The notes beneath the pieces were generated by a model. The model was not told the DNA's origin, made no database searches, and was given only the letters and a program-made list of their open reading frames with translations. A stretch of DNA of 64,000 nucleotides. Origin: an uncultured delta proteobacterium (GTDB lineage: Bacteria; Desulfobacterota; Binatia; UBA9968). Made by a program: the position numbers and the translations under genes. Below, piece after piece: positions 1 to 64,000 of this stretch; the stretch's first letter is position 1, and every line of letters starts with the position of its first letter. The DNA lies in contig CAVUZH010000022.1 in NCBI GenBank assembly GCA_963745835.1, positions 419,441 to 483,440 on the forward strand, written 5' to 3'.

Positions 1-1943
1 CCGGCGCGCCAGTCACTGCTTTCGCAGGCCGGGGCTTCGCCATGAAGCTCGACGATCATGTCGACGAGCTCTAAAAGACTCAGCGCGCGCGGCGGCCCGC
101 CGCCCATGTTGAAAGCCTGCCCGGAAATGTTGCGCATCTGCGAGCGCGCCGCCAAAAAGGCTTCTACCAAATCGTCGATGTAAAGCACGTCACGCACCTG
201 CATACCGTCGCCGTAGAGCGTCAGCGGGCGGTCTTCGAGCGCACAGATTAAGAAGTGCGCCACCCAACCCTGATCTTCGTTGCCCATTTGATGCGGGCCA
301 TAGATGCAGCTCATGCGAAACACCGCCGCAGGGAGTCCGAAGGTTCGGGCGTAGTCGATGACGTACTCGTCGGCCGCTCCCTTGGAGCAGCCGTAAGGGC
401 TGTGCAGATCCAGCGGCCGCGATTCGTTGATCCCATGCTCGCGCAAAAACGGATCGAGCGGGTGATAAGCGCCTTCTTCGCAGCTCAGTCGGACATTCTC
501 GAGGCCGCCATAGACTTTATTGGTCGAGGTAAATATTAGCGGCGCGGGGTCATCGGCACCGCGTAATGCTTCGAGCAAGTTGAGTGTTCCAAGCGCGTTG
601 ACATCAAAATCGTGGCGCGGGTTGGCCAAGCTGGTGGTGACCGCGACTTGCGCCGCGAAATGAAATACCTGTTTGGCATTACGCACCGCGCGGCGCAGCG
701 CGTAAGGATTGCGCACGTCGGCAAACTCCACCTGGACTCGCTTTGCGTGCGTTTCCAACAACCATTTCAAATTGCGCTCAACACCCGGGCGTGACAAGTT
801 ATCGAACACCAAAACACGCTCGCCGTCGCTCGCCAGACGATGCGCCAAATTGGTGCCGATAAAACCGGCGCCGCCGGTGATGACCACCGGTTGAGTCGGC
901 TTGGCGGCGCTGCGGCGCGCGCCAGGATGCGGTTCGAGCGCTTCACACACCGCGTCCAGTCCGCCCTCACCCCACAGTCGCGCCAGTAATTTCTCGCTAC
1001 CGTCGCTGCGGCGCAGCCCGAAATGATAATCCCGATCGTCGGCATGAAAGCCATCACGCGTCGAAAATTCCGGGTCGAGATCGCGCGCCCCGAGCCAGTA
1101 AAGTCGCTCCACCGGCGCTTCCAAAGCCCGGGCGAAGGCGCGCAATTGTTCGTACTCGTCGTGGCGCCAAGTGGAATATCCGGTGGCGCTGATCCAGATT
1201 TCAGCGCCGGAACGGTGCTGCGTCAAAATCTGCTGCACGCTCTGAACCACCGCCGGCCAACTCTCCCAATTAGCTTCAGAGGTGCCCGGAAATCTATGAA
1301 TACCGACGGCATCGATGTACTGCATCACGCCGCGCCGGAACATCAATTCGAGCCAGTTAGGGTCGAACGCATTGAGCCCGGCAAGCAATGTACGCTTGCC
1401 GCGTCGCTGCGCCCAATAAGCGGCGCCGCCGATCATGGCACAGAATGTTTGCCAGTGCGGATCGAGGGTGCGATCCCATTCACTCAACCGATCGGGCTCG
1501 TTCCATAGCTCGATCCATTCAAAACAATTGCCCAGACGGGTGATCAGCACGTCGATAAAATCGCCGTAGGCCTTGGGATCCCAGGGCGGAGCCGAGACAC
1601 GCGGCGCCACCGCCTGCGATAACGGCGTGTAGAGCACGCACGGGATCAGATTCACTTGCCTAGCCAGATGCGGCAAGAGCCAACTGTACCAGGTTTCGCC
1701 TTCGGCGCTGTCCCAATCGGCCCACGACACCGTGGTACGCAGGTCGGCGACTCTCAATTCGCGCAGATCGGCGAGAACTTTTTCAACCCCGGCGCGATCG
1801 CCGATGCGAAAGCTTTCGACGACTCCGATCCGGACTCCGGCGCCATCGTCGGCTTCGGCGATTTGGGCGCGCAAACTGGGATGCTTGCAGACATCTGCCT
1901 TGCTGCCTGCCGCGCCGTTTCGGCCGGCCCTCGCCTTCTTCAC
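1..1943 (-). CDS. Fusion of a clan GH-A (beta-xylosidase-like) TIM-barrel domain and an NAD-dependent epimerase/dehydratase (CDP-paratose 2-epimerase-like); 3' end runs off the window
   Basis: Not in the ORF track. Manual translation from a GTG at 1943, which overlaps the upstream stop (GTGA), stays open. It gives ...EWIELWNEPD...IWISATGYSTWRHDE... and then VVITGGAGFIGTN, STNKVYG and PYGCSKG. Confidence 0.85.
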   Translation of the reverse strand, partial: MKKARAGRNGAAGSKADVCKHPSLRAQIAEADDGAGVRIGVVESFRIGDRAGVEKVLADLRELRVADLRTTVSWADWDSAEGETWYSWLLPHLARQVNLIPCVLYTPLSQAVAPRVSAPPWDPKAYGDFIDVLITRLGNCFEWIELWNEPDRLSEWDRTLDPHWQTFCAMIGGAAYWAQRRGKRTLLAGLNAFDPNWLELMFRRGVMQYIDAVGIHRFPGTSEANWESWPAVVQSVQQILTQHRSGAEIWISATGYSTWRHDEYEQLRAFARALEAPVERLYWLGARDLDPEFSTRDGFHADDRDYHFGLRRSDGSEKLLARLWGEGGLDAVCEALEPHPGARRSAAKPTQPVVITGGAGFIGTNLAHRLASDGERVLVFDNLSRPGVERNLKWLLETHAKRVQVEFADVRNPYALRRAVRNAKQVFHFAAQVAVTTSLANPRHDFDVNALGTLNLLEALRGADDPAPLIFTSTNKVYGGLENVRLSCEEGAYHPLDPFLREHGINESRPLDLHSPYGCSKGAADEYVIDYARTFGLPAAVFRMSCIYGPHQMGNEDQGWVAHFLICALEDRPLTLYGDGMQVRDVLYIDDLVEAFLAARSQMRNISGQAFNMGGGPPRALSLLELVDMIVELHGEAPACESSDWRA

Positions 1944-3052
1944 AGGGTCAATCCTCGAGCTGCCAGCTCGGCGCTGGCACTATCGACGTGATCGTTGGCG
2001 ATCTGCCCTTCGAGCCAATCGGCAAGCTCCAAGACCCCGTCCTCGAGCGTTACCCGCGGTGCGTAGCCGAGGATCGATCTGGCAAGCGTTATATCGGCAA
2101 AACAGTGGCGTATGTCACCCACGCGATATTTACCGGTGATTTGCGGCTCGAGACTTTTGCCGAGTGCGTCCGCCATCCGTTCAGCTAACTCGGAAATGGT
2201 AAAGGCCTGACCGCTGCCGATGTTGAGAACTTTGTCCGGCGCTGCCGCTGCATCAAGAGACAATCTGCAGGCCTGCACCACATCTCTGACATTGACAAAG
2301 TCCCGTTGTTGTTCGCCATCCTCAAAGATCAGCGGCGCTTTGCCGTTGAGCAAACGAGAGGCGAAAATCGCCAGCACACCGGTATACGGATTGGATAGCG
2401 CCTGTCGCGGTCCGTACACGTTGAAAAAACGCAGGGCGACGGTGGGAATATTGTAGGCGCGGCCGATCATCAGACACAGCCGTTCCTGAACATACTTCGA
2501 CAGCGCATAAACCGAACTGAGCGCCGGCGTCTTGGTCTCCGGCGTTGGGATCGGTTCGAGAGCCGCGCCTTCGTCATCAAGCGGATCCCAACGGGCGGAA
2601 CGCAGCTGCGTCGGGCTGCGCTCGACGGCACAATGAATAGCTCCACGGCGCGAACGATAGAGTCCTTCGCCGTAGACGCTCATACTCGACGCAACGATCA
2701 GCCGTTCAACTGGACGTTTGATGAGTGCTTCTAAGAGCACGGCGGTGCCGATATCGTTGATACTGGCGTAATGCTCGACCTCGTACATGCTCTGGCCAAC
2801 GCCGACCGCCGCGGCAAAATGATAGACTGCGTCAATTCCCTGCAATGCCCGCTGAACTGCAGCGCGGTCGCGAACATCGCCGAGCACGAGTTCGACATCA
2901 GGATTCAAATATTCAGGCGATTGCTTTTCGGCGCCATGTACTTGCGAGCACAGGAGATCGAAGACTTTGACGGTATGGCCATTGTGCAGAAGCTCGTCGG
3001 CTAAATGAGAGCCGATAAATCCAGCTCCGCCGGTGATGAGAATTCTAGCCAT
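1940..3052 (-). CDS. NAD-dependent epimerase/dehydratase (extended SDR)
   Basis: ILITGGAGFIGS Rossmann motif, ASSMSVYG, YALSK catalytic motif, RFFNVYGPRQ. Confidence 0.95.
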   Translation of the reverse strand: MARILITGGAGFIGSHLADELLHNGHTVKVFDLLCSQVHGAEKQSPEYLNPDVELVLGDVRDRAAVQRALQGIDAVYHFAAAVGVGQSMYEVEHYASINDIGTAVLLEALIKRPVERLIVASSMSVYGEGLYRSRRGAIHCAVERSPTQLRSARWDPLDDEGAALEPIPTPETKTPALSSVYALSKYVQERLCLMIGRAYNIPTVALRFFNVYGPRQALSNPYTGVLAIFASRLLNGKAPLIFEDGEQQRDFVNVRDVVQACRLSLDAAAAPDKVLNIGSGQAFTISELAERMADALGKSLEPQITGKYRVGDIRHCFADITLARSILGYAPRVTLEDGVLELADWLEGQIANDHVDSASAELAARGLTL

Positions 3053-3177
3053 TCAACAACTCAGTTCCTCTCGGATTCTTATCCCTGGTGTGGCTACTCT
3101 CGGGACAGAACCAAGTTTTTGGAAACGCGAAAGTGATATGAGGTAATGTTTTTTCAGCGCGTGTTGGCTGGTTGGGC

Positions 3178-3193
3178 AGCAACAAATATGCCA
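3178..3193 (-). promoter_or_regulatory. sigma54-type -24/-12 promoter for the epimerase operon
   Basis: TGGCATATTTGTTGCT on the minus strand, GG-N10-GC, ~125 bp upstream of the ATG at 3052. Confidence 0.75.
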
Positions 3194-3520
3194 CTGAGAT
3201 ACATCGCGCCATGCAACGTAGATGGCGGATCAATGAGAATCTGACGTGTGCATCTCACGCGCAGCTGGATTGTTGGTCAACGTACATACAATCGTTCAAG
3301 AGTTTGTACGCGATCACGATGGATGCCGACGCACTAACAGCAATGATGCTGCTACCCTTATTAATATTACGCGAAGTCGTCTTGTACTCGATCGTCCCAA
3401 AGGAGAAACTATTAAACATGAATGATGTTTCAATTACGCGATTGATCGCGGCGGCGCGGCGTGTGCCGATTTGAGGACACGCGCTCCTGCGTTCGAAGCC
3501 CGCGTCGTCCAGTATTGCGA

Positions 3521-3536
3521 TGGCCCTCGTTTTGCG
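3521..3536 (+). promoter_or_regulatory. sigma54-type promoter for the DUF3182 operon
   Basis: TGGCCCTCGTTTTGCG, 100 bp upstream of ATG 3636. Confidence 0.6.
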
Positions 3537-3635
3537 CCGACATTAGGACACTAGCGATGAGTTTAGCCTGCGTGTGCGCCCGGGCATAAGCGGCATGTGA
3601 TTGCTGCGGACCATTCACAAACATTGCAAAGAAAA

Positions 3636-4784
3636 ATGACGATCCTCACGAAAGATCGCATAGGGACTCGTTCATCGCGGGTGCGAGGCGCAGTGGTTCT
3701 GTATACCGACCGTGCCTGCGAGCCGCCGGCTCAACACGAGAGCGTCACACGCTCGATGATTGCGGCAAAGCTCGCGGCATTGAAGGATTATGAGTTCGCC
3801 GGAGATTACGATCCGGCGCGCCGCTACGCCGGTCCATTGTATTTCGTTCCGAGTGACACTCTCACAGGATCTGAGTTGGTTCGAAAACTCGGTATTCGCG
3901 ATCATCATGACTTGTTTGGCGGCGTCGTTCCGTATCCGTTCGCTGCAACCAAAACGATCACACACCCGTTAGTGTCGAGCGACGCGTTCGCTCCGGAGGG
4001 TTGGTCACATGAGTTCGCGCGCAGCGTTCAGGGTGTGGTTCTTTTTGGCTTTTCCGCATTTGCACCTGCTGACCTGCGTCGCGCAACGGCACGGGTGCTG
4101 GCGCGCGGCCGCGCCCGCTTTAAACCGGCGTGTGGCATCGGCGGGCGCGGCCAGACCGTGATCACGTCCGCTGCGGATTTGGACGCGATTCTCGATACCA
4201 TCGATCCAGCGGAACTCGCTCTTTATGGGGCCGTGATCGAACAAAATTTCGATCAGATTGAAACCTACAGCGTCGGCCAGACTTATGTAGCGGACCTGTT
4301 GGCGACCTACTATGGCAGGCAGTTACTGACCAGAGACAACCGAGACGTCACCGTTTACGGCGGCTCGGATTTAATCGTAGTGCGCGGCGACTACGATGAT
4401 CTGCTCAGACTCGAGCTGCCGCCAGAGGCGCGGCGGGTGATAAACAACGCGCGCACATACGAAGCCGCCGCGTCACGGGCCTTTGCGGGATGGCTAGCCT
4501 CCCGGCGCAACTACGATGTTGCGCAGGTCGTCGACGATGACGGGCGCCGTTCCTCCGGCGTACTCGAACAATCTTGGCGCATCGGCGGCGCCAGCGCTGC
4601 GGAGATTGCCGCCCTTGAAGCTTTTCGCGCAGACCCGAGCCTGCGCTGGACGCGCGCGGCCTGTATCGAGGTCTACGGCCAGCACCAAGTGCCGCCGGAG
4701 GCGGTGGTTCATTTCCACGGTGTCGATGATCGGGTCGGACCAATCACCAAATATTCTCAGGTTAAAGCCTATGCCCATTCATGA
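3636..4784 (+). CDS. DUF3182 family ATP-grasp-like protein
   Basis: DLFGGVVPYPFAATKTITHPL family motif; ATP-grasp-like FKPACGIGGRGQ, VIEQN and LEQSWRIGG. Confidence 0.85.
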   Translation: MTILTKDRIGTRSSRVRGAVVLYTDRACEPPAQHESVTRSMIAAKLAALKDYEFAGDYDPARRYAGPLYFVPSDTLTGSELVRKLGIRDHHDLFGGVVPYPFAATKTITHPLVSSDAFAPEGWSHEFARSVQGVVLFGFSAFAPADLRRATARVLARGRARFKPACGIGGRGQTVITSAADLDAILDTIDPAELALYGAVIEQNFDQIETYSVGQTYVADLLATYYGRQLLTRDNRDVTVYGGSDLIVVRGDYDDLLRLELPPEARRVINNARTYEAAASRAFAGWLASRRNYDVAQVVDDDGRRSSGVLEQSWRIGGASAAEIAALEAFRADPSLRWTRAACIEVYGQHQVPPEAVVHFHGVDDRVGPITKYSQVKAYAHS

Positions 4785-5532
4785 TGAGCCGATCGAGATC
4801 GCGGTTGATGATCAACAGATCGAGGGCCGGCTGATCGCCGGCGTAAGCGCTGGGCCCGCCGTGCTGTTTGTCCACGGCTGGGGCGGCAATCAACAGCAAT
4901 ACCTCAATCGGGCTCGCGCCGTCGCCGAGCTGGGTTTTATCTGCTTGACGTTCGATCTGCGCGGTCACGCGCGTAACGATGGCCAACGCGAGATCGTTTC
5001 GCGTGAAGACAATCTAAGGGACCTCTTGGCCGCTTACGATGTATTGGCAAGCCGACCTGGCTCGGACCCCACAGCTCTAGGCGTTGTCGGCAGCAGTTAT
5101 GGCGCATATCTCGCGGTCATAATGACCTCTCAGCGAGCGGTGCGATGGCTCGCGCTGCGCGCGCCCGCCCTCTACAACGATGCCAATTGGGAGTTGCCCA
5201 AGCGCAAGCTTCATGAAGATCCGGATTTTTGCGCATACCGCAGGCGGGCGGTGGCTCCGGAGGAAAATCGGGCGCTGCGCGCGTGCGCGGCGTTTGCCGG
5301 TGATGTGTTGATCGTCGAGTCCGAGCAGGACAATACCGTGCCGCATCCGGTCATCGCTAATTACTTAGACGCCTTCACCCGGGCACGGTCGGTAACGCAC
5401 CGCTTGATCAAAGACGCAGATCACGGCCTATCCAACGTGTCGTGGCAGCGAACTTCTACATCATTCCTATTACAGTGGATTGCAGATCGGATCATCGGCG
5501 CAAGCGCCGGCGCGACTTATGCGCACGAGTAA
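4771..5532 (+). CDS. alpha/beta hydrolase (S9/DLH-like)
   Basis: FVHGWGG, GSSYG nucleophile elbow, Asp in EQDNTV, His in ADHGL; start overlaps the end of DUF3182. Confidence 0.9.
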   Translation: MPIHDEPIEIAVDDQQIEGRLIAGVSAGPAVLFVHGWGGNQQQYLNRARAVAELGFICLTFDLRGHARNDGQREIVSREDNLRDLLAAYDVLASRPGSDPTALGVVGSSYGAYLAVIMTSQRAVRWLALRAPALYNDANWELPKRKLHEDPDFCAYRRRAVAPEENRALRACAAFAGDVLIVESEQDNTVPHPVIANYLDAFTRARSVTHRLIKDADHGLSNVSWQRTSTSFLLQWIADRIIGASAGATYAHE

Positions 5533-5629
5533 ATGTTCACCGCGTAACACACCGTCGCGTATGACACGGCCGAGCTATGAATCGACGGGATTCATCGAAT
5601 TCGGCGCGATCGCAGCGGGCGCAACTGCG

Positions 5630-6397
5630 ATGAGTTCGGGTTGCAGTCTGAGCGTGCCGCCGGTGACGGACCAAACATCGCACCGGCCTTGGCCGCTACC
5701 AAAATCGCGCTGGATGATGTTCATGCGCTGGCATGATCTGCTGTTTCTTCATTGGCCGATTCGGCCCGAATACATTAGGCCGCTGATCCCCGCAGCGATC
5801 GAGCTCGATACCTTTGACGGATGGTGCTGGGTCGGAATCGTTCCGTTCCACATGAGCGGCGTGCGCCCGCGTTACGTTCCGCTGCCGCTGTCATTGCCGG
5901 AGCTGAACGTCCGAAGCTATGTCAAAACAGCAGGCAAAAGCGGCGTGTGGTTTTTCAGTCTCGACGCGGCGAGTTGGATTGCCGTCAGAGTGGCGCGATG
6001 GCTTGGCTTGCCCTATTACGATGCGCGCATGAAAGTCGAATCTGTCGCGGATATTATTCGTTATGACAGTGTCCGCAACCATAAGAACTCTGCGCGCGCG
6101 GAGTTCCGCGCCGACTATGGACCTACCGGACCGATTTATCGAGCTACTCCGGGCACGCTCGATCATTGGCTCACCGAGAGGTACTGCCTGTTTGCCGCAT
6201 TGAATCCTGATCGAGTGGTTTTTAACGAGATTCATCATCCACCCTGGGCGCTCCAACATGCCGAAATAAAGTTGGACGTGAACACGATGACACAGTCGAT
6301 CGGAATCGAACTACCGGAACAAAGACCGTTGGCTCACTTCGCGCGGCTTCAGGAAGTAGTTGCGTGGCCGATCGTCCCTCTCGCCGCAAATGCCTAG
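5630..6397 (+). CDS. DUF2071 (YqjF-like) protein
   Basis: HRPWPLP...W..LLFLHW, ELNVRSYV, GVWFFSLDA, WLTERY, IHHPPW; start codon uncertain. Confidence 0.9.
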   Translation: MSSGCSLSVPPVTDQTSHRPWPLPKSRWMMFMRWHDLLFLHWPIRPEYIRPLIPAAIELDTFDGWCWVGIVPFHMSGVRPRYVPLPLSLPELNVRSYVKTAGKSGVWFFSLDAASWIAVRVARWLGLPYYDARMKVESVADIIRYDSVRNHKNSARAEFRADYGPTGPIYRATPGTLDHWLTERYCLFAALNPDRVVFNEIHHPPWALQHAEIKLDVNTMTQSIGIELPEQRPLAHFARLQEVVAWPIVPLAANA

Positions 6398-6892
6398 TGT
6401 CTAAACGTCATACGTGAACGACGACCTGCAGAAAACCAGTGAAGACTGCTCATATATATTCACCTGCCGAGCTATCCGTGTAGGTTAGAATAGGTGACAG
6501 TTCGGAGAACTAAGGGATGCTGCCAAAGTTCTGCGCAGCTGATCAGCGCCTGTGCCGATCAATCATAGCTCGCCCGATTTGTTCAATACTGTTCCGGTCT
6601 ATCCCCTTATAGTAGCTTGACCGCAGTTTAGTCCTACGACGTATTTCGCTGTCGATATTGTACAGCAGCGAGCGAGCAAACCATCAACTTAGATGTTCTC
6701 GAGGAATTGCTTGTCGTGATCGGCCAATATTGTCTCGTTCGTGATCCGCGACTGGTGAAGCTTCGAGCCTACAGTTCAGAATGGAGATTCCATTCGCAAC
6801 AACGCGACGGTGGGAGCCTTCAGCAACTAATTTTCCTCGAGGGAGGGAAGAAATCATCACTAAAAGTAGAGATTTTTTTGCTCGTTAGTAGA

Positions 6893-6908
6893 TGGCATAT
6901 GCCTTGCT
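6893..6908 (+). promoter_or_regulatory. sigma54-type promoter, predicted near-leaderless transcript
   Basis: TGGCATATGCCTTGCT; predicted +1 ~6919, ATG at 6921. Confidence 0.75.
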
Positions 6909-6920
6909 CGCCGTATGCAC

Positions 6921-7112
6921 ATGGCCAGGGAATTATTTTGCGATCACTGCGAGCGGACGCTTACAAGCAAAGCCTACCGTGTGATCAGCGAGGATCCGGG
7001 TGGCGTACTGCTCAATATGCTTGTGTGTCATCCATGCAATCAGAAGGCGCGAGAACTGGGGCTCGAAACGCGCGAGATTAATTTGGACGAACTTCATCTT
7101 AAAAGGGGGTAG
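6921..7112 (+). CDS. Small CxxC...CxxC zinc-binding protein (63 aa)
   Basis: CDHC and CHPC pairs; lies directly after a sigma54 motif. Confidence 0.7.
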   Translation: MARELFCDHCERTLTSKAYRVISEDPGGVLLNMLVCHPCNQKARELGLETREINLDELHLKRG

Positions 7113-7196
7113 CTGAGCAGCAAAACCTAGAATAAACGCGGCGAAGTAACAGGCGATTGTTTTCTTAGCTGGAACTGCGAACCGGAGGGTATCAGC

Positions 7197-7436
7197 ATGG
7201 CTATGTATAACGTCTGTGCCGTGTGCAATGCGTGTGGTGATCTGCATACGACTGGCATTACTGTTAGCTTAAATGGAGGGCCCGGCAGTAAACAAAGCAT
7301 CGAGGAGGCTTTTGCCAATAAAGATCCTCCTGCGATTATTGCGGAGTTAAAGGAAAAACGGGTGCACTGCCCTAAAATTGGACGACAGTATGCTCAAAGG
7401 GATAGCAAGAAAATATTCCTGATCCCGATGGGCTGA
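7197..7436 (+). CDS. Small Cys-rich protein (79 aa)
   Basis: GGAGG RBS; CAVCNACGDLH...HCP. Confidence 0.7.
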   Translation: MAMYNVCAVCNACGDLHTTGITVSLNGGPGSKQSIEEAFANKDPPAIIAELKEKRVHCPKIGRQYAQRDSKKIFLIPMG

Positions 7437-7737
7437 TCAGCTTTCTTGAATCAATATTAGGGAGTACCACTCTGGCGGTTGGCTTCAGCGGGAGGAAGCT
7501 CGACCCTTACGATGACCACTGACCTCCCGCACCCCAGCGGAAACTTCTTGCCTACGCATTCAGAAGATCATCAAGAGATGTCCTACACTGACTCCGCTCG
7601 AAAGACTCTAGCACTGCTAAGTTTGAGCTTCTCGTACTCGTTACGTTTAGGTGTGACAATTGCATCTGCAAGGAAACGGGGCACATATATCTGCCCTTTA
7701 TGTATGCTCCTTCCCACACGATGACTGGAGGTCAACG

Positions 7738-7875
7738 ATGGACGGACATCAGGAATTGGAAAATCCGCTTTCACTTCTGCAGTGGCTCGCCGGTTGGGCC
7801 GTTATTCTTGGAACCTGCATGCTCTTCTGGTTGGCAGTTTACGGTTGGGCAGTAGACTGGCGCACGGCGTATTGA
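7738..7875 (+). CDS. Small single-pass membrane protein (45 aa)
   Basis: GGAGGT RBS; hydrophobic LLQWLAGWAVILGTCMLFWLAVYGW. Confidence 0.55.
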   Translation: MDGHQELENPLSLLQWLAGWAVILGTCMLFWLAVYGWAVDWRTAY

Positions 7876-8037
7876 ACTTCTGCCTGTCCTCTTATTCGAA
7901 ATACCTGCCGAGCTCGCTCCCATCTCAAGTAAAGGCGACACAGAACCTTTGGATTGCACTAGAGAGCGGACATAGAGACGCTATCATCTTCGCTGCCGCT
8001 CTGAACGTAGTCGGAATCGGAGCCAATCCGCCCATTC

Positions 8038-8940
8038 TCACGCGTTCGCGGACTGAGGCGCAGCATCCATCGGTTGAGCGTTTTCAGCAGGGGCAACGCC
8101 GGATCCATATTGAGTCGCATACACTCTGGTAAATTCGGCGCCGAGAAAAAAGATCAAAGATGAGTAATAGACCCAGACCAGAATCGTAATCAGCGAACCC
8201 GCGGCGCCAAACGTCGAGCTGACACCGCTGGTTCCAATATAAAGTCCGATAAGATACTTCCCTACCGTAAACAGTATCGAAGTTAACGCGGCACCGACCC
8301 AGACATCTCTCCACTGGATCTCTACATCCGGCACGTACTTATAAATGAGCGCAAATAGTAACGTGACGAATCCAAAGGACACGAGGATATCGATCGCATG
8401 AGCCACGAATGTCGCGTCGCCTAAAAAGCTGGTCAGCATTGACGTGAAGCTACTCAGAACAGCGGTCACGACAAGCGAGACCAGCAGCAAGAACCCAATT
8501 GCTAGCACCATCGCGAAAGAGAAGAAGCGCTGCCGCAAAAAACCCCAGATGCCCTGGCCCGGCTTTGGGGTTACTTCCCACATCTTGTTGAGCGAAGTCT
8601 GCAGCTGGCCTACGACCCCGCCTGCGCCAAACAGCAAGGCGACAAAACCAATGATGGTGGACAACATCCCGGTCTTTGGTTTTTCACTGGATGCTTGGAT
8701 CATTTCCTGAACGGCTTTAGCGCTGTCTTGTCCAATCATCCCCTGAAGCGTTTCAACGATCTGATTCTGCGCCGCTTCTCTGCCGAAGACGAGGCCAGCG
8801 ACTCCAATAGCGATCAGCAGGAGTGGAGCCAGAGAAAATAGAGTGTAATACGATAATGCGGCCGCCAGCTGGAACGGTTCTGCTTCGACCCATTCGTTGA
8901 TGGTAGTTTTAAGAAACTGCCAAATAGACTTACGTTGCAT
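8038..8940 (-). CDS. YihY/virulence factor BrkB family membrane protein
   Basis: AAALSYYTLFSLAPLL, FGAAGSL, WVYYSS.IFFLGAEF. Confidence 0.95.
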   Translation of the reverse strand: MQRKSIWQFLKTTINEWVEAEPFQLAAALSYYTLFSLAPLLLIAIGVAGLVFGREAAQNQIVETLQGMIGQDSAKAVQEMIQASSEKPKTGMLSTIIGFVALLFGAGGVVGQLQTSLNKMWEVTPKPGQGIWGFLRQRFFSFAMVLAIGFLLLVSLVVTAVLSSFTSMLTSFLGDATFVAHAIDILVSFGFVTLLFALIYKYVPDVEIQWRDVWVGAALTSILFTVGKYLIGLYIGTSGVSSTFGAAGSLITILVWVYYSSLIFFLGAEFTRVYATQYGSGVAPAENAQPMDAAPQSANA

Positions 8941-9067
8941 TCAACGGACTCCTGAACAACTCTTCAGCTCGAGAGTGACTACGACCATCCCGAGTCGGAA
9001 CCCGGGACATGGGACTCAATTCCAGCCTCGTACTCTCTGAGCGTGTGGCTTGGTCCAATAACATCGA

Positions 9068-9898
9068 CTAAGTGGATTCCCGGACCGCATTGGAAATCGA
9101 TTGCTTTGCCTCTTCGCCAACAGCATTAGCCTTGTCGCGCACCTGCTCATACGTCTCGGTCCCACGCTGCTTGACCTCGGAGAGGGCTTTGTCGCGCGCC
9201 GAACCGAACAACCGATCTTCTTGTTCGGTGGCGGGCAGAGCCGCACCAATGGCAGCTCCTACGGCGATGCCCAAAGCGCCCAGGAGCAGCGGCTGTTCAG
9301 TCAGAAGACTGTTAAAACCCTCGCGCACTCGTTGCGTTTGGAGTTGTGCAGTGCCTGAACTTCTTCTCAGTCCTGCTGACACTGTATCTTTAGTTCCTGC
9401 GAGCTTCTGTCGAGCTCGCTCGGCGGCGGACTTCACCCGCTGCCCTGCTTCACTCAAGCTTCCCTCGGCAGAGGCTTTGAGGCGTTGCGCTTTATCAGTC
9501 AAGCCTTCCTTCTGATCGCCTGCATCGTCCTCATAGCCTGTATCATCGATCTCAACGGCGTTGAGATCATCGCGTGCATAGCGATCGTCGTAAGCATCAG
9601 CGAGCGACGGTTTGGGTCGATTACTCGAAGCGACCATCCAGGCAATTCCCACTGCGGTTAATAGCGCCGGCACCGGGTTCTCTTTCACTGACCGGCCGAG
9701 ATTGTTTGCGAACTCTCCGCCATTCTCTCGAGCGAATTCCATCGCCTGATCTAACAGTTGACCCGGCGAAAACTTGCGCTCCAATGCGCCGAGCGTCCGG
9801 TCCATGTTCGCCCGGGTCTGGTCGATCTCTCGTTCCAGGGTTGCCGGATCTTTTCGCGCATCATCTCTGAGGTTGCTTGTGTTATTTATGTTGCTCAC
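9068..9898 (-). CDS. DUF3618 domain protein
   Basis: LEREIDQTRANMDRTLGALE N-terminus; PLLLGALGIAVGAAIGAALP.TEQED C-terminus. Confidence 0.85.
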   Translation of the reverse strand: MSNINNTSNLRDDARKDPATLEREIDQTRANMDRTLGALERKFSPGQLLDQAMEFARENGGEFANNLGRSVKENPVPALLTAVGIAWMVASSNRPKPSLADAYDDRYARDDLNAVEIDDTGYEDDAGDQKEGLTDKAQRLKASAEGSLSEAGQRVKSAAERARQKLAGTKDTVSAGLRRSSGTAQLQTQRVREGFNSLLTEQPLLLGALGIAVGAAIGAALPATEQEDRLFGSARDKALSEVKQRGTETYEQVRDKANAVGEEAKQSISNAVREST

Positions 9899-10332
9899 GA
9901 CGCCCTCCTTTGAACCATCTCCTTGTCTTTGCGCAGCGCATCCTGAGTCCGCTCAGGCTTGAAAGACAATGGATCTAACTTCTTCTTGCCGCTTTGGATC
10001 ATCACAAAGCCAATGACCCCTACCACCACGGCGACGATAAGAGCTGCCAACCAAGGCTCCATCCGTTCGGCCAGCAGCAGGACAATTGCGCCAAGTAGGA
10101 CGAGAACGGCGGCGAAAACAATTGCGCCGCCAGCTACCAGGCTGATGGCTCCGGCCTTCGCTTCTGAAGCCGCTTCGGATACCTCTGCCTTTGCCAGCGC
10201 TATCTCTTTGCGAAACAGCGTCGACACTTCCCCCATGAGACGACTTAGAAGGCCGGCTGCCGAATCGGGTTCACGGTCGACGCGAGATGACTCGGTTGCT
10301 GGCGTAGCTTGCAATGGCGGTTGTTTTGCCAT
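9895..10332 (-). CDS. Phage-holin-like (YhjD/DUF1469-type) two-TM membrane protein
   Basis: LFRKEIALAKAE, two TM helices, PERTQDALRKD tail; sits between coupled stress genes. Confidence 0.85.
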   Translation of the reverse strand: MAKQPPLQATPATESSRVDREPDSAAGLLSRLMGEVSTLFRKEIALAKAEVSEAASEAKAGAISLVAGGAIVFAAVLVLLGAIVLLLAERMEPWLAALIVAVVVGVIGFVMIQSGKKKLDPLSFKPERTQDALRKDKEMVQRRAS

Positions 10333-10334
10333 GA

Positions 10335-10907
10335 TCAAACTCCTTTCTCCAGATCGTCAGCGAAAGACGGACTGCCCGCGGATGACGAGGGCGTCGTCCT
10401 AGCTGATTCGGATATAACCGACGGGCGCGACTCAAAGGTGATCGGTTGCACGGTCGATTGGCTCGAGCCGTAGAACTCAGATTCATTCTGCCGGTTGGCG
10501 CCGCCACGCTGGGTCGATGCCTTCAGAAACCTCGAAAGCGCAATGCCAACGGCCACACTCCCCACCAAGAAAAGGGTCGGATTATTGCGCGCCAGTTGTT
10601 GGGTATCTCTGACCAGCTCGTCGAGATTCCGCTGCCTCAAGCTTTCAGCGAAATCCTTCATACTGCCTGCCAACTGACCTGCGTAATCAGCCAACGATTC
10701 TTGATTCTGACTTTTGAGTTCCTCGGAAACTCGGTCGACCACGCCGGCCAGCTTTTCAGTTTGGTCCGCCGCCGTCTGTTTACGCGCTTCGAATTGTTCC
10801 TGACTCTGCCGCTTCACATCCTGCGCCACTCCGGCCGCCTCATTCTTCACCTTATTGATTGCGCCGCCGTCGGTTACGCCGGCGGTTTGGCTTGATTGGT
10901 TCTCCAT
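10335..10907 (-). CDS. ElaB/DUF883-like tail-anchored stress protein
   Basis: Helical N-terminus, ARNNPTLFLVGSVAVGIALSRFLK; AAGGAG RBS; first gene of the conserved triplet. Confidence 0.8.
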   Translation of the reverse strand: MENQSSQTAGVTDGGAINKVKNEAAGVAQDVKRQSQEQFEARKQTAADQTEKLAGVVDRVSEELKSQNQESLADYAGQLAGSMKDFAESLRQRNLDELVRDTQQLARNNPTLFLVGSVAVGIALSRFLKASTQRGGANRQNESEFYGSSQSTVQPITFESRPSVISESARTTPSSSAGSPSFADDLEKGV

Positions 10908-10999
10908 GGATACACACTCCTTTTGAATTTAAAATACTCGACCGTAAAATTCTGAGTTCCGAGATTAAGCGTTGACGCGGTGGGAATGCAGGTGGTCAA

Positions 11000-11015
11000 C
11001 GCAATGGTTATGCCA
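11000..11015 (-). promoter_or_regulatory. sigma54-type promoter for the 10907-8038 operon
   Basis: TGGCATAACCATTGCG on the minus strand. Confidence 0.75.
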
Positions 11016-11586
11016 CGGCATAGCTTACGCATTTAGCTCGAAGCAGCTTGATAAATGTCGCAGGGCTGCGAAACATCGATCCATGCAAGGTGCGTGAGGG
11101 GGACGAATTCTATGTGCCTAGGCTGGCACCTCTGTGAAGTTGCCTGAGATCGAGTTCGATGCAGATTATCGGCGGTTAACTAGCGGCTACCGTTTTCCTG
11201 ACCTTGATCCTTTCAAGCGCCGTTTCGAAGCTCGATTGAAATCGATCACACTGCCGCTTGTAGTCCGCGCGAGCTTAACAACTAGCAGCTTTGCAAGATT
11301 CACTTCTTCTGCGGAGAGAGCGATGCCATCTATCTGAGCTATCGCTATAGAAGCGGGGTACGTATCCGAGCGCAGCGCTTTATGTGTTTTGGTCATGAGA
11401 TCAGCTTAACAAGTCCCTCGACTCACGGGAATACACCTCTAAAATAATCAGATTGCCGTCAAGCAATTCCCTCAAGTATGTCGCCGTCATAACGGCAACG
11501 GCTGGGCTTAATGATGGCTGCAGAGCTCACTCAGAAAAACCCGCTCTCCGTGGTAGAACCATCTATGAAAGAAGGATTTTTAATCA

Positions 11587-11733
11587 ATGAGAAATTCCAC
11601 CGTAACCCTCCTGCTGGATCAGCTCCGTCGAGAATCGCAAAAACAGAAGGAAGACGGAGATCTAAAGGACGGCGAGTATCAGGAAATTAGTGAATTGATC
11701 AGCCAAATTGAGCGAGCTTTTACCAATGGGTAA
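11587..11733 (+). CDS. Hypothetical microprotein (48 aa)
   Basis: MRNSTVTLLLDQLRRESQKQKEDGDLKDGEYQEISELISQIERAFTNG; upstream AAGGA; amphipathic helices; below the ORF-track cutoff. Confidence 0.45.
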   Translation: MRNSTVTLLLDQLRRESQKQKEDGDLKDGEYQEISELISQIERAFTNG

Positions 11734-11744
11734 GTAGGAAGGAA

Positions 11745-11990
11745 TTATCTTGACGATAAGGATAAGCTTAATGTTGTTCCTTTTCCCGGCTCGCTAAAAT
11801 AATCGACTGCGCCACGGTAAGCTGAAACTATTTGGCCGACCAGAGGCAGCCCTAGACCCGGCCGTCGGCTTGGTGGTTCGGAAGATTTCGAAAACTTTGA
11901 TCCCCCCGAGACGGTATCGCTGATTTGTAAAACGAGCGTCTCCGCACGGAAAGATAACCCTTGACAGTAAGGCATCCGCCTTCCGGCATT
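11745..11990 (-). pseudogene. Frameshifted remnant of a histidine-kinase HATPase domain
   Basis: Pieces in different frames: MPEGGCLTVKGYLS / LQISDT / IKVFEIFRTTKP / GLGLPLVGQIVSAYRGAVDYFSEPGKGTT, colinear with the C-terminus of the kinase at 45500-47110. Confidence 0.8.
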
Positions 11991-12188
11991 GGAAACGCGC
12001 AGGCCCTTGCGATATTCGCCATTCATCCATTCGCCGATGGATCTTCCGACAACGCTGACAAATCCCGAAGCTTCTTTATGCCGAGGACATCTTCAAGAAC
12101 GCCGGAGAGCTCCCGAACGAGAGAGCGCCAAGAAGACGTCACGTTCAAGAGGAATATCCATTTCATCGAGTCTCATGATGTCCTTCCA

Positions 12189-12554
12189 TCACGGAGACGT
12201 CAACTGCCGGACATGAACCAGCAGGTCATCGAGCTGAACCGGCTTATCAAGATACACGGCGCCTAGCGCGGCGGCTTGGAATTTTATCTGATTAGAACCA
12301 TATGCGGTTACCAGAATAGTCTTCGTGCGTGGAGATAGTTCGTTTTGAACCCGAAGAACCTCCAACCCATCGACCATTCCCGGCATTCGCAAATCGGTAA
12401 TCACGACATCAAAGTTGTCAACGTCCCGAATTAATTCGAGAGCTTCTTCTCCGCGTTGCGCTTCAAAAACGTCGTAACCATGGATCTTGAAAAAAATCAT
12501 CATATTACGGCGGGCCAAAGGGTTGTCTTCGACGAGGAGAATAGTCGCGGGCAT
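12189..12554 (-). CDS. Single-domain response regulator receiver
   Basis: ILLVEDN, ITDLRMPG, VTAY, LDKP. Confidence 0.92.
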   Translation of the reverse strand: MPATILLVEDNPLARRNMMIFFKIHGYDVFEAQRGEEALELIRDVDNFDVVITDLRMPGMVDGLEVLRVQNELSPRTKTILVTAYGSNQIKFQAAALGAVYLDKPVQLDDLLVHVRQLTSP

Positions 12555-12938
12555 CACTTCTCGTTTATACAACAAAAAACCGGCGTGGCAATAGGGGTCG
12601 CCGACTTTCGTACTACGACTACATGGCTCGTTAGGACCAAGCAAATTCTAGGTATGCTCGTGAAACTAACCGGCATGTAGTTTGGAAAGTCGCCAATTTC
12701 AGTCTGAGATAACGCATTCGCGGAACGCCGCATCCGGACGGGGATTGCGCTTGACTGCGCAACCGGTTGGAAGTATGACTCAGAATAACGAAGCCTATTT
12801 AGACTCAGAAAAATTCTTAATCGACGAACCAGATCAAAGCAGTGCAAGCAATTTTTACTGCGCTTCTTCGATTGGCCGTGGTATACGAATGTCGTTGACG
12901 GCGCGGTCAATGATTTCAGAGCACATGAAAGGATGAGA

Positions 12939-13166
12939 ATGAGCAGCGAGTCGCGAGAAACTTTCAGCGATTACACCCGAGAATACATCAGGCTTAGAGA
13001 AGAAACCAACCGGCTTCTTAGAGAGGGAAAAATCGACAAGCATGAGGCCAATCACCGAAATGGCAACGCCAGGCAATTTATGATGTTCGCGCGCTATCGC
13101 CTCGAAGCTGCAAAGAAAACGAACAACCTCAAAAAGCCCGCAAGCTCGCCCATAACTGGAACCTAG
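12939..13166 (+). CDS. Hypothetical small helical protein
   Basis: AAAGGA RBS; fills an intergenic gap; no recognised motif. Confidence 0.5.
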   Translation: MSSESRETFSDYTREYIRLREETNRLLREGKIDKHEANHRNGNARQFMMFARYRLEAAKKTNNLKKPASSPITGT

Positions 13167-13214
13167 AGTCGGAAGACAATTGGCACGCAAAGGAGCGGTG
13201 AACTGCACGACACG

Positions 13215-15173
13215 CTAGCGCGGCCGAGCACAGAGATGATTCTTTATCATCTGGTCGAGCGATTTTAGATCAACCGGCTTGACGCAGTATTCGTCAAAAC
13301 CGGCCTGTTTCGCCAATTGCTGGTGCTCATCCTGTGCGTACCCCGAGATCGCGATCAAGTAAACATTTTTGAGCTCGGCGTCTTGCCGGATCGTCCGCGC
13401 AATCGCGTAGCCATCCACCCAGGGCAGCGCAATGTCGCAGAGCACGACATCGGGTCTCAGGTTTCTCGCGATCACGAACGCTTCGACTCCGTTATGGGCT
13501 ATCTCGACCAGGTGGCCAGCATCTTGAAGGAACAGTTGCATGGCGCGAGCTCCAACCTGATTGTCGTCGATAATGAGAACACGGCATGCGATCGGATCCG
13601 TCGATTGAGAAGCGCTCAATTCAGGCTTGGAATCGCTCGGCGCACTAGGATCTCTCTGGACCGGCAACCGAACGATGAACTCTGTACCCTTTCCGGGTCC
13701 CTTACTGCTCGCCGACACCGTCCCACCGTGCATTTCAATGAATGCCTTAACTAAAGTTAGACCCAAGCCGAGACCGCCGCGGCTACGATCGAAAGATCGC
13801 AACGCCTGGCTGAATGGCTCGAACAAACGGGTCAGCTTGCTCTCATCCATGCCGATCCCGGTATCACGAACCTTGAGAACAGCTGTTTGTTGATTCGGAA
13901 CGATGGCTAGGGTCACGGTCACCGTGCCAGCCGGTGGCGTGAACTTTTGGGTATTGTGCAAGAGGTTTCCAACCGCCTGTCCCAAACGCCTGCAATCCCC
14001 TAGGACCCAGACAGGATCCTGCGGCAGCTGCAGCGCGAGGCGGATGCCGGCGGAGCCTAGGATCCCTCGATAGTCCTCCGCTGCTTCGCGCACAATCGCC
14101 GCGAAATCGCAGGACTGTTTACCAATTTCAACCTGCCCGGCAGAGATCCGCGAAAGGTCGAGCAGGTCGTTAGTAAGATGTGTCATGCGAGTGATCTGCC
14201 GCTTGATGATAGCCCTGAGTTGTCGCGCTTCCGGTGTATCTGAAACGGGCAGCAGCTCAACGGCATTGCCGATGACGCCTAACGGATTGCGCCACTCATG
14301 CCCGAGTACGGCTAAAAACTCATCCTTCCGTTTGTCAGCCTCGCGCAATCTCCCTTCTAGTTGTCTTTGATCGGTGAGATCCTGAATCACCACATTGACC
14401 CCGATACACTCGCCATTTAGATCCTTTAATGGGAAATAGCTGTTTAGCCATGTTCTCTTAACACCTGGTTGCGCGCCGGTCTCGCCTATCATCTGGACAT
14501 TGAGACGAGGCTTTCCTGTAACTAGCACCTCCCGGCACGCTGTTTCGACCGCGCCGGCGATGCTAGGGATTATTTCGCGGACGGTTCGTCCGATGTGTTG
14601 GTCAGCCGGTATGCCATTCTTCTCCGCGAGCAAATCGTTTACCCGGATATAACGCAACTCGGTATCTAGTACGGCGAGACCCACCGGAGCTGTTGCATAG
14701 ATAGAATTGAGTTCCGCCAGCTGCGCCGCATTTTGACGATTAGCCTCGCGAAGTTGATCAAGGAGAAAGCGTTTCTCTTGATCGCGTTCGTAGAGACGCA
14801 ACAACGCCTTTGTCGCGCCTAGAAGTTCCGCGGGTTCAACCGGCTCAGTCAAATACGTGTCAGCCCCGCGCTCCAATCCAATAGCCCGATCCTCGGGGCT
14901 AAGATACATAGCCGAAATTTGCAGAACCATAATGTGCGCGGTTGCCGGGTCTGCTTTAATCGCTTCGCAGACTGCAAAGCCGCTGGTATCGGGCAACTTG
15001 ACATCGAGCAGTACAAGACTCGGTTGGAACTCCTTGACAACCCGCAATGCCTCGGCGCCGGTCTCCGATTCGATCACCTGATATCCGCCGCGTTTGAGGA
15101 TGCGGCTCTTGGCGTATCGCCGCGCTTCGTTGTCATCGACGTTGAGAACCGTGGGAAGTTCTAAGCCATTCAT
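13215..15173 (-). CDS. Hybrid sensor histidine kinase (REC-PAS-HisKA-HATPase-REC)
   Basis: N-terminal LNVDD/LLDVKLPD, PAS, H-box GHEWRNPL, DTGIG, GGLGLG, C-terminal IIDD/LCDIALP. Confidence 0.95.
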   Translation of the reverse strand: MNGLELPTVLNVDDNEARRYAKSRILKRGGYQVIESETGAEALRVVKEFQPSLVLLDVKLPDTSGFAVCEAIKADPATAHIMVLQISAMYLSPEDRAIGLERGADTYLTEPVEPAELLGATKALLRLYERDQEKRFLLDQLREANRQNAAQLAELNSIYATAPVGLAVLDTELRYIRVNDLLAEKNGIPADQHIGRTVREIIPSIAGAVETACREVLVTGKPRLNVQMIGETGAQPGVKRTWLNSYFPLKDLNGECIGVNVVIQDLTDQRQLEGRLREADKRKDEFLAVLGHEWRNPLGVIGNAVELLPVSDTPEARQLRAIIKRQITRMTHLTNDLLDLSRISAGQVEIGKQSCDFAAIVREAAEDYRGILGSAGIRLALQLPQDPVWVLGDCRRLGQAVGNLLHNTQKFTPPAGTVTVTLAIVPNQQTAVLKVRDTGIGMDESKLTRLFEPFSQALRSFDRSRGGLGLGLTLVKAFIEMHGGTVSASSKGPGKGTEFIVRLPVQRDPSAPSDSKPELSASQSTDPIACRVLIIDDNQVGARAMQLFLQDAGHLVEIAHNGVEAFVIARNLRPDVVLCDIALPWVDGYAIARTIRQDAELKNVYLIAISGYAQDEHQQLAKQAGFDEYCVKPVDLKSLDQMIKNHLCARPR

Positions 15174-15389
15174 GAGAGGTAAGGGATCGTATACGAATCC
15201 GCTGAGATTCGTCAATCGATTCTGCGAGTCGGGCTTTTGCCCCGAGATAATGAATTTTTGCCGGCGCGGTCTCGAATCGATCAGACCGTCCGATCGGTGG
15301 ACCAAAATTATGAAAGCGCGAGGAGAGAGGATGTGTAATTCACAAAATAAGCATAAACGTCGCTGTCCGACAGCATTTTGGATTCGTGT

Positions 15390-15557
15390 TTACTCATCGG
15401 TCGCTACCACCTCGACTCGATCCTGGTAGCCGCATTTGTCGCACCTTGCCTTGAGTTCGTTATCTTCGGGTAGATCCGGCGCAAGGGCTTTCTGCTCAGG
15501 AACTATTTTCATGATCCCGTCGCCGCATTTTGGGCACTTGGTATTGGCTTCAATCAT
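15390..15557 (-). CDS. CPxCG-type zinc-ribbon microprotein (55 aa)
   Basis: Manual translation MIEANTKCPKCGDGIMKIVPEQKALAPDLPEDNELKARCDKCGYQDRVEVVATDE; GGGAG RBS; absent from the ORF track. Confidence 0.75.
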   Translation of the reverse strand: MIEANTKCPKCGDGIMKIVPEQKALAPDLPEDNELKARCDKCGYQDRVEVVATDE

Positions 15558-15619
15558 CTGCAAGATCTCCCTTGATTAGTAGCATTTCCATCCACCGTTC
15601 AGCGAGTCAGCATTGTTGG

Positions 15620-16090
15620 TTATGCCAGGCGAAACTCCGCAATCGAGGCGTGAGCTGCCGATCCTCTGAGATCGGGAACGATACTGAGCTCCAATTCGGC
15701 GCAGCTGTCGAGATTAACCTTGTAATCTTCAATCTCTCTGCTGGTGGTTGGGGGGCTAAAGTTGTATTGCTGTCGCACGATCTCGCGATAAGGCTGGCCG
15801 CCACCCGAGCACCATCGCAGCGTATACTCCTGCAGCCGTTCCTCCTCATGCTCATCGAACACCAGATGAATCAGCCGGAGATTCTGCGGCTCGTCGAACA
15901 TCAGGCGAACAATCTGCTGCCCCGGCGCTGCCGCGCGCCAACCGGGCGAGGCGACCGGCAACAGCGCCGATTCGATCGGATGCTCTGCTTCTTCAGAGGA
16001 CACTTCGACCTGCGCAAGGGATTCCAGGTCCAACCACGGTTTATCGAGAGGTAAGGAGTTTCTCTCACGGTTAACGATGTGCTTTCGCAT
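15620..16090 (-). CDS. Galactose-binding/discoidin-like 'carbohydrate-binding' protein
   Basis: VEVSSEE.EHPIESAL...GWRAA.PGQQ.VRL.FD, REIVRQQYNFSP. Confidence 0.75.
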   Translation of the reverse strand: MRKHIVNRERNSLPLDKPWLDLESLAQVEVSSEEAEHPIESALLPVASPGWRAAAPGQQIVRLMFDEPQNLRLIHLVFDEHEEERLQEYTLRWCSGGGQPYREIVRQQYNFSPPTTSREIEDYKVNLDSCAELELSIVPDLRGSAAHASIAEFRLA

Positions 16091-16410
16091 GGGCCTTCTC
16101 CTCCGCAGATAGTCTGCTGCGCGAATCCGGACGTGATCCGACAACCTAATTTAGCTTAACATTTTGGTCGCCGAGAAAAAGACCGGATGGTTATCTGATT
16201 TAAGGAAGTTTACCTTCCTTGTCCTAGGGGCGCGGTTGAATACTCTGGCATCTGTGGCCTCCTCCGCAAGAACGCCTCCGTCTCAAAATAGATACAGGGC
16301 GGATTTATAATTTGTGCCGTTCGCGCAATGCGGAGCAACTATCGTTGCTGCTGAAGATGTTTAAGCATCAACTCTGCTGCTTTTTCGACCTCTCAGTTCG
16401 GCATCCTAGA

Positions 16411-16426
16411 TGGCATCGCCATTGCG
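16411..16426 (+). promoter_or_regulatory. sigma54-type promoter for the GT4 gene
   Basis: TGGCATCGCCATTGCG. Confidence 0.75.
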
Positions 16427-16522
16427 TATTAGGAATTTACCGCGTCTTCGATTTACTTGATTTAAAGTTTCCGCCGCAATCAGCTCCTAGCATCGTTGTC
16501 GGCGCTTTTATAAGGATCCCGA

Positions 16523-17629
16523 ATGAAAATCGCCCAGGTCGCGCCTCTCTATGAAAGTGTGCCGCCACGAACTTACGGCGGTACTGAGCGCATCGTTTCC
16601 TATCTTACCGAGGAATTGGTGGCGCAGGGACACGAGGTCACGCTCTTCGCCAGCGGCGATTCGGTCACCGCGGCGCAACTTATAGCGGCGCGCAAGCGTG
16701 CCTTGCGGCTCGACAATGTATTTGATCCGCTACCTCATCATTACGTCATGCTCGAAGAGGTATTCGAGAGGGCGTCTCGGTTCGACATTATTCACTTTCA
16801 TACCGATTACCTTCATTTCCCGCTTGCCCGGCGGCACCCAATTCCGCACCTGACAACCCTTCATGGCCGACTCGATATTGCCGACCTGATGCCCGTGTAC
16901 AAAAAGTTTAGCGAAATGCCGGTTGTGTCGATCTCGAATGCGCAACGCAAACCTCTTCCGCGCGCCAACTGGCAACAGACGATTTATCATGGCTTGCCTC
17001 TGGAGCTTTATGATTGCGGTGAGAAACCCGGGGATTATCTCGCGTTCATTGGACGAATCTCACCGGAAAAGCGGCTCGATCGCGCAATCGAAATCGCCGC
17101 TCGTTCGGGCATGAGACTTCGCATCGCCGCCAAAACCGATGCCGCCGATCATGATTACATGGAGCAGGTGATCAGACCCATCCTGAGCAATTCGTCGGCG
17201 GAGTTCATCGGCGAGATCGGCGACAAGGACAAAAAAGGATTTCTCGCGAATGCTTATGCCTTGCTATTTCCGATCGATTGGCCGGAACCGTTCGGCCTGG
17301 TGATTATCGAGGCGATGGCATGCGGCACTCCGATTATCGCCTATCGCTGTGGCTCGGTACCGGAGTTGATCCAGGATGGAATCACGGGTTACATCGTCGA
17401 TGACATCGAAGGTGCCCTTCACGCGCTTCGTAAGATTCCAGCTTTTGACCGCCGGCGCTGCCGCCGGGTTTTCGAAGAACGTTTTAGCGCGTCTCGCATG
17501 GCGCAAGATTACCTGAATGTCTACCGCCGCGTAATCAAAGCTTCAGCTGATCACGATGCTCGCATCGCCCTGGCGGCGCTCGACTCCGATCCCCTGGAAC
17601 GTGCGATCAACTACCAGGTCGAGAAGTGA
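16523..17629 (+). CDS. Glycosyltransferase family 4
   Basis: VPP..YGGTER, GRISPEK, EPFGLVIIEAMACGTP. Confidence 0.95.
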   Translation: MKIAQVAPLYESVPPRTYGGTERIVSYLTEELVAQGHEVTLFASGDSVTAAQLIAARKRALRLDNVFDPLPHHYVMLEEVFERASRFDIIHFHTDYLHFPLARRHPIPHLTTLHGRLDIADLMPVYKKFSEMPVVSISNAQRKPLPRANWQQTIYHGLPLELYDCGEKPGDYLAFIGRISPEKRLDRAIEIAARSGMRLRIAAKTDAADHDYMEQVIRPILSNSSAEFIGEIGDKDKKGFLANAYALLFPIDWPEPFGLVIIEAMACGTPIIAYRCGSVPELIQDGITGYIVDDIEGALHALRKIPAFDRRRCRRVFEERFSASRMAQDYLNVYRRVIKASADHDARIALAALDSDPLERAINYQVEK

Positions 17630-19693
17630 CGAATCGACCCGCAGGTTCTTCAGATATATCTGATTGATGCACTCAGGCAGCACAGGCGAATCGAAGTGAA
17701 CCTTGCCCTCGCTCGCGTGAACCGAAAGTCCCAAACACGCTTGCAGCATTAGGAACACCGAGCCCGCCGCCCATGCCTGGGGAGCGCAGGCAACCGGATA
17801 GAGAGTCGGCCCTTCGCCTTCGCGTCTCTGAAATCCACAGAAAAGCTCGGGCAATCGATGCATTTCGAAATAGAGACTGGCCTCGAAGAGTCCGGTGATC
17901 ACCTTGGATATCGGCTCTTTCAACCCATAGCGAGCAAAGCCGGCAGCGATCACCGCATTATCGTGCGGCCAAACCGATCCATTATGGTAGGACATCGGGT
18001 TGTAACGCACTTCGTTGGTCGACAATGTCCGAATTCCCCAGCCGGAAAACAAATCCTCGCTCATCAACGTTTTTGCGGTACGCTCGGCGTACTCATCAGT
18101 AGCGATACCGGCAAACAGACAATGGCCGGCATTCGATGCTCGCACCTTGCAAGGACGCTTTTGTTGGTCGAGGGCCAATGCGTAGGTTGAAAGCTCGTCA
18201 CACCAGAACACTCGGTTAAATTGTTCTTTGAGTAGCTCCGCCTCGCTAACAAGCCTCACGGCTTCGTCGCTATCGTCGAGGAGCGTCGCGATTGCTGCTG
18301 CCGCAAGTTTGGCGGCATACACGTAGCCCTGAACCTCGCACAGAGCTAGCGGCGCCTGGATAAGAGTTCCGTCTTGATGGAAAACAGAGTCCCAGGAGTC
18401 TTTCCAGCCTTGTTGCACCAGACCATGCGATGAGCGATGCAAAGTTTCGACAAAGCCGTCGCCGTCAACGTCGCCGTATTCTTTAATCCAATGCAGCGCG
18501 CGCTTGACGCGCGGCCAGATCCAGCGAGCAAATTCAACATCGTTGGTGCGAGCGACATAAGCACCCGCCAGCATAACAAACAAGGGCGTGCTGTCAGTGC
18601 TGCCGTAGTAGCGATCAAAAGGAATTTCACCCAAGCTGGCCATTTCTCCGCGGCGCATTTCGTGCAGAATCTTTCCGGGTTCGGCGTCGCGCTCGGAGAT
18701 AATTTCCGTCGCTTGCGTCTCCGCCAGGCAACTCAGCACGCCGCGCGCGACTCGGGGGAAAATCCACAAGAGCTCCCATGATGTCAAAATTCCGTCTCGG
18801 CCGAATACTGTGCTGAACCACGGCACTCCCGCGTACGGGTAGAAACCTTGGCTGTCGGTAATCATCATGTGAATATCCGCATAGGAGCGGTCGAGCCAGC
18901 CGTTGAACTCATGATTGGAGGTGCGGATTTGGCACTCCTCCGTCTTGTATGCGGTTAACGCTTGCTCCGCCTGTTTTAACGCCAGCTCCACGGGGCGGCG
19001 AGCCGGTACTGGGCCATTCGATTTGCACGCATAGGAGATTAAAAACGCCTCCTGCTTTTTAGGATCGAGAACTCTGTGGAACGATGCTTGCCCCGGCGAC
19101 AGCTTCTCCGGGGCTGGAGAAAACTCGATGATCGTTTGGCGAACAATGTCATCCAGCCCACGATAACTTAGGGTGACCCGGTTGCCATCGATCTCGTCCT
19201 CCAGACGCGTCCCCCGTTTTTCCCTTTTGACGCCACGCACTTCGAAAATGTCTGCAAAATCCGCGTCGAAGCGAATCGCAAAAGAAATCGCGATGGGCAA
19301 CAGGCTATAGTTGACCAGTTGCAGCCGTTCATAACAGACTGCCTGCCAGATGAATTTCGAGCGATAAAGATGCAAATCACCGCGGCGCAGCGCGATCGTG
19401 CCGTCGACGTAAACATCGGGATTGGTCGAATCGACGGTGAAGAGAATATTGTCTTCTTTGATCATCGAGCTCAGGAGAAAGGGGCGGATGTTTCCCATGC
19501 GAAGTTCAAGATACGAGAGGAACCGTGTTCCCTCGTGATAGATTCCTTGTTCGCCTAAGCCATACTGAAGAATATCGCCGTAGCGGTCGAAAATCCCAAA
19601 GCTCTCGCCCATCTTTAAGACTCGGGACTCCTCTGCAGCGGATGCTGTCGCGAGGATGTAGAATTCATCGGGCAAGCGAATAATTTCGTTCAT
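17543..19693 (-). CDS. Amylo-alpha-1,6-glucosidase / glycogen debranching enzyme family
   Basis: PYAGVPWFSTVFGRD, EPGKILHE, QGWKDS, YHNGSVWPHDN, LPELFCG. Confidence 0.95.
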   Translation of the reverse strand: MNEIIRLPDEFYILATASAAEESRVLKMGESFGIFDRYGDILQYGLGEQGIYHEGTRFLSYLELRMGNIRPFLLSSMIKEDNILFTVDSTNPDVYVDGTIALRRGDLHLYRSKFIWQAVCYERLQLVNYSLLPIAISFAIRFDADFADIFEVRGVKREKRGTRLEDEIDGNRVTLSYRGLDDIVRQTIIEFSPAPEKLSPGQASFHRVLDPKKQEAFLISYACKSNGPVPARRPVELALKQAEQALTAYKTEECQIRTSNHEFNGWLDRSYADIHMMITDSQGFYPYAGVPWFSTVFGRDGILTSWELLWIFPRVARGVLSCLAETQATEIISERDAEPGKILHEMRRGEMASLGEIPFDRYYGSTDSTPLFVMLAGAYVARTNDVEFARWIWPRVKRALHWIKEYGDVDGDGFVETLHRSSHGLVQQGWKDSWDSVFHQDGTLIQAPLALCEVQGYVYAAKLAAAAIATLLDDSDEAVRLVSEAELLKEQFNRVFWCDELSTYALALDQQKRPCKVRASNAGHCLFAGIATDEYAERTAKTLMSEDLFSGWGIRTLSTNEVRYNPMSYHNGSVWPHDNAVIAAGFARYGLKEPISKVITGLFEASLYFEMHRLPELFCGFQRREGEGPTLYPVACAPQAWAAGSVFLMLQACLGLSVHASEGKVHFDSPVLPECINQIYLKNLRVDSSLLDLVVDRTFQGIGVERRQGDASIVIS

Positions 19694-19797
19694 ACTCTCA
19701 GGTCCTTCCAATGGCCAACTGCAGAGATGTTTGAAATGCTCCCATGCATCCCCTATTCTAGAAGTATGCAACCGAGATACTCGGAGGAAATGGAAAC

Positions 19798-21237
19798 ATG
19801 CGCTACCTCGCTTTAGCCTGTGATTACGATGGAACTCTGGCTAGCGATGGTCAAGTCTCGATCGGCACATTAGCGGCCCTGCAACGATTCATAGCATCGG
19901 GCCGGAAGCTGATCCTCGTCACTGGGCGTGAGTTAGAAGATCTTCTCTCGGTATTTCCTCATTATACTATTTTTGAACGAGTTGTCGCCGAAAATGGTGT
20001 TTTGCTGTATCACCCGGCAACTGGCGAGAAAAAACCTCTAGCGAGTCCACCACCCGCAAAGTTCGTGGCGCGTCTTCGGGAACGAGGCGTGCCGATTTCC
20101 GTAGGCAATGTCATTCTCTCGACGCATCATCCGCATGAGACGTTGGTCCTCGATACCATTCGCGAGCTTGGGCTGGAGCTGCAGTTGATCTTCAACAAAG
20201 GGGCGGTGATGATCCTGCCTTCGGGCACGAGCAAGGCCACCGGACTCGCCGCCGCTCTGAAGGAGATGGGTTTGTCGCCGCACAACGTTGTGGCGGTGGG
20301 AGACGCAGAAAACGACCATGCTCTTCTGGCGCTTTGTGAATGTTCTGTCGCCGTCGCTAATGCGCTGCCGATGTTGCAGGAAAAGGCGGATTTCGTTACC
20401 GAGGCTGCCAATGGCAAAGGCACCGCAGAGCTAATCAACGAAATTATTGTTAGCGATCTTCGTGATCGCGACACGGCGTTGACCAGGCATCATTTGCTGC
20501 TGGGCACTGCGGCTGATGGCAGGCAAATTGGCATTTCACCGTTTGCGTCAAACATTTTAGTCGCCGGTTCATCTGATGATCAGAGACGAAACGTTGCCAC
20601 CGTGTTTATCGAGATTCTTTGCAAACAACGGTATCAGTACTGCCTGCTTGATCCGCGCGGCGCTTTCGAGGGGGTGCCCAACGCAATCGTGCTCGGCCGT
20701 CATAAACGAGCGCCGACGGTGGATGAAGTCATCCGTCTTCTGAAGGATCCAGCGGAGAATGCGATTATCAATTTAAGCGGCGTAAGCATGCGCCAGCGAA
20801 GCTCCTTCGTTCAAGAGCTGTTCGCCCGGCTTCAACAACTTCGCGCCAGGACCGGCCATCCTCATTGGATCGTTGTCGATGAAGCGCAGGATGTCCTATC
20901 CAGATCGTGGCAACCCGCGCCGCTGGATATTCCTTCTCAGTTTGAAGGAATGATGTGCGTGACCGGTAATCCCGCCGCCGTCGCGCGCTCCTTCCGGGCA
21001 TGTGTGAATATCGTATTGGCGCTCGATCCCTCGGGCGCGGCGGCTGCGTTCGGTCAACTCCCAGGGTTGTCGCAAGCCGGAATGTTCGAGATCCCCGCCA
21101 TTCCAGCGAACACCGGCGAGGCGATCATCTGGTTACGTAATGCAGGTGCTCCTTTTAGAATCAGATTAGGGTCGGAAAAAGATCGCAGCCACAGTTCGCC
21201 CTCCGGCACTGCCACGATGCCCCAACGCGTTAGTTGA
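19798..21237 (+). CDS. HAD-IIB (Cof-like) phosphatase with a degenerate C-terminal P-loop domain
   Basis: DYDGTL, VTGR, KATG, GDAEND; C-terminal LDPRG and IVVDEA. Confidence 0.9.
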   Translation: MRYLALACDYDGTLASDGQVSIGTLAALQRFIASGRKLILVTGRELEDLLSVFPHYTIFERVVAENGVLLYHPATGEKKPLASPPPAKFVARLRERGVPISVGNVILSTHHPHETLVLDTIRELGLELQLIFNKGAVMILPSGTSKATGLAAALKEMGLSPHNVVAVGDAENDHALLALCECSVAVANALPMLQEKADFVTEAANGKGTAELINEIIVSDLRDRDTALTRHHLLLGTAADGRQIGISPFASNILVAGSSDDQRRNVATVFIEILCKQRYQYCLLDPRGAFEGVPNAIVLGRHKRAPTVDEVIRLLKDPAENAIINLSGVSMRQRSSFVQELFARLQQLRARTGHPHWIVVDEAQDVLSRSWQPAPLDIPSQFEGMMCVTGNPAAVARSFRACVNIVLALDPSGAAAAFGQLPGLSQAGMFEIPAIPANTGEAIIWLRNAGAPFRIRLGSEKDRSHSSPSGTATMPQRVS

Positions 21238-21429
21238 TTGCCTGTCCGTGCGAATATGTTCGCTAATCCGCAACGATAAAAAGTCGCCCGAACACCACGC
21301 TCTGCGTTGAACCCTTTGCCGTCTCAGAGTTAAGACTGAGATCCTCACCTTTGCGCCGATCGTAAGATCGGCCTGTTGGCGGCTTGGGAATATCTCCAAG
21401 CAATCAATGTCGCGCCCGCGATTTGATGC

Positions 21430-21445
21430 TGGTATGTGTTTTGCT
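21430..21445 (+). promoter_or_regulatory. sigma54-type promoter
   Basis: TGGTATGTGTTTTGCT upstream of 21540. Confidence 0.7.
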
Positions 21446-21539
21446 CTACTTACACACATACTGCTCTGCAAGGCAAAATTAGTAAACGTGTCGACTCGAT
21501 TATCTTCACTAAACGTCAGCAAACTGAAGGAGGCTATTC

Positions 21540-21842
21540 ATGGAGAATTATGAAGGAGCTTTTGGCGGGCAATCGCAACAGCCCACCAGGACTGAGGATC
21601 AGTTTACAAAATCGGTGGAAAAATATACCGCCGCGATACCGTCTTCCGCTTTCTTAGGAGTCGCGCTCGGGGCGATGGCGCTGTCACTGGCGATGCAGAT
21701 CGGCGGTCAGGGCAAGTGGGGGAACTTCATCGGACAGTGGGTTCCCACCTGGTTGATCATCGGACTCTATAACAAGCTGGTGAAGCTTGAGGGTCATGAT
21801 CAGAGCGATCGAGGTGATGGCTATTCGCGCTACAGCAGCTAA
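21540..21842 (+). CDS. Small conserved membrane protein
   Basis: AAGGAGG RBS; IPSSAFLGVALGAMALSL...FIGQWVPTWLIIGLYNKLVK.EG. Confidence 0.85.
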   Translation: MENYEGAFGGQSQQPTRTEDQFTKSVEKYTAAIPSSAFLGVALGAMALSLAMQIGGQGKWGNFIGQWVPTWLIIGLYNKLVKLEGHDQSDRGDGYSRYSS

Positions 21843-22001
21843 GCCGCTACTGATATCAAGCGGCTCGGCCCGTCGTAGGGGCCGGGCCGCAAAACACTCG
21901 AGTACAACTCTGACCATGCACGATAAACTTCGCATCGGTGATCACGCGTCCTCCTCTCATAGAGCCGATAACGCGAATTCTCTGGCAGAGTCTCTACCAC
22001 G

Positions 22002-23150
22002 ATGAAAGCCGATCTCGCCTTGAACCGGAAGCGGCCAGCAAGGCGGCTTGGCGCGATCGTGTCTCCGGATCCAGTCGAGTCAGCCAAGGCTGCGAGCCTG
22101 CGCTACGTTACAGATGATCAGCCAGGTATTTCCCGGCGAAGAAGCGGCGCAGCCTTCCAATACATTGATCCCTCAGGCAAAGTCATCCGTGATCCGGAAG
22201 AATTGCAACGCATCAAATCTTTGGCGATACCGCCGGCCTGGCGTGAGGTTTGGATCTGTCCGATACGCAATGGCCACCTGCAAGCGACCGGGCGCGATGC
22301 TAAGGGCAGAAAACAGCATCGTTATCACCCCCGCTGGCGCGAGATCAGAGATGAAAACAAATATGGTCGTATTCTGGCTTTCGCGAAAGCTCTGCCGCTC
22401 ATTCGTCAAAGAGTCGACAACGACCTTCGGCTGCCCGGGCTCCCGCGCGATAAAATCCTCGCAACGGTGGTAAGGCTGCTCGAAACCAGCCACATTCGTG
22501 TCGGCAACGAGGAGTACGCTCGGCAAAATAAATCTTTTGGCCTGGCAACCCTGAGGAATCGCCACGTCAATGTCTCCGGTTCGACGATCAGTTTCGAGTT
22601 TCGCGGCAAGAGCGGCGTCGAGCATGCGTTGGATATCAATGATCGTCGCTTGGCAAAGATCATCAAGCGCTGCCAGGATCTGCCGGGTTATGAGCTGTTT
22701 CAGTACATCGACGATGTTGGCGAGCGTCGCACCATCGACTCCACCGATGTTAACGAGTACATCCGCCAGATTGCCGGTGAAGAATTCAGCACTAAGGATT
22801 TCCGCACCTGGGCCGGAACGGTGTTGGCCGCACGAGCATTGCAGGAGTTCCAAAGCGCTGCGTCTGATGCGGAAAGCAAACGCAATATAGTTCAAGCGAT
22901 TGAATCCGTCGCCAAGAAACTGGGCAATACCAAAGCGGTGTGCCGGAAATGCTATATTCACCCGGCGGTGATTCAGTCCTATTCCGATGGAACTCTGTTG
23001 CGCGCTTTACGCCGGCGGCTCAAAAAGGAAATCAACGACTCGCATGAACTCGAACCGGAAGAGGCCGCTGTGCTGAGGCTGCTGAAGGCTGGAGTTACCT
23101 CGGATAGTAAAGCAGCGCAAAAATGCTCAGCCAATGGAGCGAGAGGCTAG
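22002..23150 (+). CDS. topIB: Bacterial (poxvirus-like) DNA topoisomerase IB
   Basis: LAIPPAW, GRDAKGRKQ.RYH, IRVGNEEY, FRGKSG, KDFRTW, GNT.AVCRKCYIHP (catalytic Tyr). Confidence 0.95.
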   Translation: MKADLALNRKRPARRLGAIVSPDPVESAKAASLRYVTDDQPGISRRRSGAAFQYIDPSGKVIRDPEELQRIKSLAIPPAWREVWICPIRNGHLQATGRDAKGRKQHRYHPRWREIRDENKYGRILAFAKALPLIRQRVDNDLRLPGLPRDKILATVVRLLETSHIRVGNEEYARQNKSFGLATLRNRHVNVSGSTISFEFRGKSGVEHALDINDRRLAKIIKRCQDLPGYELFQYIDDVGERRTIDSTDVNEYIRQIAGEEFSTKDFRTWAGTVLAARALQEFQSAASDAESKRNIVQAIESVAKKLGNTKAVCRKCYIHPAVIQSYSDGTLLRALRRRLKKEINDSHELEPEEAAVLRLLKAGVTSDSKAAQKCSANGARG

Positions 23151-23193
23151 CGCTCGATTTGCGCAGCAAAGTGATGATAGATAACCGCATGAG

Positions 23194-24816
23194 ATGATTC
23201 CGTCCGCACCGATTGTTTCAGCAGCACACCCCGAAGCCACCTGGTGGCAAAAGGGTTCGATCTATCAAATTTATCCGCTGTCATTCAAAGACAGCAATGG
23301 TGACGGCAGCGGTGACCTGCGCGGAATTATCATTCGGCTTGATTACTGCCGCTGGCTCGGGATCAATGCGGTCTGGCTATCGCCGATCTATCCTTCGCCG
23401 ATGATTGATTTCGGCTATGACATATCAAATTTCACCGATATTCATCCGCTGTTTGGCACCCTCAGTGATTTTGATGCGCTGGTCAGCGAGGCGCGGCGTT
23501 TAAACCTAAAAATCCTTTTGGATTACGTGCCCAATCACAGCTCGGACCAACACTCCTGGTTTCTCGAGTCCAGGTCGTCCCGGAACAATCCCTACCGCGC
23601 CTGGTACATCTGGCGCGATCCAGCGCCCGGAGGCGGGCCGCCCAACAATTGGTTGAGCGCATTCGGCGGCAGCGCTTGGGAGTGGGATGAAAACACCGGG
23701 CAATACTATTTGCATTCCTACCTTAAAGAGCAGCCCGATCTAAACTGGCGCAGTCCTGACGTCGAGCAGGCGATGATCGACGTGCTGAGATTCTGGCTTG
23801 ATCGAGGCGTCAGCGGTTTCCGAGTAGATTCAATCGCTCACTTGATGAAAGATACTCAGTTTCGAGACAACCCCTTGAATCCCGATTGGGACCCAGCCAC
23901 CGGTCCGTATTTTCGCTATCTGCCGGTCCACTCGCGGGATCATCCGGACACCGCGAACGTCATCCGCCAGATACGGCAAGTCATCGATGGATACGAGGAT
24001 TGCGTGATCATCGGTGAGGCCTACCTATCTTTGGAGCGCACGGTTGCCTATTACGCCGCCGGAGTCCATCTGCCTTTTAACTTTGCCTTGATCACCAGTC
24101 CCTGGACCGCTCGCGAGGTGCATCGCATAATCACAACTTACGAGTCACTGCTCGGACCTGATCAGTGGCCCAATTGGGTGCTGGGAAATCATGACCGTCA
24201 CCGGATTGCCACTCGCGTCGGCAGGGCTCAGGCGCGCGTAGCGGCAATGCTTCTGCTCACCTTGCGTGGCACACCGACGCTTTATTACGGTGATGAAATT
24301 GCGATGCTGGATGTTTCGATACCGGCTGAGCTGGTCAAGGATCCCTGGGAATTAAACGTTCCTTCCCTCGGCTTGGGGCGAGATCCCGAGCGCTCACCGA
24401 TGCAATGGGATTCGACCAATCACGCTGGCTTCAGCACCGCCATTCCGTGGTTGCCGGTGGCCAGTGATTTCAATCGCTTCAACGTTGCCATCGAGAGTCA
24501 GGAAGCCGACTCAGTGCTCACTCTATTTCGCCGCTTGATCGCGCTTCGAACCGAAAAGCCGGCACTGCACAGCGGCTCCTATGGAGAACTTTTGTGCGAG
24601 GATCATGTGCTATGTTACAGCCGCCAGTCCGGGTCGGAGCGTTTTTTGATCGTGCTAAATTTCACCGCGGAGCCTAAAATGTTTGAGCACCGCGGTCTCC
24701 ACGGCAGAGTAATTCTAACCACCGCTCTCGATCGTAATAGTGAACCTGTTGGCGAAAAACTTCGACTGCGCCCTGATGAAGGAGTCATTGTCGAAGTAGA
24801 ACATCCAAACGTTTGA
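23194..24816 (+). CDS. GH13 alpha-glucosidase / alpha-amylase family
   Basis: YQIYP.SFKDSNGDG.GD, DYVPNH, GFRVD, IIGE, NHD. Confidence 0.95.
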   Translation: MIPSAPIVSAAHPEATWWQKGSIYQIYPLSFKDSNGDGSGDLRGIIIRLDYCRWLGINAVWLSPIYPSPMIDFGYDISNFTDIHPLFGTLSDFDALVSEARRLNLKILLDYVPNHSSDQHSWFLESRSSRNNPYRAWYIWRDPAPGGGPPNNWLSAFGGSAWEWDENTGQYYLHSYLKEQPDLNWRSPDVEQAMIDVLRFWLDRGVSGFRVDSIAHLMKDTQFRDNPLNPDWDPATGPYFRYLPVHSRDHPDTANVIRQIRQVIDGYEDCVIIGEAYLSLERTVAYYAAGVHLPFNFALITSPWTAREVHRIITTYESLLGPDQWPNWVLGNHDRHRIATRVGRAQARVAAMLLLTLRGTPTLYYGDEIAMLDVSIPAELVKDPWELNVPSLGLGRDPERSPMQWDSTNHAGFSTAIPWLPVASDFNRFNVAIESQEADSVLTLFRRLIALRTEKPALHSGSYGELLCEDHVLCYSRQSGSERFLIVLNFTAEPKMFEHRGLHGRVILTTALDRNSEPVGEKLRLRPDEGVIVEVEHPNV

Positions 24817-24996
24817 GCAATCCCCTAATCCAAACGCACCGATGGGCAAGCTCGCGTGCTCTGATCATCTACGGCAAACTTCTCGGCATGCGTCGCGCTG
24901 CTCTCAGAGTTCGGCATTTGCAACCCTCGGACTGCCGCTCGGTTCGCTGTCCCAGTTTTGCTAAAACTGGTCGAGGAAAAACAGGCCATTCTCCCC

Positions 24997-25012
24997 TGGC
25001 ATAGGCTTTGCG
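24997..25012 (+). promoter_or_regulatory. sigma54-type promoter for the PRTase operon
   Basis: TGGCATAGGCTTTGCG. Confidence 0.75.
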
Positions 25013-25086
25013 GCAGTGTGATCAGAACCGCCGCACCAACGATGTCCAGATTCTTTTTTAGGACAGGCCGTTACGGAGGTGTTCTT

Positions 25087-25791
25087 GTGCTTAGCAAGTC
25101 TCTATCCGGCGAACCCCTCATTATTCCTTTTGCGGATCGGCGTCAGGCAGGTAAGCAGCTCGCGACCCAACTAGCCGCCTATGCGAATCGTTCGGATGTT
25201 CTGGTGCTGGCCTTGCCGCGCGGCGGCGTGCCGGTAGCTTTTGAAGTCGCCAGCGCGCTTCGTGCTCCCTTGGATGTTTTTTTGGTGCGCAAGCTTGGCG
25301 TCCCAGGGCACGAAGAATTAGCCATGGGCGCGATCGCCACCGGTGGAGTTCGGGTCCTTAATGAGGAAGTCACTAGCCGAATGCACATTCCGAGTTCGGC
25401 AATTGACGAGGTGGCCGGTCGCGAGGAGCAGGAGTTGAAACGCCGCGAACGGCTATACCGGGGAGATCAGCCACCCCCCAATGTACAAGGCCGGACGGTG
25501 ATTCTCATCGATGACGGGCTGGCAACGGGAGCGACGATGCGCGCCGCCGCTACCGCGCTCCGGCAGATGCACCCGGCAAAGATCATTATCGCTGTGCCTG
25601 TCGCTGCTTCCGAGACCTGCGAGGAGTTTCGCAGCGAAGTCGATGACGTCATCTGCGTCGCGGTCCCCGAGCCGTTTATGGCCGTTGGGGCATGGTATTC
25701 GGACTTCTCGCAGACCAGCGACGATGAGGTTCGCGAGTTGCTGCGGAAAAACGTGTATAACCAGCCGGACAATTCTCCACTGCTTTCGTGA
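25087..25791 (+). CDS. Putative phosphoribosyltransferase
   Basis: [33 protein letters not shown] loop; GGAGGT RBS before a GTG. Confidence 0.92.
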
Positions 25792-25819
25792 CGGGAGCTG
25801 TAAAAAGAAAAGAACTCGT

Positions 25820-27156
25820 ATGCAGCCGGCGGATGAGATTGTTGGCGTATTGCGAGATTCAGCTCAGCCGCTCACGGGCGCGAGCAATGATTATGATCCA
25901 CTGCTCGAACTAATCGGTGACGCTCGTTTTGTCTTGCTCGGTGAAGCCACACCGGCACGCATGAGTTTTACCGAGAGCAAGCCCAAATTACCAAACGGCT
26001 GATCGCCGAAAAGGGCTTTACCGCCGTAGCCGTCGAAGCCGATTGGCCGGATGCTTATCGTGTGGACCGTTACGTGCGCGGCACTGGCATGGACCCTAGC
26101 GCCGATGCTGCGTTGGCGGGTTTCGAGCGCTTCCCGACCTGGATGTGGCGCAACGCCGAGGTTCTCGATTTCGTCGGTTGGCTCCGCGCCCATAACGACA
26201 CTATCAACTTGACTGAAATGAATGTCGGCTTTTACGGTTTCGATCTCTATAGCTTCTACAGCTCGATGGCGGCGGTGCTCGCCTATTTGGACAAGGTCGA
26301 CCCAGAGGGCGCCAAACGGGCGCGCTACCGTTATTCCTGCTTTGATCAGTTTGGCGAGAACACGCAGGCCTATGGCTATGCCGCAAGCCTTGGCCTGAGG
26401 GAATCCTGCGAACACGAAGCGATCGGTCAACTCGTTGAGCTGCGCCGTAACGCAATTGAATATGCGAGCCGCGATGGCCGCGTCGCCGCTGAGGAATTCT
26501 TTTTTGCCGAACAGAACGCGCGGCTCGTCAAGGACGCCGAAGAGTACTATCGGGAAATGTTCCGGGGGCGCGAGTCGTCCTGGAACCTGCGCGACCGCCA
26601 CATGGTAGATACATTGGAGCACCTGATCGGCTTTCTCGCGCGGCAAACCCTACGGCCTAAAATCGTCGTCTGGGCACACAACTCTCATCTCGGCGATGCC
26701 CGCGCCACCGAGATGACCAAGGGCGGAGAAATCAATGTCGGGCAACTCGTGAGCGAGCGCTACAAGAACGAAGCCGTGCTGATTGGCTTCAGCACATATA
26801 TAGGGACGGTAACGGCTGCGACGGACTGGGATGGACCTGCCGAACGCAAGCGCGTCCGTCCGGCGCTTCCGGACAGTTATGAAGCGATATTCCATGATGC
26901 CGGCCTCAAGCGGTTCCTTCTCGACTTACACGATGAGCGCGTTCAAGTCCTGCGCGAACCGCGATTGGAGCGAGCGATCGGCGTTGTTTACCGGCCGGAA
27001 ACTGAGCGTGCCAGTCATTACTTTCACGCCAATTTACCCGCGCAGTTCGACGCGATCCTGCACTTTGATCAGACGCGAGCGGTGGAGCCTTTGCAACCAA
27101 CGGTCCACTGGCAAAAAGATCAAGAAGCTCCCGAGACGTTTCCATCCGGCGTGTGA
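25820..27156 (+). pseudogene. Erythromycin esterase family protein with a 1-nt deletion frameshift
   Basis: LLGEAT|GTHEFY is split across frames at ~25950 (gccacaccggc where gccacacacggc is expected); VEADWPD, WAHNSH and LERAIGV follow. Confidence 0.85.
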
Positions 27157-27469
27157 GCGAGAGTCTGAAACCATGGCCGATTTGCGTGGCTTAAAACCAA
27201 CGTCTCGTCGAATACCGGCGAAAGTAAGTTTAATGCGGATCGGAGCGAAAACATTAGGAGACCGATATAGCAATCGACGGTGAAAACCGCAACGCAGCCG
27301 CTTGGCAATGATTCTCGTGTCCGTCTCAAGTCGGTTTCGATCTGAGCGGTGATATCGCACAGAAATTCGCTATTGGTTCCGATATCTGTAATAAGTCTTA
27401 TGCGATTCATTCCTGAAAGGATGCTGAAGTGTGATGATGGGCCGCCGTCAATTTTTCAGCATGCTCACC

Positions 27470-27651
27470 TTCGCAGCGGCCGGGGCGGCGCTGAGCGGAT
27501 GCCAGTGGTGCGAGATATCGCCCGTCTGTGCCCGCGCGGGCGTCTCGTGCTAATTCCCGAGGTCGCGCATACCCTGTGCTATACCGCGCCTGTCGAACTG
27601 GCGGATGTCACCCGATCATTCGTGAATGAGGCAAAGGACCTGATGTTGTAA
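27470..27651 (+). pseudogene. C-terminal fragment of an alpha/beta hydrolase
   Basis: GRLVLIPEVAHTLCYTAPVELA..TRSFV resembles the catalytic His region; no N-terminal part. Confidence 0.5.
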
Positions 27652-27715
27652 AAAAAGATTTTTACAGGGATGCGGAACTAAAACCGACGTCCCGCCGATA
27701 CTATAAGGAGATATC

Positions 27716-28213
27716 ATGCCGGAGAAAAAAACTGTCGAGAAAGCCAAGAGCGCCAGGCGGGAAGGAAAGGCGCCGAGCACACAGGCCGGCGAGTTCGTGC
27801 GCGAGGAGGTGCACCACGTAAGGGAAGGCAAGCATGGCGCACGATCCACGAAACAGGCTATCGCGATCGGATTATCGAAAGCGCGTCGTGCGGGAGTCGA
27901 TCTGCCGCCGCCCGAGAAAGGCACGGTTTCCGAAAAGACCCGGCGCAGCGCCGAGCGCGCCCGCAAGTCCGGCCGGCGCGGCAAGACCAGAACATCCCCT
28001 CGTCGCGCGCAAGCCACCAAGCGCGCCCTGAAGCGCGAAGGCCGCAGCGCCGCCTCGCGCAAGGAACTCTCGAAGCAGGCGCGTTCCGCGGCGCAAAGGC
28101 GCACGCCGTCCGAGCGCAAGACCTCGGCGAAACGAGCCGCGCGAACCAAAAGGCGCGGCGGGCGTTCCGCAGCCGCTCGTAAAGCCGCGCGCACCCGTGC
28201 TCGCCGCGGATAA
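27716..28213 (+). CDS. DUF6496-type Arg/Lys-rich putative DNA-binding protein
   Basis: GKAPSTQAGEFVREE, KQAIAIGLSKARRAGV, very basic tail; AAGGAG RBS. Confidence 0.9.
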   Translation: MPEKKTVEKAKSARREGKAPSTQAGEFVREEVHHVREGKHGARSTKQAIAIGLSKARRAGVDLPPPEKGTVSEKTRRSAERARKSGRRGKTRTSPRRAQATKRALKREGRSAASRKELSKQARSAAQRRTPSERKTSAKRAARTKRRGGRSAAARKAARTRARRG

Positions 28214-28246
28214 TGGGCACGACGACAAGTCTCGTCGATTCTTTAC

Positions 28247-29200
28247 CTAGAGCCACTGCACCGCGTAACGTCCAAGACTTTGTGCGAGAAAATCGTCGAG
28301 CTGATTCAAGCTCAGCGGCGGAGGCATCGGGTATCGTGAATGAATTTTGCGTTTGAGTTCGAAATGGTAGCGTACGAACACGGCGAAATCGCGGGGGTAG
28401 GCGCGCTCGTCCACGCCGATAAAGGCACCTTCTTTCCGCGCACGCAGGAGAATCCTGCGCCAATGTTCGATAGGGGTCAATCCGATTGACTCGACGCCGT
28501 GCGAAAAAAGCATCATGTAAATTTCGTCGAAAGGATCACTCGCATCGAGATAGGTTTCGAGCGTTTGGGCCGACGGCTGTTTGTTGAAGACCATCCAAAA
28601 CGGCACTGAACCTGTTCGAACCGAACCATAGGGTTCCATTACGATAAAGGATTCGACCAGCAGGCGATTACCGACGATGCTTCGCTTTTCGTTCCACCAT
28701 CGATAAAAGTCGGCGACGAGCGGGCCGGCATGCTCCGGTTCTTCAAAAACAATTCGCCGGATCGCGAAGCCATGGCGCGTCGCGAATTGTTCGATATCGT
28801 TCCCGAGCAGCGGCTCGAAACCCCACTCTGCCTCCGGATGATTACCGTCCGGTGGCGGCGGCTTCCACTTCTTTATGTGCGAGTTGTAACGACCAAGGTA
28901 TTCTTCCACCCGCTTGCCGCCATGGTGGTATTCATAGGGCGTTGCGCCGCCGAGCGCGCCAAATTGAAAGATATGCCGTTCGCCGAATTTTTTCGCGGGC
29001 GCATTTCAGTTGGCAATCAACGATGAAGATCGTCCCGCCGGGTTCGAGATATTGCTGGATGAAACTCTCGTAGGCCTGTCCCAGCCAAAGTCGCTTGACC
29101 CGAAAATAAGTCATGCGCTGGATCATCAACCGATCCTGATTTGGATCGTGCATGTGGTGCAACTGCACATCCCGATTCGATTCAAGAAACCGCACCTTCG
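28247..29200 (-). pseudogene. 5'-truncated, frameshifted conserved hypothetical gene
   Basis: LHHMHDPNQDRLM...TIFIVDC continues after a frameshift near 29000 into FQFGALGG...MLFSHGVES; no credible start. Confidence 0.7.
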
Positions 29201-29249
29201 GATTAGCCGCCGAAACACGAATCTGATTTCCAAAAAACCTGCAAGCGAT

Positions 29250-29913
29250 CACGCATTGGCGCAGCCGGCACCTTTGGCCGCACACTCGCGCTTTATGGCG
29301 CGAGACAGCTAAGCGTTTTCGGAACGGCAGTTGCCACTCTGGGAACGGCTATTCTCACGCGCGCGCTCACCAATATGGATTTCAAGCGTCTGACGGGGAT
29401 CGGCGCTGGGCGGCGCGCGGTAACTATTCACAAGATCATCAACGTGGCGGCGCCGGTCGAGGAGTTCTTTGCCTTCTGGTCTGACTATCAAAACTTTCCG
29501 CGCTTCATGTCGAATGTTCGGGACGTGAAATTAACCGGCGAGAAACGGTCCCATTGGATCGTCGCCGGTCCGGCCGGAGCGGCGGTTGAATGGGACGCGG
29601 TGATTACCAACGATGTGAACCCAATCAATCGCTCGGCTGGAAAACAGAATCTGCTTCGCCGATCCAACACGCCGGCATAGTTAAGTTCAAGCCTAATTCG
29701 GACGGAAGCACACGCATCGATATCAAGATGTCCTACAATCCAGTGGCCGGAGCCTTAGGACATGCCGTCGCAGCGATCTTCTGTGCGGACCCAAGGACGG
29801 AAATGGATCAGGACCTAGCGCGGATGAAAACCATGATCGAGACCGGAAGACCGCCGCATGATGGGCGCGCAGAGATGAATCGGCTTATCCAGATTAAACG
29901 TCCGCCAAGATAA
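29250..29913 (+). pseudogene. 5'-truncated, frameshifted SRPBCC (cyclase/dehydrase) gene
   Basis: FWSDYQNFPRFMS...SHW.VAGPAG..VEWDA.IT, frameshift near 29615, then PNQSLGWK...SYNP.AGALG. Confidence 0.8.
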
Positions 29914-29924
29914 TAATTGAGTGG

Positions 29925-29953
29925 AAAAGAGCCCGTCGAAACGACGGGCTCTT
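29925..29953 (-). terminator. Intrinsic terminator
   Basis: Perfect 12-bp stem aagagcccgtcg-aaa-cgacgggctctt with a T-run on the minus strand, downstream of gene 31018-30038. Confidence 0.75.
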
Positions 29954-30037
29954 GCGTACACGCTATTTGACAATTTCAGAAGCTAACAATGGCATCACGG
30001 AATACCATAAGGCAAAGGAACGGCACAAATCTTAAGG

Positions 30038-31018
30038 TCAATCTGCTGTCATCTTAACTGCATGGCGGAGGCTCTGCTGAATAGCGTCTTTGATTTTTTG
30101 TAATTCGCGGTTTTGAAACCACGCCGCTGGAATCTCGGCCTTAGCCTGCGTCTCTTCGGCAGGATTTTCGAAAATACAAACCGCTTCCTGATCCGTCGGG
30201 TATTGGCGGGACGGTTTCATGATAATCCAGGGCTCTTCCTCTTCATCGATGAGGGCTTGAATTATTTCTCTCTTGTTCGGCAGCTCCGTGTCTGTTCTCC
30301 TGTCTGGTTCCGCTGGTATATCAATCGTTGCCGCTGACCGCGCATCTTTCCCTTGCAAGTAGCGCGCGAACCATTGAGCCGCAAGATCGGCGACAGCCTC
30401 CAGAGTGCCGGGCTCTTCAAAGAGATGCGTCGCGCCGGTAACAATATCGAAGCGTTTTTCGGTTTGGAGCTGCGCATAGGCACGCTGGTTGAGCTCGATT
30501 ACATCGTGATCGAGCTGGCCAACGATTAGAAGCGTGGGAGCGACCACTCGGGACAATGATTCCATTGCGAGATCCGGACGGCCGCCCCGCGATACTACAG
30601 CGGCGACTTCGTTGACTCGCTCTGCCGCCGTTATTAATGCAGCGGCCGCGCCGGTGCTTGCCCCAAACAGGCCGATCTTCATGCCCGCTGTTTCCGATCG
30701 TGTCGTGATGGAATCCACGGCATTAGCAAGCCGGCGGGCCAGTAAGAGGATATTAAATCGAAATTGGCCGCTCGTCTGATCTCTGGCCTGTTCTTCCTCT
30801 GTCAGCAAATCAAAAAGCAATGTCGCTAAATGAGTTTCGTTTAGACGCTTAGCAACCGACCGATTGCGCGGACTGTGGCGGCTGCTGCCACTGCCATGGG
30901 CGAAGATAACCAAGCCATGCGATTCTTCCGGAATAGCTAGATGGCCTTCGAGAATAACATCGTTTAACTGTAAGCTCACGCGCAATTCGCGGATCGTCAA
31001 CTGATTAGCCTTAGCCAA
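30038..31018 (-). CDS. Dienelactone-hydrolase-like alpha/beta hydrolase with an extra C-terminal domain
   Basis: FAHGSGSSRHSPRN, GASTG, SRGGRPDLA, ATHLFEE; AAGGAG RBS and TTG start. Confidence 0.9.
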   Translation of the reverse strand: MAKANQLTIRELRVSLQLNDVILEGHLAIPEESHGLVIFAHGSGSSRHSPRNRSVAKRLNETHLATLLFDLLTEEEQARDQTSGQFRFNILLLARRLANAVDSITTRSETAGMKIGLFGASTGAAAALITAAERVNEVAAVVSRGGRPDLAMESLSRVVAPTLLIVGQLDHDVIELNQRAYAQLQTEKRFDIVTGATHLFEEPGTLEAVADLAAQWFARYLQGKDARSAATIDIPAEPDRRTDTELPNKREIIQALIDEEEEPWIIMKPSRQYPTDQEAVCIFENPAEETQAKAEIPAAWFQNRELQKIKDAIQQSLRHAVKMTAD

Positions 31019-31032
31019 TTCGGTTCTCCTTT

Positions 31033-31362
31033 TTAGCCTTCTTTTGCTTTACCGGGTTCGGTATGCAATCTATGACCGAGCTTTTCCTCAACCGACGTGA
31101 CATTCCGAATTAGTTTGTCGCGTTCTCCATCATCTTCTTCAAGTTTGATGAACGTCACGATATGAGCCGAGTCTTTGCGCGCGCGCTCATGGCACTGGCG
31201 AATCAAGGGCATAATCTGATCCCATTCGCCTTCGATGCATGTCGCCGAGGGCGTGAGCTGATAAGGCAGACCGGATTTCTCTACGAGCTTGAGCACTTTT
31301 GCAAGTTCCGCACTCGAGTGGGAATCGCCGCCGACCGGAATGATACTGAGTTCCGCTAGCAT
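31033..31362 (-). CDS. MTH1187/thiamine-binding family protein
   Basis: MLAELSIIPVG...SGLPYQLTPSATCIEGEWD...V.SVEEKL. Confidence 0.9.
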   Translation of the reverse strand: MLAELSIIPVGGDSHSSAELAKVLKLVEKSGLPYQLTPSATCIEGEWDQIMPLIRQCHERARKDSAHIVTFIKLEEDDGERDKLIRNVTSVEEKLGHRLHTEPGKAKEG

Positions 31363-31670
31363 AACTTTCTCCTTTCCTAAGTAACGCGTCCTAAGTAACG
31401 CGCGAATACGATCCGCTGTGCCGGCATCGAACTGCCACAATGTCCGAAGGGAAAACCGCTCCGAGATAGAAGCTGAAAGTGAGGCAACAAAAGGCCTTGC
31501 GCGGTTAACAGTCCTCTTTCCGAGACAGGCATTATCCCGGCGTTTCGCAATTCAAAGTACACAGTGATCAATCGGCAAGCCCCTCCGGAGCGGAGGCAAT
31601 TGGCCAGCGGCTTAGAGCGGTCTGCAATCCGGTGCTTTAATCTGATGGATGCGGGACGAGAGGTATTCGT

Positions 31671-32048
31671 TTAGTGACCGGCGGACTGCATAGTCTTATC
31701 CAGCGCCCGCTGCACCTTGAACAGCAGATCGTCCAAGACGAACGGCTTTCGAATGAACTCTGTCGCTCCCGTCGGGACAGTCGAAAGCGAATCGGATACA
31801 TAGCTCGTCATGATCATAACCGGAATCTGTGGCGCCTTGAACTGAAGCTGCTGCAGCAGCTTCAAGCCGTCCATCCGGGGCATGACGATATCCGACAACA
31901 CTAGGTCAAACGGTCGCCCAGCAAGTTTTTCAAGCGCGTGAACTCCATCGCTTGCCTGATCTACGTCGTAGCCCTCATCGCTGAGCAGCAGCGAAAGATT
32001 TCGTCGGGTGATGGCATCGTCTTCGACGATGAGGATTTTGCCCGTCAT
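31671..32048 (-). CDS. Single-domain response regulator receiver
   Basis: ILIVEDD, LSDIVMP.MDG, MTSY, KPF; the ORF-track extension upstream is spurious. Confidence 0.92.
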   Translation of the reverse strand: MTGKILIVEDDAITRRNLSLLLSDEGYDVDQASDGVHALEKLAGRPFDLVLSDIVMPRMDGLKLLQQLQFKAPQIPVMIMTSYVSDSLSTVPTGATEFIRKPFVLDDLLFKVQRALDKTMQSAGH

Positions 32049-32062
32049 AAACGCTAATGCCC

Positions 32063-32078
32063 CGCAAAAATGATTCCA
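32063..32078 (-). promoter_or_regulatory. sigma54-type promoter, predicted near-leaderless
   Basis: TGGAATCATTTTTGCG; predicted +1 ~32052, ATG 32048, no RBS. Confidence 0.65.
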
Positions 32079-32370
32079 GCCCGCTCTATTCACGAGCTGG
32101 ACTATCGACGTCAGGGCGTTCGGAGTGAAATCGTCCAATTCGTGCGAAAAGGTGGCGTTTTGATTGAGTTCGACCACGAGCCTTTCCGTATTTCTGGTGT
32201 GATTGATTAGACGCATCCAAAAAAAGGTCAAGTCAGCTGTCGAGGCCGAGATGCAGCTCCTCTGGTTCGTCGCATTTCCGACACACAGGCAATTCCATGC
32301 GTGCCCCACCCGAGAGGCATGCCGCCAGCAGCGGACGCACTCCAGCCCAGGTAAAAGGCTCTGGCTATCC

Positions 32371-32386
32371 TGGCATCTTCGTTGCA
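32371..32386 (+). promoter_or_regulatory. sigma54-type promoter for PRC-barrel/recQ
   Basis: TGGCATCTTCGTTGCA. Confidence 0.75.
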
Positions 32387-32429
32387 CAGAGCCTTTTACG
32401 CCGCGCACTCGTTTATACAAAGTGGAAGT

Positions 32430-33191
32430 ATGCTCAGACGGGTAGAGAGCCTGAAGAATTTTTCGATCGGCGCTAAGGATGGCGAGATCGGCAGGGTAAT
32501 AGAATTTTTCTTCGATGATGACAAGTGGACGATCAGATACCTGGTTGCCGACACCGGAGGTTGGCTGAGCGGCAGGAAAGTGCTGATCTCGCCGATCTTT
32601 TTCGGGGCGGTGGATTGGGACAGCGACGTTTTCAACGTCAACCTTACCCGACAACAAATCGAAAATAGCCCAAGCATCGACACCGATAAACCGGTGTCGC
32701 GCCAACAGGAGAGTAGTTTTTATGACTACTACAACTTTCCCTACTATTGGTTGGGTGCGGGGCTAACAACTCCAGCGACGGTTGGTCCTAGCGCAGCTAA
32801 ACCAGCCCCAAGCGGGCCGGAGGGCGCGGCGTTGGGCCAGCAATCTGATTCCGAGGACATTCATTTGCGTAGCACCAACGACATAATCGGCTCTTATATA
32901 GAAACCACCGATGGCGACCTCGGCCATTTGGAGGATTTCATCATCGATGATCAAACCTGGGTAATTCGTTATCTGCTGATTGATACGACAAATTGGTGGC
33001 CAGGTAAGACAGTGCTGATTTCGCCGGAATGGGTCAAGGACATGGTCGAGACCGATTCGAGAGTCTACGTCGATTTGACCCAGGAACAGATAAAAACCAG
33101 TCCGCAGTACGATGACACAACCGTTCTCGATCGTGACTACGAGTCGCGTCTCTACCAACATTACGGCCGCTCGCGTTATTGGAGCGACTAA
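32430..33191 (+). CDS. Tandem PRC-barrel domain protein
   Basis: Two repeats: DGEIG.V.EFFFDD..W.IRYLV.DTG.WL.GRKVLISP and DGDLG.LEDFIIDD..W.IRYL.IDT.NWWPGK.VLISP. Confidence 0.92.
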   Translation: MLRRVESLKNFSIGAKDGEIGRVIEFFFDDDKWTIRYLVADTGGWLSGRKVLISPIFFGAVDWDSDVFNVNLTRQQIENSPSIDTDKPVSRQQESSFYDYYNFPYYWLGAGLTTPATVGPSAAKPAPSGPEGAALGQQSDSEDIHLRSTNDIIGSYIETTDGDLGHLEDFIIDDQTWVIRYLLIDTTNWWPGKTVLISPEWVKDMVETDSRVYVDLTQEQIKTSPQYDDTTVLDRDYESRLYQHYGRSRYWSD

Positions 33192-33261
33192 AAATACCCG
33201 CGGCCCCGATCGCAACGCCAAAAGCACCAATCAGAGTGGATTCAAAGCGGGAGAAGCACGT

Positions 33262-34824
33262 ATGAACGCAGCATGGGAGTGGAACGATATCAATGAGCAA
33301 AAGGCTAAAAGGCGTTTCGGCATCAAACGTTATCGCGCCGGCCAGCGCAAGCTCATTCAGGCGGTCCTGGAGGGAAGGAACGCGTTGGGGGTATTACCTA
33401 CCGCAGGCGGCAAATCGCTTTGCTATCAGTTGCCTGCGCTATTTCTTCCGCGTGCCGTTTTGGTTGTCTCTCCTCTGATCGCATTGATGCAGGATCAGCA
33501 GGAGAAACTCTTGGAACGAAGCATTCCTGCCGTTGAGTTGAACTCGACGCTAAGCTCAAACGAAGAACAGGAAAACATCGATACCATTCAAAGCCGACAA
33601 GCAGAGCTGATCTACGTTACCCCGGAACGCTTGGAGAATGCAGGATATCTCAAGGTTCTAAAAAAAGGCGGTGTGTCACTGGTGGTCGTCGATGAAGCTC
33701 ATTGCGTATCGCAGTGGGGCCATGACTTTCGCCCGGCTTACCTGTCACTGCGTAATGCGATCCGAGAGCTCGGGCGTCCGCCGGTGCTGGCTTTAACAGC
33801 GACGGCCACTGACGAAGTCGCGGCAGATATATTAAAGCAGCTTGAGTTAGCGGACGCGGAGGTGATCAGCATCGGTATCGAACGAAAGAATCTCGCTTTC
33901 GAGGTCGTTCGTACCGTCAACGAGGACGTCAAAAGGGATCGGCTTAAAGAAATTCTACAGGAACAGTCCGGCGGCGCCGGGATTATTTATGTGCCCACCG
34001 TGAAACAGGTCGATGCTCTATGCCAATGGTTGATCGAGGAAGGATTTCGCGCTGGCCAGTATCATGGCCGGATGAAGACACCGATGCGCGAAACCAATCA
34101 ACAGGCGTTCATGGCCAACGAGATCGATGTGATGGTCGCAACCAAGGCGTTCGGTTTGGGCATTGATAAGCAGGATATTCGTTTTGTCATTCACTATGCG
34201 GTTCCGGACTCCATCGAAACTTATGTGCAAGAGACCGGACGCGCGGGGCGCGACGGCAAGCCGGCCCGGGCGATCCTGTTCTATCGGCTTGAGGATCGCC
34301 GCGTTCAGTCCTACTTTCTCGGCGGCAAATATCCGCGTCGAGATGAGTCCTTGGCGCTGTATCGGACATTGGACCAAATGCCGCAACCAGAAGATTTGGG
34401 GGACCGAACTGCCGAGCAATGGCTGGCCGAGGTTACCGATCTGACGGGGAAACGAGTCAAGGTTATTCTCGCGCTCTTGGAAAGTACGGGAATAATACAG
34501 CGCAAACCTCACGTGAGCAAAATCCGCGACTTCAACACCGATCAGGAGTTCGCCGCATTTCTCGAAGAATACGAGCAGCGACACAACGGCGACCGGCAAC
34601 GTTTAGACGCAATGATGCTTTTTGGCCAGATCACCACCTGCCGAATGCGTTATCTGCTCGACTATTTTGGCGAGGAGGTCGATGACGATTGCGCTCGCTG
34701 TGACAACTGCCGCGCTGGACAGGAAGCCGCGGAAAACAGTTTCAGAGACGGCTCTTTATCCGGCGCAATCAAACCGGCATCGTCATCGTGCGCAATCGGC
34801 GCCGCCGTGGCGGCGAATTCTTGA
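33262..34824 (+). CDS. recQ: RecQ family ATP-dependent DNA helicase (no HRDC seen)
   Basis: PTAGGKS, DEAHCVSQWGHDFRP, ALTATA, QETGRAGRDG, Zn motif CR...CARCDNC. Confidence 0.93.
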   Translation: MNAAWEWNDINEQKAKRRFGIKRYRAGQRKLIQAVLEGRNALGVLPTAGGKSLCYQLPALFLPRAVLVVSPLIALMQDQQEKLLERSIPAVELNSTLSSNEEQENIDTIQSRQAELIYVTPERLENAGYLKVLKKGGVSLVVVDEAHCVSQWGHDFRPAYLSLRNAIRELGRPPVLALTATATDEVAADILKQLELADAEVISIGIERKNLAFEVVRTVNEDVKRDRLKEILQEQSGGAGIIYVPTVKQVDALCQWLIEEGFRAGQYHGRMKTPMRETNQQAFMANEIDVMVATKAFGLGIDKQDIRFVIHYAVPDSIETYVQETGRAGRDGKPARAILFYRLEDRRVQSYFLGGKYPRRDESLALYRTLDQMPQPEDLGDRTAEQWLAEVTDLTGKRVKVILALLESTGIIQRKPHVSKIRDFNTDQEFAAFLEEYEQRHNGDRQRLDAMMLFGQITTCRMRYLLDYFGEEVDDDCARCDNCRAGQEAAENSFRDGSLSGAIKPASSSCAIGAAVAANS

Positions 34825-34900
34825 ACTCTTTTCTGCTGGGCAGCTTACACTGACTTCGCTGTACGGTTCAGATTTAAAACCTGACCGGATTTCCAACCCG

Positions 34901-36460
34901 TCAACGTGGAGATAACGTCTGTCCTAGACTCAGCAACCAGTTTTTCAAATTGCTCACGCCACGACTAAAAAACGAATCCTCAGTGGCGGAAATTCCTTCA
35001 TAACGGTCTTCCTGATAAAAGGGACCTTCAGGATCGAACGGCAACCCCTCCGGGAGCACAGAGGTCACCCAGAGATAATCTTCAGAGACAATATCCAGCG
35101 GGTGGTGCCGGAGCCGGTAAGATCCGCTGTCTGCCAAGCTGTTCAGATATTTTACCAAACCGCGGCTCCGGCTTAGATTTTCGAGTACCTGAGCCTCCCG
35201 CACTCCTACATGTTCGGCCAAAAGGTCAACGCGAACAGCGCGAATCGCGCGGCCAACTTCACTCTCCACCGCAGGCGCTTCCCATGCAACGTTCAATTCG
35301 GTATCGAGTCCCAGGCTGCGATTGTTCATGTTGGCCGAGCCGACACTCAGGAAACGATCATCGACCAGGAAAAGCTTCGAGTGAATATACGTGGCGCTTT
35401 CGTTGCCGTCGCCTCGGACCGAAGCCGGATGATAAATGCCGAAGGAGTGCCCTGTCTCCGCCGCGACACTCTGCAGCTCTCGAAGCAGTTTTTCCTGTAC
35501 GACGCCGATCGAAAGCTGCTCAACAAAAGCTTCGGCATCTTTGGCGATGATCAGAACGATTTCCAAATGAGAGCGCCGCGAATTCATCATACGATCGACC
35601 AGAGCTTTGTACAGCGCGTTGGAGCTGAAATACTGATTCTCGACGTAGATCAACTCCTCGGCGGCATCGATCGCATCGAGGAATAAACTGCGGATTTCCT
35701 GAATCGGCTTTTGCTCCCCCGCAGTTCCGGCTTGGGTTCGGCTAATCGCAATGGACTCTGCCGGAATCGCCACGGTAGGTTGAAACGGGAGCTGGTAATT
35801 CGACGATGATTTCGGCAACTGAAGAGCCCCCGTGGCGACGCAGTTCCAGCGGGCGACAAACAGCTCGGCCAGCTTCTGAGCCGCCGGGCCAACGTGGTAA
35901 GATTGGATGTCATGAAACGGCCCATAGCCGTTTTGATCGGAATTCACACGAGCCGGACTGTCGACCGGATGGTCGCGATCGTCCCACCGGCCTGAACAAA
36001 TATCCAGGCCACCGACAAAGGCTAGCCTGCCGTCAATCACGACGAATTTCTGATGGTGCGCGGCGCCGAAAAAGTCGCAGCAGTCAAAGGAAAACGTGAA
36101 CCTCTCGTTCGTAGTCCAATTGAAGTACCAATCCTGAAACCACTCGCGATCAAGGCTGTAGAGCACGGTAAAGTCCCAAGCGAGGATGTAAATGTGCAGT
36201 CGCTGCTTTTGCTCGCAGAGATTATTCAAGAACGTGAGGAACTGAACGGACTCTTCAGCCGCGTCTGCATCCCTGCCGCGAAGCAGCGCCACGTCGCTGT
36301 CGAACTGCCAACCAGAGATGAGAATATAATCCTCCGCGCCTCGGGCCGCCTGATGAAACGCGCGGTAATAATCCCTGCCATCAATGAGCAGGCCCGATTC
36401 GGTGACTTCGCTGATGGTCCAGCAGTTCTTCTCCGGCTGTAGTATTTTTCTGACCGACAT
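34901..36460 (-). CDS. Phospholipase D family protein
   Basis: Two HKD motifs, HHQKFVVIDG and IHSKLFLVDD. Confidence 0.93.
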   Translation of the reverse strand: MSVRKILQPEKNCWTISEVTESGLLIDGRDYYRAFHQAARGAEDYILISGWQFDSDVALLRGRDADAAEESVQFLTFLNNLCEQKQRLHIYILAWDFTVLYSLDREWFQDWYFNWTTNERFTFSFDCCDFFGAAHHQKFVVIDGRLAFVGGLDICSGRWDDRDHPVDSPARVNSDQNGYGPFHDIQSYHVGPAAQKLAELFVARWNCVATGALQLPKSSSNYQLPFQPTVAIPAESIAISRTQAGTAGEQKPIQEIRSLFLDAIDAAEELIYVENQYFSSNALYKALVDRMMNSRRSHLEIVLIIAKDAEAFVEQLSIGVVQEKLLRELQSVAAETGHSFGIYHPASVRGDGNESATYIHSKLFLVDDRFLSVGSANMNNRSLGLDTELNVAWEAPAVESEVGRAIRAVRVDLLAEHVGVREAQVLENLSRSRGLVKYLNSLADSGSYRLRHHPLDIVSEDYLWVTSVLPEGLPFDPEGPFYQEDRYEGISATEDSFFSRGVSNLKNWLLSLGQTLSPR

Positions 36461-36677
36461 GGACGTTCCATCCCTGCGCCACATTCAACCGACACGTCGC
36501 AGGACGATTCCCCCAAGTAAGTTTCGATAAAAGGCCGCTACCTCAGCGCCGCTGTGCTCTGAGTGCTGCTCGCATGCCACGCAAAAGAGAGAAATTGGCC
36601 GAGTGTTTTGATCGGCCTAAGGATTCCTAAACAGCGCAAGATTGCAGCAGAGGCAGAAAAGAAAACCGATAAAGTCC

Positions 36678-36965
36678 TTAGTTACTCCGCAACGAACTCG
36701 ATTTGCGAAACTCAGCAAGAGCCTGGTTGCCGTTATCGTAGAGGCTGTCATAAAAAACGCCACCGGTCTCATCTCGGTCGGACTGGTCAAACGCTTGGCT
36801 GTTTTTCAACAACTGCCGACGCCGTTGCAAATAAGTATTCGTGGGCCAGCGCCAAGGGGATGTCGTCAAATTCTCGCCATCATATCGGGCTCCATTGACT
36901 TTACTCTGGCCAAATACTAATTGCCAAAAACTCTGTTCTTCCAACCTGACGCGTTGCGACTTCAT
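36678..36965 (-). CDS. Hypothetical protein (95 aa)
   Basis: GGGAGGT RBS and an upstream sigma54 motif. Confidence 0.6.
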   Translation of the reverse strand: MKSQRVRLEEQSFWQLVFGQSKVNGARYDGENLTTSPWRWPTNTYLQRRRQLLKNSQAFDQSDRDETGGVFYDSLYDNGNQALAEFRKSSSLRSN

Positions 36966-37025
36966 GACCGCACCTCCCGTGCCGCGACAAGATTAAACCG
37001 GCGCAGCTTTAACTTGACCTAGAAA

Positions 37026-37041
37026 GGCAAAACATATTCCA
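37026..37041 (-). promoter_or_regulatory. sigma54-type promoter
   Basis: TGGAATATGTTTTGCC. Confidence 0.6.
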
Positions 37042-37188
37042 GGCAACACGCTTTTTCAATACAGCAAATACATTGGCGAAACCGACCAGCAGTGATGAGC
37101 GCTGTACTACTGTTGGGACAGCTCAGCTGATTTATCGAAATCGATGTGCCAGATCCGATACACTGATGATGAGGTACCTACGCCAGGA

Positions 37189-37635
37189 TTACAGCTCGTA
37201 CGGCGACCTAACCTTGGCTCGATCTTCGTTCTGAGCAGAGCGTGACGTCAGACCGCGTCCAGAAACTAATTTGTTTGCATAGTCTCGGGCCAGCGCAACT
37301 CCGGCCGCTGTTGCTATGCTCCGAAGGATTCCGCCACCGGCGGCTTTCTGTTTGCCTTCAAGATAGGCGCGCCGTTCGGGATCGATTGCAAACTTACGCC
37401 CTCGCCCTCGTGGCGGACCTTTGCCGAAAATGATGCCTTCAAACAAATAGCCAGTTGCCACTGCCAGGCCGACCATCAGCCACGGTCGCTTTTGCGTCTG
37501 GTACTTGGGGTCAACGGAACGTTTAGCTTCCTCTATGGCATCGCCGACACGCGCTTCTAGCGTCTCGATTTTCTCTGCCATAGCGGCGCGGGTAGCTTCG
37601 ATTTCTCGTCTAATCTCGTTCTTCGATGGTTCCAT
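37189..37635 (-). CDS. DUF3618/DUF883-like protein
   Basis: EIRREIEATRAAMAEKIETLE...RPWLMVGLAVATGY. Confidence 0.8.
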   Translation of the reverse strand: MEPSKNEIRREIEATRAAMAEKIETLEARVGDAIEEAKRSVDPKYQTQKRPWLMVGLAVATGYLFEGIIFGKGPPRGRGRKFAIDPERRAYLEGKQKAAGGGILRSIATAAGVALARDYANKLVSGRGLTSRSAQNEDRAKVRSPYEL

Positions 37636-37725
37636 CTGACATCCTTTGCGCTGTGCTCTCGTTGTTCTTTCTCGCTGTTCGCAACATCATTGACCAACAA
37701 CTTGTAACTAACGAACCGTAGATAA

Positions 37726-38094
37726 CTATCGTCGTACTTTGCGCGCGAGCAATAAACCACTGACGACGCCGACGATCAGCGATGTTACCGGATTTTGACG
37801 TATATACCTTGTCGCCTTATCGATAAGTTGTTCGTACTGCCTCTCTCTAAAATAGGCTCCACCCCGATCTAGCCTTTCGGCGATAGTCTCTGCCGTGCTG
37901 TGCACAACAGCCTCCACTCGAGGCCCTGTTTGCCTCACTCGTTCCGCGGCGGTCTTCATCTGATCACCGACCTTGGCCGCCGTACGACGAGCAGCCTCGG
38001 AGGCCTGCTCCTTTGCAGACCCAGCACGCTCACCGACCTGAGATGCAAGATCTCTTACTTTGTCCGATATCCTGTCTGAGCCGTTGTGTTCCAT
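37726..38094 (-). CDS. ElaB/YqjD/DUF883-like tail-anchored protein
   Basis: YIRQNPVTSLIVGVVSGLLLARKVRR C-terminus; GGAGG RBS. Confidence 0.85.
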   Translation of the reverse strand: MEHNGSDRISDKVRDLASQVGERAGSAKEQASEAARRTAAKVGDQMKTAAERVRQTGPRVEAVVHSTAETIAERLDRGGAYFRERQYEQLIDKATRYIRQNPVTSLIVGVVSGLLLARKVRR

Positions 38095-38231
38095 GTTAGC
38101 CTCCGCCTTTCACCTTAAAAAACATTTTTCGGATTCTTACTATCAAACTCTACGCTAGCAGTTCTACCGCGAAATCCGTTCGTGTTCTATGCCATTCTTC
38201 ATGCGATAATTCCACTTTATCCACTCCTAAC

Positions 38232-38247
38232 CGCAAAAGCCATTCCA
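38232..38247 (-). promoter_or_regulatory. sigma54-type promoter (leftward member of a divergent pair)
   Basis: TGGAATGGCTTTTGCG. Confidence 0.6.
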
Positions 38248-38281
38248 ATGGGAGCACTAGTGCAGGATCAGTTGTCCACCG

Positions 38282-38297
38282 TGGCATACCGGTTGCA
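38282..38297 (+). promoter_or_regulatory. sigma54-type promoter (rightward member of a divergent pair)
   Basis: TGGCATACCGGTTGCA. Confidence 0.75.
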
Positions 38298-38321
38298 CAT
38301 CTCCTGGTCGCGGAGATTGAA

Positions 38322-38486
38322 ATGAAAAATGATCCACGTGTACCTGAGCGCAAAAACATCGACGATAAAGAGTTTCCATGTCGTTCGTGCGGTGAAAAAT
38401 TCAATTCGTTGGCGGAAGCAGAACAGCATGAAAAGGATTGTCGCAACCGAGAAACTTCAGGAGCTAAACCTGCAGAGCCAAAGTGA
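38322..38486 (+). CDS. C2H2/C2HC-like zinc-finger microprotein (54 aa)
   Basis: MKNDPRVPERKNIDDKEFPCRSCGEKFNSLAEAEQHEKDCRNRETSGAKPAEPK; GGAG RBS; absent from the ORF track. Confidence 0.75.
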   Translation: MKNDPRVPERKNIDDKEFPCRSCGEKFNSLAEAEQHEKDCRNRETSGAKPAEPK

Positions 38487-38651
38487 GTTTTCGGGGGCGC
38501 TGAGATGTCGACGGAGTGGGCACGGTGCTGCTCTCTCCGTTCGAGACACTTATGTGCCGATTCCAAGACATAGAACTACGTCTCCGGGGCACTTCCGGGA
38601 CGGGGAAAGGTGCCATGCAATTGCGACCGTCAGAATCGCATTAGATTCCTG

Positions 38652-38667
38652 TGGTATGTCGATTGCT
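38652..38667 (+). promoter_or_regulatory. sigma54-type promoter for csbD
   Basis: TGGTATGTCGATTGCT. Confidence 0.75.
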
Positions 38668-38703
38668 CCAAGCATAATAACGAAACCTTAGAGGAGGCTT
38701 GTT

Positions 38704-38901
38704 ATGAACTGGGATCAAATGAAAGGCAATTGGAAGCAATTCAAAGGAAAGGCTAAAGAGCAGTGGGGCAAACTTACCGATGATGAGTTAGATCAGGTCG
38801 AGGGCAAGCGTGACCAGCTGGTCGGTAAGATTCAAAAGCAATATGGTTTGAGCAAGGAAGAAGCCGAGCGTCAAGTCGGTGAGTGGGAAGGCAGGCTGTA
38901 A
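38704..38901 (+). CDS. csbD: CsbD/YjbJ family general stress protein
   Basis: MNWDQMKGNWKQFKGKAKEQWGKLTDDEL..VEGKRDQLVGKIQ. Confidence 0.97.
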   Translation: MNWDQMKGNWKQFKGKAKEQWGKLTDDELDQVEGKRDQLVGKIQKQYGLSKEEAERQVGEWEGRL

Positions 38902-38936
38902 GCAGCTAGCGCAGACTGGCGCTGTTATTCCTACAC

Positions 38937-38978
38937 AACGGCGGTCATCGGCTGTGTAGCTGGTGATCGCCGTTTTTA
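38937..38978 (+). terminator. Intrinsic terminator after csbD
   Basis: aacggcggtcatcggct-gtgt-agctggtgatcgccgtt hairpin (with G:U pairs) followed by a T-run. Confidence 0.65.
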
Positions 38979-38979
38979 T

Positions 38980-39019
38980 TAATGATCAGAGTCATAACCT
39001 AATGATCAGAGTCATAACC
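38980..39019. repeat. Perfect 20-bp tandem duplication
   Basis: taatgatcagagtcataacc x2. Confidence 0.95.
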
Positions 39020-39050
39020 GGCGCCGATCAAGTTAACGAAGGACGGATGG

Positions 39051-39815
39051 ATGAGCGATAACATGGTTCATATCGCCGCTATCGCCGATCTGCATTGCAA
39101 GAGCAATTTCGCGGGAAAGTTCCGAGCGCTATTTGCACAGATCAGCGATAGCGCGAATATCCTGCTGCTCTGCGGCGATCTGGTCGATTATGGCTTGCCT
39201 GAAGAAGCTCACGTGCTGGTAAAAGAATTAAGCGATGTCACCAAACGGATACCCATTATCGCCGTGATGGGGAATCACGAGTTCGAATCCGGCAAGATCG
39301 ACGAAGTGCAAAAGATACTAACCGATGGCGGCATTCTCCTGCTTGACGGCGAGGCATGCGAGATCGAGGGGATCGGTTTCGCCGGGGTCAAGGGTTTCGC
39401 CGGCGGCTTTGGCGAACGGCTGCTTGCGCCATGGGGCGAGGCCATAATGAAGAAATTTGTGCATGAGGCTGTGGAGGAAGCCCTGAAGCTTGAATCCGCT
39501 CTGGCCAAGCTGCGCACGACCCATCGCATTGCTCTGCTGCACTACTCGCCGATTGCGGCGACCGTAATGGGAGAACCGCTGGAGATTTATCCCTTCTTAG
39601 GATCGAGCCGGCTGGAGGAGCCGTTAAATCGATTTTCCGTGACCGCTGCCTTTCACGGTCACGCGCATCACGGCGCCCCTGAAGGCAAAACCAAAACCGG
39701 CGTGCCAGTTTATAACGTCGCGATGAAACTTCTCGAATACACTTTTCCCGGCCAACTTCCCTACCGCATTTTGAATTTACCCCGTGACAACAGCTCCGCT
39801 AATGAAAGGTCGTGA
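39051..39815 (+). CDS. Calcineurin-like metallophosphoesterase
   Basis: ADLH, CGDL, GNHE, LHYSP, HGHAH. Confidence 0.93.
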   Translation: MSDNMVHIAAIADLHCKSNFAGKFRALFAQISDSANILLLCGDLVDYGLPEEAHVLVKELSDVTKRIPIIAVMGNHEFESGKIDEVQKILTDGGILLLDGEACEIEGIGFAGVKGFAGGFGERLLAPWGEAIMKKFVHEAVEEALKLESALAKLRTTHRIALLHYSPIAATVMGEPLEIYPFLGSSRLEEPLNRFSVTAAFHGHAHHGAPEGKTKTGVPVYNVAMKLLEYTFPGQLPYRILNLPRDNSSANERS

Positions 39816-40636
39816 TCACCGTGCCAACCGCGCCTGAGGAGAAAGCCAACCATATCTTTTATCAAGATGTGTTGAAGACAGTGCGACAGGCGGAAATACC
39901 GTTTTTAATCAGCGGCGGATTTGCGCTGCAACAATTCACCGGCATCTCAAGAGAAGTGAGAGACCTAGATATCTTTGTACTCGAAAAGCACATCCGTGCG
40001 GCGCTTGAGGCGCTTTCCGAAGCTGGCTATCCGACTGAGCTGACATTCTCGCATTGGCTCGGCAAAGTTTATAATCACGGTCGGACCGACTATGTCGATC
40101 TGATTTTTAGCTCCGGAAATGGACTATGCAAAGTCACCGAGAGCTGGTTCGAGCGCGCCGTCCCCAGTGAAGTGTTCGACATGCCGGTCTTCCTGTGCGC
40201 TCCCGAAGAAATGATCTGGCAGAAAGCGTTCATCATGGAGCGGGAACGCTATGACGGCGCCGATGTCGCCCATCTGATTCGGACGCAAAGCGATGCCATA
40301 GACTGGAACCGGTTGATCGGCTTGTTTGGCGAGCATTGGCGAGTGCTTCTGAGTCATGTGATCTTGTTTGAGTTCATCTATCCGACCGAGCGCGCGAAAA
40401 TTCCTCATTGGGTAAAGCAGAGACTCGTGACTCTGCTCCAAAGGGAGTTCGACGAACCATTTACGGAGGAACAGGTATGCCAGGGACCGCTTCTTTCCCG
40501 TTCACAATTTCGCGTCGATACGGAGACTTGGGGCTATAAAGATGCCCGTTTGAACATCATGTCACCGGAAGAGGTGACGCATTGGACAGAAGCTGCGGAG
40601 GAAAAAAAAGAAAAGGAAAAAGAAGAAAAGCCTTAA
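39812..40636 (+). CDS. Pol-beta superfamily nucleotidyltransferase
   Basis: ISGGFAL, RDLDIF (DxD), VDLIF; GTGA coupling to the upstream gene. Confidence 0.88.
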   Translation: MITVPTAPEEKANHIFYQDVLKTVRQAEIPFLISGGFALQQFTGISREVRDLDIFVLEKHIRAALEALSEAGYPTELTFSHWLGKVYNHGRTDYVDLIFSSGNGLCKVTESWFERAVPSEVFDMPVFLCAPEEMIWQKAFIMERERYDGADVAHLIRTQSDAIDWNRLIGLFGEHWRVLLSHVILFEFIYPTERAKIPHWVKQRLVTLLQREFDEPFTEEQVCQGPLLSRSQFRVDTETWGYKDARLNIMSPEEVTHWTEAAEEKKEKEKEEKP

Positions 40637-40652
40637 TCACGGTGTTCATCTA

Positions 40653-42242
40653 CTAACTAGATCTCTTAGCGCCTTTCTTCCCGCCGACCTCGATCTCTCG
40701 TTCTAAACCCGGAAGTATCGCTCTGAAGAAAGCGTTTTGCACAAGGCCCAGGATTATGTCAGTCACGCTGGTTTGCGGATCTGAAAGTTTGCCGGAAATT
40801 TTGGTCGTGGTAGCGACCTGCTCGCGCGGACGATTCTCCAGAATCCAGGAGAGCCCGCCTAAAATGCCTTCGTAGAGTTTAGTAAAGATCCCTTTCTTAC
40901 GATCTTGTTTCGGATCGTAAATGTCAACGTCCTTGAATAATGGTTTCACGTAGCCGTTGATCGATCCATTACTCACCGCGATCTCTGAGTAGAAGGAGAA
41001 CTGGCCGGCGACAACGTCGGCGCCAACATAGGCTCTGAGCAAAGGATTGAGGGCTTTGAGCTCCGACTGATCGATGGCTAATTGCAGGTCGAAGTTGGGA
41101 CTCTTCCCTTTGGGTCTCAAGCGCGCCAACAAACGGGTTTTTCCCGAATTCATAAATCTGCCGGTTGCGGTAATTGTCGCGGTACCATCCTCGGCCTGAT
41201 TACTGAGGTTTTGAATTTTCACCTGGGCACCGGTGACAAACAGACGGTATTGAGGATCGCTTGCCTTATTGATGATTCCTACCTCGCTGTCGCTGATATT
41301 GACGTCATTGACGTCCAATTCGAGGGTAGGCTCGTTGCTGTGCTCTCGAATAACTTTATCCGCCTTTTTCGACAGTTCCTTTGTCGGAGAAGTCGCGGGC
41401 TTGGTATGCACATAATCAGCAACCAATTTTTGGACGTGGAGCGTCGGGACACTGAGTATTTTTTTGTTCTTGGCGTACTCGATACTTCCAGTGGTGCTAA
41501 GCACGCCGCTGCGGACGGAGAAATTGTAACGCTCCGTTATCGGCCTGAAATAATCCAGTTCGATTTGCTCCGCCTGAATTTCTGCTTTGATGGCGATGTG
41601 GGGCTCGGCAAGAAAGTCCGCATTTCCCTGCAGAACAATTTTGCCATTCTTAAATACAGTTCCGTCGATATAAACCTCCGATGGATACTCGCCTTCTTGA
41701 GATCTGACGTTGCGAATATTATAGGCCGTGACGTTAACATTGGTGAGTTCAAGCGGACGGTACTGGCCTTGATCTACATAGGTAAGCTCGCCACCAGTGA
41801 TGACGAACTCGTTTATCTTGAGCGGGTAGATAGCCTGCACGGCATCCTGCCAGCCTCGCTCTTCGATCGGAGTTTCGTCTTTTATTTCGTTCTGGGATTG
41901 CTTGAGGTTGAGAAATAGCTTCGGGTTATTTATTTCGAAATCCGCCACCACGTGACCGGAGAGCAAAGCTCTCCAGTTAACGCTGGCGGTCAAATTGGGG
42001 ATTTCCGCAACGGCGGGTTCGGGGTTTGCGTCCTGCGTAATCACTGAATTTTCGAGATCCAGACTAAATCCGATCGGGTGAAAATCCAGCTTTTCGATTC
42101 GGACGGTATAGCCTTTTAATGCCGCGTTGATCTTGGCTTCCGTCCGGCGGCGTAACGGTTCATCAAGGAAGAAGGCGGCGATAACTACTACTACGACAAG
42201 CGAACCGAGAATGGCTGCGAGCCAAACTAGAACCCTTTTCAT
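40653..42242 (-). CDS. DUF748 (AsmA-like) protein
   Basis: N-terminal TM anchor, repeated beta-rich units, GYVKPLF and NAFFRAILPG. Confidence 0.85.
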   Translation of the reverse strand: MKRVLVWLAAILGSLVVVVVIAAFFLDEPLRRRTEAKINAALKGYTVRIEKLDFHPIGFSLDLENSVITQDANPEPAVAEIPNLTASVNWRALLSGHVVADFEINNPKLFLNLKQSQNEIKDETPIEERGWQDAVQAIYPLKINEFVITGGELTYVDQGQYRPLELTNVNVTAYNIRNVRSQEGEYPSEVYIDGTVFKNGKIVLQGNADFLAEPHIAIKAEIQAEQIELDYFRPITERYNFSVRSGVLSTTGSIEYAKNKKILSVPTLHVQKLVADYVHTKPATSPTKELSKKADKVIREHSNEPTLELDVNDVNISDSEVGIINKASDPQYRLFVTGAQVKIQNLSNQAEDGTATITATGRFMNSGKTRLLARLRPKGKSPNFDLQLAIDQSELKALNPLLRAYVGADVVAGQFSFYSEIAVSNGSINGYVKPLFKDVDIYDPKQDRKKGIFTKLYEGILGGLSWILENRPREQVATTTKISGKLSDPQTSVTDIILGLVQNAFFRAILPGLEREIEVGGKKGAKRSS

Positions 42243-42287
42243 AATCAGAAAATGGCGTCACCTTCGCCAGCACCATTCAGTTAGCGA

Positions 42288-42440
42288 TCATAGACGGCCC
42301 ATCAACACGAGGATAATGATAATTAATAAGATAAGCCCAAGACCGCCGCTCGGATAATATCCCCAACCACCGCTATAGGGCCATGTCGGAAGAGCTCCAA
42401 TAAGCAAGAGTATCAGAATGATGACTAGAAGAGTGCTCAT
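42288..42440 (-). CDS. DUF3309 family small membrane protein (50 aa)
   Basis: MSTLLVIILILLLIGALPTWPYSGGWGYYPSGGLGLILLIIIILVLMGRL; GGAGG RBS; below the ORF-track cutoff. Confidence 0.93.
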   Translation of the reverse strand: MSTLLVIILILLLIGALPTWPYSGGWGYYPSGGLGLILLIIIILVLMGRL

Positions 42441-42580
42441 GTTCGTCCTCCGCAGGTTGCTACTCAGACTCGATCTTCAATTTCTTAACTGTGATACTAC
42501 TCTGATACCACCGGGGCGCGCTCATTGAGGCGCTCCCACGGGTTTAGGAACAATCCGTCATCAAGCTGAGTACCGGCCGA

Positions 42581-43369
42581 TTACCGTTTGTCTTGTTGCT
42601 TCTCTGACTTCGCCTGCCGGTTGTCAGTTTTTCCTTGTCTCTGGCTAAGCGCCTTGTCCGTTGCATCCGCTTGCCACAAATTCGAAGTCACGTCGACTTT
42701 GGTGGCCTTGCCGCTGTTCTTGTCAAAATCGATCTGCACCTCATAGGTGTCGTTGCCTTTGACGATCTCGTACTCTACGTAATCGGGCTTGTCAGCATTG
42801 ACGGATGTGATCTTGTAACCCATCTTCTCGAGCTGGCTCCGATAGCTCTGCTTGGTTTCGCCGGTCTTCAGTGTCTTCTCCAGCTTCTCCTCCTCGCTGT
42901 CGTAAGCCTTGCGCCTATCCCGGTCGCTGTAACGTTCAGGGTTAGCTATCGCACCCTTTGGCGCGGAAACCTTTTTTCCTCGCAAAGCTGCCTTGGTAGA
43001 ATCTGTTCGCCACAGGTTCGGAGCGATGTCTATTTTTGTGGCTTTACCGCTTTTGTCAAAATCGAGCTGCACCTCATAGGAATTGTTGCCTTTGACAATC
43101 TCGTATTCGACATAATCTGGTTTGTCATAATTAATTGAGGTGATTTGGTAACCCATCTTCTCCAGCTCGCGCCGGTAGAAGTTCTTGTCCTGTCCAGCCT
43201 TCAGCGCCTTCTCCAGTTTCTGCTCTTCATCGTCATAATTTTTTCTCATGTCACGATCACTATAACGGCTTTGATCGTTAGCGCCTTTCTTGACGGCGCT
43301 GTCTGCGGCAAGTAGCGGCGCAGGGGCGATTAGCACAGCAGCTGTTAACATTAGAAAGCGAACTTTCAT
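42581..43369 (-). CDS. Secreted protein with a duplicated PepSY-like domain
   Basis: Signal peptide; two ~90-aa repeats RYSDRD...LEKMGY.ITS.N.DKPDYVEYEIVKGN..YEVQ.DFDK. Confidence 0.85.
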   Translation of the reverse strand: MKVRFLMLTAAVLIAPAPLLAADSAVKKGANDQSRYSDRDMRKNYDDEEQKLEKALKAGQDKNFYRRELEKMGYQITSINYDKPDYVEYEIVKGNNSYEVQLDFDKSGKATKIDIAPNLWRTDSTKAALRGKKVSAPKGAIANPERYSDRDRRKAYDSEEEKLEKTLKTGETKQSYRSQLEKMGYKITSVNADKPDYVEYEIVKGNDTYEVQIDFDKNSGKATKVDVTSNLWQADATDKALSQRQGKTDNRQAKSEKQQDKR

Positions 43370-43446
43370 GTTGATTCCTCCTCTGGTTGAATCATCTAGA
43401 TGGAAACTCATCCGTTCGTTGTGTTCGATCGCACGAAGGTAAGTAG

Positions 43447-43462
43447 AGCAATCGATATGCCA
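43447..43462 (-). promoter_or_regulatory. sigma54-type promoter
   Basis: TGGCATATCGATTGCT. Confidence 0.78.
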
Positions 43463-43721
43463 GCACCTCCGAAACAACGGTAATCCAGAGGCGGCTCACC
43501 CTAATCGAGCATCTCGAGGAGTTGCGTTCAGCTAATGGACAGCATAGCGCACGAGCTGTAGCGATTGCGGCACAGCGAACGGGACACTTTCTCAGATCAG
43601 AGACATACAGGGTCTGAGTGCGCCTATACCGCGAAGAAACACGGAGGTCACTCGAGGAATGTATGAGCGTCTTGCAGCCGCTTCTAGTGGCTCTTCCTGG
43701 CTGTATCGTGGTGTCTGAGTG

Positions 43722-44486
43722 TTAGGGAGTGGTCTTTTCTCGCTCGGCGTAATAGGCACGACCGCGCTCGTAACCGCGGCGAAATGTTGCGTCCTCACAA
43801 ATATCGGGCCGCAACTCGCGCAACTTCGGTACCGCAGCTTCATAGGCTTTACCGCGGCAATCAGGATGGAGAGCTGTTTCAAAGCCACTGCGATAGATAT
43901 CTTCGTTTTCTCGAAAGTCACCGTCCGGTGCATCAAACTGCGCTTCTTCTGCATCACGCAGTCCGATCCACCACTTGTCACGCGCAGCATCGATGCTCTC
44001 AGCGCCATTTCGCTCGATCACAGATCGCCCTTTTTCAATCGCCTCGTCGTCTGTGGACGTGCCAATCAATACCGTGCGGCACTGCCTCAAAGCATCTTCA
44101 TAAAAGAAAAGCTCATCCTTGGGCAGCCCCGGTGAAAGTTGGTTCTCAAGTGCGCCGCCGGTTGCCGCGCCAGCCACTGCGCCGCCGATTCCAAACGCCC
44201 CGGCACCTAACCCAATTGCCAGTATGGTCCCGACACCCGGCAAGACAATGCTTGCGACAACACTTCCGGCGGCCAGCCCAACCGCGCCGCCCACCACGCC
44301 ACCGATTGCGCTTCCCATACCGGGCTGCTCGCCTTCATCTGTCGGGACCGCATCGAGCTCTTTTGCGGAGCTTCCCGGCGCCAGCAGCACAATATCTTCA
44401 TTGCGGAAGCCCGCCTCAGTTTGCAGCTCCGAAAATGCCCGCTCGGCTTCTTTCCTCGAATTAAAAATTCCGGCGATGGTTCCCAT
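43722..44486 (-). CDS. General-stress-protein-like glycine-zipper membrane protein
   Basis: IAGIFNSRKEAERA, GGVVGGAVG..., LPGVG, YEDALRQ, C-terminal YRSGFE/FRRGYERG. Confidence 0.8.
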   Translation of the reverse strand: MGTIAGIFNSRKEAERAFSELQTEAGFRNEDIVLLAPGSSAKELDAVPTDEGEQPGMGSAIGGVVGGAVGLAAGSVVASIVLPGVGTILAIGLGAGAFGIGGAVAGAATGGALENQLSPGLPKDELFFYEDALRQCRTVLIGTSTDDEAIEKGRSVIERNGAESIDAARDKWWIGLRDAEEAQFDAPDGDFRENEDIYRSGFETALHPDCRGKAYEAAVPKLRELRPDICEDATFRRGYERGRAYYAEREKTTP

Positions 44487-44537
44487 CTGTTTGCCCCTTG
44501 TCTGATTATCTTTCCCGCGTCTTGCGACATAGACAAA

Positions 44538-44553
44538 CGCAATTGAAATGCCA
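44538..44553 (-). promoter_or_regulatory. sigma54-type promoter
   Basis: TGGCATTTCAATTGCG. Confidence 0.75.
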
Positions 44554-44795
44554 CGATGAGCAAAATTATTTGATGTGTAAAAGCGTTGTGTTTCTGTGCA
44601 GCTTCACGAGAACGCAGAACTGCAAAGAAAACTATTGCGGTGAATGTTCTCTTCCCACCCGTGGGACGACGAACTTGAGCAGTATGCCAACTCTAGGACG
44701 TTGAATCTCCTTGAGCCTGATTCGCTGAACGCTGCACTCCGTGCTTCTCCATAGTCAAAGATGACCACGAGCTTCAAGACGCGAATGCCGATCCT

Positions 44796-44811
44796 TGGCC
44801 CTCGCTTTGCA
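44796..44811 (+). promoter_or_regulatory. sigma54-type promoter for the DksA/TraR-like gene
   Basis: TGGCCCTCGCTTTGCA ~200 bp upstream of 45018. Confidence 0.55.
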
Positions 44812-45017
44812 CACCAACCTGACGCTTTTAGAGGAAGCATCACGTTTGAAAACCAAGTTAACGCGCACTCGAAGCAGCCTAACGTTGCGCGAGTAATCAG
44901 GCTTGCGGTAAGAGCGGCGACACGAGGTAAAAATAATTACGAAGGATGACTCGTCACGATGCGCAGTTATCATCTCGGCGTTCATCCTTCATCAAAGTGA
45001 ACTAAGGGAGAACTTCC

Positions 45018-45449
45018 ATGAACAACCGATTGGCCAAGGAACTCGGCGCGACTTTGCGGCGCAAGCGATCATCTCTGCTGCTGCAAGAAATTGTCGGCAG
45101 CCAGAACGAAGTCGAGCCATCGTTAGAAGAGCGTGAGAGCGAGCTCGAAGAGAGCGCCCAAAAGGATCGCATGACTCGCTTGGAGAGTCGCCTGACAGAG
45201 CGCGGCCAGACCCTGCTCCGCCAGATCGACGACGCTCTTGAACGAATCGATGCGGGAACTTTCGGCGAGTGTGAACGATGCGGCAATGATATCGGTCACG
45301 GCCGGCTCAAGGCGATGCCGACAGCGGCGCTCTGCATCGATTGTGCAACCGCCGTGGAGAAGAGACAGCGCCTGCTAGGGGCGAATGGAGATGTTGAGCG
45401 ACTGCCATTCAAAGACGATGAGCTTGAAGGTCGCCTAGGCTCCGAGTAA
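45018..45449 (+). CDS. TraR/DksA family C4 zinc-finger protein
   Basis: IDDALERID.GTFGECERCG..I...RL.A.P.A.LCIDC. Confidence 0.92.
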   Translation: MNNRLAKELGATLRRKRSSLLLQEIVGSQNEVEPSLEERESELEESAQKDRMTRLESRLTERGQTLLRQIDDALERIDAGTFGECERCGNDIGHGRLKAMPTAALCIDCATAVEKRQRLLGANGDVERLPFKDDELEGRLGSE

Positions 45450-45499
45450 TCAGAGGATTCATGCAGACGGGTTTAGCTTGGCAACGTTGTCGGCGGAAG

Positions 45500-47110
45500 C
45501 TAGTTGCGGCGAATGTCCGCAGCGGCTTCCGCTGTCACATTGGCTGGTAAGGTCAAGTGGAAGGTGCTGCCCTTGCCTACTGTGCTGGCGTAAGAAACTA
45601 CGCCATCGTGAGCAAGGATAATTTGCTGCACAATGAACAACCCTAGACCGGTGCCGTGCGGCTTTGTCGAGCTGAACAGATCAAAGACCTTCAGGTCATC
45701 GGGAATACCTATACCGGTGTCACTGATATCGATGCAGATCGACCCGCCGTTCAAGTATCCCTTTACAGACAAAGTGCCGCCGTAGGGCATCGCCTCTACG
45801 GCATTTTTAAAAAGATTGAGTAACGCCTGTTTGAGTTTCGCCCCGTCGCCGCGGATTGGCGGCAGATCCGGCGAGCACTCCCACACAATCTGAACGTCCC
45901 CTTTGCCGTCCATATCCAATCCCGAGATCGTTTCTTGCAGGACGCTGGCGAGCTTCACCGGCTGAAGACTAAGTTTTTGAGGTCGCGCGATCGTTTTGAA
46001 TTCGTTCAGCAGAGAAGTAAGCCGGTCAATCTCACTCTTCAAGTCCTTCAAGGTCGCTAGCATATGCGGCGGAGCTTTGATGCCCTCTCGACTGATAAAT
46101 CGCTCCAGCAGTTGGACTGTGGTGGAAATGCCGTTCAGCGGATTGCCAATCTCATGAGCCAGCATGGATGCCGCGGTTCCAATCGCCGCCAGATGTTCCT
46201 TTTCCCGTAACTTCTCTCTCAGATTTCGTTCCTGCGAGTCATCGCGCAATAAAATCAAAAATCCCTGCAAACCGTCGGCGTCGTCACGTAGCGCAAAGAC
46301 GATGACCCTAGCATAAAACTGTGAGCCGTCTTTGCGCACCAGCAGTTGGTAATCGCGAAATGTTCCTTGATCACTCGCCTCATCAAGCGCCTTTTTTATT
46401 AACGCCTGTCTTCCTTCCTGATCGGCAAAGAAAACCGACAACCGCTGGTCCGCCATATCGTCACTCTCGCGGCCCAGAATGCGGGTTGCGGTTCGGTTCC
46501 AGTCAACGATGCGGCCATCGGCATCGGATATCAGAACCGCGTAATTGGTGATGTTGCGGAGCAAATTCCCGAGGATTTGCTCGACCTGCTTGCGTTGCGC
46601 CTCCTCGTGCTGAAGCTCCTCGGTTTTCGACATCAACTCGGATGTTTGTTCGATCACGCGCTGCGCCAAACGCTGATTCAATTCGAGAATAATCTTTTCC
46701 GCCTCGTTGCGTTCGGTAACTTCTCGAATAACTTTTACGACGTAGGCGCCCTTATCAGTTTGCAGAAGCGTGCACGTTGCTTCCGCGGCAAAAAGCGATC
46801 CGTCACGGCGGCGATACTGCCATTCACCGCGCCAGCAGCCGTTTTGCTCGATGTCGGGAATCGAGGTCTGATAGATGCGATCGAACCAATTCTTGTCGAG
46901 GTACAGCCGTTCGGTGGTCTGTTGCAAGACCTCCTGAGCCGAATAGCCAAACAACAAGGTTGCGCCTTCATTCCAGTAAACGATACAGCGCGACTTGAAC
47001 TCGATAACGATGATCGCCTCAGGAATCCCTTTGTACAGTGACACCAGGACCTTCTCATCGAGCGGCGGCGGACAAGTTTGGCTATGAATTGCTGGTTCGT
47101 TGGCAGACAT
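45500..47110 (-). CDS. PAS-PAS sensor histidine kinase (NtrB-like transmitter)
   Basis: Two PAS domains, LAHEIGNPL, NLFKNAVEAM, DTGIG, GTGLGL. Confidence 0.95.
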   Translation of the reverse strand: MSANEPAIHSQTCPPPLDEKVLVSLYKGIPEAIIVIEFKSRCIVYWNEGATLLFGYSAQEVLQQTTERLYLDKNWFDRIYQTSIPDIEQNGCWRGEWQYRRRDGSLFAAEATCTLLQTDKGAYVVKVIREVTERNEAEKIILELNQRLAQRVIEQTSELMSKTEELQHEEAQRKQVEQILGNLLRNITNYAVLISDADGRIVDWNRTATRILGRESDDMADQRLSVFFADQEGRQALIKKALDEASDQGTFRDYQLLVRKDGSQFYARVIVFALRDDADGLQGFLILLRDDSQERNLREKLREKEHLAAIGTAASMLAHEIGNPLNGISTTVQLLERFISREGIKAPPHMLATLKDLKSEIDRLTSLLNEFKTIARPQKLSLQPVKLASVLQETISGLDMDGKGDVQIVWECSPDLPPIRGDGAKLKQALLNLFKNAVEAMPYGGTLSVKGYLNGGSICIDISDTGIGIPDDLKVFDLFSSTKPHGTGLGLFIVQQIILAHDGVVSYASTVGKGSTFHLTLPANVTAEAAADIRRN

Positions 47111-47324
47111 TGTGCCCTTATCTTTGCAGCCACCTTAAGTGACTGCTGCGAATTCTATTGAGGTCCTACGATCTGGGTCATCATTTAACTATATCGCTGA
47201 TAAATCAAGATCCTCTCAATCTAGCTTGGCACAGATCGACTGCCGCCTCACCCGAAGACGCACCGGATAGGGTGAATTCCGACCTGGGACAAACCCCTTT
47301 GTGAAAACGAATCGCAAATCGTAC

Positions 47325-47340
47325 TGGCATGCTCGTTGCG
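47325..47340 (+). promoter_or_regulatory. sigma54-type promoter for ASRT
   Basis: TGGCATGCTCGTTGCG, followed by an AGGAG RBS. Confidence 0.78.
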
Positions 47341-47365
47341 TTTTTGCGCTGTTTAGGAGAGACAC

Positions 47366-47737
47366 ATGAAGGCAATCGGAGCGAGGCTTTGGGCAATCCC
47401 GGAGGGCTATATTCCTGGCTGGAGCAACGGTCCCGAACCTGAATTCACCAGCCATGAGACCGTCTGCTTGCTTAATACCGCGGATCAGGATGCTCACGTC
47501 CTCATTACCGTCTTCTTCTCTGATCGCGAACCTGCCGGCCCCTATGCGATTACAGTGGCCCCGCGCCGGACAAAGCACGTGCGGTTTAACGATTTGAGAG
47601 ATCCGGAAAAAATTCCACCGGCTACCGATTTTGCCAGCGTCATCGAATCCGACGTGCCGATCGTGGTACAGCACACACGCCTCGACTCGCGCCAAGCAGA
47701 GAACGCTTTACTCAGCACGATCGCTTACCGGGAATAG
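47366..47737 (+). CDS. Anabaena sensory rhodopsin transducer (ASRT) family protein
   Basis: W.IPEGYIP, SHET.C.LN, RRTKHVRFNDL.DPE.IP, VPIVVQHTRLDSRQ. Confidence 0.92.
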   Translation: MKAIGARLWAIPEGYIPGWSNGPEPEFTSHETVCLLNTADQDAHVLITVFFSDREPAGPYAITVAPRRTKHVRFNDLRDPEKIPPATDFASVIESDVPIVVQHTRLDSRQAENALLSTIAYRE

Positions 47738-48141
47738 GCCATGCCCATGGATGGCGATTAGCCAATTCCTCGATCAACTCGATAGAACTCAGAACACACG
47801 ACCGCGTTCCTCAGCAGCCTTGCCGGCATTTGTCAGCGCTTTCAGAGCCCACCCGGTTTCGAGCTCCAATCATCCGGACACACTGTAATGAGCGGCGAAG
47901 CCTCGAACGAGAAAGGCACGGACGGATTCAATTCTGTCTGGGTGCGCATGGTGCGCCGGCTGCCGGCCTATTGAGCACCGGGGATAAAGGGTGGAAACTT
48001 AAATGAACCGAATCTGCAGGTGGAGGAACGCTTGTATACCGATGGAGAATAAGCCCGGCAGAAGCGAAGGCACGGGAGTGAACAATTCACTTGCGTTGAT
48101 CACGGTGTTAGTTGAGAACTAGGGTTCGAGACTAGCTACAA

Positions 48142-49968
48142 ATGAAATTCATACCCTCTTTGCTTTCTGCACTGGCGATATGGCTGATATTGGCGTGCCG
48201 CGCTTCAGCTATTCAAGTCGAAGAACTCGATCCAAGCCGCGAGTGGCGGGTGGAAAAAGTCGAGATTTCGGGCAACCAACGTTTTCCCGATAGCCAACTT
48301 CTCACGGAGATGGTAATCCAGGCACGCCCCTGGTATCGGTTCTGGGAAGAGCGGCCACTTTTCGACCCCGTCACGTTCGCCACCGACCTTGACCGGCTGC
48401 GGCGGTTTTATCAATCCGAGGGTTATTACAAAAGCCGAATAACTCACAACATCGATCCCGATGAGACGCGAAGCCTCGTGAGTCTCGAGATTTACGTGGA
48501 AGAGAATAGTCCCATCGTGATCTCACAGGTGCTTATAAAAGTAGGCGCTGAGCCGCCGGATTATCCGCCTTTACCGGAGAAATTTCCCATCACATCCACC
48601 GAGATTTTCCGCGAACAGAAGTATCAGGACGCGGAACTCTTCTTGCGAAATCATCTGATGGACAACGGCCATGCGCACGCCCAGACTCAACGCCGCGCCG
48701 AGCTAGATCTGGAACAAGATCAAGCTGTTGTCCGTTACTCGGCGCAGCCGGGACCGAAGACCGTATATGGTGACACCGAGATCAAGGGAACCGACCAGGT
48801 CGAGCCTTATTTGATTCGGAGAGAGCTTGCCTACGAGCCCGGCGAAATATTTTCGCTAAAAAAGATCCGGGAATCCCGCCAGCAAATCCTGGCGTTGGAT
48901 CTATTCAGCGCCCTCAGAATAAATCCCCAGGAGAGCGCTGGAACGTCGACGGTGGTTCCAATGGAAGTTCAGGTTACCGAAAAGCCGCCGCGCGAAATCA
49001 GTCTCGGATTGGGTTACAGCACTGAGGAGGAATTCCGCGTTTCACTGGATTGGCGCCATCAAAACTGGTTGGGTGACGGAAGGCGATTATGGATTCGAGG
49101 CAAATACTCTTCGATCGTCGCCAGCGGAGCCATCGATTTTATTCAGCCCCACTTTTTTACACGTCACACCCAGGCGGGACTAAACCTGCGCCACGCTGTG
49201 GAAGAAGAAGAAACGTTCAAGCGCACAGTAAGTCGATTCTCCGGCCGTCTTGAGCATCGCTTCTCCCCAAAGGTTCTCGGCTTTTTCGGCTACCGGGTCG
49301 AAAACAATGAACTGAGCGGTGTAGCGGACGCCACACCACAAGCCTTGGGAGAGATCAGAACGAAAGGTATTTTGACCGGTCCTTCATTGGGTTTGGTCTG
49401 GAACAGCACTGATGACGTATTCAATCCAACCCGAGGCGAGATCCTATCCTTCAACGCGGATCAAGCCGGCGGGATCTGGGGTGGCCCCTACGAATTCTTC
49501 AAGCTGACAGGCGAAGCGAAAAAGTACTTCCCAATAGGCTGGGACACGATCTTTGCCGGACGTCTAAAGTTGGGAGTCGCCGATGCAATCGGTTCAAAAA
49601 AGAACTATCCGTTGTTCGAGCGCTTCTTTGCCGGCGGCCAGGGCGGTGTCCGCGGCTACGGCAGGCGCCGGCTCGGCCCGCTCAACAGCGCCGACGAACC
49701 GCTCGGCGGTCTGAGCTTGATTGAAGGTTCCGTGGAAGTGCGTCGTCCGGTTTGGCGGGAGTTAGGAGGAGCCCTGTTCGTCGACTTCGGGCAGGTCTCG
49801 TTGAAATCATTCGATATTCCCGTTAACGATATCCAATTCTCAACGGGTTTCGGCCTGAGCTATAGCACGCCTGTGGGTCCATTGCGGCTAGATATCGGTT
49901 TTCCTTTCAACCCGCCGCGCGGCGACCGCGCTTGGCAAATTCATTTCAGTGTAGGGGCATCCTTCTAA
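48142..49968 (+). CDS. tamA: Omp85 family TamA-like outer membrane protein
   Basis: POTRA repeats, VRGY motif, TPVGPLRLD, terminal Phe; adjacent to tamB. Confidence 0.88.
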   Translation: MKFIPSLLSALAIWLILACRASAIQVEELDPSREWRVEKVEISGNQRFPDSQLLTEMVIQARPWYRFWEERPLFDPVTFATDLDRLRRFYQSEGYYKSRITHNIDPDETRSLVSLEIYVEENSPIVISQVLIKVGAEPPDYPPLPEKFPITSTEIFREQKYQDAELFLRNHLMDNGHAHAQTQRRAELDLEQDQAVVRYSAQPGPKTVYGDTEIKGTDQVEPYLIRRELAYEPGEIFSLKKIRESRQQILALDLFSALRINPQESAGTSTVVPMEVQVTEKPPREISLGLGYSTEEEFRVSLDWRHQNWLGDGRRLWIRGKYSSIVASGAIDFIQPHFFTRHTQAGLNLRHAVEEEETFKRTVSRFSGRLEHRFSPKVLGFFGYRVENNELSGVADATPQALGEIRTKGILTGPSLGLVWNSTDDVFNPTRGEILSFNADQAGGIWGGPYEFFKLTGEAKKYFPIGWDTIFAGRLKLGVADAIGSKKNYPLFERFFAGGQGGVRGYGRRRLGPLNSADEPLGGLSLIEGSVEVRRPVWRELGGALFVDFGQVSLKSFDIPVNDIQFSTGFGLSYSTPVGPLRLDIGFPFNPPRGDRAWQIHFSVGASF

Positions 49969-49969
49969 A

Positions 49970-52900
49970 ATGAGCAGATTGTTAGCCATCTTGTATCGCA
50001 TAGCCCTGAGCCTCGGGGTTTTGCTGCTGGTCTTGATCATCGCGGCGGCGATCATCACTCACACCGATCGCTTTCGTGAATTTGTCCGGGACAAACTGGT
50101 GACGGAGATCAACGATACGATCGTGGGCTCCGTCAGTTTAGGTCGAATCGACGGCTCTATCTGGGGCAATGTTATTCTGCGTGATGTTGTCGTACGGCAC
50201 GAAGGCGCTGAAATTCTCGAGGTGCCCGAACTAACGATTTCCTACTCACTATTCCCACTGATATGGGGTCGCTTGCACATTTTTCAACTCGCAGGAAGCC
50301 GGCCGACACTTCGTTTGAGACGTGATGAAGATAATCAGCTGAACATCGTGCAAGCTTTTTCCCCGAAGCAGCCACAGAACGAAGAAACCTCAGGGCTCGT
50401 TATGTTCTTGAATTCGGTCAGTTTACGAGAGGGACACATCGAACTGAGACTTGCAGGTCCGAAACCGCAAAACTACACCCTAGACAATTTAACTCTCGAC
50501 GGCCGGATTCATGCTCGCCCTAAAATGGTCACCATCGACCTTAGCCGCGTTGCCTCGAGCTTAAATTCACCAGGTTTGCCGGAGCTGAGTATCGATGGCG
50601 CCTTGGCCTACCGTGAAACTGACGGCACAGACACTTTTGAAGTGGCAAATCTCCTAGTGACGACCGGAAACTCGCGGGTCAAACTCAATGGAAAAATCAC
50701 CGACCTGCGAGCCACCAACTTGGACGTGAAAATCGCCGTTGAAAGGCTTGCCCCGCCCGACATTAGCCGTGTCTTTGCCGACTGGCCGATTAGACCAGAC
50801 GTCGTCGGTGATATCGCAGTCACCGGACCGCTCAACGCGTTGTCTTTCGACATCGATTTGGCGGCGGCGGGCGCTAAATTAGCGGCCAATCTTGAGCTCG
50901 AAGCGGCCGGCGAGACACCGCGTTACCGCGGAACGATTAACCTAAGCGGTTTTGATTTACCGACGTTGCTTGGCAGGAGTGATATCGGCGGCGTTGTAAG
51001 CGCGACTCTTGAGGGCGGCGGCATGGGTTTTTCCCTGGCTGGTCTCGATGCCAAAGGCGTGATTCGGATGCAGAATGCGGCTGTTCAAGGATGGGCCCTG
51101 GGAGAATTTTCCATGGATGGCCGAGTGCATGAGAGCCTTGCGCAGATCAATGGCAACTTAAAGAGCAAAATCGGTCTGGCTTCATGGCAAGGCGAAGTTT
51201 CTCTCAAGGAGAAACCTGCATACCAGCTCTCTCTTGGCGTGGAAAATCTCGACATACAAAAAGCGGCGGGCGATGAAAAGCAAATTGCAGGTAAGATCAG
51301 CCTCAAAGGCATTGTCAAAGGCGCCGGACTCAGCCCCAGCGACATGGTCGCCCGCGCGGAGCTAACGATCTTGCCGTCCACTATTGGACCCGTGGAAGTG
51401 CAACAAGGTTCTGTGGTTGCCAATCTCGCACAGCAACGACTTCAGATTCTCGAGGCAACGGCCAGGACTCAAGATGCAATGCTCACGGTGCAAGGCGATG
51501 TTGGTCTGGATCCAAAGCAAAACGGCAAACTGAACTATGTTGTTCGCTCAGCCAACCTAACACCGTGGCTCGCTTTAGCGAATCAGAAAGGTTCAGGTTC
51601 CATCGAGCTCACCGGCCGGGCCAGCGGCAATATTGCCGACCTGCAGTCACAAGGCACGATGAAGCTGGCGGGATTACGTCTGCAGGATACGACAATCAAG
51701 AGCGGCAGCATCGATTTTGACCTCCGCCTCGCCGGTCCGCAGTCCCTGCCGCAAGGAACCATGAAGGTTCGACTCGCTGAAATCCAAGCAGGCATCTCCC
51801 TGCAAAGACTCGACGGTTCGATCGGACTCTCCTCTAACAAAAATTATGAAATCGGGATCGACGTGAAAGCCATGGATCAGGCCAAGCGCGCGCATATTCT
51901 CGCCGGCCAAGTGGAGTATCAGCCCCAACTTATCGTCGCCCGCCTGGATCGGATCGCGGTGACTCTCGATGACGGAGTCTGGCAGCTCTCCCGACCGGCA
52001 ACGATCACCGCAGGCGGCGATAACTTCGACATAGAGGGTTTGGTCTTAAGAAATCGGCTCCAGCAGATAGCGCTCAACGGCCGATTCGCCATCAGCGGCA
52101 AACAGGATCTCACCGTCACGGTGGAAGGGTTGCCGATTAGCGCAGTCTCCGCATTTTTACCCAAGCCGCTTCCCATGAGCGGGACTTTGAATATGCGTGC
52201 TCAGGTCACCGGAACGGCAGCGACGCCGGAAATTACCGCATCAGCGAATCTGACCGATGGTAGCATCGGCGGACAAAGCTACGGCGGCGTTATCGGTGAG
52301 ATCGCCTACAGATCTCCGAGCGCAGATATCAAGTTGACCGTACGCCAGGACGCCGATCATGTATTGACCGCAAACGGCACGATTCCGCTCATTCTGAGAT
52401 GGAGCCCTCAGTGGCAAGCAGAAACTACCGGAGACATGGATCTGCGCGTTCAATCAAGTGGTTTGAGCATCGCTTTTTTAAACGCGTTCAGTGGCGAGGC
52501 GGCGCAGAGCATAGCAGGTACCATCGCATTGGATGTCACTGCCCAAGGCCCGATGACCAAGCCCATACTTCGCGGCACATTTCAGCTGCAAGACGGAGGC
52601 GTGGCGATTAAGCCGCTTGGCGTGCAGATTGCGGCGATCAATGCAGACGGAAAATTCGATGGACAGACTGTTTCGCTGCGCCAGATTTCGGCCCGCGCCA
52701 AAGAGGGAAGTTTAAACGGCAGCGGTACTCTGTCTTTGAAAGATTATAGCCCGGAGGACTTCAAGGTTTCACTGGCCCTTTCTCGCTGGCCAGCGATCGA
52801 GACACAACAATACCGAGCAACGGTGGCGGGCAATATCGAAGCGCAGGGACCTCTGGGAAAACCTTCATTGAAGGGCCAGATCGAAGTGCTCAATGCCGAA

Positions 52901-53767
52901 CTGCGCCCGGATTTAGCTTTTCTGAGCCGTGGTAAGAGACCGCTCACGCGGGATGAAACCATCGTCATCGTCCGCGGTGAACAACGCGAACAGGCGCAGA
53001 CCCAAGAGAACAAGACCGCGCGACCAGCCGAGAATGAACTGTTGAAAAACGCCAGAGTGGATTTGTCAGTGGTCGTGCCGAATCAGGCGTGGATCCGACA
53101 TCCGGAAGCCAACGTGGAGCTAAGCGGAAAATTACGGGCCGTAAAAGAACCCGGAAAAGAGATTAGTCTGATAGGGACAATCACCGCCGTACGGGGATGG
53201 ATCAGTTTTCAAGGCAAGCGCTTCAATCTGATTCGCGGCGAGGTGGCGTTTAGAGGCGATGAAACACTCAATCCCGCGCTCGATATCGTAGCGCAATACC
53301 GTTTACCGCAATACCAAGTTGAAGTCATTGTCACTGGCACTGTGGACAAACCTGTTCTGACGCTGCGAAGCGAGCCGGCATTGGAGCAAGCCGATATTCT
53401 TGCGGTCCTGCTCTTTGGCAAGCCGCTCAATAGTTTGAACCGAAACGAACAGGATACATTGCAGCAAAGCGCGGCCGAGATGGCTGGCGGATTTGCGGCG
53501 GAGAAAGTTGCAGAGGCGCTGTCTGAGGCGCTGGGATTGGACAGATTAGGACTCGATCTCGGTGAGATCGACACTGGCGGTGGTCAGATCGGCTTGCGCA
53601 GGTATATAGGCAGCCGCACCTACATTTCCATCTCTCAAGATTTATCGGGAGAAGCCGGACAGGAAGTTTCGATAGAGTACCAGATCGGACCCGATTGGAA
53701 GATCACCAGCTCGACGTCCACCACTGGATCAAGCGGCGTTGGCATTCTCTGGCACAAAAGATACTAA
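49970..53767 (+). CDS. tamB: Translocation/assembly module TamB (DUF490)
   Basis: N-terminal TM, long beta-rich body, NPALDI.A, S.P.L.Q.DIL..LLFG, terminal KRY. Confidence 0.9.
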   Translation: MSRLLAILYRIALSLGVLLLVLIIAAAIITHTDRFREFVRDKLVTEINDTIVGSVSLGRIDGSIWGNVILRDVVVRHEGAEILEVPELTISYSLFPLIWGRLHIFQLAGSRPTLRLRRDEDNQLNIVQAFSPKQPQNEETSGLVMFLNSVSLREGHIELRLAGPKPQNYTLDNLTLDGRIHARPKMVTIDLSRVASSLNSPGLPELSIDGALAYRETDGTDTFEVANLLVTTGNSRVKLNGKITDLRATNLDVKIAVERLAPPDISRVFADWPIRPDVVGDIAVTGPLNALSFDIDLAAAGAKLAANLELEAAGETPRYRGTINLSGFDLPTLLGRSDIGGVVSATLEGGGMGFSLAGLDAKGVIRMQNAAVQGWALGEFSMDGRVHESLAQINGNLKSKIGLASWQGEVSLKEKPAYQLSLGVENLDIQKAAGDEKQIAGKISLKGIVKGAGLSPSDMVARAELTILPSTIGPVEVQQGSVVANLAQQRLQILEATARTQDAMLTVQGDVGLDPKQNGKLNYVVRSANLTPWLALANQKGSGSIELTGRASGNIADLQSQGTMKLAGLRLQDTTIKSGSIDFDLRLAGPQSLPQGTMKVRLAEIQAGISLQRLDGSIGLSSNKNYEIGIDVKAMDQAKRAHILAGQVEYQPQLIVARLDRIAVTLDDGVWQLSRPATITAGGDNFDIEGLVLRNRLQQIALNGRFAISGKQDLTVTVEGLPISAVSAFLPKPLPMSGTLNMRAQVTGTAATPEITASANLTDGSIGGQSYGGVIGEIAYRSPSADIKLTVRQDADHVLTANGTIPLILRWSPQWQAETTGDMDLRVQSSGLSIAFLNAFSGEAAQSIAGTIALDVTAQGPMTKPILRGTFQLQDGGVAIKPLGVQIAAINADGKFDGQTVSLRQISARAKEGSLNGSGTLSLKDYSPEDFKVSLALSRWPAIETQQYRATVAGNIEAQGPLGKPSLKGQIEVLNAELRPDLAFLSRGKRPLTRDETIVIVRGEQREQAQTQENKTARPAENELLKNARVDLSVVVPNQAWIRHPEANVELSGKLRAVKEPGKEISLIGTITAVRGWISFQGKRFNLIRGEVAFRGDETLNPALDIVAQYRLPQYQVEVIVTGTVDKPVLTLRSEPALEQADILAVLLFGKPLNSLNRNEQDTLQQSAAEMAGGFAAEKVAEALSEALGLDRLGLDLGEIDTGGGQIGLRRYIGSRTYISISQDLSGEAGQEVSIEYQIGPDWKITSSTSTTGSSGVGILWHKRY

Positions 53768-54031
53768 GCAGATGCGGCGGTGGAGTTTGCAGCGCTGGTC
53801 CATCATAATCCGCAGCTCAGTAGGGCTGCTAAGACGTTGACATGTGAAAAATGCCGCGTTGTTACCTCGCGCTTGTTTAGCAATCAACCGATCGACGGTG
53901 AGAAGATTGAATTGAAGCGTCGTTCAGTTCAATCTCAGGCTGAATCTGCTCTTCCCCTCAACGAATACCTTCCGCTGTAAATCTCACTTTTCACTGCTAC
54001 CGCACGCACGATACATAACGAATACCGTGCG

Positions 54032-54130
54032 ATGATGAAAGCTGGTGTCTCATCAATTCTAGTACTGCTTACAGTTGCAGTCATAGCCGAGGCGCAGCAG
54101 CCGGATTCAAGACGTCGAAAGCGAGCGTGA
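54032..54130 (+). pseudogene. Signal-peptide stub of an ABC substrate-binding-type protein
   Basis: MMKAGVSSILVLLTVAVIAEAQQP, then an abrupt stop 8 codons later. Confidence 0.5.
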
Positions 54131-54282
54131 TTATCGCGATCGCAACGCCGACAGTTCTTTTCACCAAATTACTTCTAATTGTCTTTCTCCTTCAGGTTTC
54201 GGATTGCCCAGTACCGAGGTCGGGTGTGGAGTGTGGACTGTTATTTTTCTTCACACCCTCGGCGCTCGTCCCTCGACCCTTC

Positions 54283-55662
54283 TCAGAACACCATCTGCAG
54301 CCGCAAGCCTAAGATGGTCGAGGTTTCGATACTTTTCCGACTGGCGATGAAGGGTAGACCCAAGGGTCCGGGAAGGTTGCCGATGGTGATCTTTTCTTTC
54401 TGCGCGCCTCTAACGATTTGGATGTCCGGCGTTAGCTGCAGCCATGGCGTGATCGCGACGTTGTAGAAAGCTTCGAACCCGTACTCGTCGCGCAACAACT
54501 TCGTGGTTTGAAACAGGCCCTGAAGTTTCGGGTTCTTGACGTCGATGTAGTAAAAGCCGAATCCGTAACGGTCGCGTTCACGGCTCGGGATAACGCCTTT
54601 GCCGCCAATCCCCAGACTGTAGAAAAAATGCATGAAGTTAGGATCACCGTCCGAAGCGCCAAAGCGTCCGAAGACGCCGATGCCTTCTCCGGAAGCTTTC
54701 CTCGGTTCATAGAAGTACTGATCGAAATTGTAAAAAACGTTCCACGAGCCTTTCTCCTCTTCGAATGCGCCGTTCTCGAATATGAAGCGTGCGTTCTGAT
54801 CGATCGAAGTGAATTTCCGGTTTGAATAAGTCGCGCCTAAAAGCTGATGCCCGGTGAGGCCGAAAAAGTCGGTCCTCACGCGGCCCTCACCGGCAAAGGT
54901 CAAATTGTCATCGTTCAAGTCATCGAAGCCGCTGGTGCTCGCCTCGCCGGTAGATGACATTACAAACAAGCTCACAATCGCCGCGTGCGGGTCTTTGGTC
55001 GGCAATACGATCAGGCCCGTGCCCAATGTCGAGTAAGGCATTGTCACAGACATCATCGGATTGAAGTTCAATGCGGCGTTCATGAACTGGGTGTCGCCTT
55101 TGCCATGAGCAAACTCGTTCATATCTCCGGAGGTGGAGGTGATAGTGGCGTACTTCCCGATAGAGAAGCCGAAGTAAGGCGACAGAAATTGGGTAAAATT
55201 CAAAGCGGGGAGGTTGAAGTTGTCGCCGGCCGTAGTGGGAAAAAATTGATTGCTGTTCACCGGCATGAGTGCGCCGGTTTTGCCGTTGATCGATTTCGGA
55301 ATAGTGTCGGCCGGAGTAAAATTCCCTTCAACCTCCACGTTTAGAAATCCTCCGGGCCAAAGGCCGAGTTTCTGCGTGTCTAGATTTAGGATGATGTCGC
55401 CGCGCCCGCCGCCGTATTGCCAGCCGGTGTCTTTGCCGCCATGAACAATGCCTTGCGCCGCCTGAGTCAAGCTCATGTCGAGGGTGACGCCTCTGGCAGC
55501 CAACTCGTTGCGCAGTCCGCCCCAGTCGCCGGTCAGCGTAGAGCGCTGCCAGAAATCGCCGGAGTACGCAGTCGCAGGCGGAGCCTCCTGCGCTTCGACC
55601 TTAACGACAAGAGAAATTACGACCAGAAATAACAACGCCCCGACAACTCTGGATGTTTTCAT
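54283..55662 (-). CDS. OprB-family carbohydrate-selective porin
   Basis: Signal peptide, LTGDWGG.R..LA..G, EAFYN..ITPW..LTPD.Q, terminal Phe. Confidence 0.92.
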   Translation of the reverse strand: MKTSRVVGALLFLVVISLVVKVEAQEAPPATAYSGDFWQRSTLTGDWGGLRNELAARGVTLDMSLTQAAQGIVHGGKDTGWQYGGGRGDIILNLDTQKLGLWPGGFLNVEVEGNFTPADTIPKSINGKTGALMPVNSNQFFPTTAGDNFNLPALNFTQFLSPYFGFSIGKYATITSTSGDMNEFAHGKGDTQFMNAALNFNPMMSVTMPYSTLGTGLIVLPTKDPHAAIVSLFVMSSTGEASTSGFDDLNDDNLTFAGEGRVRTDFFGLTGHQLLGATYSNRKFTSIDQNARFIFENGAFEEEKGSWNVFYNFDQYFYEPRKASGEGIGVFGRFGASDGDPNFMHFFYSLGIGGKGVIPSRERDRYGFGFYYIDVKNPKLQGLFQTTKLLRDEYGFEAFYNVAITPWLQLTPDIQIVRGAQKEKITIGNLPGPLGLPFIASRKSIETSTILGLRLQMVF

Positions 55663-56006
55663 TAATATGACTCCTTTGCCCCATCAATTAGTTTTTCGCT
55701 GCCCTCCATTTGTTCACTTCACCTCGATCGTGACCTTGTTGATCTTGCCGGTCAGCCGTTGTCGCCCTGCTTATAGTGGTTGGACACATTGGTTTCGCCG
55801 ACGGCCCAACAAACATTTAACGCAGGCGGCCGATTGGAATAATAATTGGGAGAACTGGGAGATTCTGGAATGCCGAGGCCCTCATCCAACCAGGCACCCA
55901 CGATCCAAATTTCCAACATTGCAGCATTCCACTCTGTACTTGACGCCTGACACCCTGAGCCCGCAGTCTCCCAGGCAGACTCTTTATCCGTCGTTCAGCT
56001 TCCGCG

Positions 56007-56398
56007 GCGTTGAAATTCGGCTAGACATTACGAGATTAGGTCTAGGCTTCGGCCAAACTGAGCCGGCGAGACTCGAACTCCGGACTCGCTGATTAACAGT
56101 CAATGCAGAGCGGACGAAAAACCGATCATAAACAAGAACGCCCAACCATTTCGAGGCCCGCGCTTGCTTTGTCTTCGACAATGGAAGGTGTATGTTCTGC
56201 CCAGCTTCAGGTACAAAACAAGCACAGCCGAGAAAGTCAGAGGCAGAACGGTGGATGCTACTATCGTCGGGATTATCGTGTTCACATGTACGTTCGCGGG
56301 CGCGCTCCTCGGAATGAGGTTGGGTACCGCCTTGCCAGAACATTGGCTCGCTGAGTCGAGTGAAACGGTGAAGGTTGGCATTGGGCTGATCGCCACGA
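56007..56398 (+). repeat. Copy 1 of a ~390-bp direct duplication (copy 2 at 59760-60154)
   Basis: Near-identical sequence, roughly 90-95% by eye, with 3 small indels. Confidence 0.95.
56058..56102 (-). other. Degenerate 3' half of tRNA-Asn(GTT), att-like scar (copy 1)
   Basis: TGA-CTGTTAA-TCAGC anticodon arm, GTTCGAGTC T-loop, CGGCTCA-G acceptor end; no D-arm. Confidence 0.75.
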
Positions 56399-56424
56399 GT
56401 CAATTTACTGATTCGAACACATAA
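56251..56424 (+). pseudogene. Truncated 5' copy of the DUF4239 gene
   Basis: Matches the first ~49 codons of 60007-60771, then diverges after GLIAT. Confidence 0.9.
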
Positions 56425-56545
56425 TACAAATAGTTCTGGCAAAGTTTGTGGCAAAGTCACGGCACAAAAAGGTACAAATCACCATGGCCGGTGACAAGTT
56501 GCATTTGGTTTAGAATTTTTCCTAGCTGCGACCAGCAGTTCGACT

Positions 56546-57469
56546 CTAAAGTCCCGCGCCCCAACGGAATTGCCAGACCATCCCCACCAAGTCGAAGTCG
56601 CTGCCGGTCTTCGTATAAACATCCGTGCTGCCGTAGAGTTTGACCGAGTTATACCGGTTAACCGGCAGGGTCAAGGTAAGGCCCACGCGGGCGTTCGCGA
56701 GGGTTTCGTCTTTTTTTCCGTCGATGGTCGGGCGCCCGCCGGTATAGTAGAGACCATCGAGCCCCACCCATATCCCTGGAGTAAAGGAGTAAATGAGATG
56801 TCCCTGCACAGAATAGATCGGGCTGACTTGCAGAGTTTGGCCGTCGAGAAAGTCGTTATTGTCAGTGTAGAAACGTACCCCGGTGGCGAGCTCCAAGGTC
56901 AACGGTCCAATTGTCTTGGAGACTCCGACCTCCGGCTTGAAGGACCAACGGTTGGTGCCGATGTTTAGCAGTTTGTCGGAGTCGTACTGCCCGAGGGGAG
57001 CAGTCACCTCAAGCATCGTTCCAATGATCAGATCCGGCTGGAAGTCGCGAAACTCGTCCAGCGAAAGCGACGGACCCCCGTAGAGCAGCATCGAAAAACG
57101 GAACCTCGGATCGCCGAGTCCGGAAACATCCCGCTTGCGCGGCTGCCCGGCTAGTTTGGCGCTTCCAGATGCCCAAGTATAGGGTAATATCACGTCGAAT
57201 TTCCCCGACCGGCCCCACAAGTCCATCGTCCGCACGTAGGCAAGCACGGCGCTGTTAAGCGTAACCTCGGTATCTTCCAGTGGCACCGACGGGTCCGTGC
57301 CCAGAGTGCCTTTCGAATACACATACCCGCCGATCAAGAAGTTGAGCCCGACCGGCGTATTCGCGAACGCCCTCGGTTCGAGATCCTGGGCGTGGGTCTC
57401 GACGCTCACAGCCGCCAGCGCAACGATCAGCCAGCCAAAAACGGAGAGCCTACGAAAGCGCGCCGGCAT
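56546..57469 (-). CDS. Outer-membrane beta-barrel transporter (MetA-pathway phenol degradation/SphA-like)
   Basis: Signal peptide, QDLEPRAF.N.PVG, P.GQYD.DK..NIGTNRW.FKPE.G. Confidence 0.85.
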   Translation of the reverse strand: MPARFRRLSVFGWLIVALAAVSVETHAQDLEPRAFANTPVGLNFLIGGYVYSKGTLGTDPSVPLEDTEVTLNSAVLAYVRTMDLWGRSGKFDVILPYTWASGSAKLAGQPRKRDVSGLGDPRFRFSMLLYGGPSLSLDEFRDFQPDLIIGTMLEVTAPLGQYDSDKLLNIGTNRWSFKPEVGVSKTIGPLTLELATGVRFYTDNNDFLDGQTLQVSPIYSVQGHLIYSFTPGIWVGLDGLYYTGGRPTIDGKKDETLANARVGLTLTLPVNRYNSVKLYGSTDVYTKTGSDFDLVGMVWQFRWGAGL

Positions 57470-57576
57470 AGCCCCTGCATCGCTCCCCAGGGTGTACAGA
57501 TAGAAGTTCGGCGCGCTGCTTCGATGATTCCGGCATACGACTCTGTGGAGTGACTGGAGCGCGCGCACGTTCGGCT

Positions 57577-59544
57577 CTAGCGACTTTCTCCCGGCACCGC
57601 GGCGTGTTCAAGCAGGATGCGCCGGATCTCTTCGATGGCCTGTGGATTTCCCTGCACCGAGTGACTTGAACGCACCACCAGTTCGGAGACCGCCTCGTCG
57701 ATGTGTGCGCTGGTGTAGGCGACGACTCCGTCATCCCCTTGTTCCTTCGGCCCATCACCCTCTACCGCGATGATCGAGTGCGCCGGAATCCGGGACGAAA
57801 CCGGGATAGACTGCAGGATCTGGAGGCCTGGGTTGCTCGGATTCATGTTGTCGATGGCAGTGGGAGGTCTCCGGAGCACCGCAATTAGCTTCTCGTCACC
57901 AGTCACCATGGCGGCCTGGGCGACCTGGCCGAGCTGGCCGAGCAGCCCCACCGGCAAGGTTACAAGCCAGGCAGCAGTCGCGCCCACCCCACCGGTGGCG
58001 AGTAACGCGCCGTGGTGAGGCGTCGCCACAAACACTACTCTGGCGACAAAAGGAAGAGGCGTGTAGAAGACGGACTGTTGCAGGAGAGCGCGGGTCTCGG
58101 TGTTGACCTCGATAGCATCGAACGGTTTGCTGCTGACGCGGTCCCAGAATCGCGTCCCGCTGTCGATGGCGGTTAACTTCGTCAGAAGCCCCCCTTGGCT
58201 GTGCCCGATCACGACCATGCGCCGGAGCGCGGGGTCTTTCCCCTCGGGATCGAGTTCCTGCAACGTGGTCGTCAGCGCCGCTCGCAGCCGGCCAGCCGAG
58301 TAGGCAATCGGGTTGCCGGTGTCGTAGAGAAAGATCCAGATCTGGAATCGTTGGCGGATGCGTGGATCCCCCTCGAGCTCGTTCACCAGCTCCGCCCACC
58401 GCACGGGGCTCGACAGTGTGCCGTGCACCAGCACCACTGGGATCTTACCGCGGCTGTACGGGTGCAGCATAAACAGACCGTCTTGAGTCCGGTCGCGTGG
58501 CATGCGTTGTGCGAAGACGCCGGCTCTGAGAAAGGCAGCAATCTCCATGGCGTAGAGCGGGCTGTTATCGAGCTGGTATGCTAAGGCTGCTGTCGGGTCG
58601 TATTCCAGAGGCTGCGCCTGTCCATCCACCGATACGGTCGAAGCGTGGTCTGCGGCGTAAACCTCAAGGCGCCCACGGAGCCGCCCGCTGGCCAGGCTCC
58701 CGCGGGCGTCCTGAACACGCAGCAATGCTGTCACCGGCACCTTGATCAGAGGCCCGAGGCGCTTCGATCCGACCACTTTCGCCGACGCCGCGCCCGGCGC
58801 AAGGCTCGCCGCAAGGGATGCCCCGAGGCCGGGATGGAAATAGCGGTTTCTCAGGCCTCGAATCTCGAGTGTCGTCGTTGGGATGAATCGTTCGAGCCGG
58901 TACCCACCCCACGATAACCCGGACTCGTCCAGTGTCAATTCCATAGTGCCGAACGGGAGAGTCCGTGTTCCAGGTTGGAGTCGTACCTCGGCCGTATCAT
59001 CAGTCATAGCGCCGGGCGTGTTTTCTCCGGATCCAGTCAGCCCCTGGGCCAAGCCTTGGTTGTAGAAATCGTACGCCAGCCGCAGTCGGGGATCCGACCG
59101 TTGGAGTTGAGCACCAGCCGCTTCGCCAGGAAAGAGCAACGCCCAGGCATAGACCGCCGAGGCGAGAAAATACTCGCGGTCACCCGTCTGTTGCGCGTTG
59201 AGAAAGGACAGCTCGGCCAGCGCAAATAGGCGATCCTCGTCACCCGCTGGGCTTAATCCACGATGCAGTTCGGCGAGAACCGTCTCCGGTTGCTCCTCGA
59301 ACCGGTCCAGAAGCCCGAGTCGCCTGAGCACCGTCTTGGACGGTTCAGAGGGCTCGCCCGCCGAGAGGGCATTTTCGGTCTGGAGGCGATAGCCGGCCTG
59401 GAGGCCCACCTGTGTCACGCCAACGGGCGTAGCACATCCCACGGAAAGCAGGACGAGCCCGACAAGCGCCAGCATCGGCATCGGCACAATGCTCAGAGAG
59501 ATCTTCGCGCGATTGCGCACACCCCATATCACCAAGTGCAACAT
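57577..59544 (-). CDS. Lipoprotein alpha/beta hydrolase (lipase/esterase-like)
   Basis: Lipobox LSVGC, VLVHG, GHSQGG, ATPHHG, DGVV, H in SSHSVQ; GGAGGAG RBS. Confidence 0.9.
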   Translation of the reverse strand: MLHLVIWGVRNRAKISLSIVPMPMLALVGLVLLSVGCATPVGVTQVGLQAGYRLQTENALSAGEPSEPSKTVLRRLGLLDRFEEQPETVLAELHRGLSPAGDEDRLFALAELSFLNAQQTGDREYFLASAVYAWALLFPGEAAGAQLQRSDPRLRLAYDFYNQGLAQGLTGSGENTPGAMTDDTAEVRLQPGTRTLPFGTMELTLDESGLSWGGYRLERFIPTTTLEIRGLRNRYFHPGLGASLAASLAPGAASAKVVGSKRLGPLIKVPVTALLRVQDARGSLASGRLRGRLEVYAADHASTVSVDGQAQPLEYDPTAALAYQLDNSPLYAMEIAAFLRAGVFAQRMPRDRTQDGLFMLHPYSRGKIPVVLVHGTLSSPVRWAELVNELEGDPRIRQRFQIWIFLYDTGNPIAYSAGRLRAALTTTLQELDPEGKDPALRRMVVIGHSQGGLLTKLTAIDSGTRFWDRVSSKPFDAIEVNTETRALLQQSVFYTPLPFVARVVFVATPHHGALLATGGVGATAAWLVTLPVGLLGQLGQVAQAAMVTGDEKLIAVLRRPPTAIDNMNPSNPGLQILQSIPVSSRIPAHSIIAVEGDGPKEQGDDGVVAYTSAHIDEAVSELVVRSSHSVQGNPQAIEEIRRILLEHAAVPGESR

Positions 59545-59759
59545 AACTCCTCCACGAGAATGAAATGTTGGAGTAGAGGACAATCACCCGTTCTTCTGAG
59601 TCCCGCCAGGTCGGGCGAGCGTTCTTTGTCCACAATGCCTTTAGGACCGGCAACCGTCGCAACCCCAATCGCATCCATCCTCCTGCGTTTTAGTTGTGGG
59701 ACCACTATTCGCTGTGTGTGGATACGTCCATTTCTCTTGGTGTCACATATCAGCGCAGC

Positions 59760-60154
59760 GCGTTGAAATTCGGCCAGACATTATGAGCGAAGAATCAGGT
59801 CTAGGCTTCGGCCAAACTGAGCCGGCGAGACTCGAACCCGGACCCGCTGATTAACAGTCAATGCAGAGCGGACGAAAAACCAATCATAAACAAGAACGCC
59901 CAACCATTTCGAGCCCCGCTTGGTTTTTCTTCCACAATGGAAGGTGTATGTTCTGCCCAGCTTCAGGCACAAAACAAGCACAGCCGCGAAAGTCGGAGGC
60001 AGAACGGTGGATGCTACTATCGTCGGGACTCTCGTGTTCACATGTACGTTCGTGGGTGCGCTCCTCGGAATGAGGTTGGGCACGGCCTTGCCAGAACATT
60101 GGCTCTCTGAGTCGAGTGAAACGGTGAAGGTTGGCATTGGGCTGATTGCCACGA
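59760..60154 (+). repeat. Copy 2 of the ~390-bp duplication
   Basis: See 56007-56398. Confidence 0.95.
59817..59860 (-). other. Degenerate 3' half of tRNA-Asn(GTT), att-like scar (copy 2)
   Basis: TGACTGTTAATCAGCGGGTCCGGGTTCGAGTCTCGCCGGCTCAG. Confidence 0.75.
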
Positions 60155-60771
60155 TAACCGCCCTCGTTCTTGGCCTCGTCACCGCCTCCGCCAAGAATTC
60201 CTTTGATGCTGTGGACACAGCCGTGAAGCAAACCGCCACTCAACTCCTCGCTCTCGACCGCGTACTTGCTCGCTACGGGCCCGAGACCGGCGAGATTCGC
60301 AAGGGCCTGCAGCGCCTGGTTGGGGCGCGAATCGACACGATTTGGGGGCACGGCTCATCCAAGCCAGCCAATCTGGACCCGCTGACCTCGGGCGTCGGGT
60401 TGGCAGCTGAGCGACTCGCGGACGCAGTCCGGGGCCTGAAGCCGCACGACGACTCGCAGCGGGCGCTCCAGGCGCGAGCGCTGGACCTCGCGGAAGCGAT
60501 CTTACAAGCCAGGTGGCTTGCGATGACTGGCACCGGGGCGTCAATTCCTGTGGCGTTCCTTGCGGTCCTCCTGTTTTGGCTCACGATCACATTCACTAGC
60601 TTCGGGTTGTTCGCTCCTCGGAACGCCCTGGTTGTTACGGTCCTCTTCGTTTGCGCGCTGTCTGTTGGCTGCGCCATATTCCTCATATTGGAGATGGATG
60701 GGCCGTTCGACGGCTTGCTCAAGGTCTCCGCCGATGCGTTGCGCTACGCACATGCGCATCTGAATCAGTAG
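60007..60771 (+). CDS. DUF4239 (bestrophin-like) membrane protein
   Basis: GLIAT.TALVLGL..ASAK.SFD, LDR.LA.YGPE, LEMD.PF.GL; GGAGG RBS and GTG start. Confidence 0.85.
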   Translation: MDATIVGTLVFTCTFVGALLGMRLGTALPEHWLSESSETVKVGIGLIATITALVLGLVTASAKNSFDAVDTAVKQTATQLLALDRVLARYGPETGEIRKGLQRLVGARIDTIWGHGSSKPANLDPLTSGVGLAAERLADAVRGLKPHDDSQRALQARALDLAEAILQARWLAMTGTGASIPVAFLAVLLFWLTITFTSFGLFAPRNALVVTVLFVCALSVGCAIFLILEMDGPFDGLLKVSADALRYAHAHLNQ

Positions 60772-60905
60772 GTGCATCACACAATAGGCGCACGCGCCAG
60801 AAAATTTGAGCAAGCCAACAATCTGCCACCGCTATCGCGACTGGAGAACGCACGTTTGTTTTAGAGTCACGTCTAGCGGAGACCCCCCATCGCGCATTCC
60901 GACTC

Positions 60906-61616
60906 TCAATTAATCCAGCCCTGTTCCCGAAATCTAATCTTGAGTTGCTCTGAAATCGCGTCGGCAGTCGCCTTCGCTCTCCCTTCAGGCGTATTGCTAC
61001 CGCTCACCTCGCCATAAGCCCTCGTCGCGCCGACGACGATCAGTCCGATCGGATTGGCGGTCGCAATCGCGACCGCGGCAGGCGCGATAATTCCTGGTGT
61101 CTTGTTTCCGGACGAGCTAAGTGTCTTTGATCCAAGCTGGTGTAACCCCTGGGATGTCATCACATAACTTTCCACGACCGTATCGATCTCCGAACTCCCT
61201 GCGCTGAATCCAATTACAAAGCGCTTGGCCGCACTGCCGGCCTGCACCGAAACCAGGTAACCGCGAATCACGCCGTCGCCAAGTTGCGGCGCGGCTCCTG
61301 GTCTGGCTTGCACTGCGGGAAGACCCATGGCCTTGATATCCGCAACCACGCTTTTCGTGATGATGGCGCTAAGTCTGCGCCCCCCTTCCAGTTCCTCCGA
61401 GGTGAGTGGTGTGCTCGGCGCACTGAGGTCATCCCGTAAAGGGGAATCGGTTGGGATCCTGGCCGGGTCGGTGATGAAGTCGTAAACCAAGATTTGATTC
61501 GGACGGGCAAACTGCGGGCTCGCTGCTGATGTTTGCTGCGTGACCCTGGTCGACGCACATCCGGAAAGCACGGCTAATCCGAAAAGGATTAATATTGCAC
61601 GATAGCGAGCGATCAT
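60906..61616 (-). CDS. DUF4410 domain lipoprotein
   Basis: Lipobox LSGC, P.QILVYDF, G...KRFVIGF.AG, F.EQGWI terminus. Confidence 0.85.
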   Translation of the reverse strand: MIARYRAILILFGLAVLSGCASTRVTQQTSAASPQFARPNQILVYDFITDPARIPTDSPLRDDLSAPSTPLTSEELEGGRRLSAIITKSVVADIKAMGLPAVQARPGAAPQLGDGVIRGYLVSVQAGSAAKRFVIGFSAGSSEIDTVVESYVMTSQGLHQLGSKTLSSSGNKTPGIIAPAAVAIATANPIGLIVVGATRAYGEVSGSNTPEGRAKATADAISEQLKIRFREQGWIN

Positions 61617-61746
61617 AGCGAACCTCCTATTGCGATTCGGTCGGCTTACACCTCAAAAACTTATTCCGTGTCACAAATTGCGCGGCGAGCGTTACCAACG
61701 CTCGTCTGATCTCCGCATGCGGCTGCGCGCGAGGAATCCGGTCCGA

Positions 61747-61923
61747 TTAAAGCGGGAGCTCATTCTCCCATGCGACGTCAAAAAATCTCGGCGTGCCGCT
61801 TCGCGTCTTAATGGAATTCCGCGGGGTAATCTCGCGTGGAATTCTCGTTGCCATCTTCACGTGAGCCTTCGCGGCAAATCCGCTCTTATTTTTAGGAAGC
61901 CTAAGTTCTTTCGGCTTTGTCAT
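61747..61923 (-). CDS. Possible small basic protein (58 aa)
   Basis: GGGAG RBS before ATG 61923; no motif. Confidence 0.3.
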   Translation of the reverse strand: MTKPKELRLPKNKSGFAAKAHVKMATRIPREITPRNSIKTRSGTPRFFDVAWENELPL

Positions 61924-62031
61924 ACTTCTCCCTGGTTGATGCGTCGCGTCACAAAAGCAGCTTGATCTGTGCATCGCGTTTGCGTTCAACTTGGCCTCGC
62001 GACCGTATGACTCAGTTCCCATTTCCGTAAT

Positions 62032-63054
62032 TCAAAATGCCGCGATTCGTTCAATCAGCCAGAACATGGCCGTGCCGCCGATCGCATAGGGCGGCAGCAG
62101 TCGCAGCACGGCGGATTGATTTGATTGGAGTGCCGGCAAGCGCAGCCATTGCATCGCTCGGCGGCCGAGAGCCATCAATGCGAACACCACCGCGATAAAG
62201 CCGAAATGACCGACCTCGACACCGATACTGAACAGCAGCAACGCGAGCGGGATATGTCCTTCCGGCAATCCCACCTCGCTCAATCCGCCGGCGAATCCCA
62301 GCCCGTGCAGTAATCCGAACGAAAATGCGACGAGCCACGGCTGACGCTCTGTCAGACTGGGCTGTGTGGACGCGGACCTGCCGCGGCTGCGGAGAATTTC
62401 TTTGGCGACAAAGACGATGCTCAAGGCAATCACCGCTTCCACCGGCGGCGAGGGAACATGAACAAAACCGAGCGTGGCCAACGCCAGGGTAACGCTGTGC
62501 GCGACCGTAAATGCGCTCACGGTTTTGACCAGCCGGCCGAATCCGCGCACCAGCAGCAGCAGGCCGAGCACGAACAGCAGATGGTCCACGCCGGTTAAAA
62601 TGTGCTCGATGCCGAGAACGAGATAGGTGCGGACGATTTCCATCCGGCTAGGCGCGGCTTCGACAACGAATGAGGAAGTCGCCGGCGTGAGACGGGTGAT
62701 CTGGGTCGAGCCTTCGACTCGCTCGATGCGCACCAAAACGTCGGTCAGTGTCGCCGAAAGGCCGGCGATGCGGATCGTGCCGCCGCTCAAACCTCCCGCG
62801 CATTGGACACGCCAACGCTCGGTATAAGCGTTGGCGGCGAAAGCGCCGCGCGGTTGCGTCAGGTTTGAGCAGCTCTCCGGCAGTTGCACATAAAGTCCCA
62901 GGCGCAGATCTTCTCCCTGCCCCGGCACTTTCCACAAGATGTCGTAAGTTTCAGCGCCGGTCTGACGCAGCTCCAGATAAGCCGGCCGCACTTCGTGGGC
63001 GAACAGAGGAAATCCGGAAAAAAGAAATAGAAGTAAACACACGGAGTGGGACAT
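62032..63054 (-). CDS. HupE/UreJ family membrane protein
   Basis: AHEVRPAYLE, GIEHILTGVDHLLF, AFTVAHSVTL, FGLLHGLGFA. Confidence 0.93.
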   Translation of the reverse strand: MSHSVCLLLFLFSGFPLFAHEVRPAYLELRQTGAETYDILWKVPGQGEDLRLGLYVQLPESCSNLTQPRGAFAANAYTERWRVQCAGGLSGGTIRIAGLSATLTDVLVRIERVEGSTQITRLTPATSSFVVEAAPSRMEIVRTYLVLGIEHILTGVDHLLFVLGLLLLVRGFGRLVKTVSAFTVAHSVTLALATLGFVHVPSPPVEAVIALSIVFVAKEILRSRGRSASTQPSLTERQPWLVAFSFGLLHGLGFAGGLSEVGLPEGHIPLALLLFSIGVEVGHFGFIAVVFALMALGRRAMQWLRLPALQSNQSAVLRLLPPYAIGGTAMFWLIERIAAF

Positions 63055-63105
63055 GCGAGAGCGCGGACGACACTCGACACCCGACACTCGTGGCACGCCG
63101 ATTGT

Positions 63106-63999
63106 TCATTGTCGCGCCTCGGCGACTTGTTTTCCGTCTGCGCTTTTCGCAACTTCCGGCCGCTCGATAGTCACGGTGTATCGTTGCAGCAGGGTTTGAT
63201 AGAACTTTTCGTTCGCTTCCATCCGGCGCGCGTTGGTCCATTCGCGCCGCACCGCGGCGCGCACGTCTTCCAGCGCCGGCAGCGAGCCGTCGGTGCGCTC
63301 GCTTAACAAAACCAGATGCACGCCGAAGCCGGACTCGATCGGCCCCTGCCATTGTCCCGTTGTCATCTCACCGAGCGACGCTGCAAACTTCTCGCCGAAT
63401 TGTTTCACCACTTCGCTCGCCGGCAGCGCCTTGAACTCGTTCTCGAGCAGGAGAGAGTCGCCTAGCGTTGCAGGATCAACTTTGCTGCCAGGACGACCGA
63501 GCTGCGCGAGCACCTGCGCCGCATCGCGGCTGAGATTGGTGCCGCGTCGCTGCGGGTCGAGATACACCTGGCTGAAGGTAAACCGGTGGTCCCCGCGAAA
63601 CGCGTCGGGGTGTGCTTTCAAGTACGCTTGCAATTGTTCATCGGTGGGCTCGGCGTGGGCGAAGACGTCTTCGGAGATGAACTCGAGCTTCTGGCGCAGC
63701 CGGCGGCGGATGATCGTGTCGTCCCTATCGAGACCTAGGGCGACCGCTTCGCGCGCGAAAACTTCTTCGCGAACGTAGTCGCGGATCAAGCCTTCCAATT
63801 CGCTCCCTGTCGGCGGCCGCCGCCAGGTACGGCTGAACGCGGTTTCGAGCGACTCGATTCGGGCCTGAGTGATGAGAATCTTGCCCGGTTGGCTGGTCTC
63901 GCGAGCAATGAATTTGAACGCCACGAAGATCAACGCGCCGAGCAGCAGAAAGTGGAGGAGCGGTTCGCGCACCAGATTCTTCACGAGATTGGATTCCAT
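63106..63999 (-). CDS. Parvulin-type (Rotamase_2) peptidylprolyl isomerase
   Basis: REPLLHF, REEV..REA..LGLD.DD.IIRRRL.QK, W.GPIESGFG.HLV. Confidence 0.92.
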   Translation of the reverse strand: MESNLVKNLVREPLLHFLLLGALIFVAFKFIARETSQPGKILITQARIESLETAFSRTWRRPPTGSELEGLIRDYVREEVFAREAVALGLDRDDTIIRRRLRQKLEFISEDVFAHAEPTDEQLQAYLKAHPDAFRGDHRFTFSQVYLDPQRRGTNLSRDAAQVLAQLGRPGSKVDPATLGDSLLLENEFKALPASEVVKQFGEKFAASLGEMTTGQWQGPIESGFGVHLVLLSERTDGSLPALEDVRAAVRREWTNARRMEANEKFYQTLLQRYTVTIERPEVAKSADGKQVAEARQ

Positions 64000-64000
64000 G

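Follow-up and report, generated by a model that had tools for sequence, protein, structure and literature searches.

The window analysed here, a stretch of 64,000 nt from an uncultured soil Binatia bacterium, carries gene families that in other bacteria are switched on by general-stress sigma factors. In the initial annotation, 17 intergenic TGG-N8-TTGC motifs of this window were read as sigma-54 (RpoN) promoters, raising the question of whether the stress genes of this organism are under sigma-54 control.

Sigma-54-type motifs in the window

On both strands of the whole window, TGG-N8-TTGC has 28 matches, against an average of 9.05 (sd 2.81, maximum 16) per shuffled window, and none of the 100 shuffles attained 28. 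With a hand-refined gene list that divides the window into 12,246 intergenic and 51,754 coding bases, 19 matches are intergenic and nine are coding, where about 2.1 intergenic matches would be expected from the coding rate. The 17 sites reported earlier are all found among the 28 matches, are intergenic and are directed into the next gene, with the downstream ORF starting 3-208 nt past TTGC. Plus-strand coordinates agree with those first given, whereas minus-strand sites begin one base later (for example, 3179 instead of 3178). The observations that 15 of the 17 sites have AT at positions 5-6, and that TGGCAC is absent among them, are correct for the window.

Site strength was expressed as the score on a weight matrix built from this genome's own intergenic sites. 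Fourteen sites score 15.9-23.8, 32064(-) scores 13.3, and the TGGCCC pair 3521(+) and 44796(+) scores below 11 (Table 1). Two "weaker copies" at 7649(+) and 36564(-) retain GG-N10-GC, but score below 11 and were excluded from the count. The claim that no full match occurs after 47.4 kb needs modification: the bare pattern recurs at 52618, 56321, 60077 and 61837, but nothing scoring at least 14 lies beyond 47325.

As proposed, the genes behind the sites belong to families typical of general-stress regulons; the window content includes csbD, YtxH/ElaB-like, DUF3618, BrkB, PRC-barrel, DksA-like, phospholipase-D-family and GH13 genes. Promoters 38233(-) and 38282(+) stand back to back, 35 bp apart. 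The 254-aa ORF behind 44539(-) is without a Pfam family and distantly resembles a DUF2382 protein from this genome. Two histidine kinases are also encoded in the window, and it is possible that they feed signals into the surrounding gene island.

Table 1. Predicted promoter sites, candidate enhancer boxes and histidine kinase genes in the window
Feature	Sequence	Positions	Strand	Score	Downstream unit and remarks
Predicted sigma-54 promoter	TGGCATATTTGTTGC	3179..3193	-	20.7	Epimerase gene 1940-3052 (Pfam) and long minus-strand operon continuing beyond the window on the left (second epimerase, followed by inositol-1-phosphate synthase and glycosyltransferases); same site upstream of G006 orthologue
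Variant site (TGGCCC)	TGGCCCTCGTTTTGC	3521..3535	+	<11	DUF3182 gene 3597/3693-4784, alpha/beta hydrolase gene 4771-5532, DUF2071 gene 5561-6397; identical site in G006
Predicted sigma-54 promoter	TGGCATATGCCTTGC	6893..6907	+	21.2	Cys-rich ORF of ~63 aa, ATG 6915 or 6921, end 7112, leader nearly nil; conserved in G006
Predicted sigma-54 promoter	TGGCATAACCATTGC	11001..11015	-	22.4	190-aa ORF 10335-10907, Holin-X family 9895-10338, DUF3618 9068-9898, BrkB/YihY 8038-8940
Predicted sigma-54 promoter	TGGCATCGCCATTGC	16411..16425	+	18.6	GT4 glycosyltransferase gene 16523-17629, adjoining GDE/MGH1-like hydrolase gene 17543-19693(-) and HAD-IIB phosphatase gene 19798-21237
Predicted sigma-54 promoter	TGGTATGTGTTTTGC	21430..21444	+	20.4	100-aa ORF 21540-21842, topoisomerase IB 22002-23150, GH13 alpha-amylase-family gene 23194-24816; conserved in G006 and G005
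Predicted sigma-54 promoter	TGGCATAGGCTTTGC	24997..25011	+	20.1	Phosphoribosyltransferase gene 25087-25791, 60-aa ORF, erythromycin-esterase-family gene 26062-27156
Weaker site (TGGAAT)	TGGAATCATTTTTGC	32064..32078	-	13.3	16 nt ahead of single-domain response-regulator gene 31671-32048; identical 15-mer at same distance in G004, G006 and G002
Predicted sigma-54 promoter	TGGCATCTTCGTTGC	32371..32385	+	19.2	PRC-barrel protein gene 32430-33191, RecQ-type helicase gene 33112-34824
Site (TGGAAT)	TGGAATATGTTTTGC	37027..37041	-	16.9	95-aa ORF 36678-36965
Site (TGGAAT)	TGGAATGGCTTTTGC	38233..38247	-	15.9	122-aa YtxH/ElaB-like ORF 37726-38094, DUF3618-like ORF 37189-37635; present in 4/4 orthologous loci
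Predicted sigma-54 promoter	TGGCATACCGGTTGC	38282..38296	+	17.6	54-aa ORF 38322-38486
Predicted sigma-54 promoter	TGGTATGTCGATTGC	38652..38666	+	19.0	csbD 38704-38901; then, same strand, metallophosphoesterase gene 39051-39815 and nucleotidyltransferase gene 39812-40636
Predicted sigma-54 promoter	TGGCATATCGATTGC	43448..43462	-	23.8	276-aa ORF 42581-43411; highest score in window
Predicted sigma-54 promoter	TGGCATTTCAATTGC	44539..44553	-	21.2	254-aa ORF 43722-44486
Variant site (TGGCCC)	TGGCCCTCGCTTTGC	44796..44810	+	<11	208 nt before DksA/TraR-type zinc-finger gene 45018-45449
Predicted sigma-54 promoter	TGGCATGCTCGTTGC	47325..47339	+	20.2	ASRT-family gene 47366-47737
Candidate box	TCGTCCCA	3394..3399	+		Region common to promoters 3179(-) and 3521(+)
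Candidate box	TGTCCCA	24949..24954	+		48 nt upstream of promoter 24997; kept in 3/3 orthologous promoters
Candidate box	TGTCCCA	37114..37119	-		Upstream of promoter 37027(-); kept in 2/3
Candidate box, variant	GTCCCG	38596..38601	-		Upstream of csbD promoter
Candidate box, variant	GTCCCG	43580..43585	-		Upstream of promoter 43448(-); kept in 2/3
Candidate box	TCGTCCCAC-GGG-TGGGAA	44662..44667	-		Region common to promoters 44539(-) and 44796(+); GTCCCR kept in 9/11 genomes
Candidate box	TGTCCCA	47285..47290	-		40 nt upstream of ASRT promoter; kept in 3/4
Hybrid PAS histidine kinase, two receiver domains		13215..15305	-		Receiver-only gene at 12189-12644(-)
PAS-PAS histidine kinase		45500..47110	-

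Genome-wide distribution of the motif

Throughout the genome (bin contamination 9.33%), TGGCAT-N5-TTGC behaves like a promoter element. By crude in-house gene calls, which assign 80% of the DNA to coding sequence, 76 of its 85 occurrences fall within the 20% called intergenic, and the spacing controls N4 and N6 give 12 and 15 occurrences, respectively. The TGGCAC form occurs 27 times with the same spacing, 24 of them intergenic. A matrix score of at least 16 is reached by 148 sites, including 126 intergenic ones, and for most of the 148 a start codon lies 12-150 nt downstream. By gap type, 47 lie in tandem gaps and point toward the downstream gene as against eight pointing away, 65 are divergent, six convergent, and 22 are inside called genes. 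The window makes up 0.88% of the genome yet has 14 of the 148 sites. By the same gene calls, the TGGAAT class shows no intergenic enrichment (5 intergenic versus 16 coding), and therefore sites 32064, 37027 and 38233 rest on their position and on conservation in relatives; the TGGCCC class has six intergenic versus four coding occurrences.

Conservation in relatives

Among 65 orthologous upstream regions from eight relatives, 44 score at least 14 on the coding strand; the nine opposite-strand matches are all at divergent promoter pairs. Of 13 scorable loci for the 254-aa gene, drawn from six genera, 11 retain the upstream site; the flanks of these loci cannot be aligned, and their spacers differ. 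The site before the 190-aa ORF is found in all five other loci of the genus, one of them at 53% protein identity and with a different spacer. Meanwhile, the PRC-barrel promoter has its site in 4/4 orthologous loci, including one of another genus (G019, 50% identity), 37027(-) in 4/4 down to 62% identity, 38282(+) in 3/3 with varying spacers, and 43448(-) in 4/5. The variant site 44796(+) is kept in three close relatives and absent from three further loci of the genus, while DksA/TraR-type orthologues of two other genera carry canonical TGGCAC-N5-TTGC in its place. T and C also alternate at the last position of TGGCAY between orthologous promoters of relatives.

Three families had been put forward for a conservation check. 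The GT4 site 16411(+) is kept in G006. Of the 29 CsbD loci that could be scored across relatives, 15 carry a coding-strand site and none an opposite-strand one, but the csbD promoter of the window itself is conserved in only one of five. The ASRT site occurs in 5 of 11 loci, all in close relatives. Similarly, the phosphoribosyltransferase site is confined to the same genus (4 of 10 loci), and the katE site occurs in 4 of 16, mostly near relatives. That these promoters are kept mostly in near relatives suggests that this part of the wiring is young or patchy. In spacing, intergenic place, orientation, start-codon distance and orthologue conservation, the 17 sites are supported as having all the sequence properties expected of RpoN -24/-12 promoters.

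The larger island and the rest of the predicted regulon

The proposed start of the cluster at 3178 is refuted, as the cluster extends at least 45 kb leftward beyond the window, which forms the right half of an island of about 100 kb on contig C22 (about 366-467 kb). The left half contains Hsp20, glgB, treS-mak, glgE, an NtrC-type enhancer-binding protein (EBP), an RpoD-like sigma factor, BON and Dps, with trehalose/alpha-glucan genes among its content, together with the inositol/glycosyltransferase operon beginning at window promoter 3179(-). Outside the window, the same promoter type precedes genes for a katE-type catalase, two more CsbD, three Usp, BON, entericidin, two hemerythrin and four SRPBCC proteins. 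It also precedes classical sigma-54 targets (two amtB, five ABC_sub_bind, an EBP gene and T2SSE), and predicted promoters serve pilus, glycosyltransferase and cell-wall genes as well. Since amtB and ABC binding proteins are among the genes served, sigma-54 is not dedicated to a stress programme.

Activators and a candidate enhancer box

The genome has a full-length rpoN gene (446.7 bits against the TIGR02395 cut-off of 277.35) and 33 PF00158 matches, about 25 of them full EBPs. None of these EBP genes lies inside the window, consistent with the suggestion that the activator is encoded elsewhere. Upstream of 145 merged promoter regions, GTCCCA is the most enriched 6-mer (28 versus 9.39 expected; p=6.9e-7 over 2080 words) and CGTCCCA the top 7-mer (14 versus 2.81 expected), while the 8-mer form is without significance after correction. 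GTCCCA precedes stress-type or unannotated genes only, the stress-type genes being on eight contigs. Ahead of the promoter of the operon of one EBP (C22:374965-376317), two boxes lie 31-32 nt apart in 4/4 genomes, one with diverged flanks. Tentatively, we infer that YGTCCCA may be the enhancer for this EBP.

The sites could also be real sigma-54 promoters that form a mosaic of small regulons under several of the EBPs with separate signals (oxygen, osmolarity, carbon, envelope), a reading that we consider rather doubtful and under which "general stress response" would overstate a collection of small regulons. No motif common to all 17 promoters was found; the YGTCCCR box marks only nine of them and is absent at the 190-aa ORF and PRC-barrel promoters, and about 25 EBPs are available for the roughly 130-150 predicted sigma-54 promoters of the genome. 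Separate EBPs and Usp genes are found at a second hot spot, on contig C14, and the Myxococcus EBP NmpR controls a small oxygen regulon including Usp genes (PMC11841059). However, the strong clustering of sites in the window and the dominance of a single word family tied to stress-type genes argue against such a mosaic, and sites of the NmpR type (GCGCA-N5-TGCGC) show no enrichment, being present at 31 of 153 promoters versus 17% of background regions.

Sigma factors and other readings of the motif

No RpoS in the genome reaches the cut-off (best 294.8 versus 378.7), and no PhyR was seen, none of the five sigma-70-family ORFs read being PhyR-like. There are two RpoD-like sigma genes besides rpoD, whose products may in fact be the sigma factors responsible for the stress response. 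One of them, C22:379943-381544, lies inside the island behind a sigma-54 promoter kept in 5/5 orthologues, an arrangement resembling the Rrp2-RpoN-RpoS cascade reported for Borrelia. Sigma-54 might then be a first or auxiliary tier, with an RpoD-like (group-2-type) sigma-70 factor as the main stress sigma and stress genes also having sigma-70-type promoters; this appears unlikely, given that the stress genes themselves have conserved -24/-12 elements at promoter distance.

It is highly improbable that the motif is bound by another protein (an unrelated sigma factor, for instance, or a repressor) and merely resembles the sigma-54 consensus. The tie between motif and RpoN is drawn from sequence, and TGGCAT is preferred over the textbook TGGCAC; however, only the GG and TTGC blocks are kept, exactly at sigma-54 spacing, a one-base shift abolishes the enrichment, the sites keep a strict orientation, some orthologues have T where others have C, classical sigma-54 targets have the motif, and rpoN is intact in length. 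Chance or a compositional artefact producing non-functional matches has almost no probability left, being already contradicted for the strong sites by the shuffles and by conservation despite diverged flanks, and although intergenic enrichment is weak or nil for the TGGAAT and TGGCCC classes, which account for three and two of the sites, the weak sites are likewise kept in relatives.

A probable sigma-54-based wiring of stress genes

We consider it probable that all 17 are genuine RpoN promoters or close to it (14 strong and three weaker), heading about 17 stress-protection units in the right half of the island, and propose that they work as follows. Sigma-54 holoenzyme would sit closed on TGGCAY-N5-TTGC until at least one phosphorylated NtrC-family EBP, receiving its signal from histidine kinases like the ones in the island, opens the complex. 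For part of the regulon the best candidate is EBP C22:374965-376317, which would bind YGTCCCA boxes 40-250 nt upstream and activate its own operon. A second tier would probably be formed by the genus-specific RpoD-like sigma factor with its own conserved sigma-54 promoter. We infer transcription from these sites and inducing stress signals and, from gene content alone, a "desiccation-dormancy" role.

The original interpretation of a stress programme run through sigma-54 stands as to promoter properties, rpoN and EBPs, and stress families, and falls as to its left bound; sigma-54 also has duties other than stress here, and the promoters do not demonstrate one common activator. No description of this sigma-54 wiring of general-stress genes was found in the literature searched. 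As a computational prediction, the presence of general-stress genes behind conserved sigma-54-type promoters suggests that this uncultured soil Binatia bacterium has its stress response wired in an unusual way.

Predicted sigma-54 promoters in the window and genome-wide

The genome under study (7.28 Mb in 25 contigs; a bin that is 97.1% complete and 9.33% contaminated) contains a single rpoN gene, the sigma factor gene presupposed by the initial annotation. Its 521-aa product scores 446.7 bits against TIGR02395 (cut-off 277.35), and the nearest public relatives of its DNA-binding domain are from bins labelled Candidatus Binatia or 'Deltaproteobacteria', which makes the organism an uncultured representative of this lineage. 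In sigma-54 promoters the GG and GC elements lie one helical turn apart, the textbook consensus is TGGCAC-N5-TTGC, transcription begins some 11-13 nt past the -12 GC, and expression requires rpoN and an enhancer-binding protein. The 17 sites of the form TGG-N8-TTGC that had been listed for the window are all present among its 28 matches to this pattern, vs 9.05 (sd 2.81) in dinucleotide shuffles, none of 100 of which reached 28. Based on a gene list refined by Pfam (12.2 kb intergenic and 51.8 kb coding), 19 matches are intergenic and 9 coding, while only about 2.1 intergenic matches are predicted from the coding rate; the 11 matches beyond the 17 are close to a chance number. All 17 sites carry GG (-24) and GC (-12) at the canonical spacing that defines a sigma-54 promoter, and each of them, as had been claimed, is intergenic and aims into an ORF, which starts 3-208 nt past the TTGC.

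Across the genome, TGGCAT-N5-TTGC occurs 85 times and TGGCAC-N5-TTGC 27 times. Sorted by bases 4-6, the intergenic/coding counts are 76/9 for CAT, 24/3 for CAC, 19/5 for TAT, 7/3 for TAC, 6/4 for CCC and 5/16 for AAT, all such splits being approximate because the genome gene calls (6809 genes, 80% coding) come from a simple codon-usage model and are crude. Spacing controls with N4 and N6 gave 12 and 15 matches, mostly in coding DNA; the enrichment disappears, and the signal hangs on the exact sigma-54 spacing. A weight matrix built from 138 intergenic sites of the genome yielded 148 sites with a score of at least 16, of which 126 are intergenic and 22 lie inside gene calls. In tandem gaps 47 sites point toward the downstream gene and 8 away from it, and a further 65 and 6 fall in divergent and convergent gaps, respectively. 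The distance from site to start codon is mostly 12-150 nt. Fourteen of the 148 sites fall in the window, which is 0.88% of the genome, and the densest 50-kb bins are on contigs C14 and C22. A meaningful preference for TGGCAT over TGGCAC was considered and rejected, since both forms alternate among orthologous promoters.

Several sites genome-wide lie 12-20 nt before a start codon; two such sites of the window, close to their start codons, are included in the table. Toward the right end of the window, a direct repeat of ~365 nt (94-98% identical) flanks two minus-strand genes, encoding a MetA-pathway-type porin and a 655-aa hydrolase. There is overlap between the right copy and the 5' end of a bestrophin-like gene, so that the left copy resembles a duplicated gene start which an insertion left behind. 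Two TGG-N8-TTGC look-alikes are due to this repeat.

Coordinates of the features discussed (contig positions are given with the contig name, all others are window positions; promoters are predicted)
Feature	Position	Strand	Remarks
Window	C22:419441-483440
rpoN	C19:355348-356913
NtrC-type activator gene	C22:374965-376317		L018:1075-2427; activator gene nearest to the window
Promoter of activator operon	C22:377539	-	strong site
RpoD-like sigma gene	C22:379943-381544		L194:2941-4542
Promoter of RpoD-like gene	C22:381572	-	strong site
Site left of the window	C22:381724	+	strong site
Site left of the window	C22:399813	+	strong site
Site left of the window	C22:404566	+	strong site
Dense site region on C22	C22 ~350-467 kb
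Hot spot on C14	C14 ~300-445 kb
Activator gene in C14 hot spot	C14:392140-393084
Activator gene in C14 hot spot	C14:414532-415920
GAF-PAS activator gene with site, copy 1	C12:2364-6288
GAF-PAS activator gene with site, copy 2	C19:542568-546493
Site of C25 pair	C25:9644	-
Site of C25 pair	C25:12008	+
Activator gene between C25 pair	C25:10069-11550
Promoter	3179	-
Promoter	6893		TTGC ends at 6907, likely ATG at 6921 (or 6915); predicted transcript leaderless or nearly so
Promoter of 190-aa ORF	11001	-
Type IB topoisomerase gene	22002-23150
Promoter	32064	-	16 nt to ATG
Promoter of orf95	37027	-
Promoter of orf122	38233	-
Promoter of orf276	43448	-
254-aa gene	43722-44486	-	behind promoter 44539(-)
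ASRT-family gene	47366-47737
Repeat, left copy	56035-56398
Look-alike	56321
Repeat, right copy	59794-60154
Bestrophin-like gene	60007-60771
Look-alike	60077

Gene content and extent of the stress-gene island

The predicted promoters of the window precede units that encode sugar epimerases heading a long operon; DUF3182, hydrolase and DUF2071 proteins; a Cys-rich 63-aa protein; a 190-aa protein with Holin-X family, DUF3618 and BrkB proteins; a GT4 transferase, adjoined by a GDE/MGH1-like hydrolase and a HAD-IIB phosphatase; a 100-aa protein with topoisomerase IB and a GH13 enzyme; a phosphoribosyltransferase with an erythromycin-esterase-family protein; a single-domain response regulator; a PRC-barrel protein with a RecQ-type helicase; CsbD, DksA-like and ASRT-family proteins; and several small proteins that are YtxH/ElaB-like or of unknown kind. 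The type IB topoisomerase gene thus shares a predicted sigma-54 unit with the GH13 enzyme gene. A search with the ASRT (Anabaena sensory rhodopsin transducer) family gene as query gave hits in 12 of 41 genomes, and no rhodopsin gene was seen among the window ORFs scanned against Pfam.

The initial annotation had bounded the cluster at position 3178 and near 47.4 kb. The right boundary holds in the matrix scan of sites. The left one is an effect of the window edge, as stress genes and strong sites continue leftward as far as ~C22:366 kb. This left flank encodes Hsp20, GlgB, a TreS-maltokinase fusion and GlgE; an NtrC-type enhancer-binding protein (EBP) with a 160-aa ORF; an RpoD-like sigma factor with SucA/SucB; alternative complex III with a caa3-type oxidase; BON, ferritin/Dps-like and Transgly_assoc proteins; and, in a 17-kb operon on the minus strand, inositol-1-phosphate synthase and several glycosyltransferases. 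Since this operon is continuous with the first two genes of the window, it is most simply driven by the predicted promoter at 3179.

Outside the window, the first ORF with a positive coding score was taken behind each site scoring at least 15.5, giving 121 ORFs. Among them, classical sigma-54 targets include two ammonium transporters (amtB), five ABC_sub_bind proteins, a T2SSE ATPase, an EBP, three GT2 enzymes, two SLT-LysM proteins and kinases. Stress-type ORFs comprise a long katE-type catalase, two more CsbD, three Usp, BON, entericidin and glycine-zipper proteins, as well as two hemerythrins, four SRPBCC proteins, DUF4142, DUF2382, BrkB and Holin-X proteins, a desaturase and a CBM48 glycogen enzyme. 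According to Pfam, the hallmark general-stress families csbD, katE, osmY/BON, dps, trehalose, usp and elaB/ytxH are present; csbD, katE, osmY, dps and like families belong to RpoS, SigB or EcfG regulons. Sigma-54 thus regulates broadly here, with a stress share that is unusually large, and is not a dedicated stress sigma factor.

A 9.9-kb stretch of the island is matched in part by 20 listed sequencing runs, 15 of them on record as RNA. Contigs 95-99% alike in four soil metatranscriptomes from four studies cover parts of many island genes; such contigs may include DNA carry-over and are uninformative for uncovered parts, and their coverage says nothing on expression, starts or habitat.

Conservation of the predicted promoters

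We searched 40 relatives, namely seven genomes of the same genus, 17 more of its family (f1) and 16 from two other families, and took syntenic stretches from eight of them. Among 65 orthologous upstream regions of the 17 first genes, one truncated locus having been dropped, 44 score at least 14 on the coding strand. The nine hits on the opposite strand all lie at known divergent promoter pairs. In the counts for relatives given in this section, every locus included from the genomes G018 and G012 is a miss or a weak site.

The gene for a 254-aa protein gives the clearest record: 11 of 13 scorable loci score at least 17, in six genera and down to 45% protein identity. TGGCAY and TTGC with the next G alone are kept, in flanks that are no longer alignable; the misses are G008 (no site) and G018 (a weak one). 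Before the DksA-like gene, both this genome and three close relatives have the unusual TGGCCC form and two other genera have the canonical TGGCAC-N5-TTGC; three loci of the same genus are without a site. TGGAAT sites are kept at three of five loci of the response regulator gene and at 4/4 loci each of orf95 and orf122. The promoters of ASRT (5/11), the phosphoribosyltransferase gene (4/10) and katE (4/16) are kept mostly in near relatives.

Within the relatives searched, CsbD genes turned up in family f1 alone (17 of 24 genomes vs none of 16 in the two other families), and their loci in relatives carry a site on the coding strand in 15 of 29 scorable cases and on the opposite strand in none of 29. 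Among the best 80 public CsbD loci, mostly from Proteobacteria, nine score at least 14 on the coding strand vs one on the opposite strand. Of these nine, seven belong to bins of Burkholderiales, Betaproteobacteria or Casimicrobiaceae (L334, L341, L362, L389, L392, L393 and L398), with csbD genes ~65-72% identical to that of the window. Six of these read TGGCAC-N5-TTGC ~50-105 nt before csbD, and L398 reads CGGCAT. On this sequence comparison, sigma-54 wiring of csbD may also exist outside Binatia, for example in some Burkholderiales bins.

Sigma factors and activators encoded in the genome

The genome yields 33 matches to the AAA+ activator domain PF00158, none of them marking an EBP inside the window. 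The 22 ORFs checked all carry Sigma54_activat; most have a receiver-AAA-HTH layout (receiver plus HTH_8), some have GAF or PAS sensors, and three are without an N-terminal sensor domain. Two short EBPs without such a domain are PspF-like.

The 19 matches to the sigma-70 family comprise RpoD, two RpoD-like proteins, one RpoH-like protein and ECF-type proteins. All proteins stay below the RpoS cut-off of TIGR02394 (378.7); the best score, 294.8, belongs to an RpoD-like gene on contig C24, and for the island sigma factor the score is 222 when the genome is searched and 234.5 when the protein is. PhyR was not seen, and none of the five sigma-70-family ORFs read has a receiver domain.

Identical copies of a GAF-PAS EBP gene with its sigma-54 site stand in the same context on contigs C12 and C19; they represent assembly redundancy or a recent duplication, which fits the 9.33% contamination estimate. 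On contig C25, two identical sites, each before a 75-aa ORF of equal coding score, face outward around an EBP gene and look like an inverted duplication. C14 holds a second hot spot of predicted promoters with three Usp genes, PaaA-like genes and two EBP genes, which may constitute a separate regulon.

A candidate enhancer box and a candidate activator

The enhancer (UAS) for one EBP is a shared element ~80-200 nt upstream of its promoters, often found before the EBP's own operon too. Dyad and k-mer enrichment revealed no element common to all 17 upstream regions after correction. EBPs lacking a DNA-binding domain were rejected as the cause of this, since in alignments to AtoC-type models the two short EBPs match the C-terminal end. 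In 145 merged promoter-upstream regions genome-wide, GTCCCA tops the words (28 vs 9.39 expected, p=6.9e-7 over 2080 words), and CGTCCCA follows with 14 vs 2.81 (p=1.6e-6 over 7820 words); TCGTCCCA occurs 8 times vs 0.96 expected, which is not significant after correction. This word family emerged in the genome-wide promoter set alone, not from the 17 window regions.

The candidate box reads T-Y-GTCCCA, at a distance of 40-250 nt upstream of the -24 element. Every gene that it precedes is stress-type or unannotated, SRPBCC, hemerythrin, CBS, CsbD, BON and M48 genes among them, and it stands before none of the 16 listed transport, nitrogen or envelope targets. In the window, GTCCCR marks nine of the 17 promoters, in seven separate regions. 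The box is kept in orthologous promoters of the 254-aa/DksA region (9/11), the phosphoribosyltransferase gene (3/3), ASRT (3/4), orf95 (2/3) and orf276 (2/3), and is absent from the PRC and 190-aa promoters.

The NtrC-type EBP gene of the left flank forms an operon with the 160-aa ORF behind a predicted promoter, followed on the same strand by glgE, treS-mak and glgB. Two boxes 31-32 nt apart precede this operon in 4/4 genomes, including G002, where the surroundings have diverged. As a general rule, paired boxes (28-36 nt start to start) were rejected, because there are three promoter-linked cases genome-wide and most targets have one box. The EBP is 99.8%, 99.6% and 96.2% identical to its counterparts in G006, G005 and G002, vs 96%, 90% and 69% for the adjoining ORF; this contrast between the sequences indicates unusually strong constraint or recent exchange. 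With some doubt, we regard this EBP as a possible autoregulated activator that would bind the box.

An RpoD-like sigma factor as a possible second tier

A predicted sigma-54 promoter lies 42-55 nt before the start of the RpoD-like sigma gene of the left flank in all five genus orthologues, and before none of the 25 paralogue loci examined. It is divergent from a second sigma-54 promoter, before sucA. The product scores below every curated sigma-factor cut-off. In Borrelia burgdorferi, the Rrp2-RpoN-RpoS pathway reportedly uses a sigma-54 promoter to drive a sigma-70-family alternative sigma factor. By analogy, the predicted promoter layout, with a sigma-54 promoter before a sigma-70-family gene, would be a sigma-54-to-sigma-70 cascade like RpoN-RpoS of Borrelia. 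Unlike in Borrelia, however, the stress genes here have their own predicted sigma-54 promoters, and the sigma factor of the second step resembles RpoD.

Comparison with known systems

The system resembles RpoN promoters served by NtrC-family EBPs in its GG and GC blocks, canonical spacing, TGGCAY-N5-TTGC form and orientation close to start codons, in the presence of rpoN with many EBPs, and in the occurrence of the motif at classical targets (amtB, ABC binding proteins, an EBP gene). It differs from the textbook consensus in T over C at the sixth base (76 vs 24 intergenic sites) and in G or T, rather than A or T, after TTGC, and from usual RpoN regulons in being loaded with general-stress families. 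In gene content it is close to the regulons of RpoS (Gammaproteobacteria), SigB (Bacillota) and EcfG-PhyR (Alphaproteobacteria), sharing csbD/yjbJ, elaB/ytxH-like, katE-type catalase, BON (osmY-like), entericidin, Dps, trehalose/glycogen, Usp and DUF2382/PRC-barrel genes; in contrast to those regulons, the promoters here are of the sigma-54 type. Sigma-54 promoters need an ATP-driven activator and are silent until it is switched on.

In Myxococcus xanthus, starvation-induced development runs on an EBP cascade. Like the present organism, it belongs to a soil lineage once placed in the Deltaproteobacteria and has many NtrC-like EBPs and large sigma-54 regulons for survival programmes; unlike in the Myxococcus networks, the targets here are RpoS/SigB-type stress genes, not developmental genes. 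The closest published case in the literature searched is Myxococcus NmpR, an EBP with a small oxygen regulon that includes Usp genes, autoregulated via binding sites before its own operon, with the site GCGCA-N5-TGCGC (PMC11841059). The candidate box here is instead YGTCCCA, and an NmpR-type site was rejected as the enhancer, being present at 31 of 153 promoters vs 17% of background regions and thus not enriched.

Implications

Computation lends good support to the proposal that sigma-54 promoters stand before a cluster of general-stress genes. What we see is ordinary sigma-54 machinery with an unusual regulon content in an uncultured lineage. In the full-text literature outside subscription journals, our searches turned up nothing on sigma-54 control of csbD-type general-stress genes and no promoter studies in Binatia. 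A wider reading, which we consider possible and on balance unlikely, is that sigma-54, throughout the Binatia genus studied and to some extent in the family around it, stands in the place of RpoS, SigB or EcfG, with one autoregulated NtrC-type activator, in an operon with trehalose/alpha-glucan genes, binding YGTCCCA and switching on hallmark stress genes together with the RpoD-like second tier.

A general stress response is characterized by the joint induction of its genes, via one master regulator, under many unrelated stresses or growth arrest. Such responses are textbook cases of sigma-factor competition, and to our knowledge three architectures have been recognized: RpoS, SigB and EcfG/PhyR. 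If true, the wider reading would add a fourth, fully off until an ATPase is activated. The placement of csbD, katE, BON, Dps and trehalose genes behind sigma-54 would mean an all-or-none, ATP-dependent switch and not control by sigma-factor abundance. The analysis offers a concrete, testable regulon of ~17 window promoters, a candidate box and a candidate activator; these could be reconstituted in a heterologous host, so that the organism need not be grown. It is also a warning to annotators that gene content alone cannot transfer stress regulons from model organisms. For the bacteria themselves, the finding bears on how abundant uncultured soil bacteria would enter and leave dormancy.
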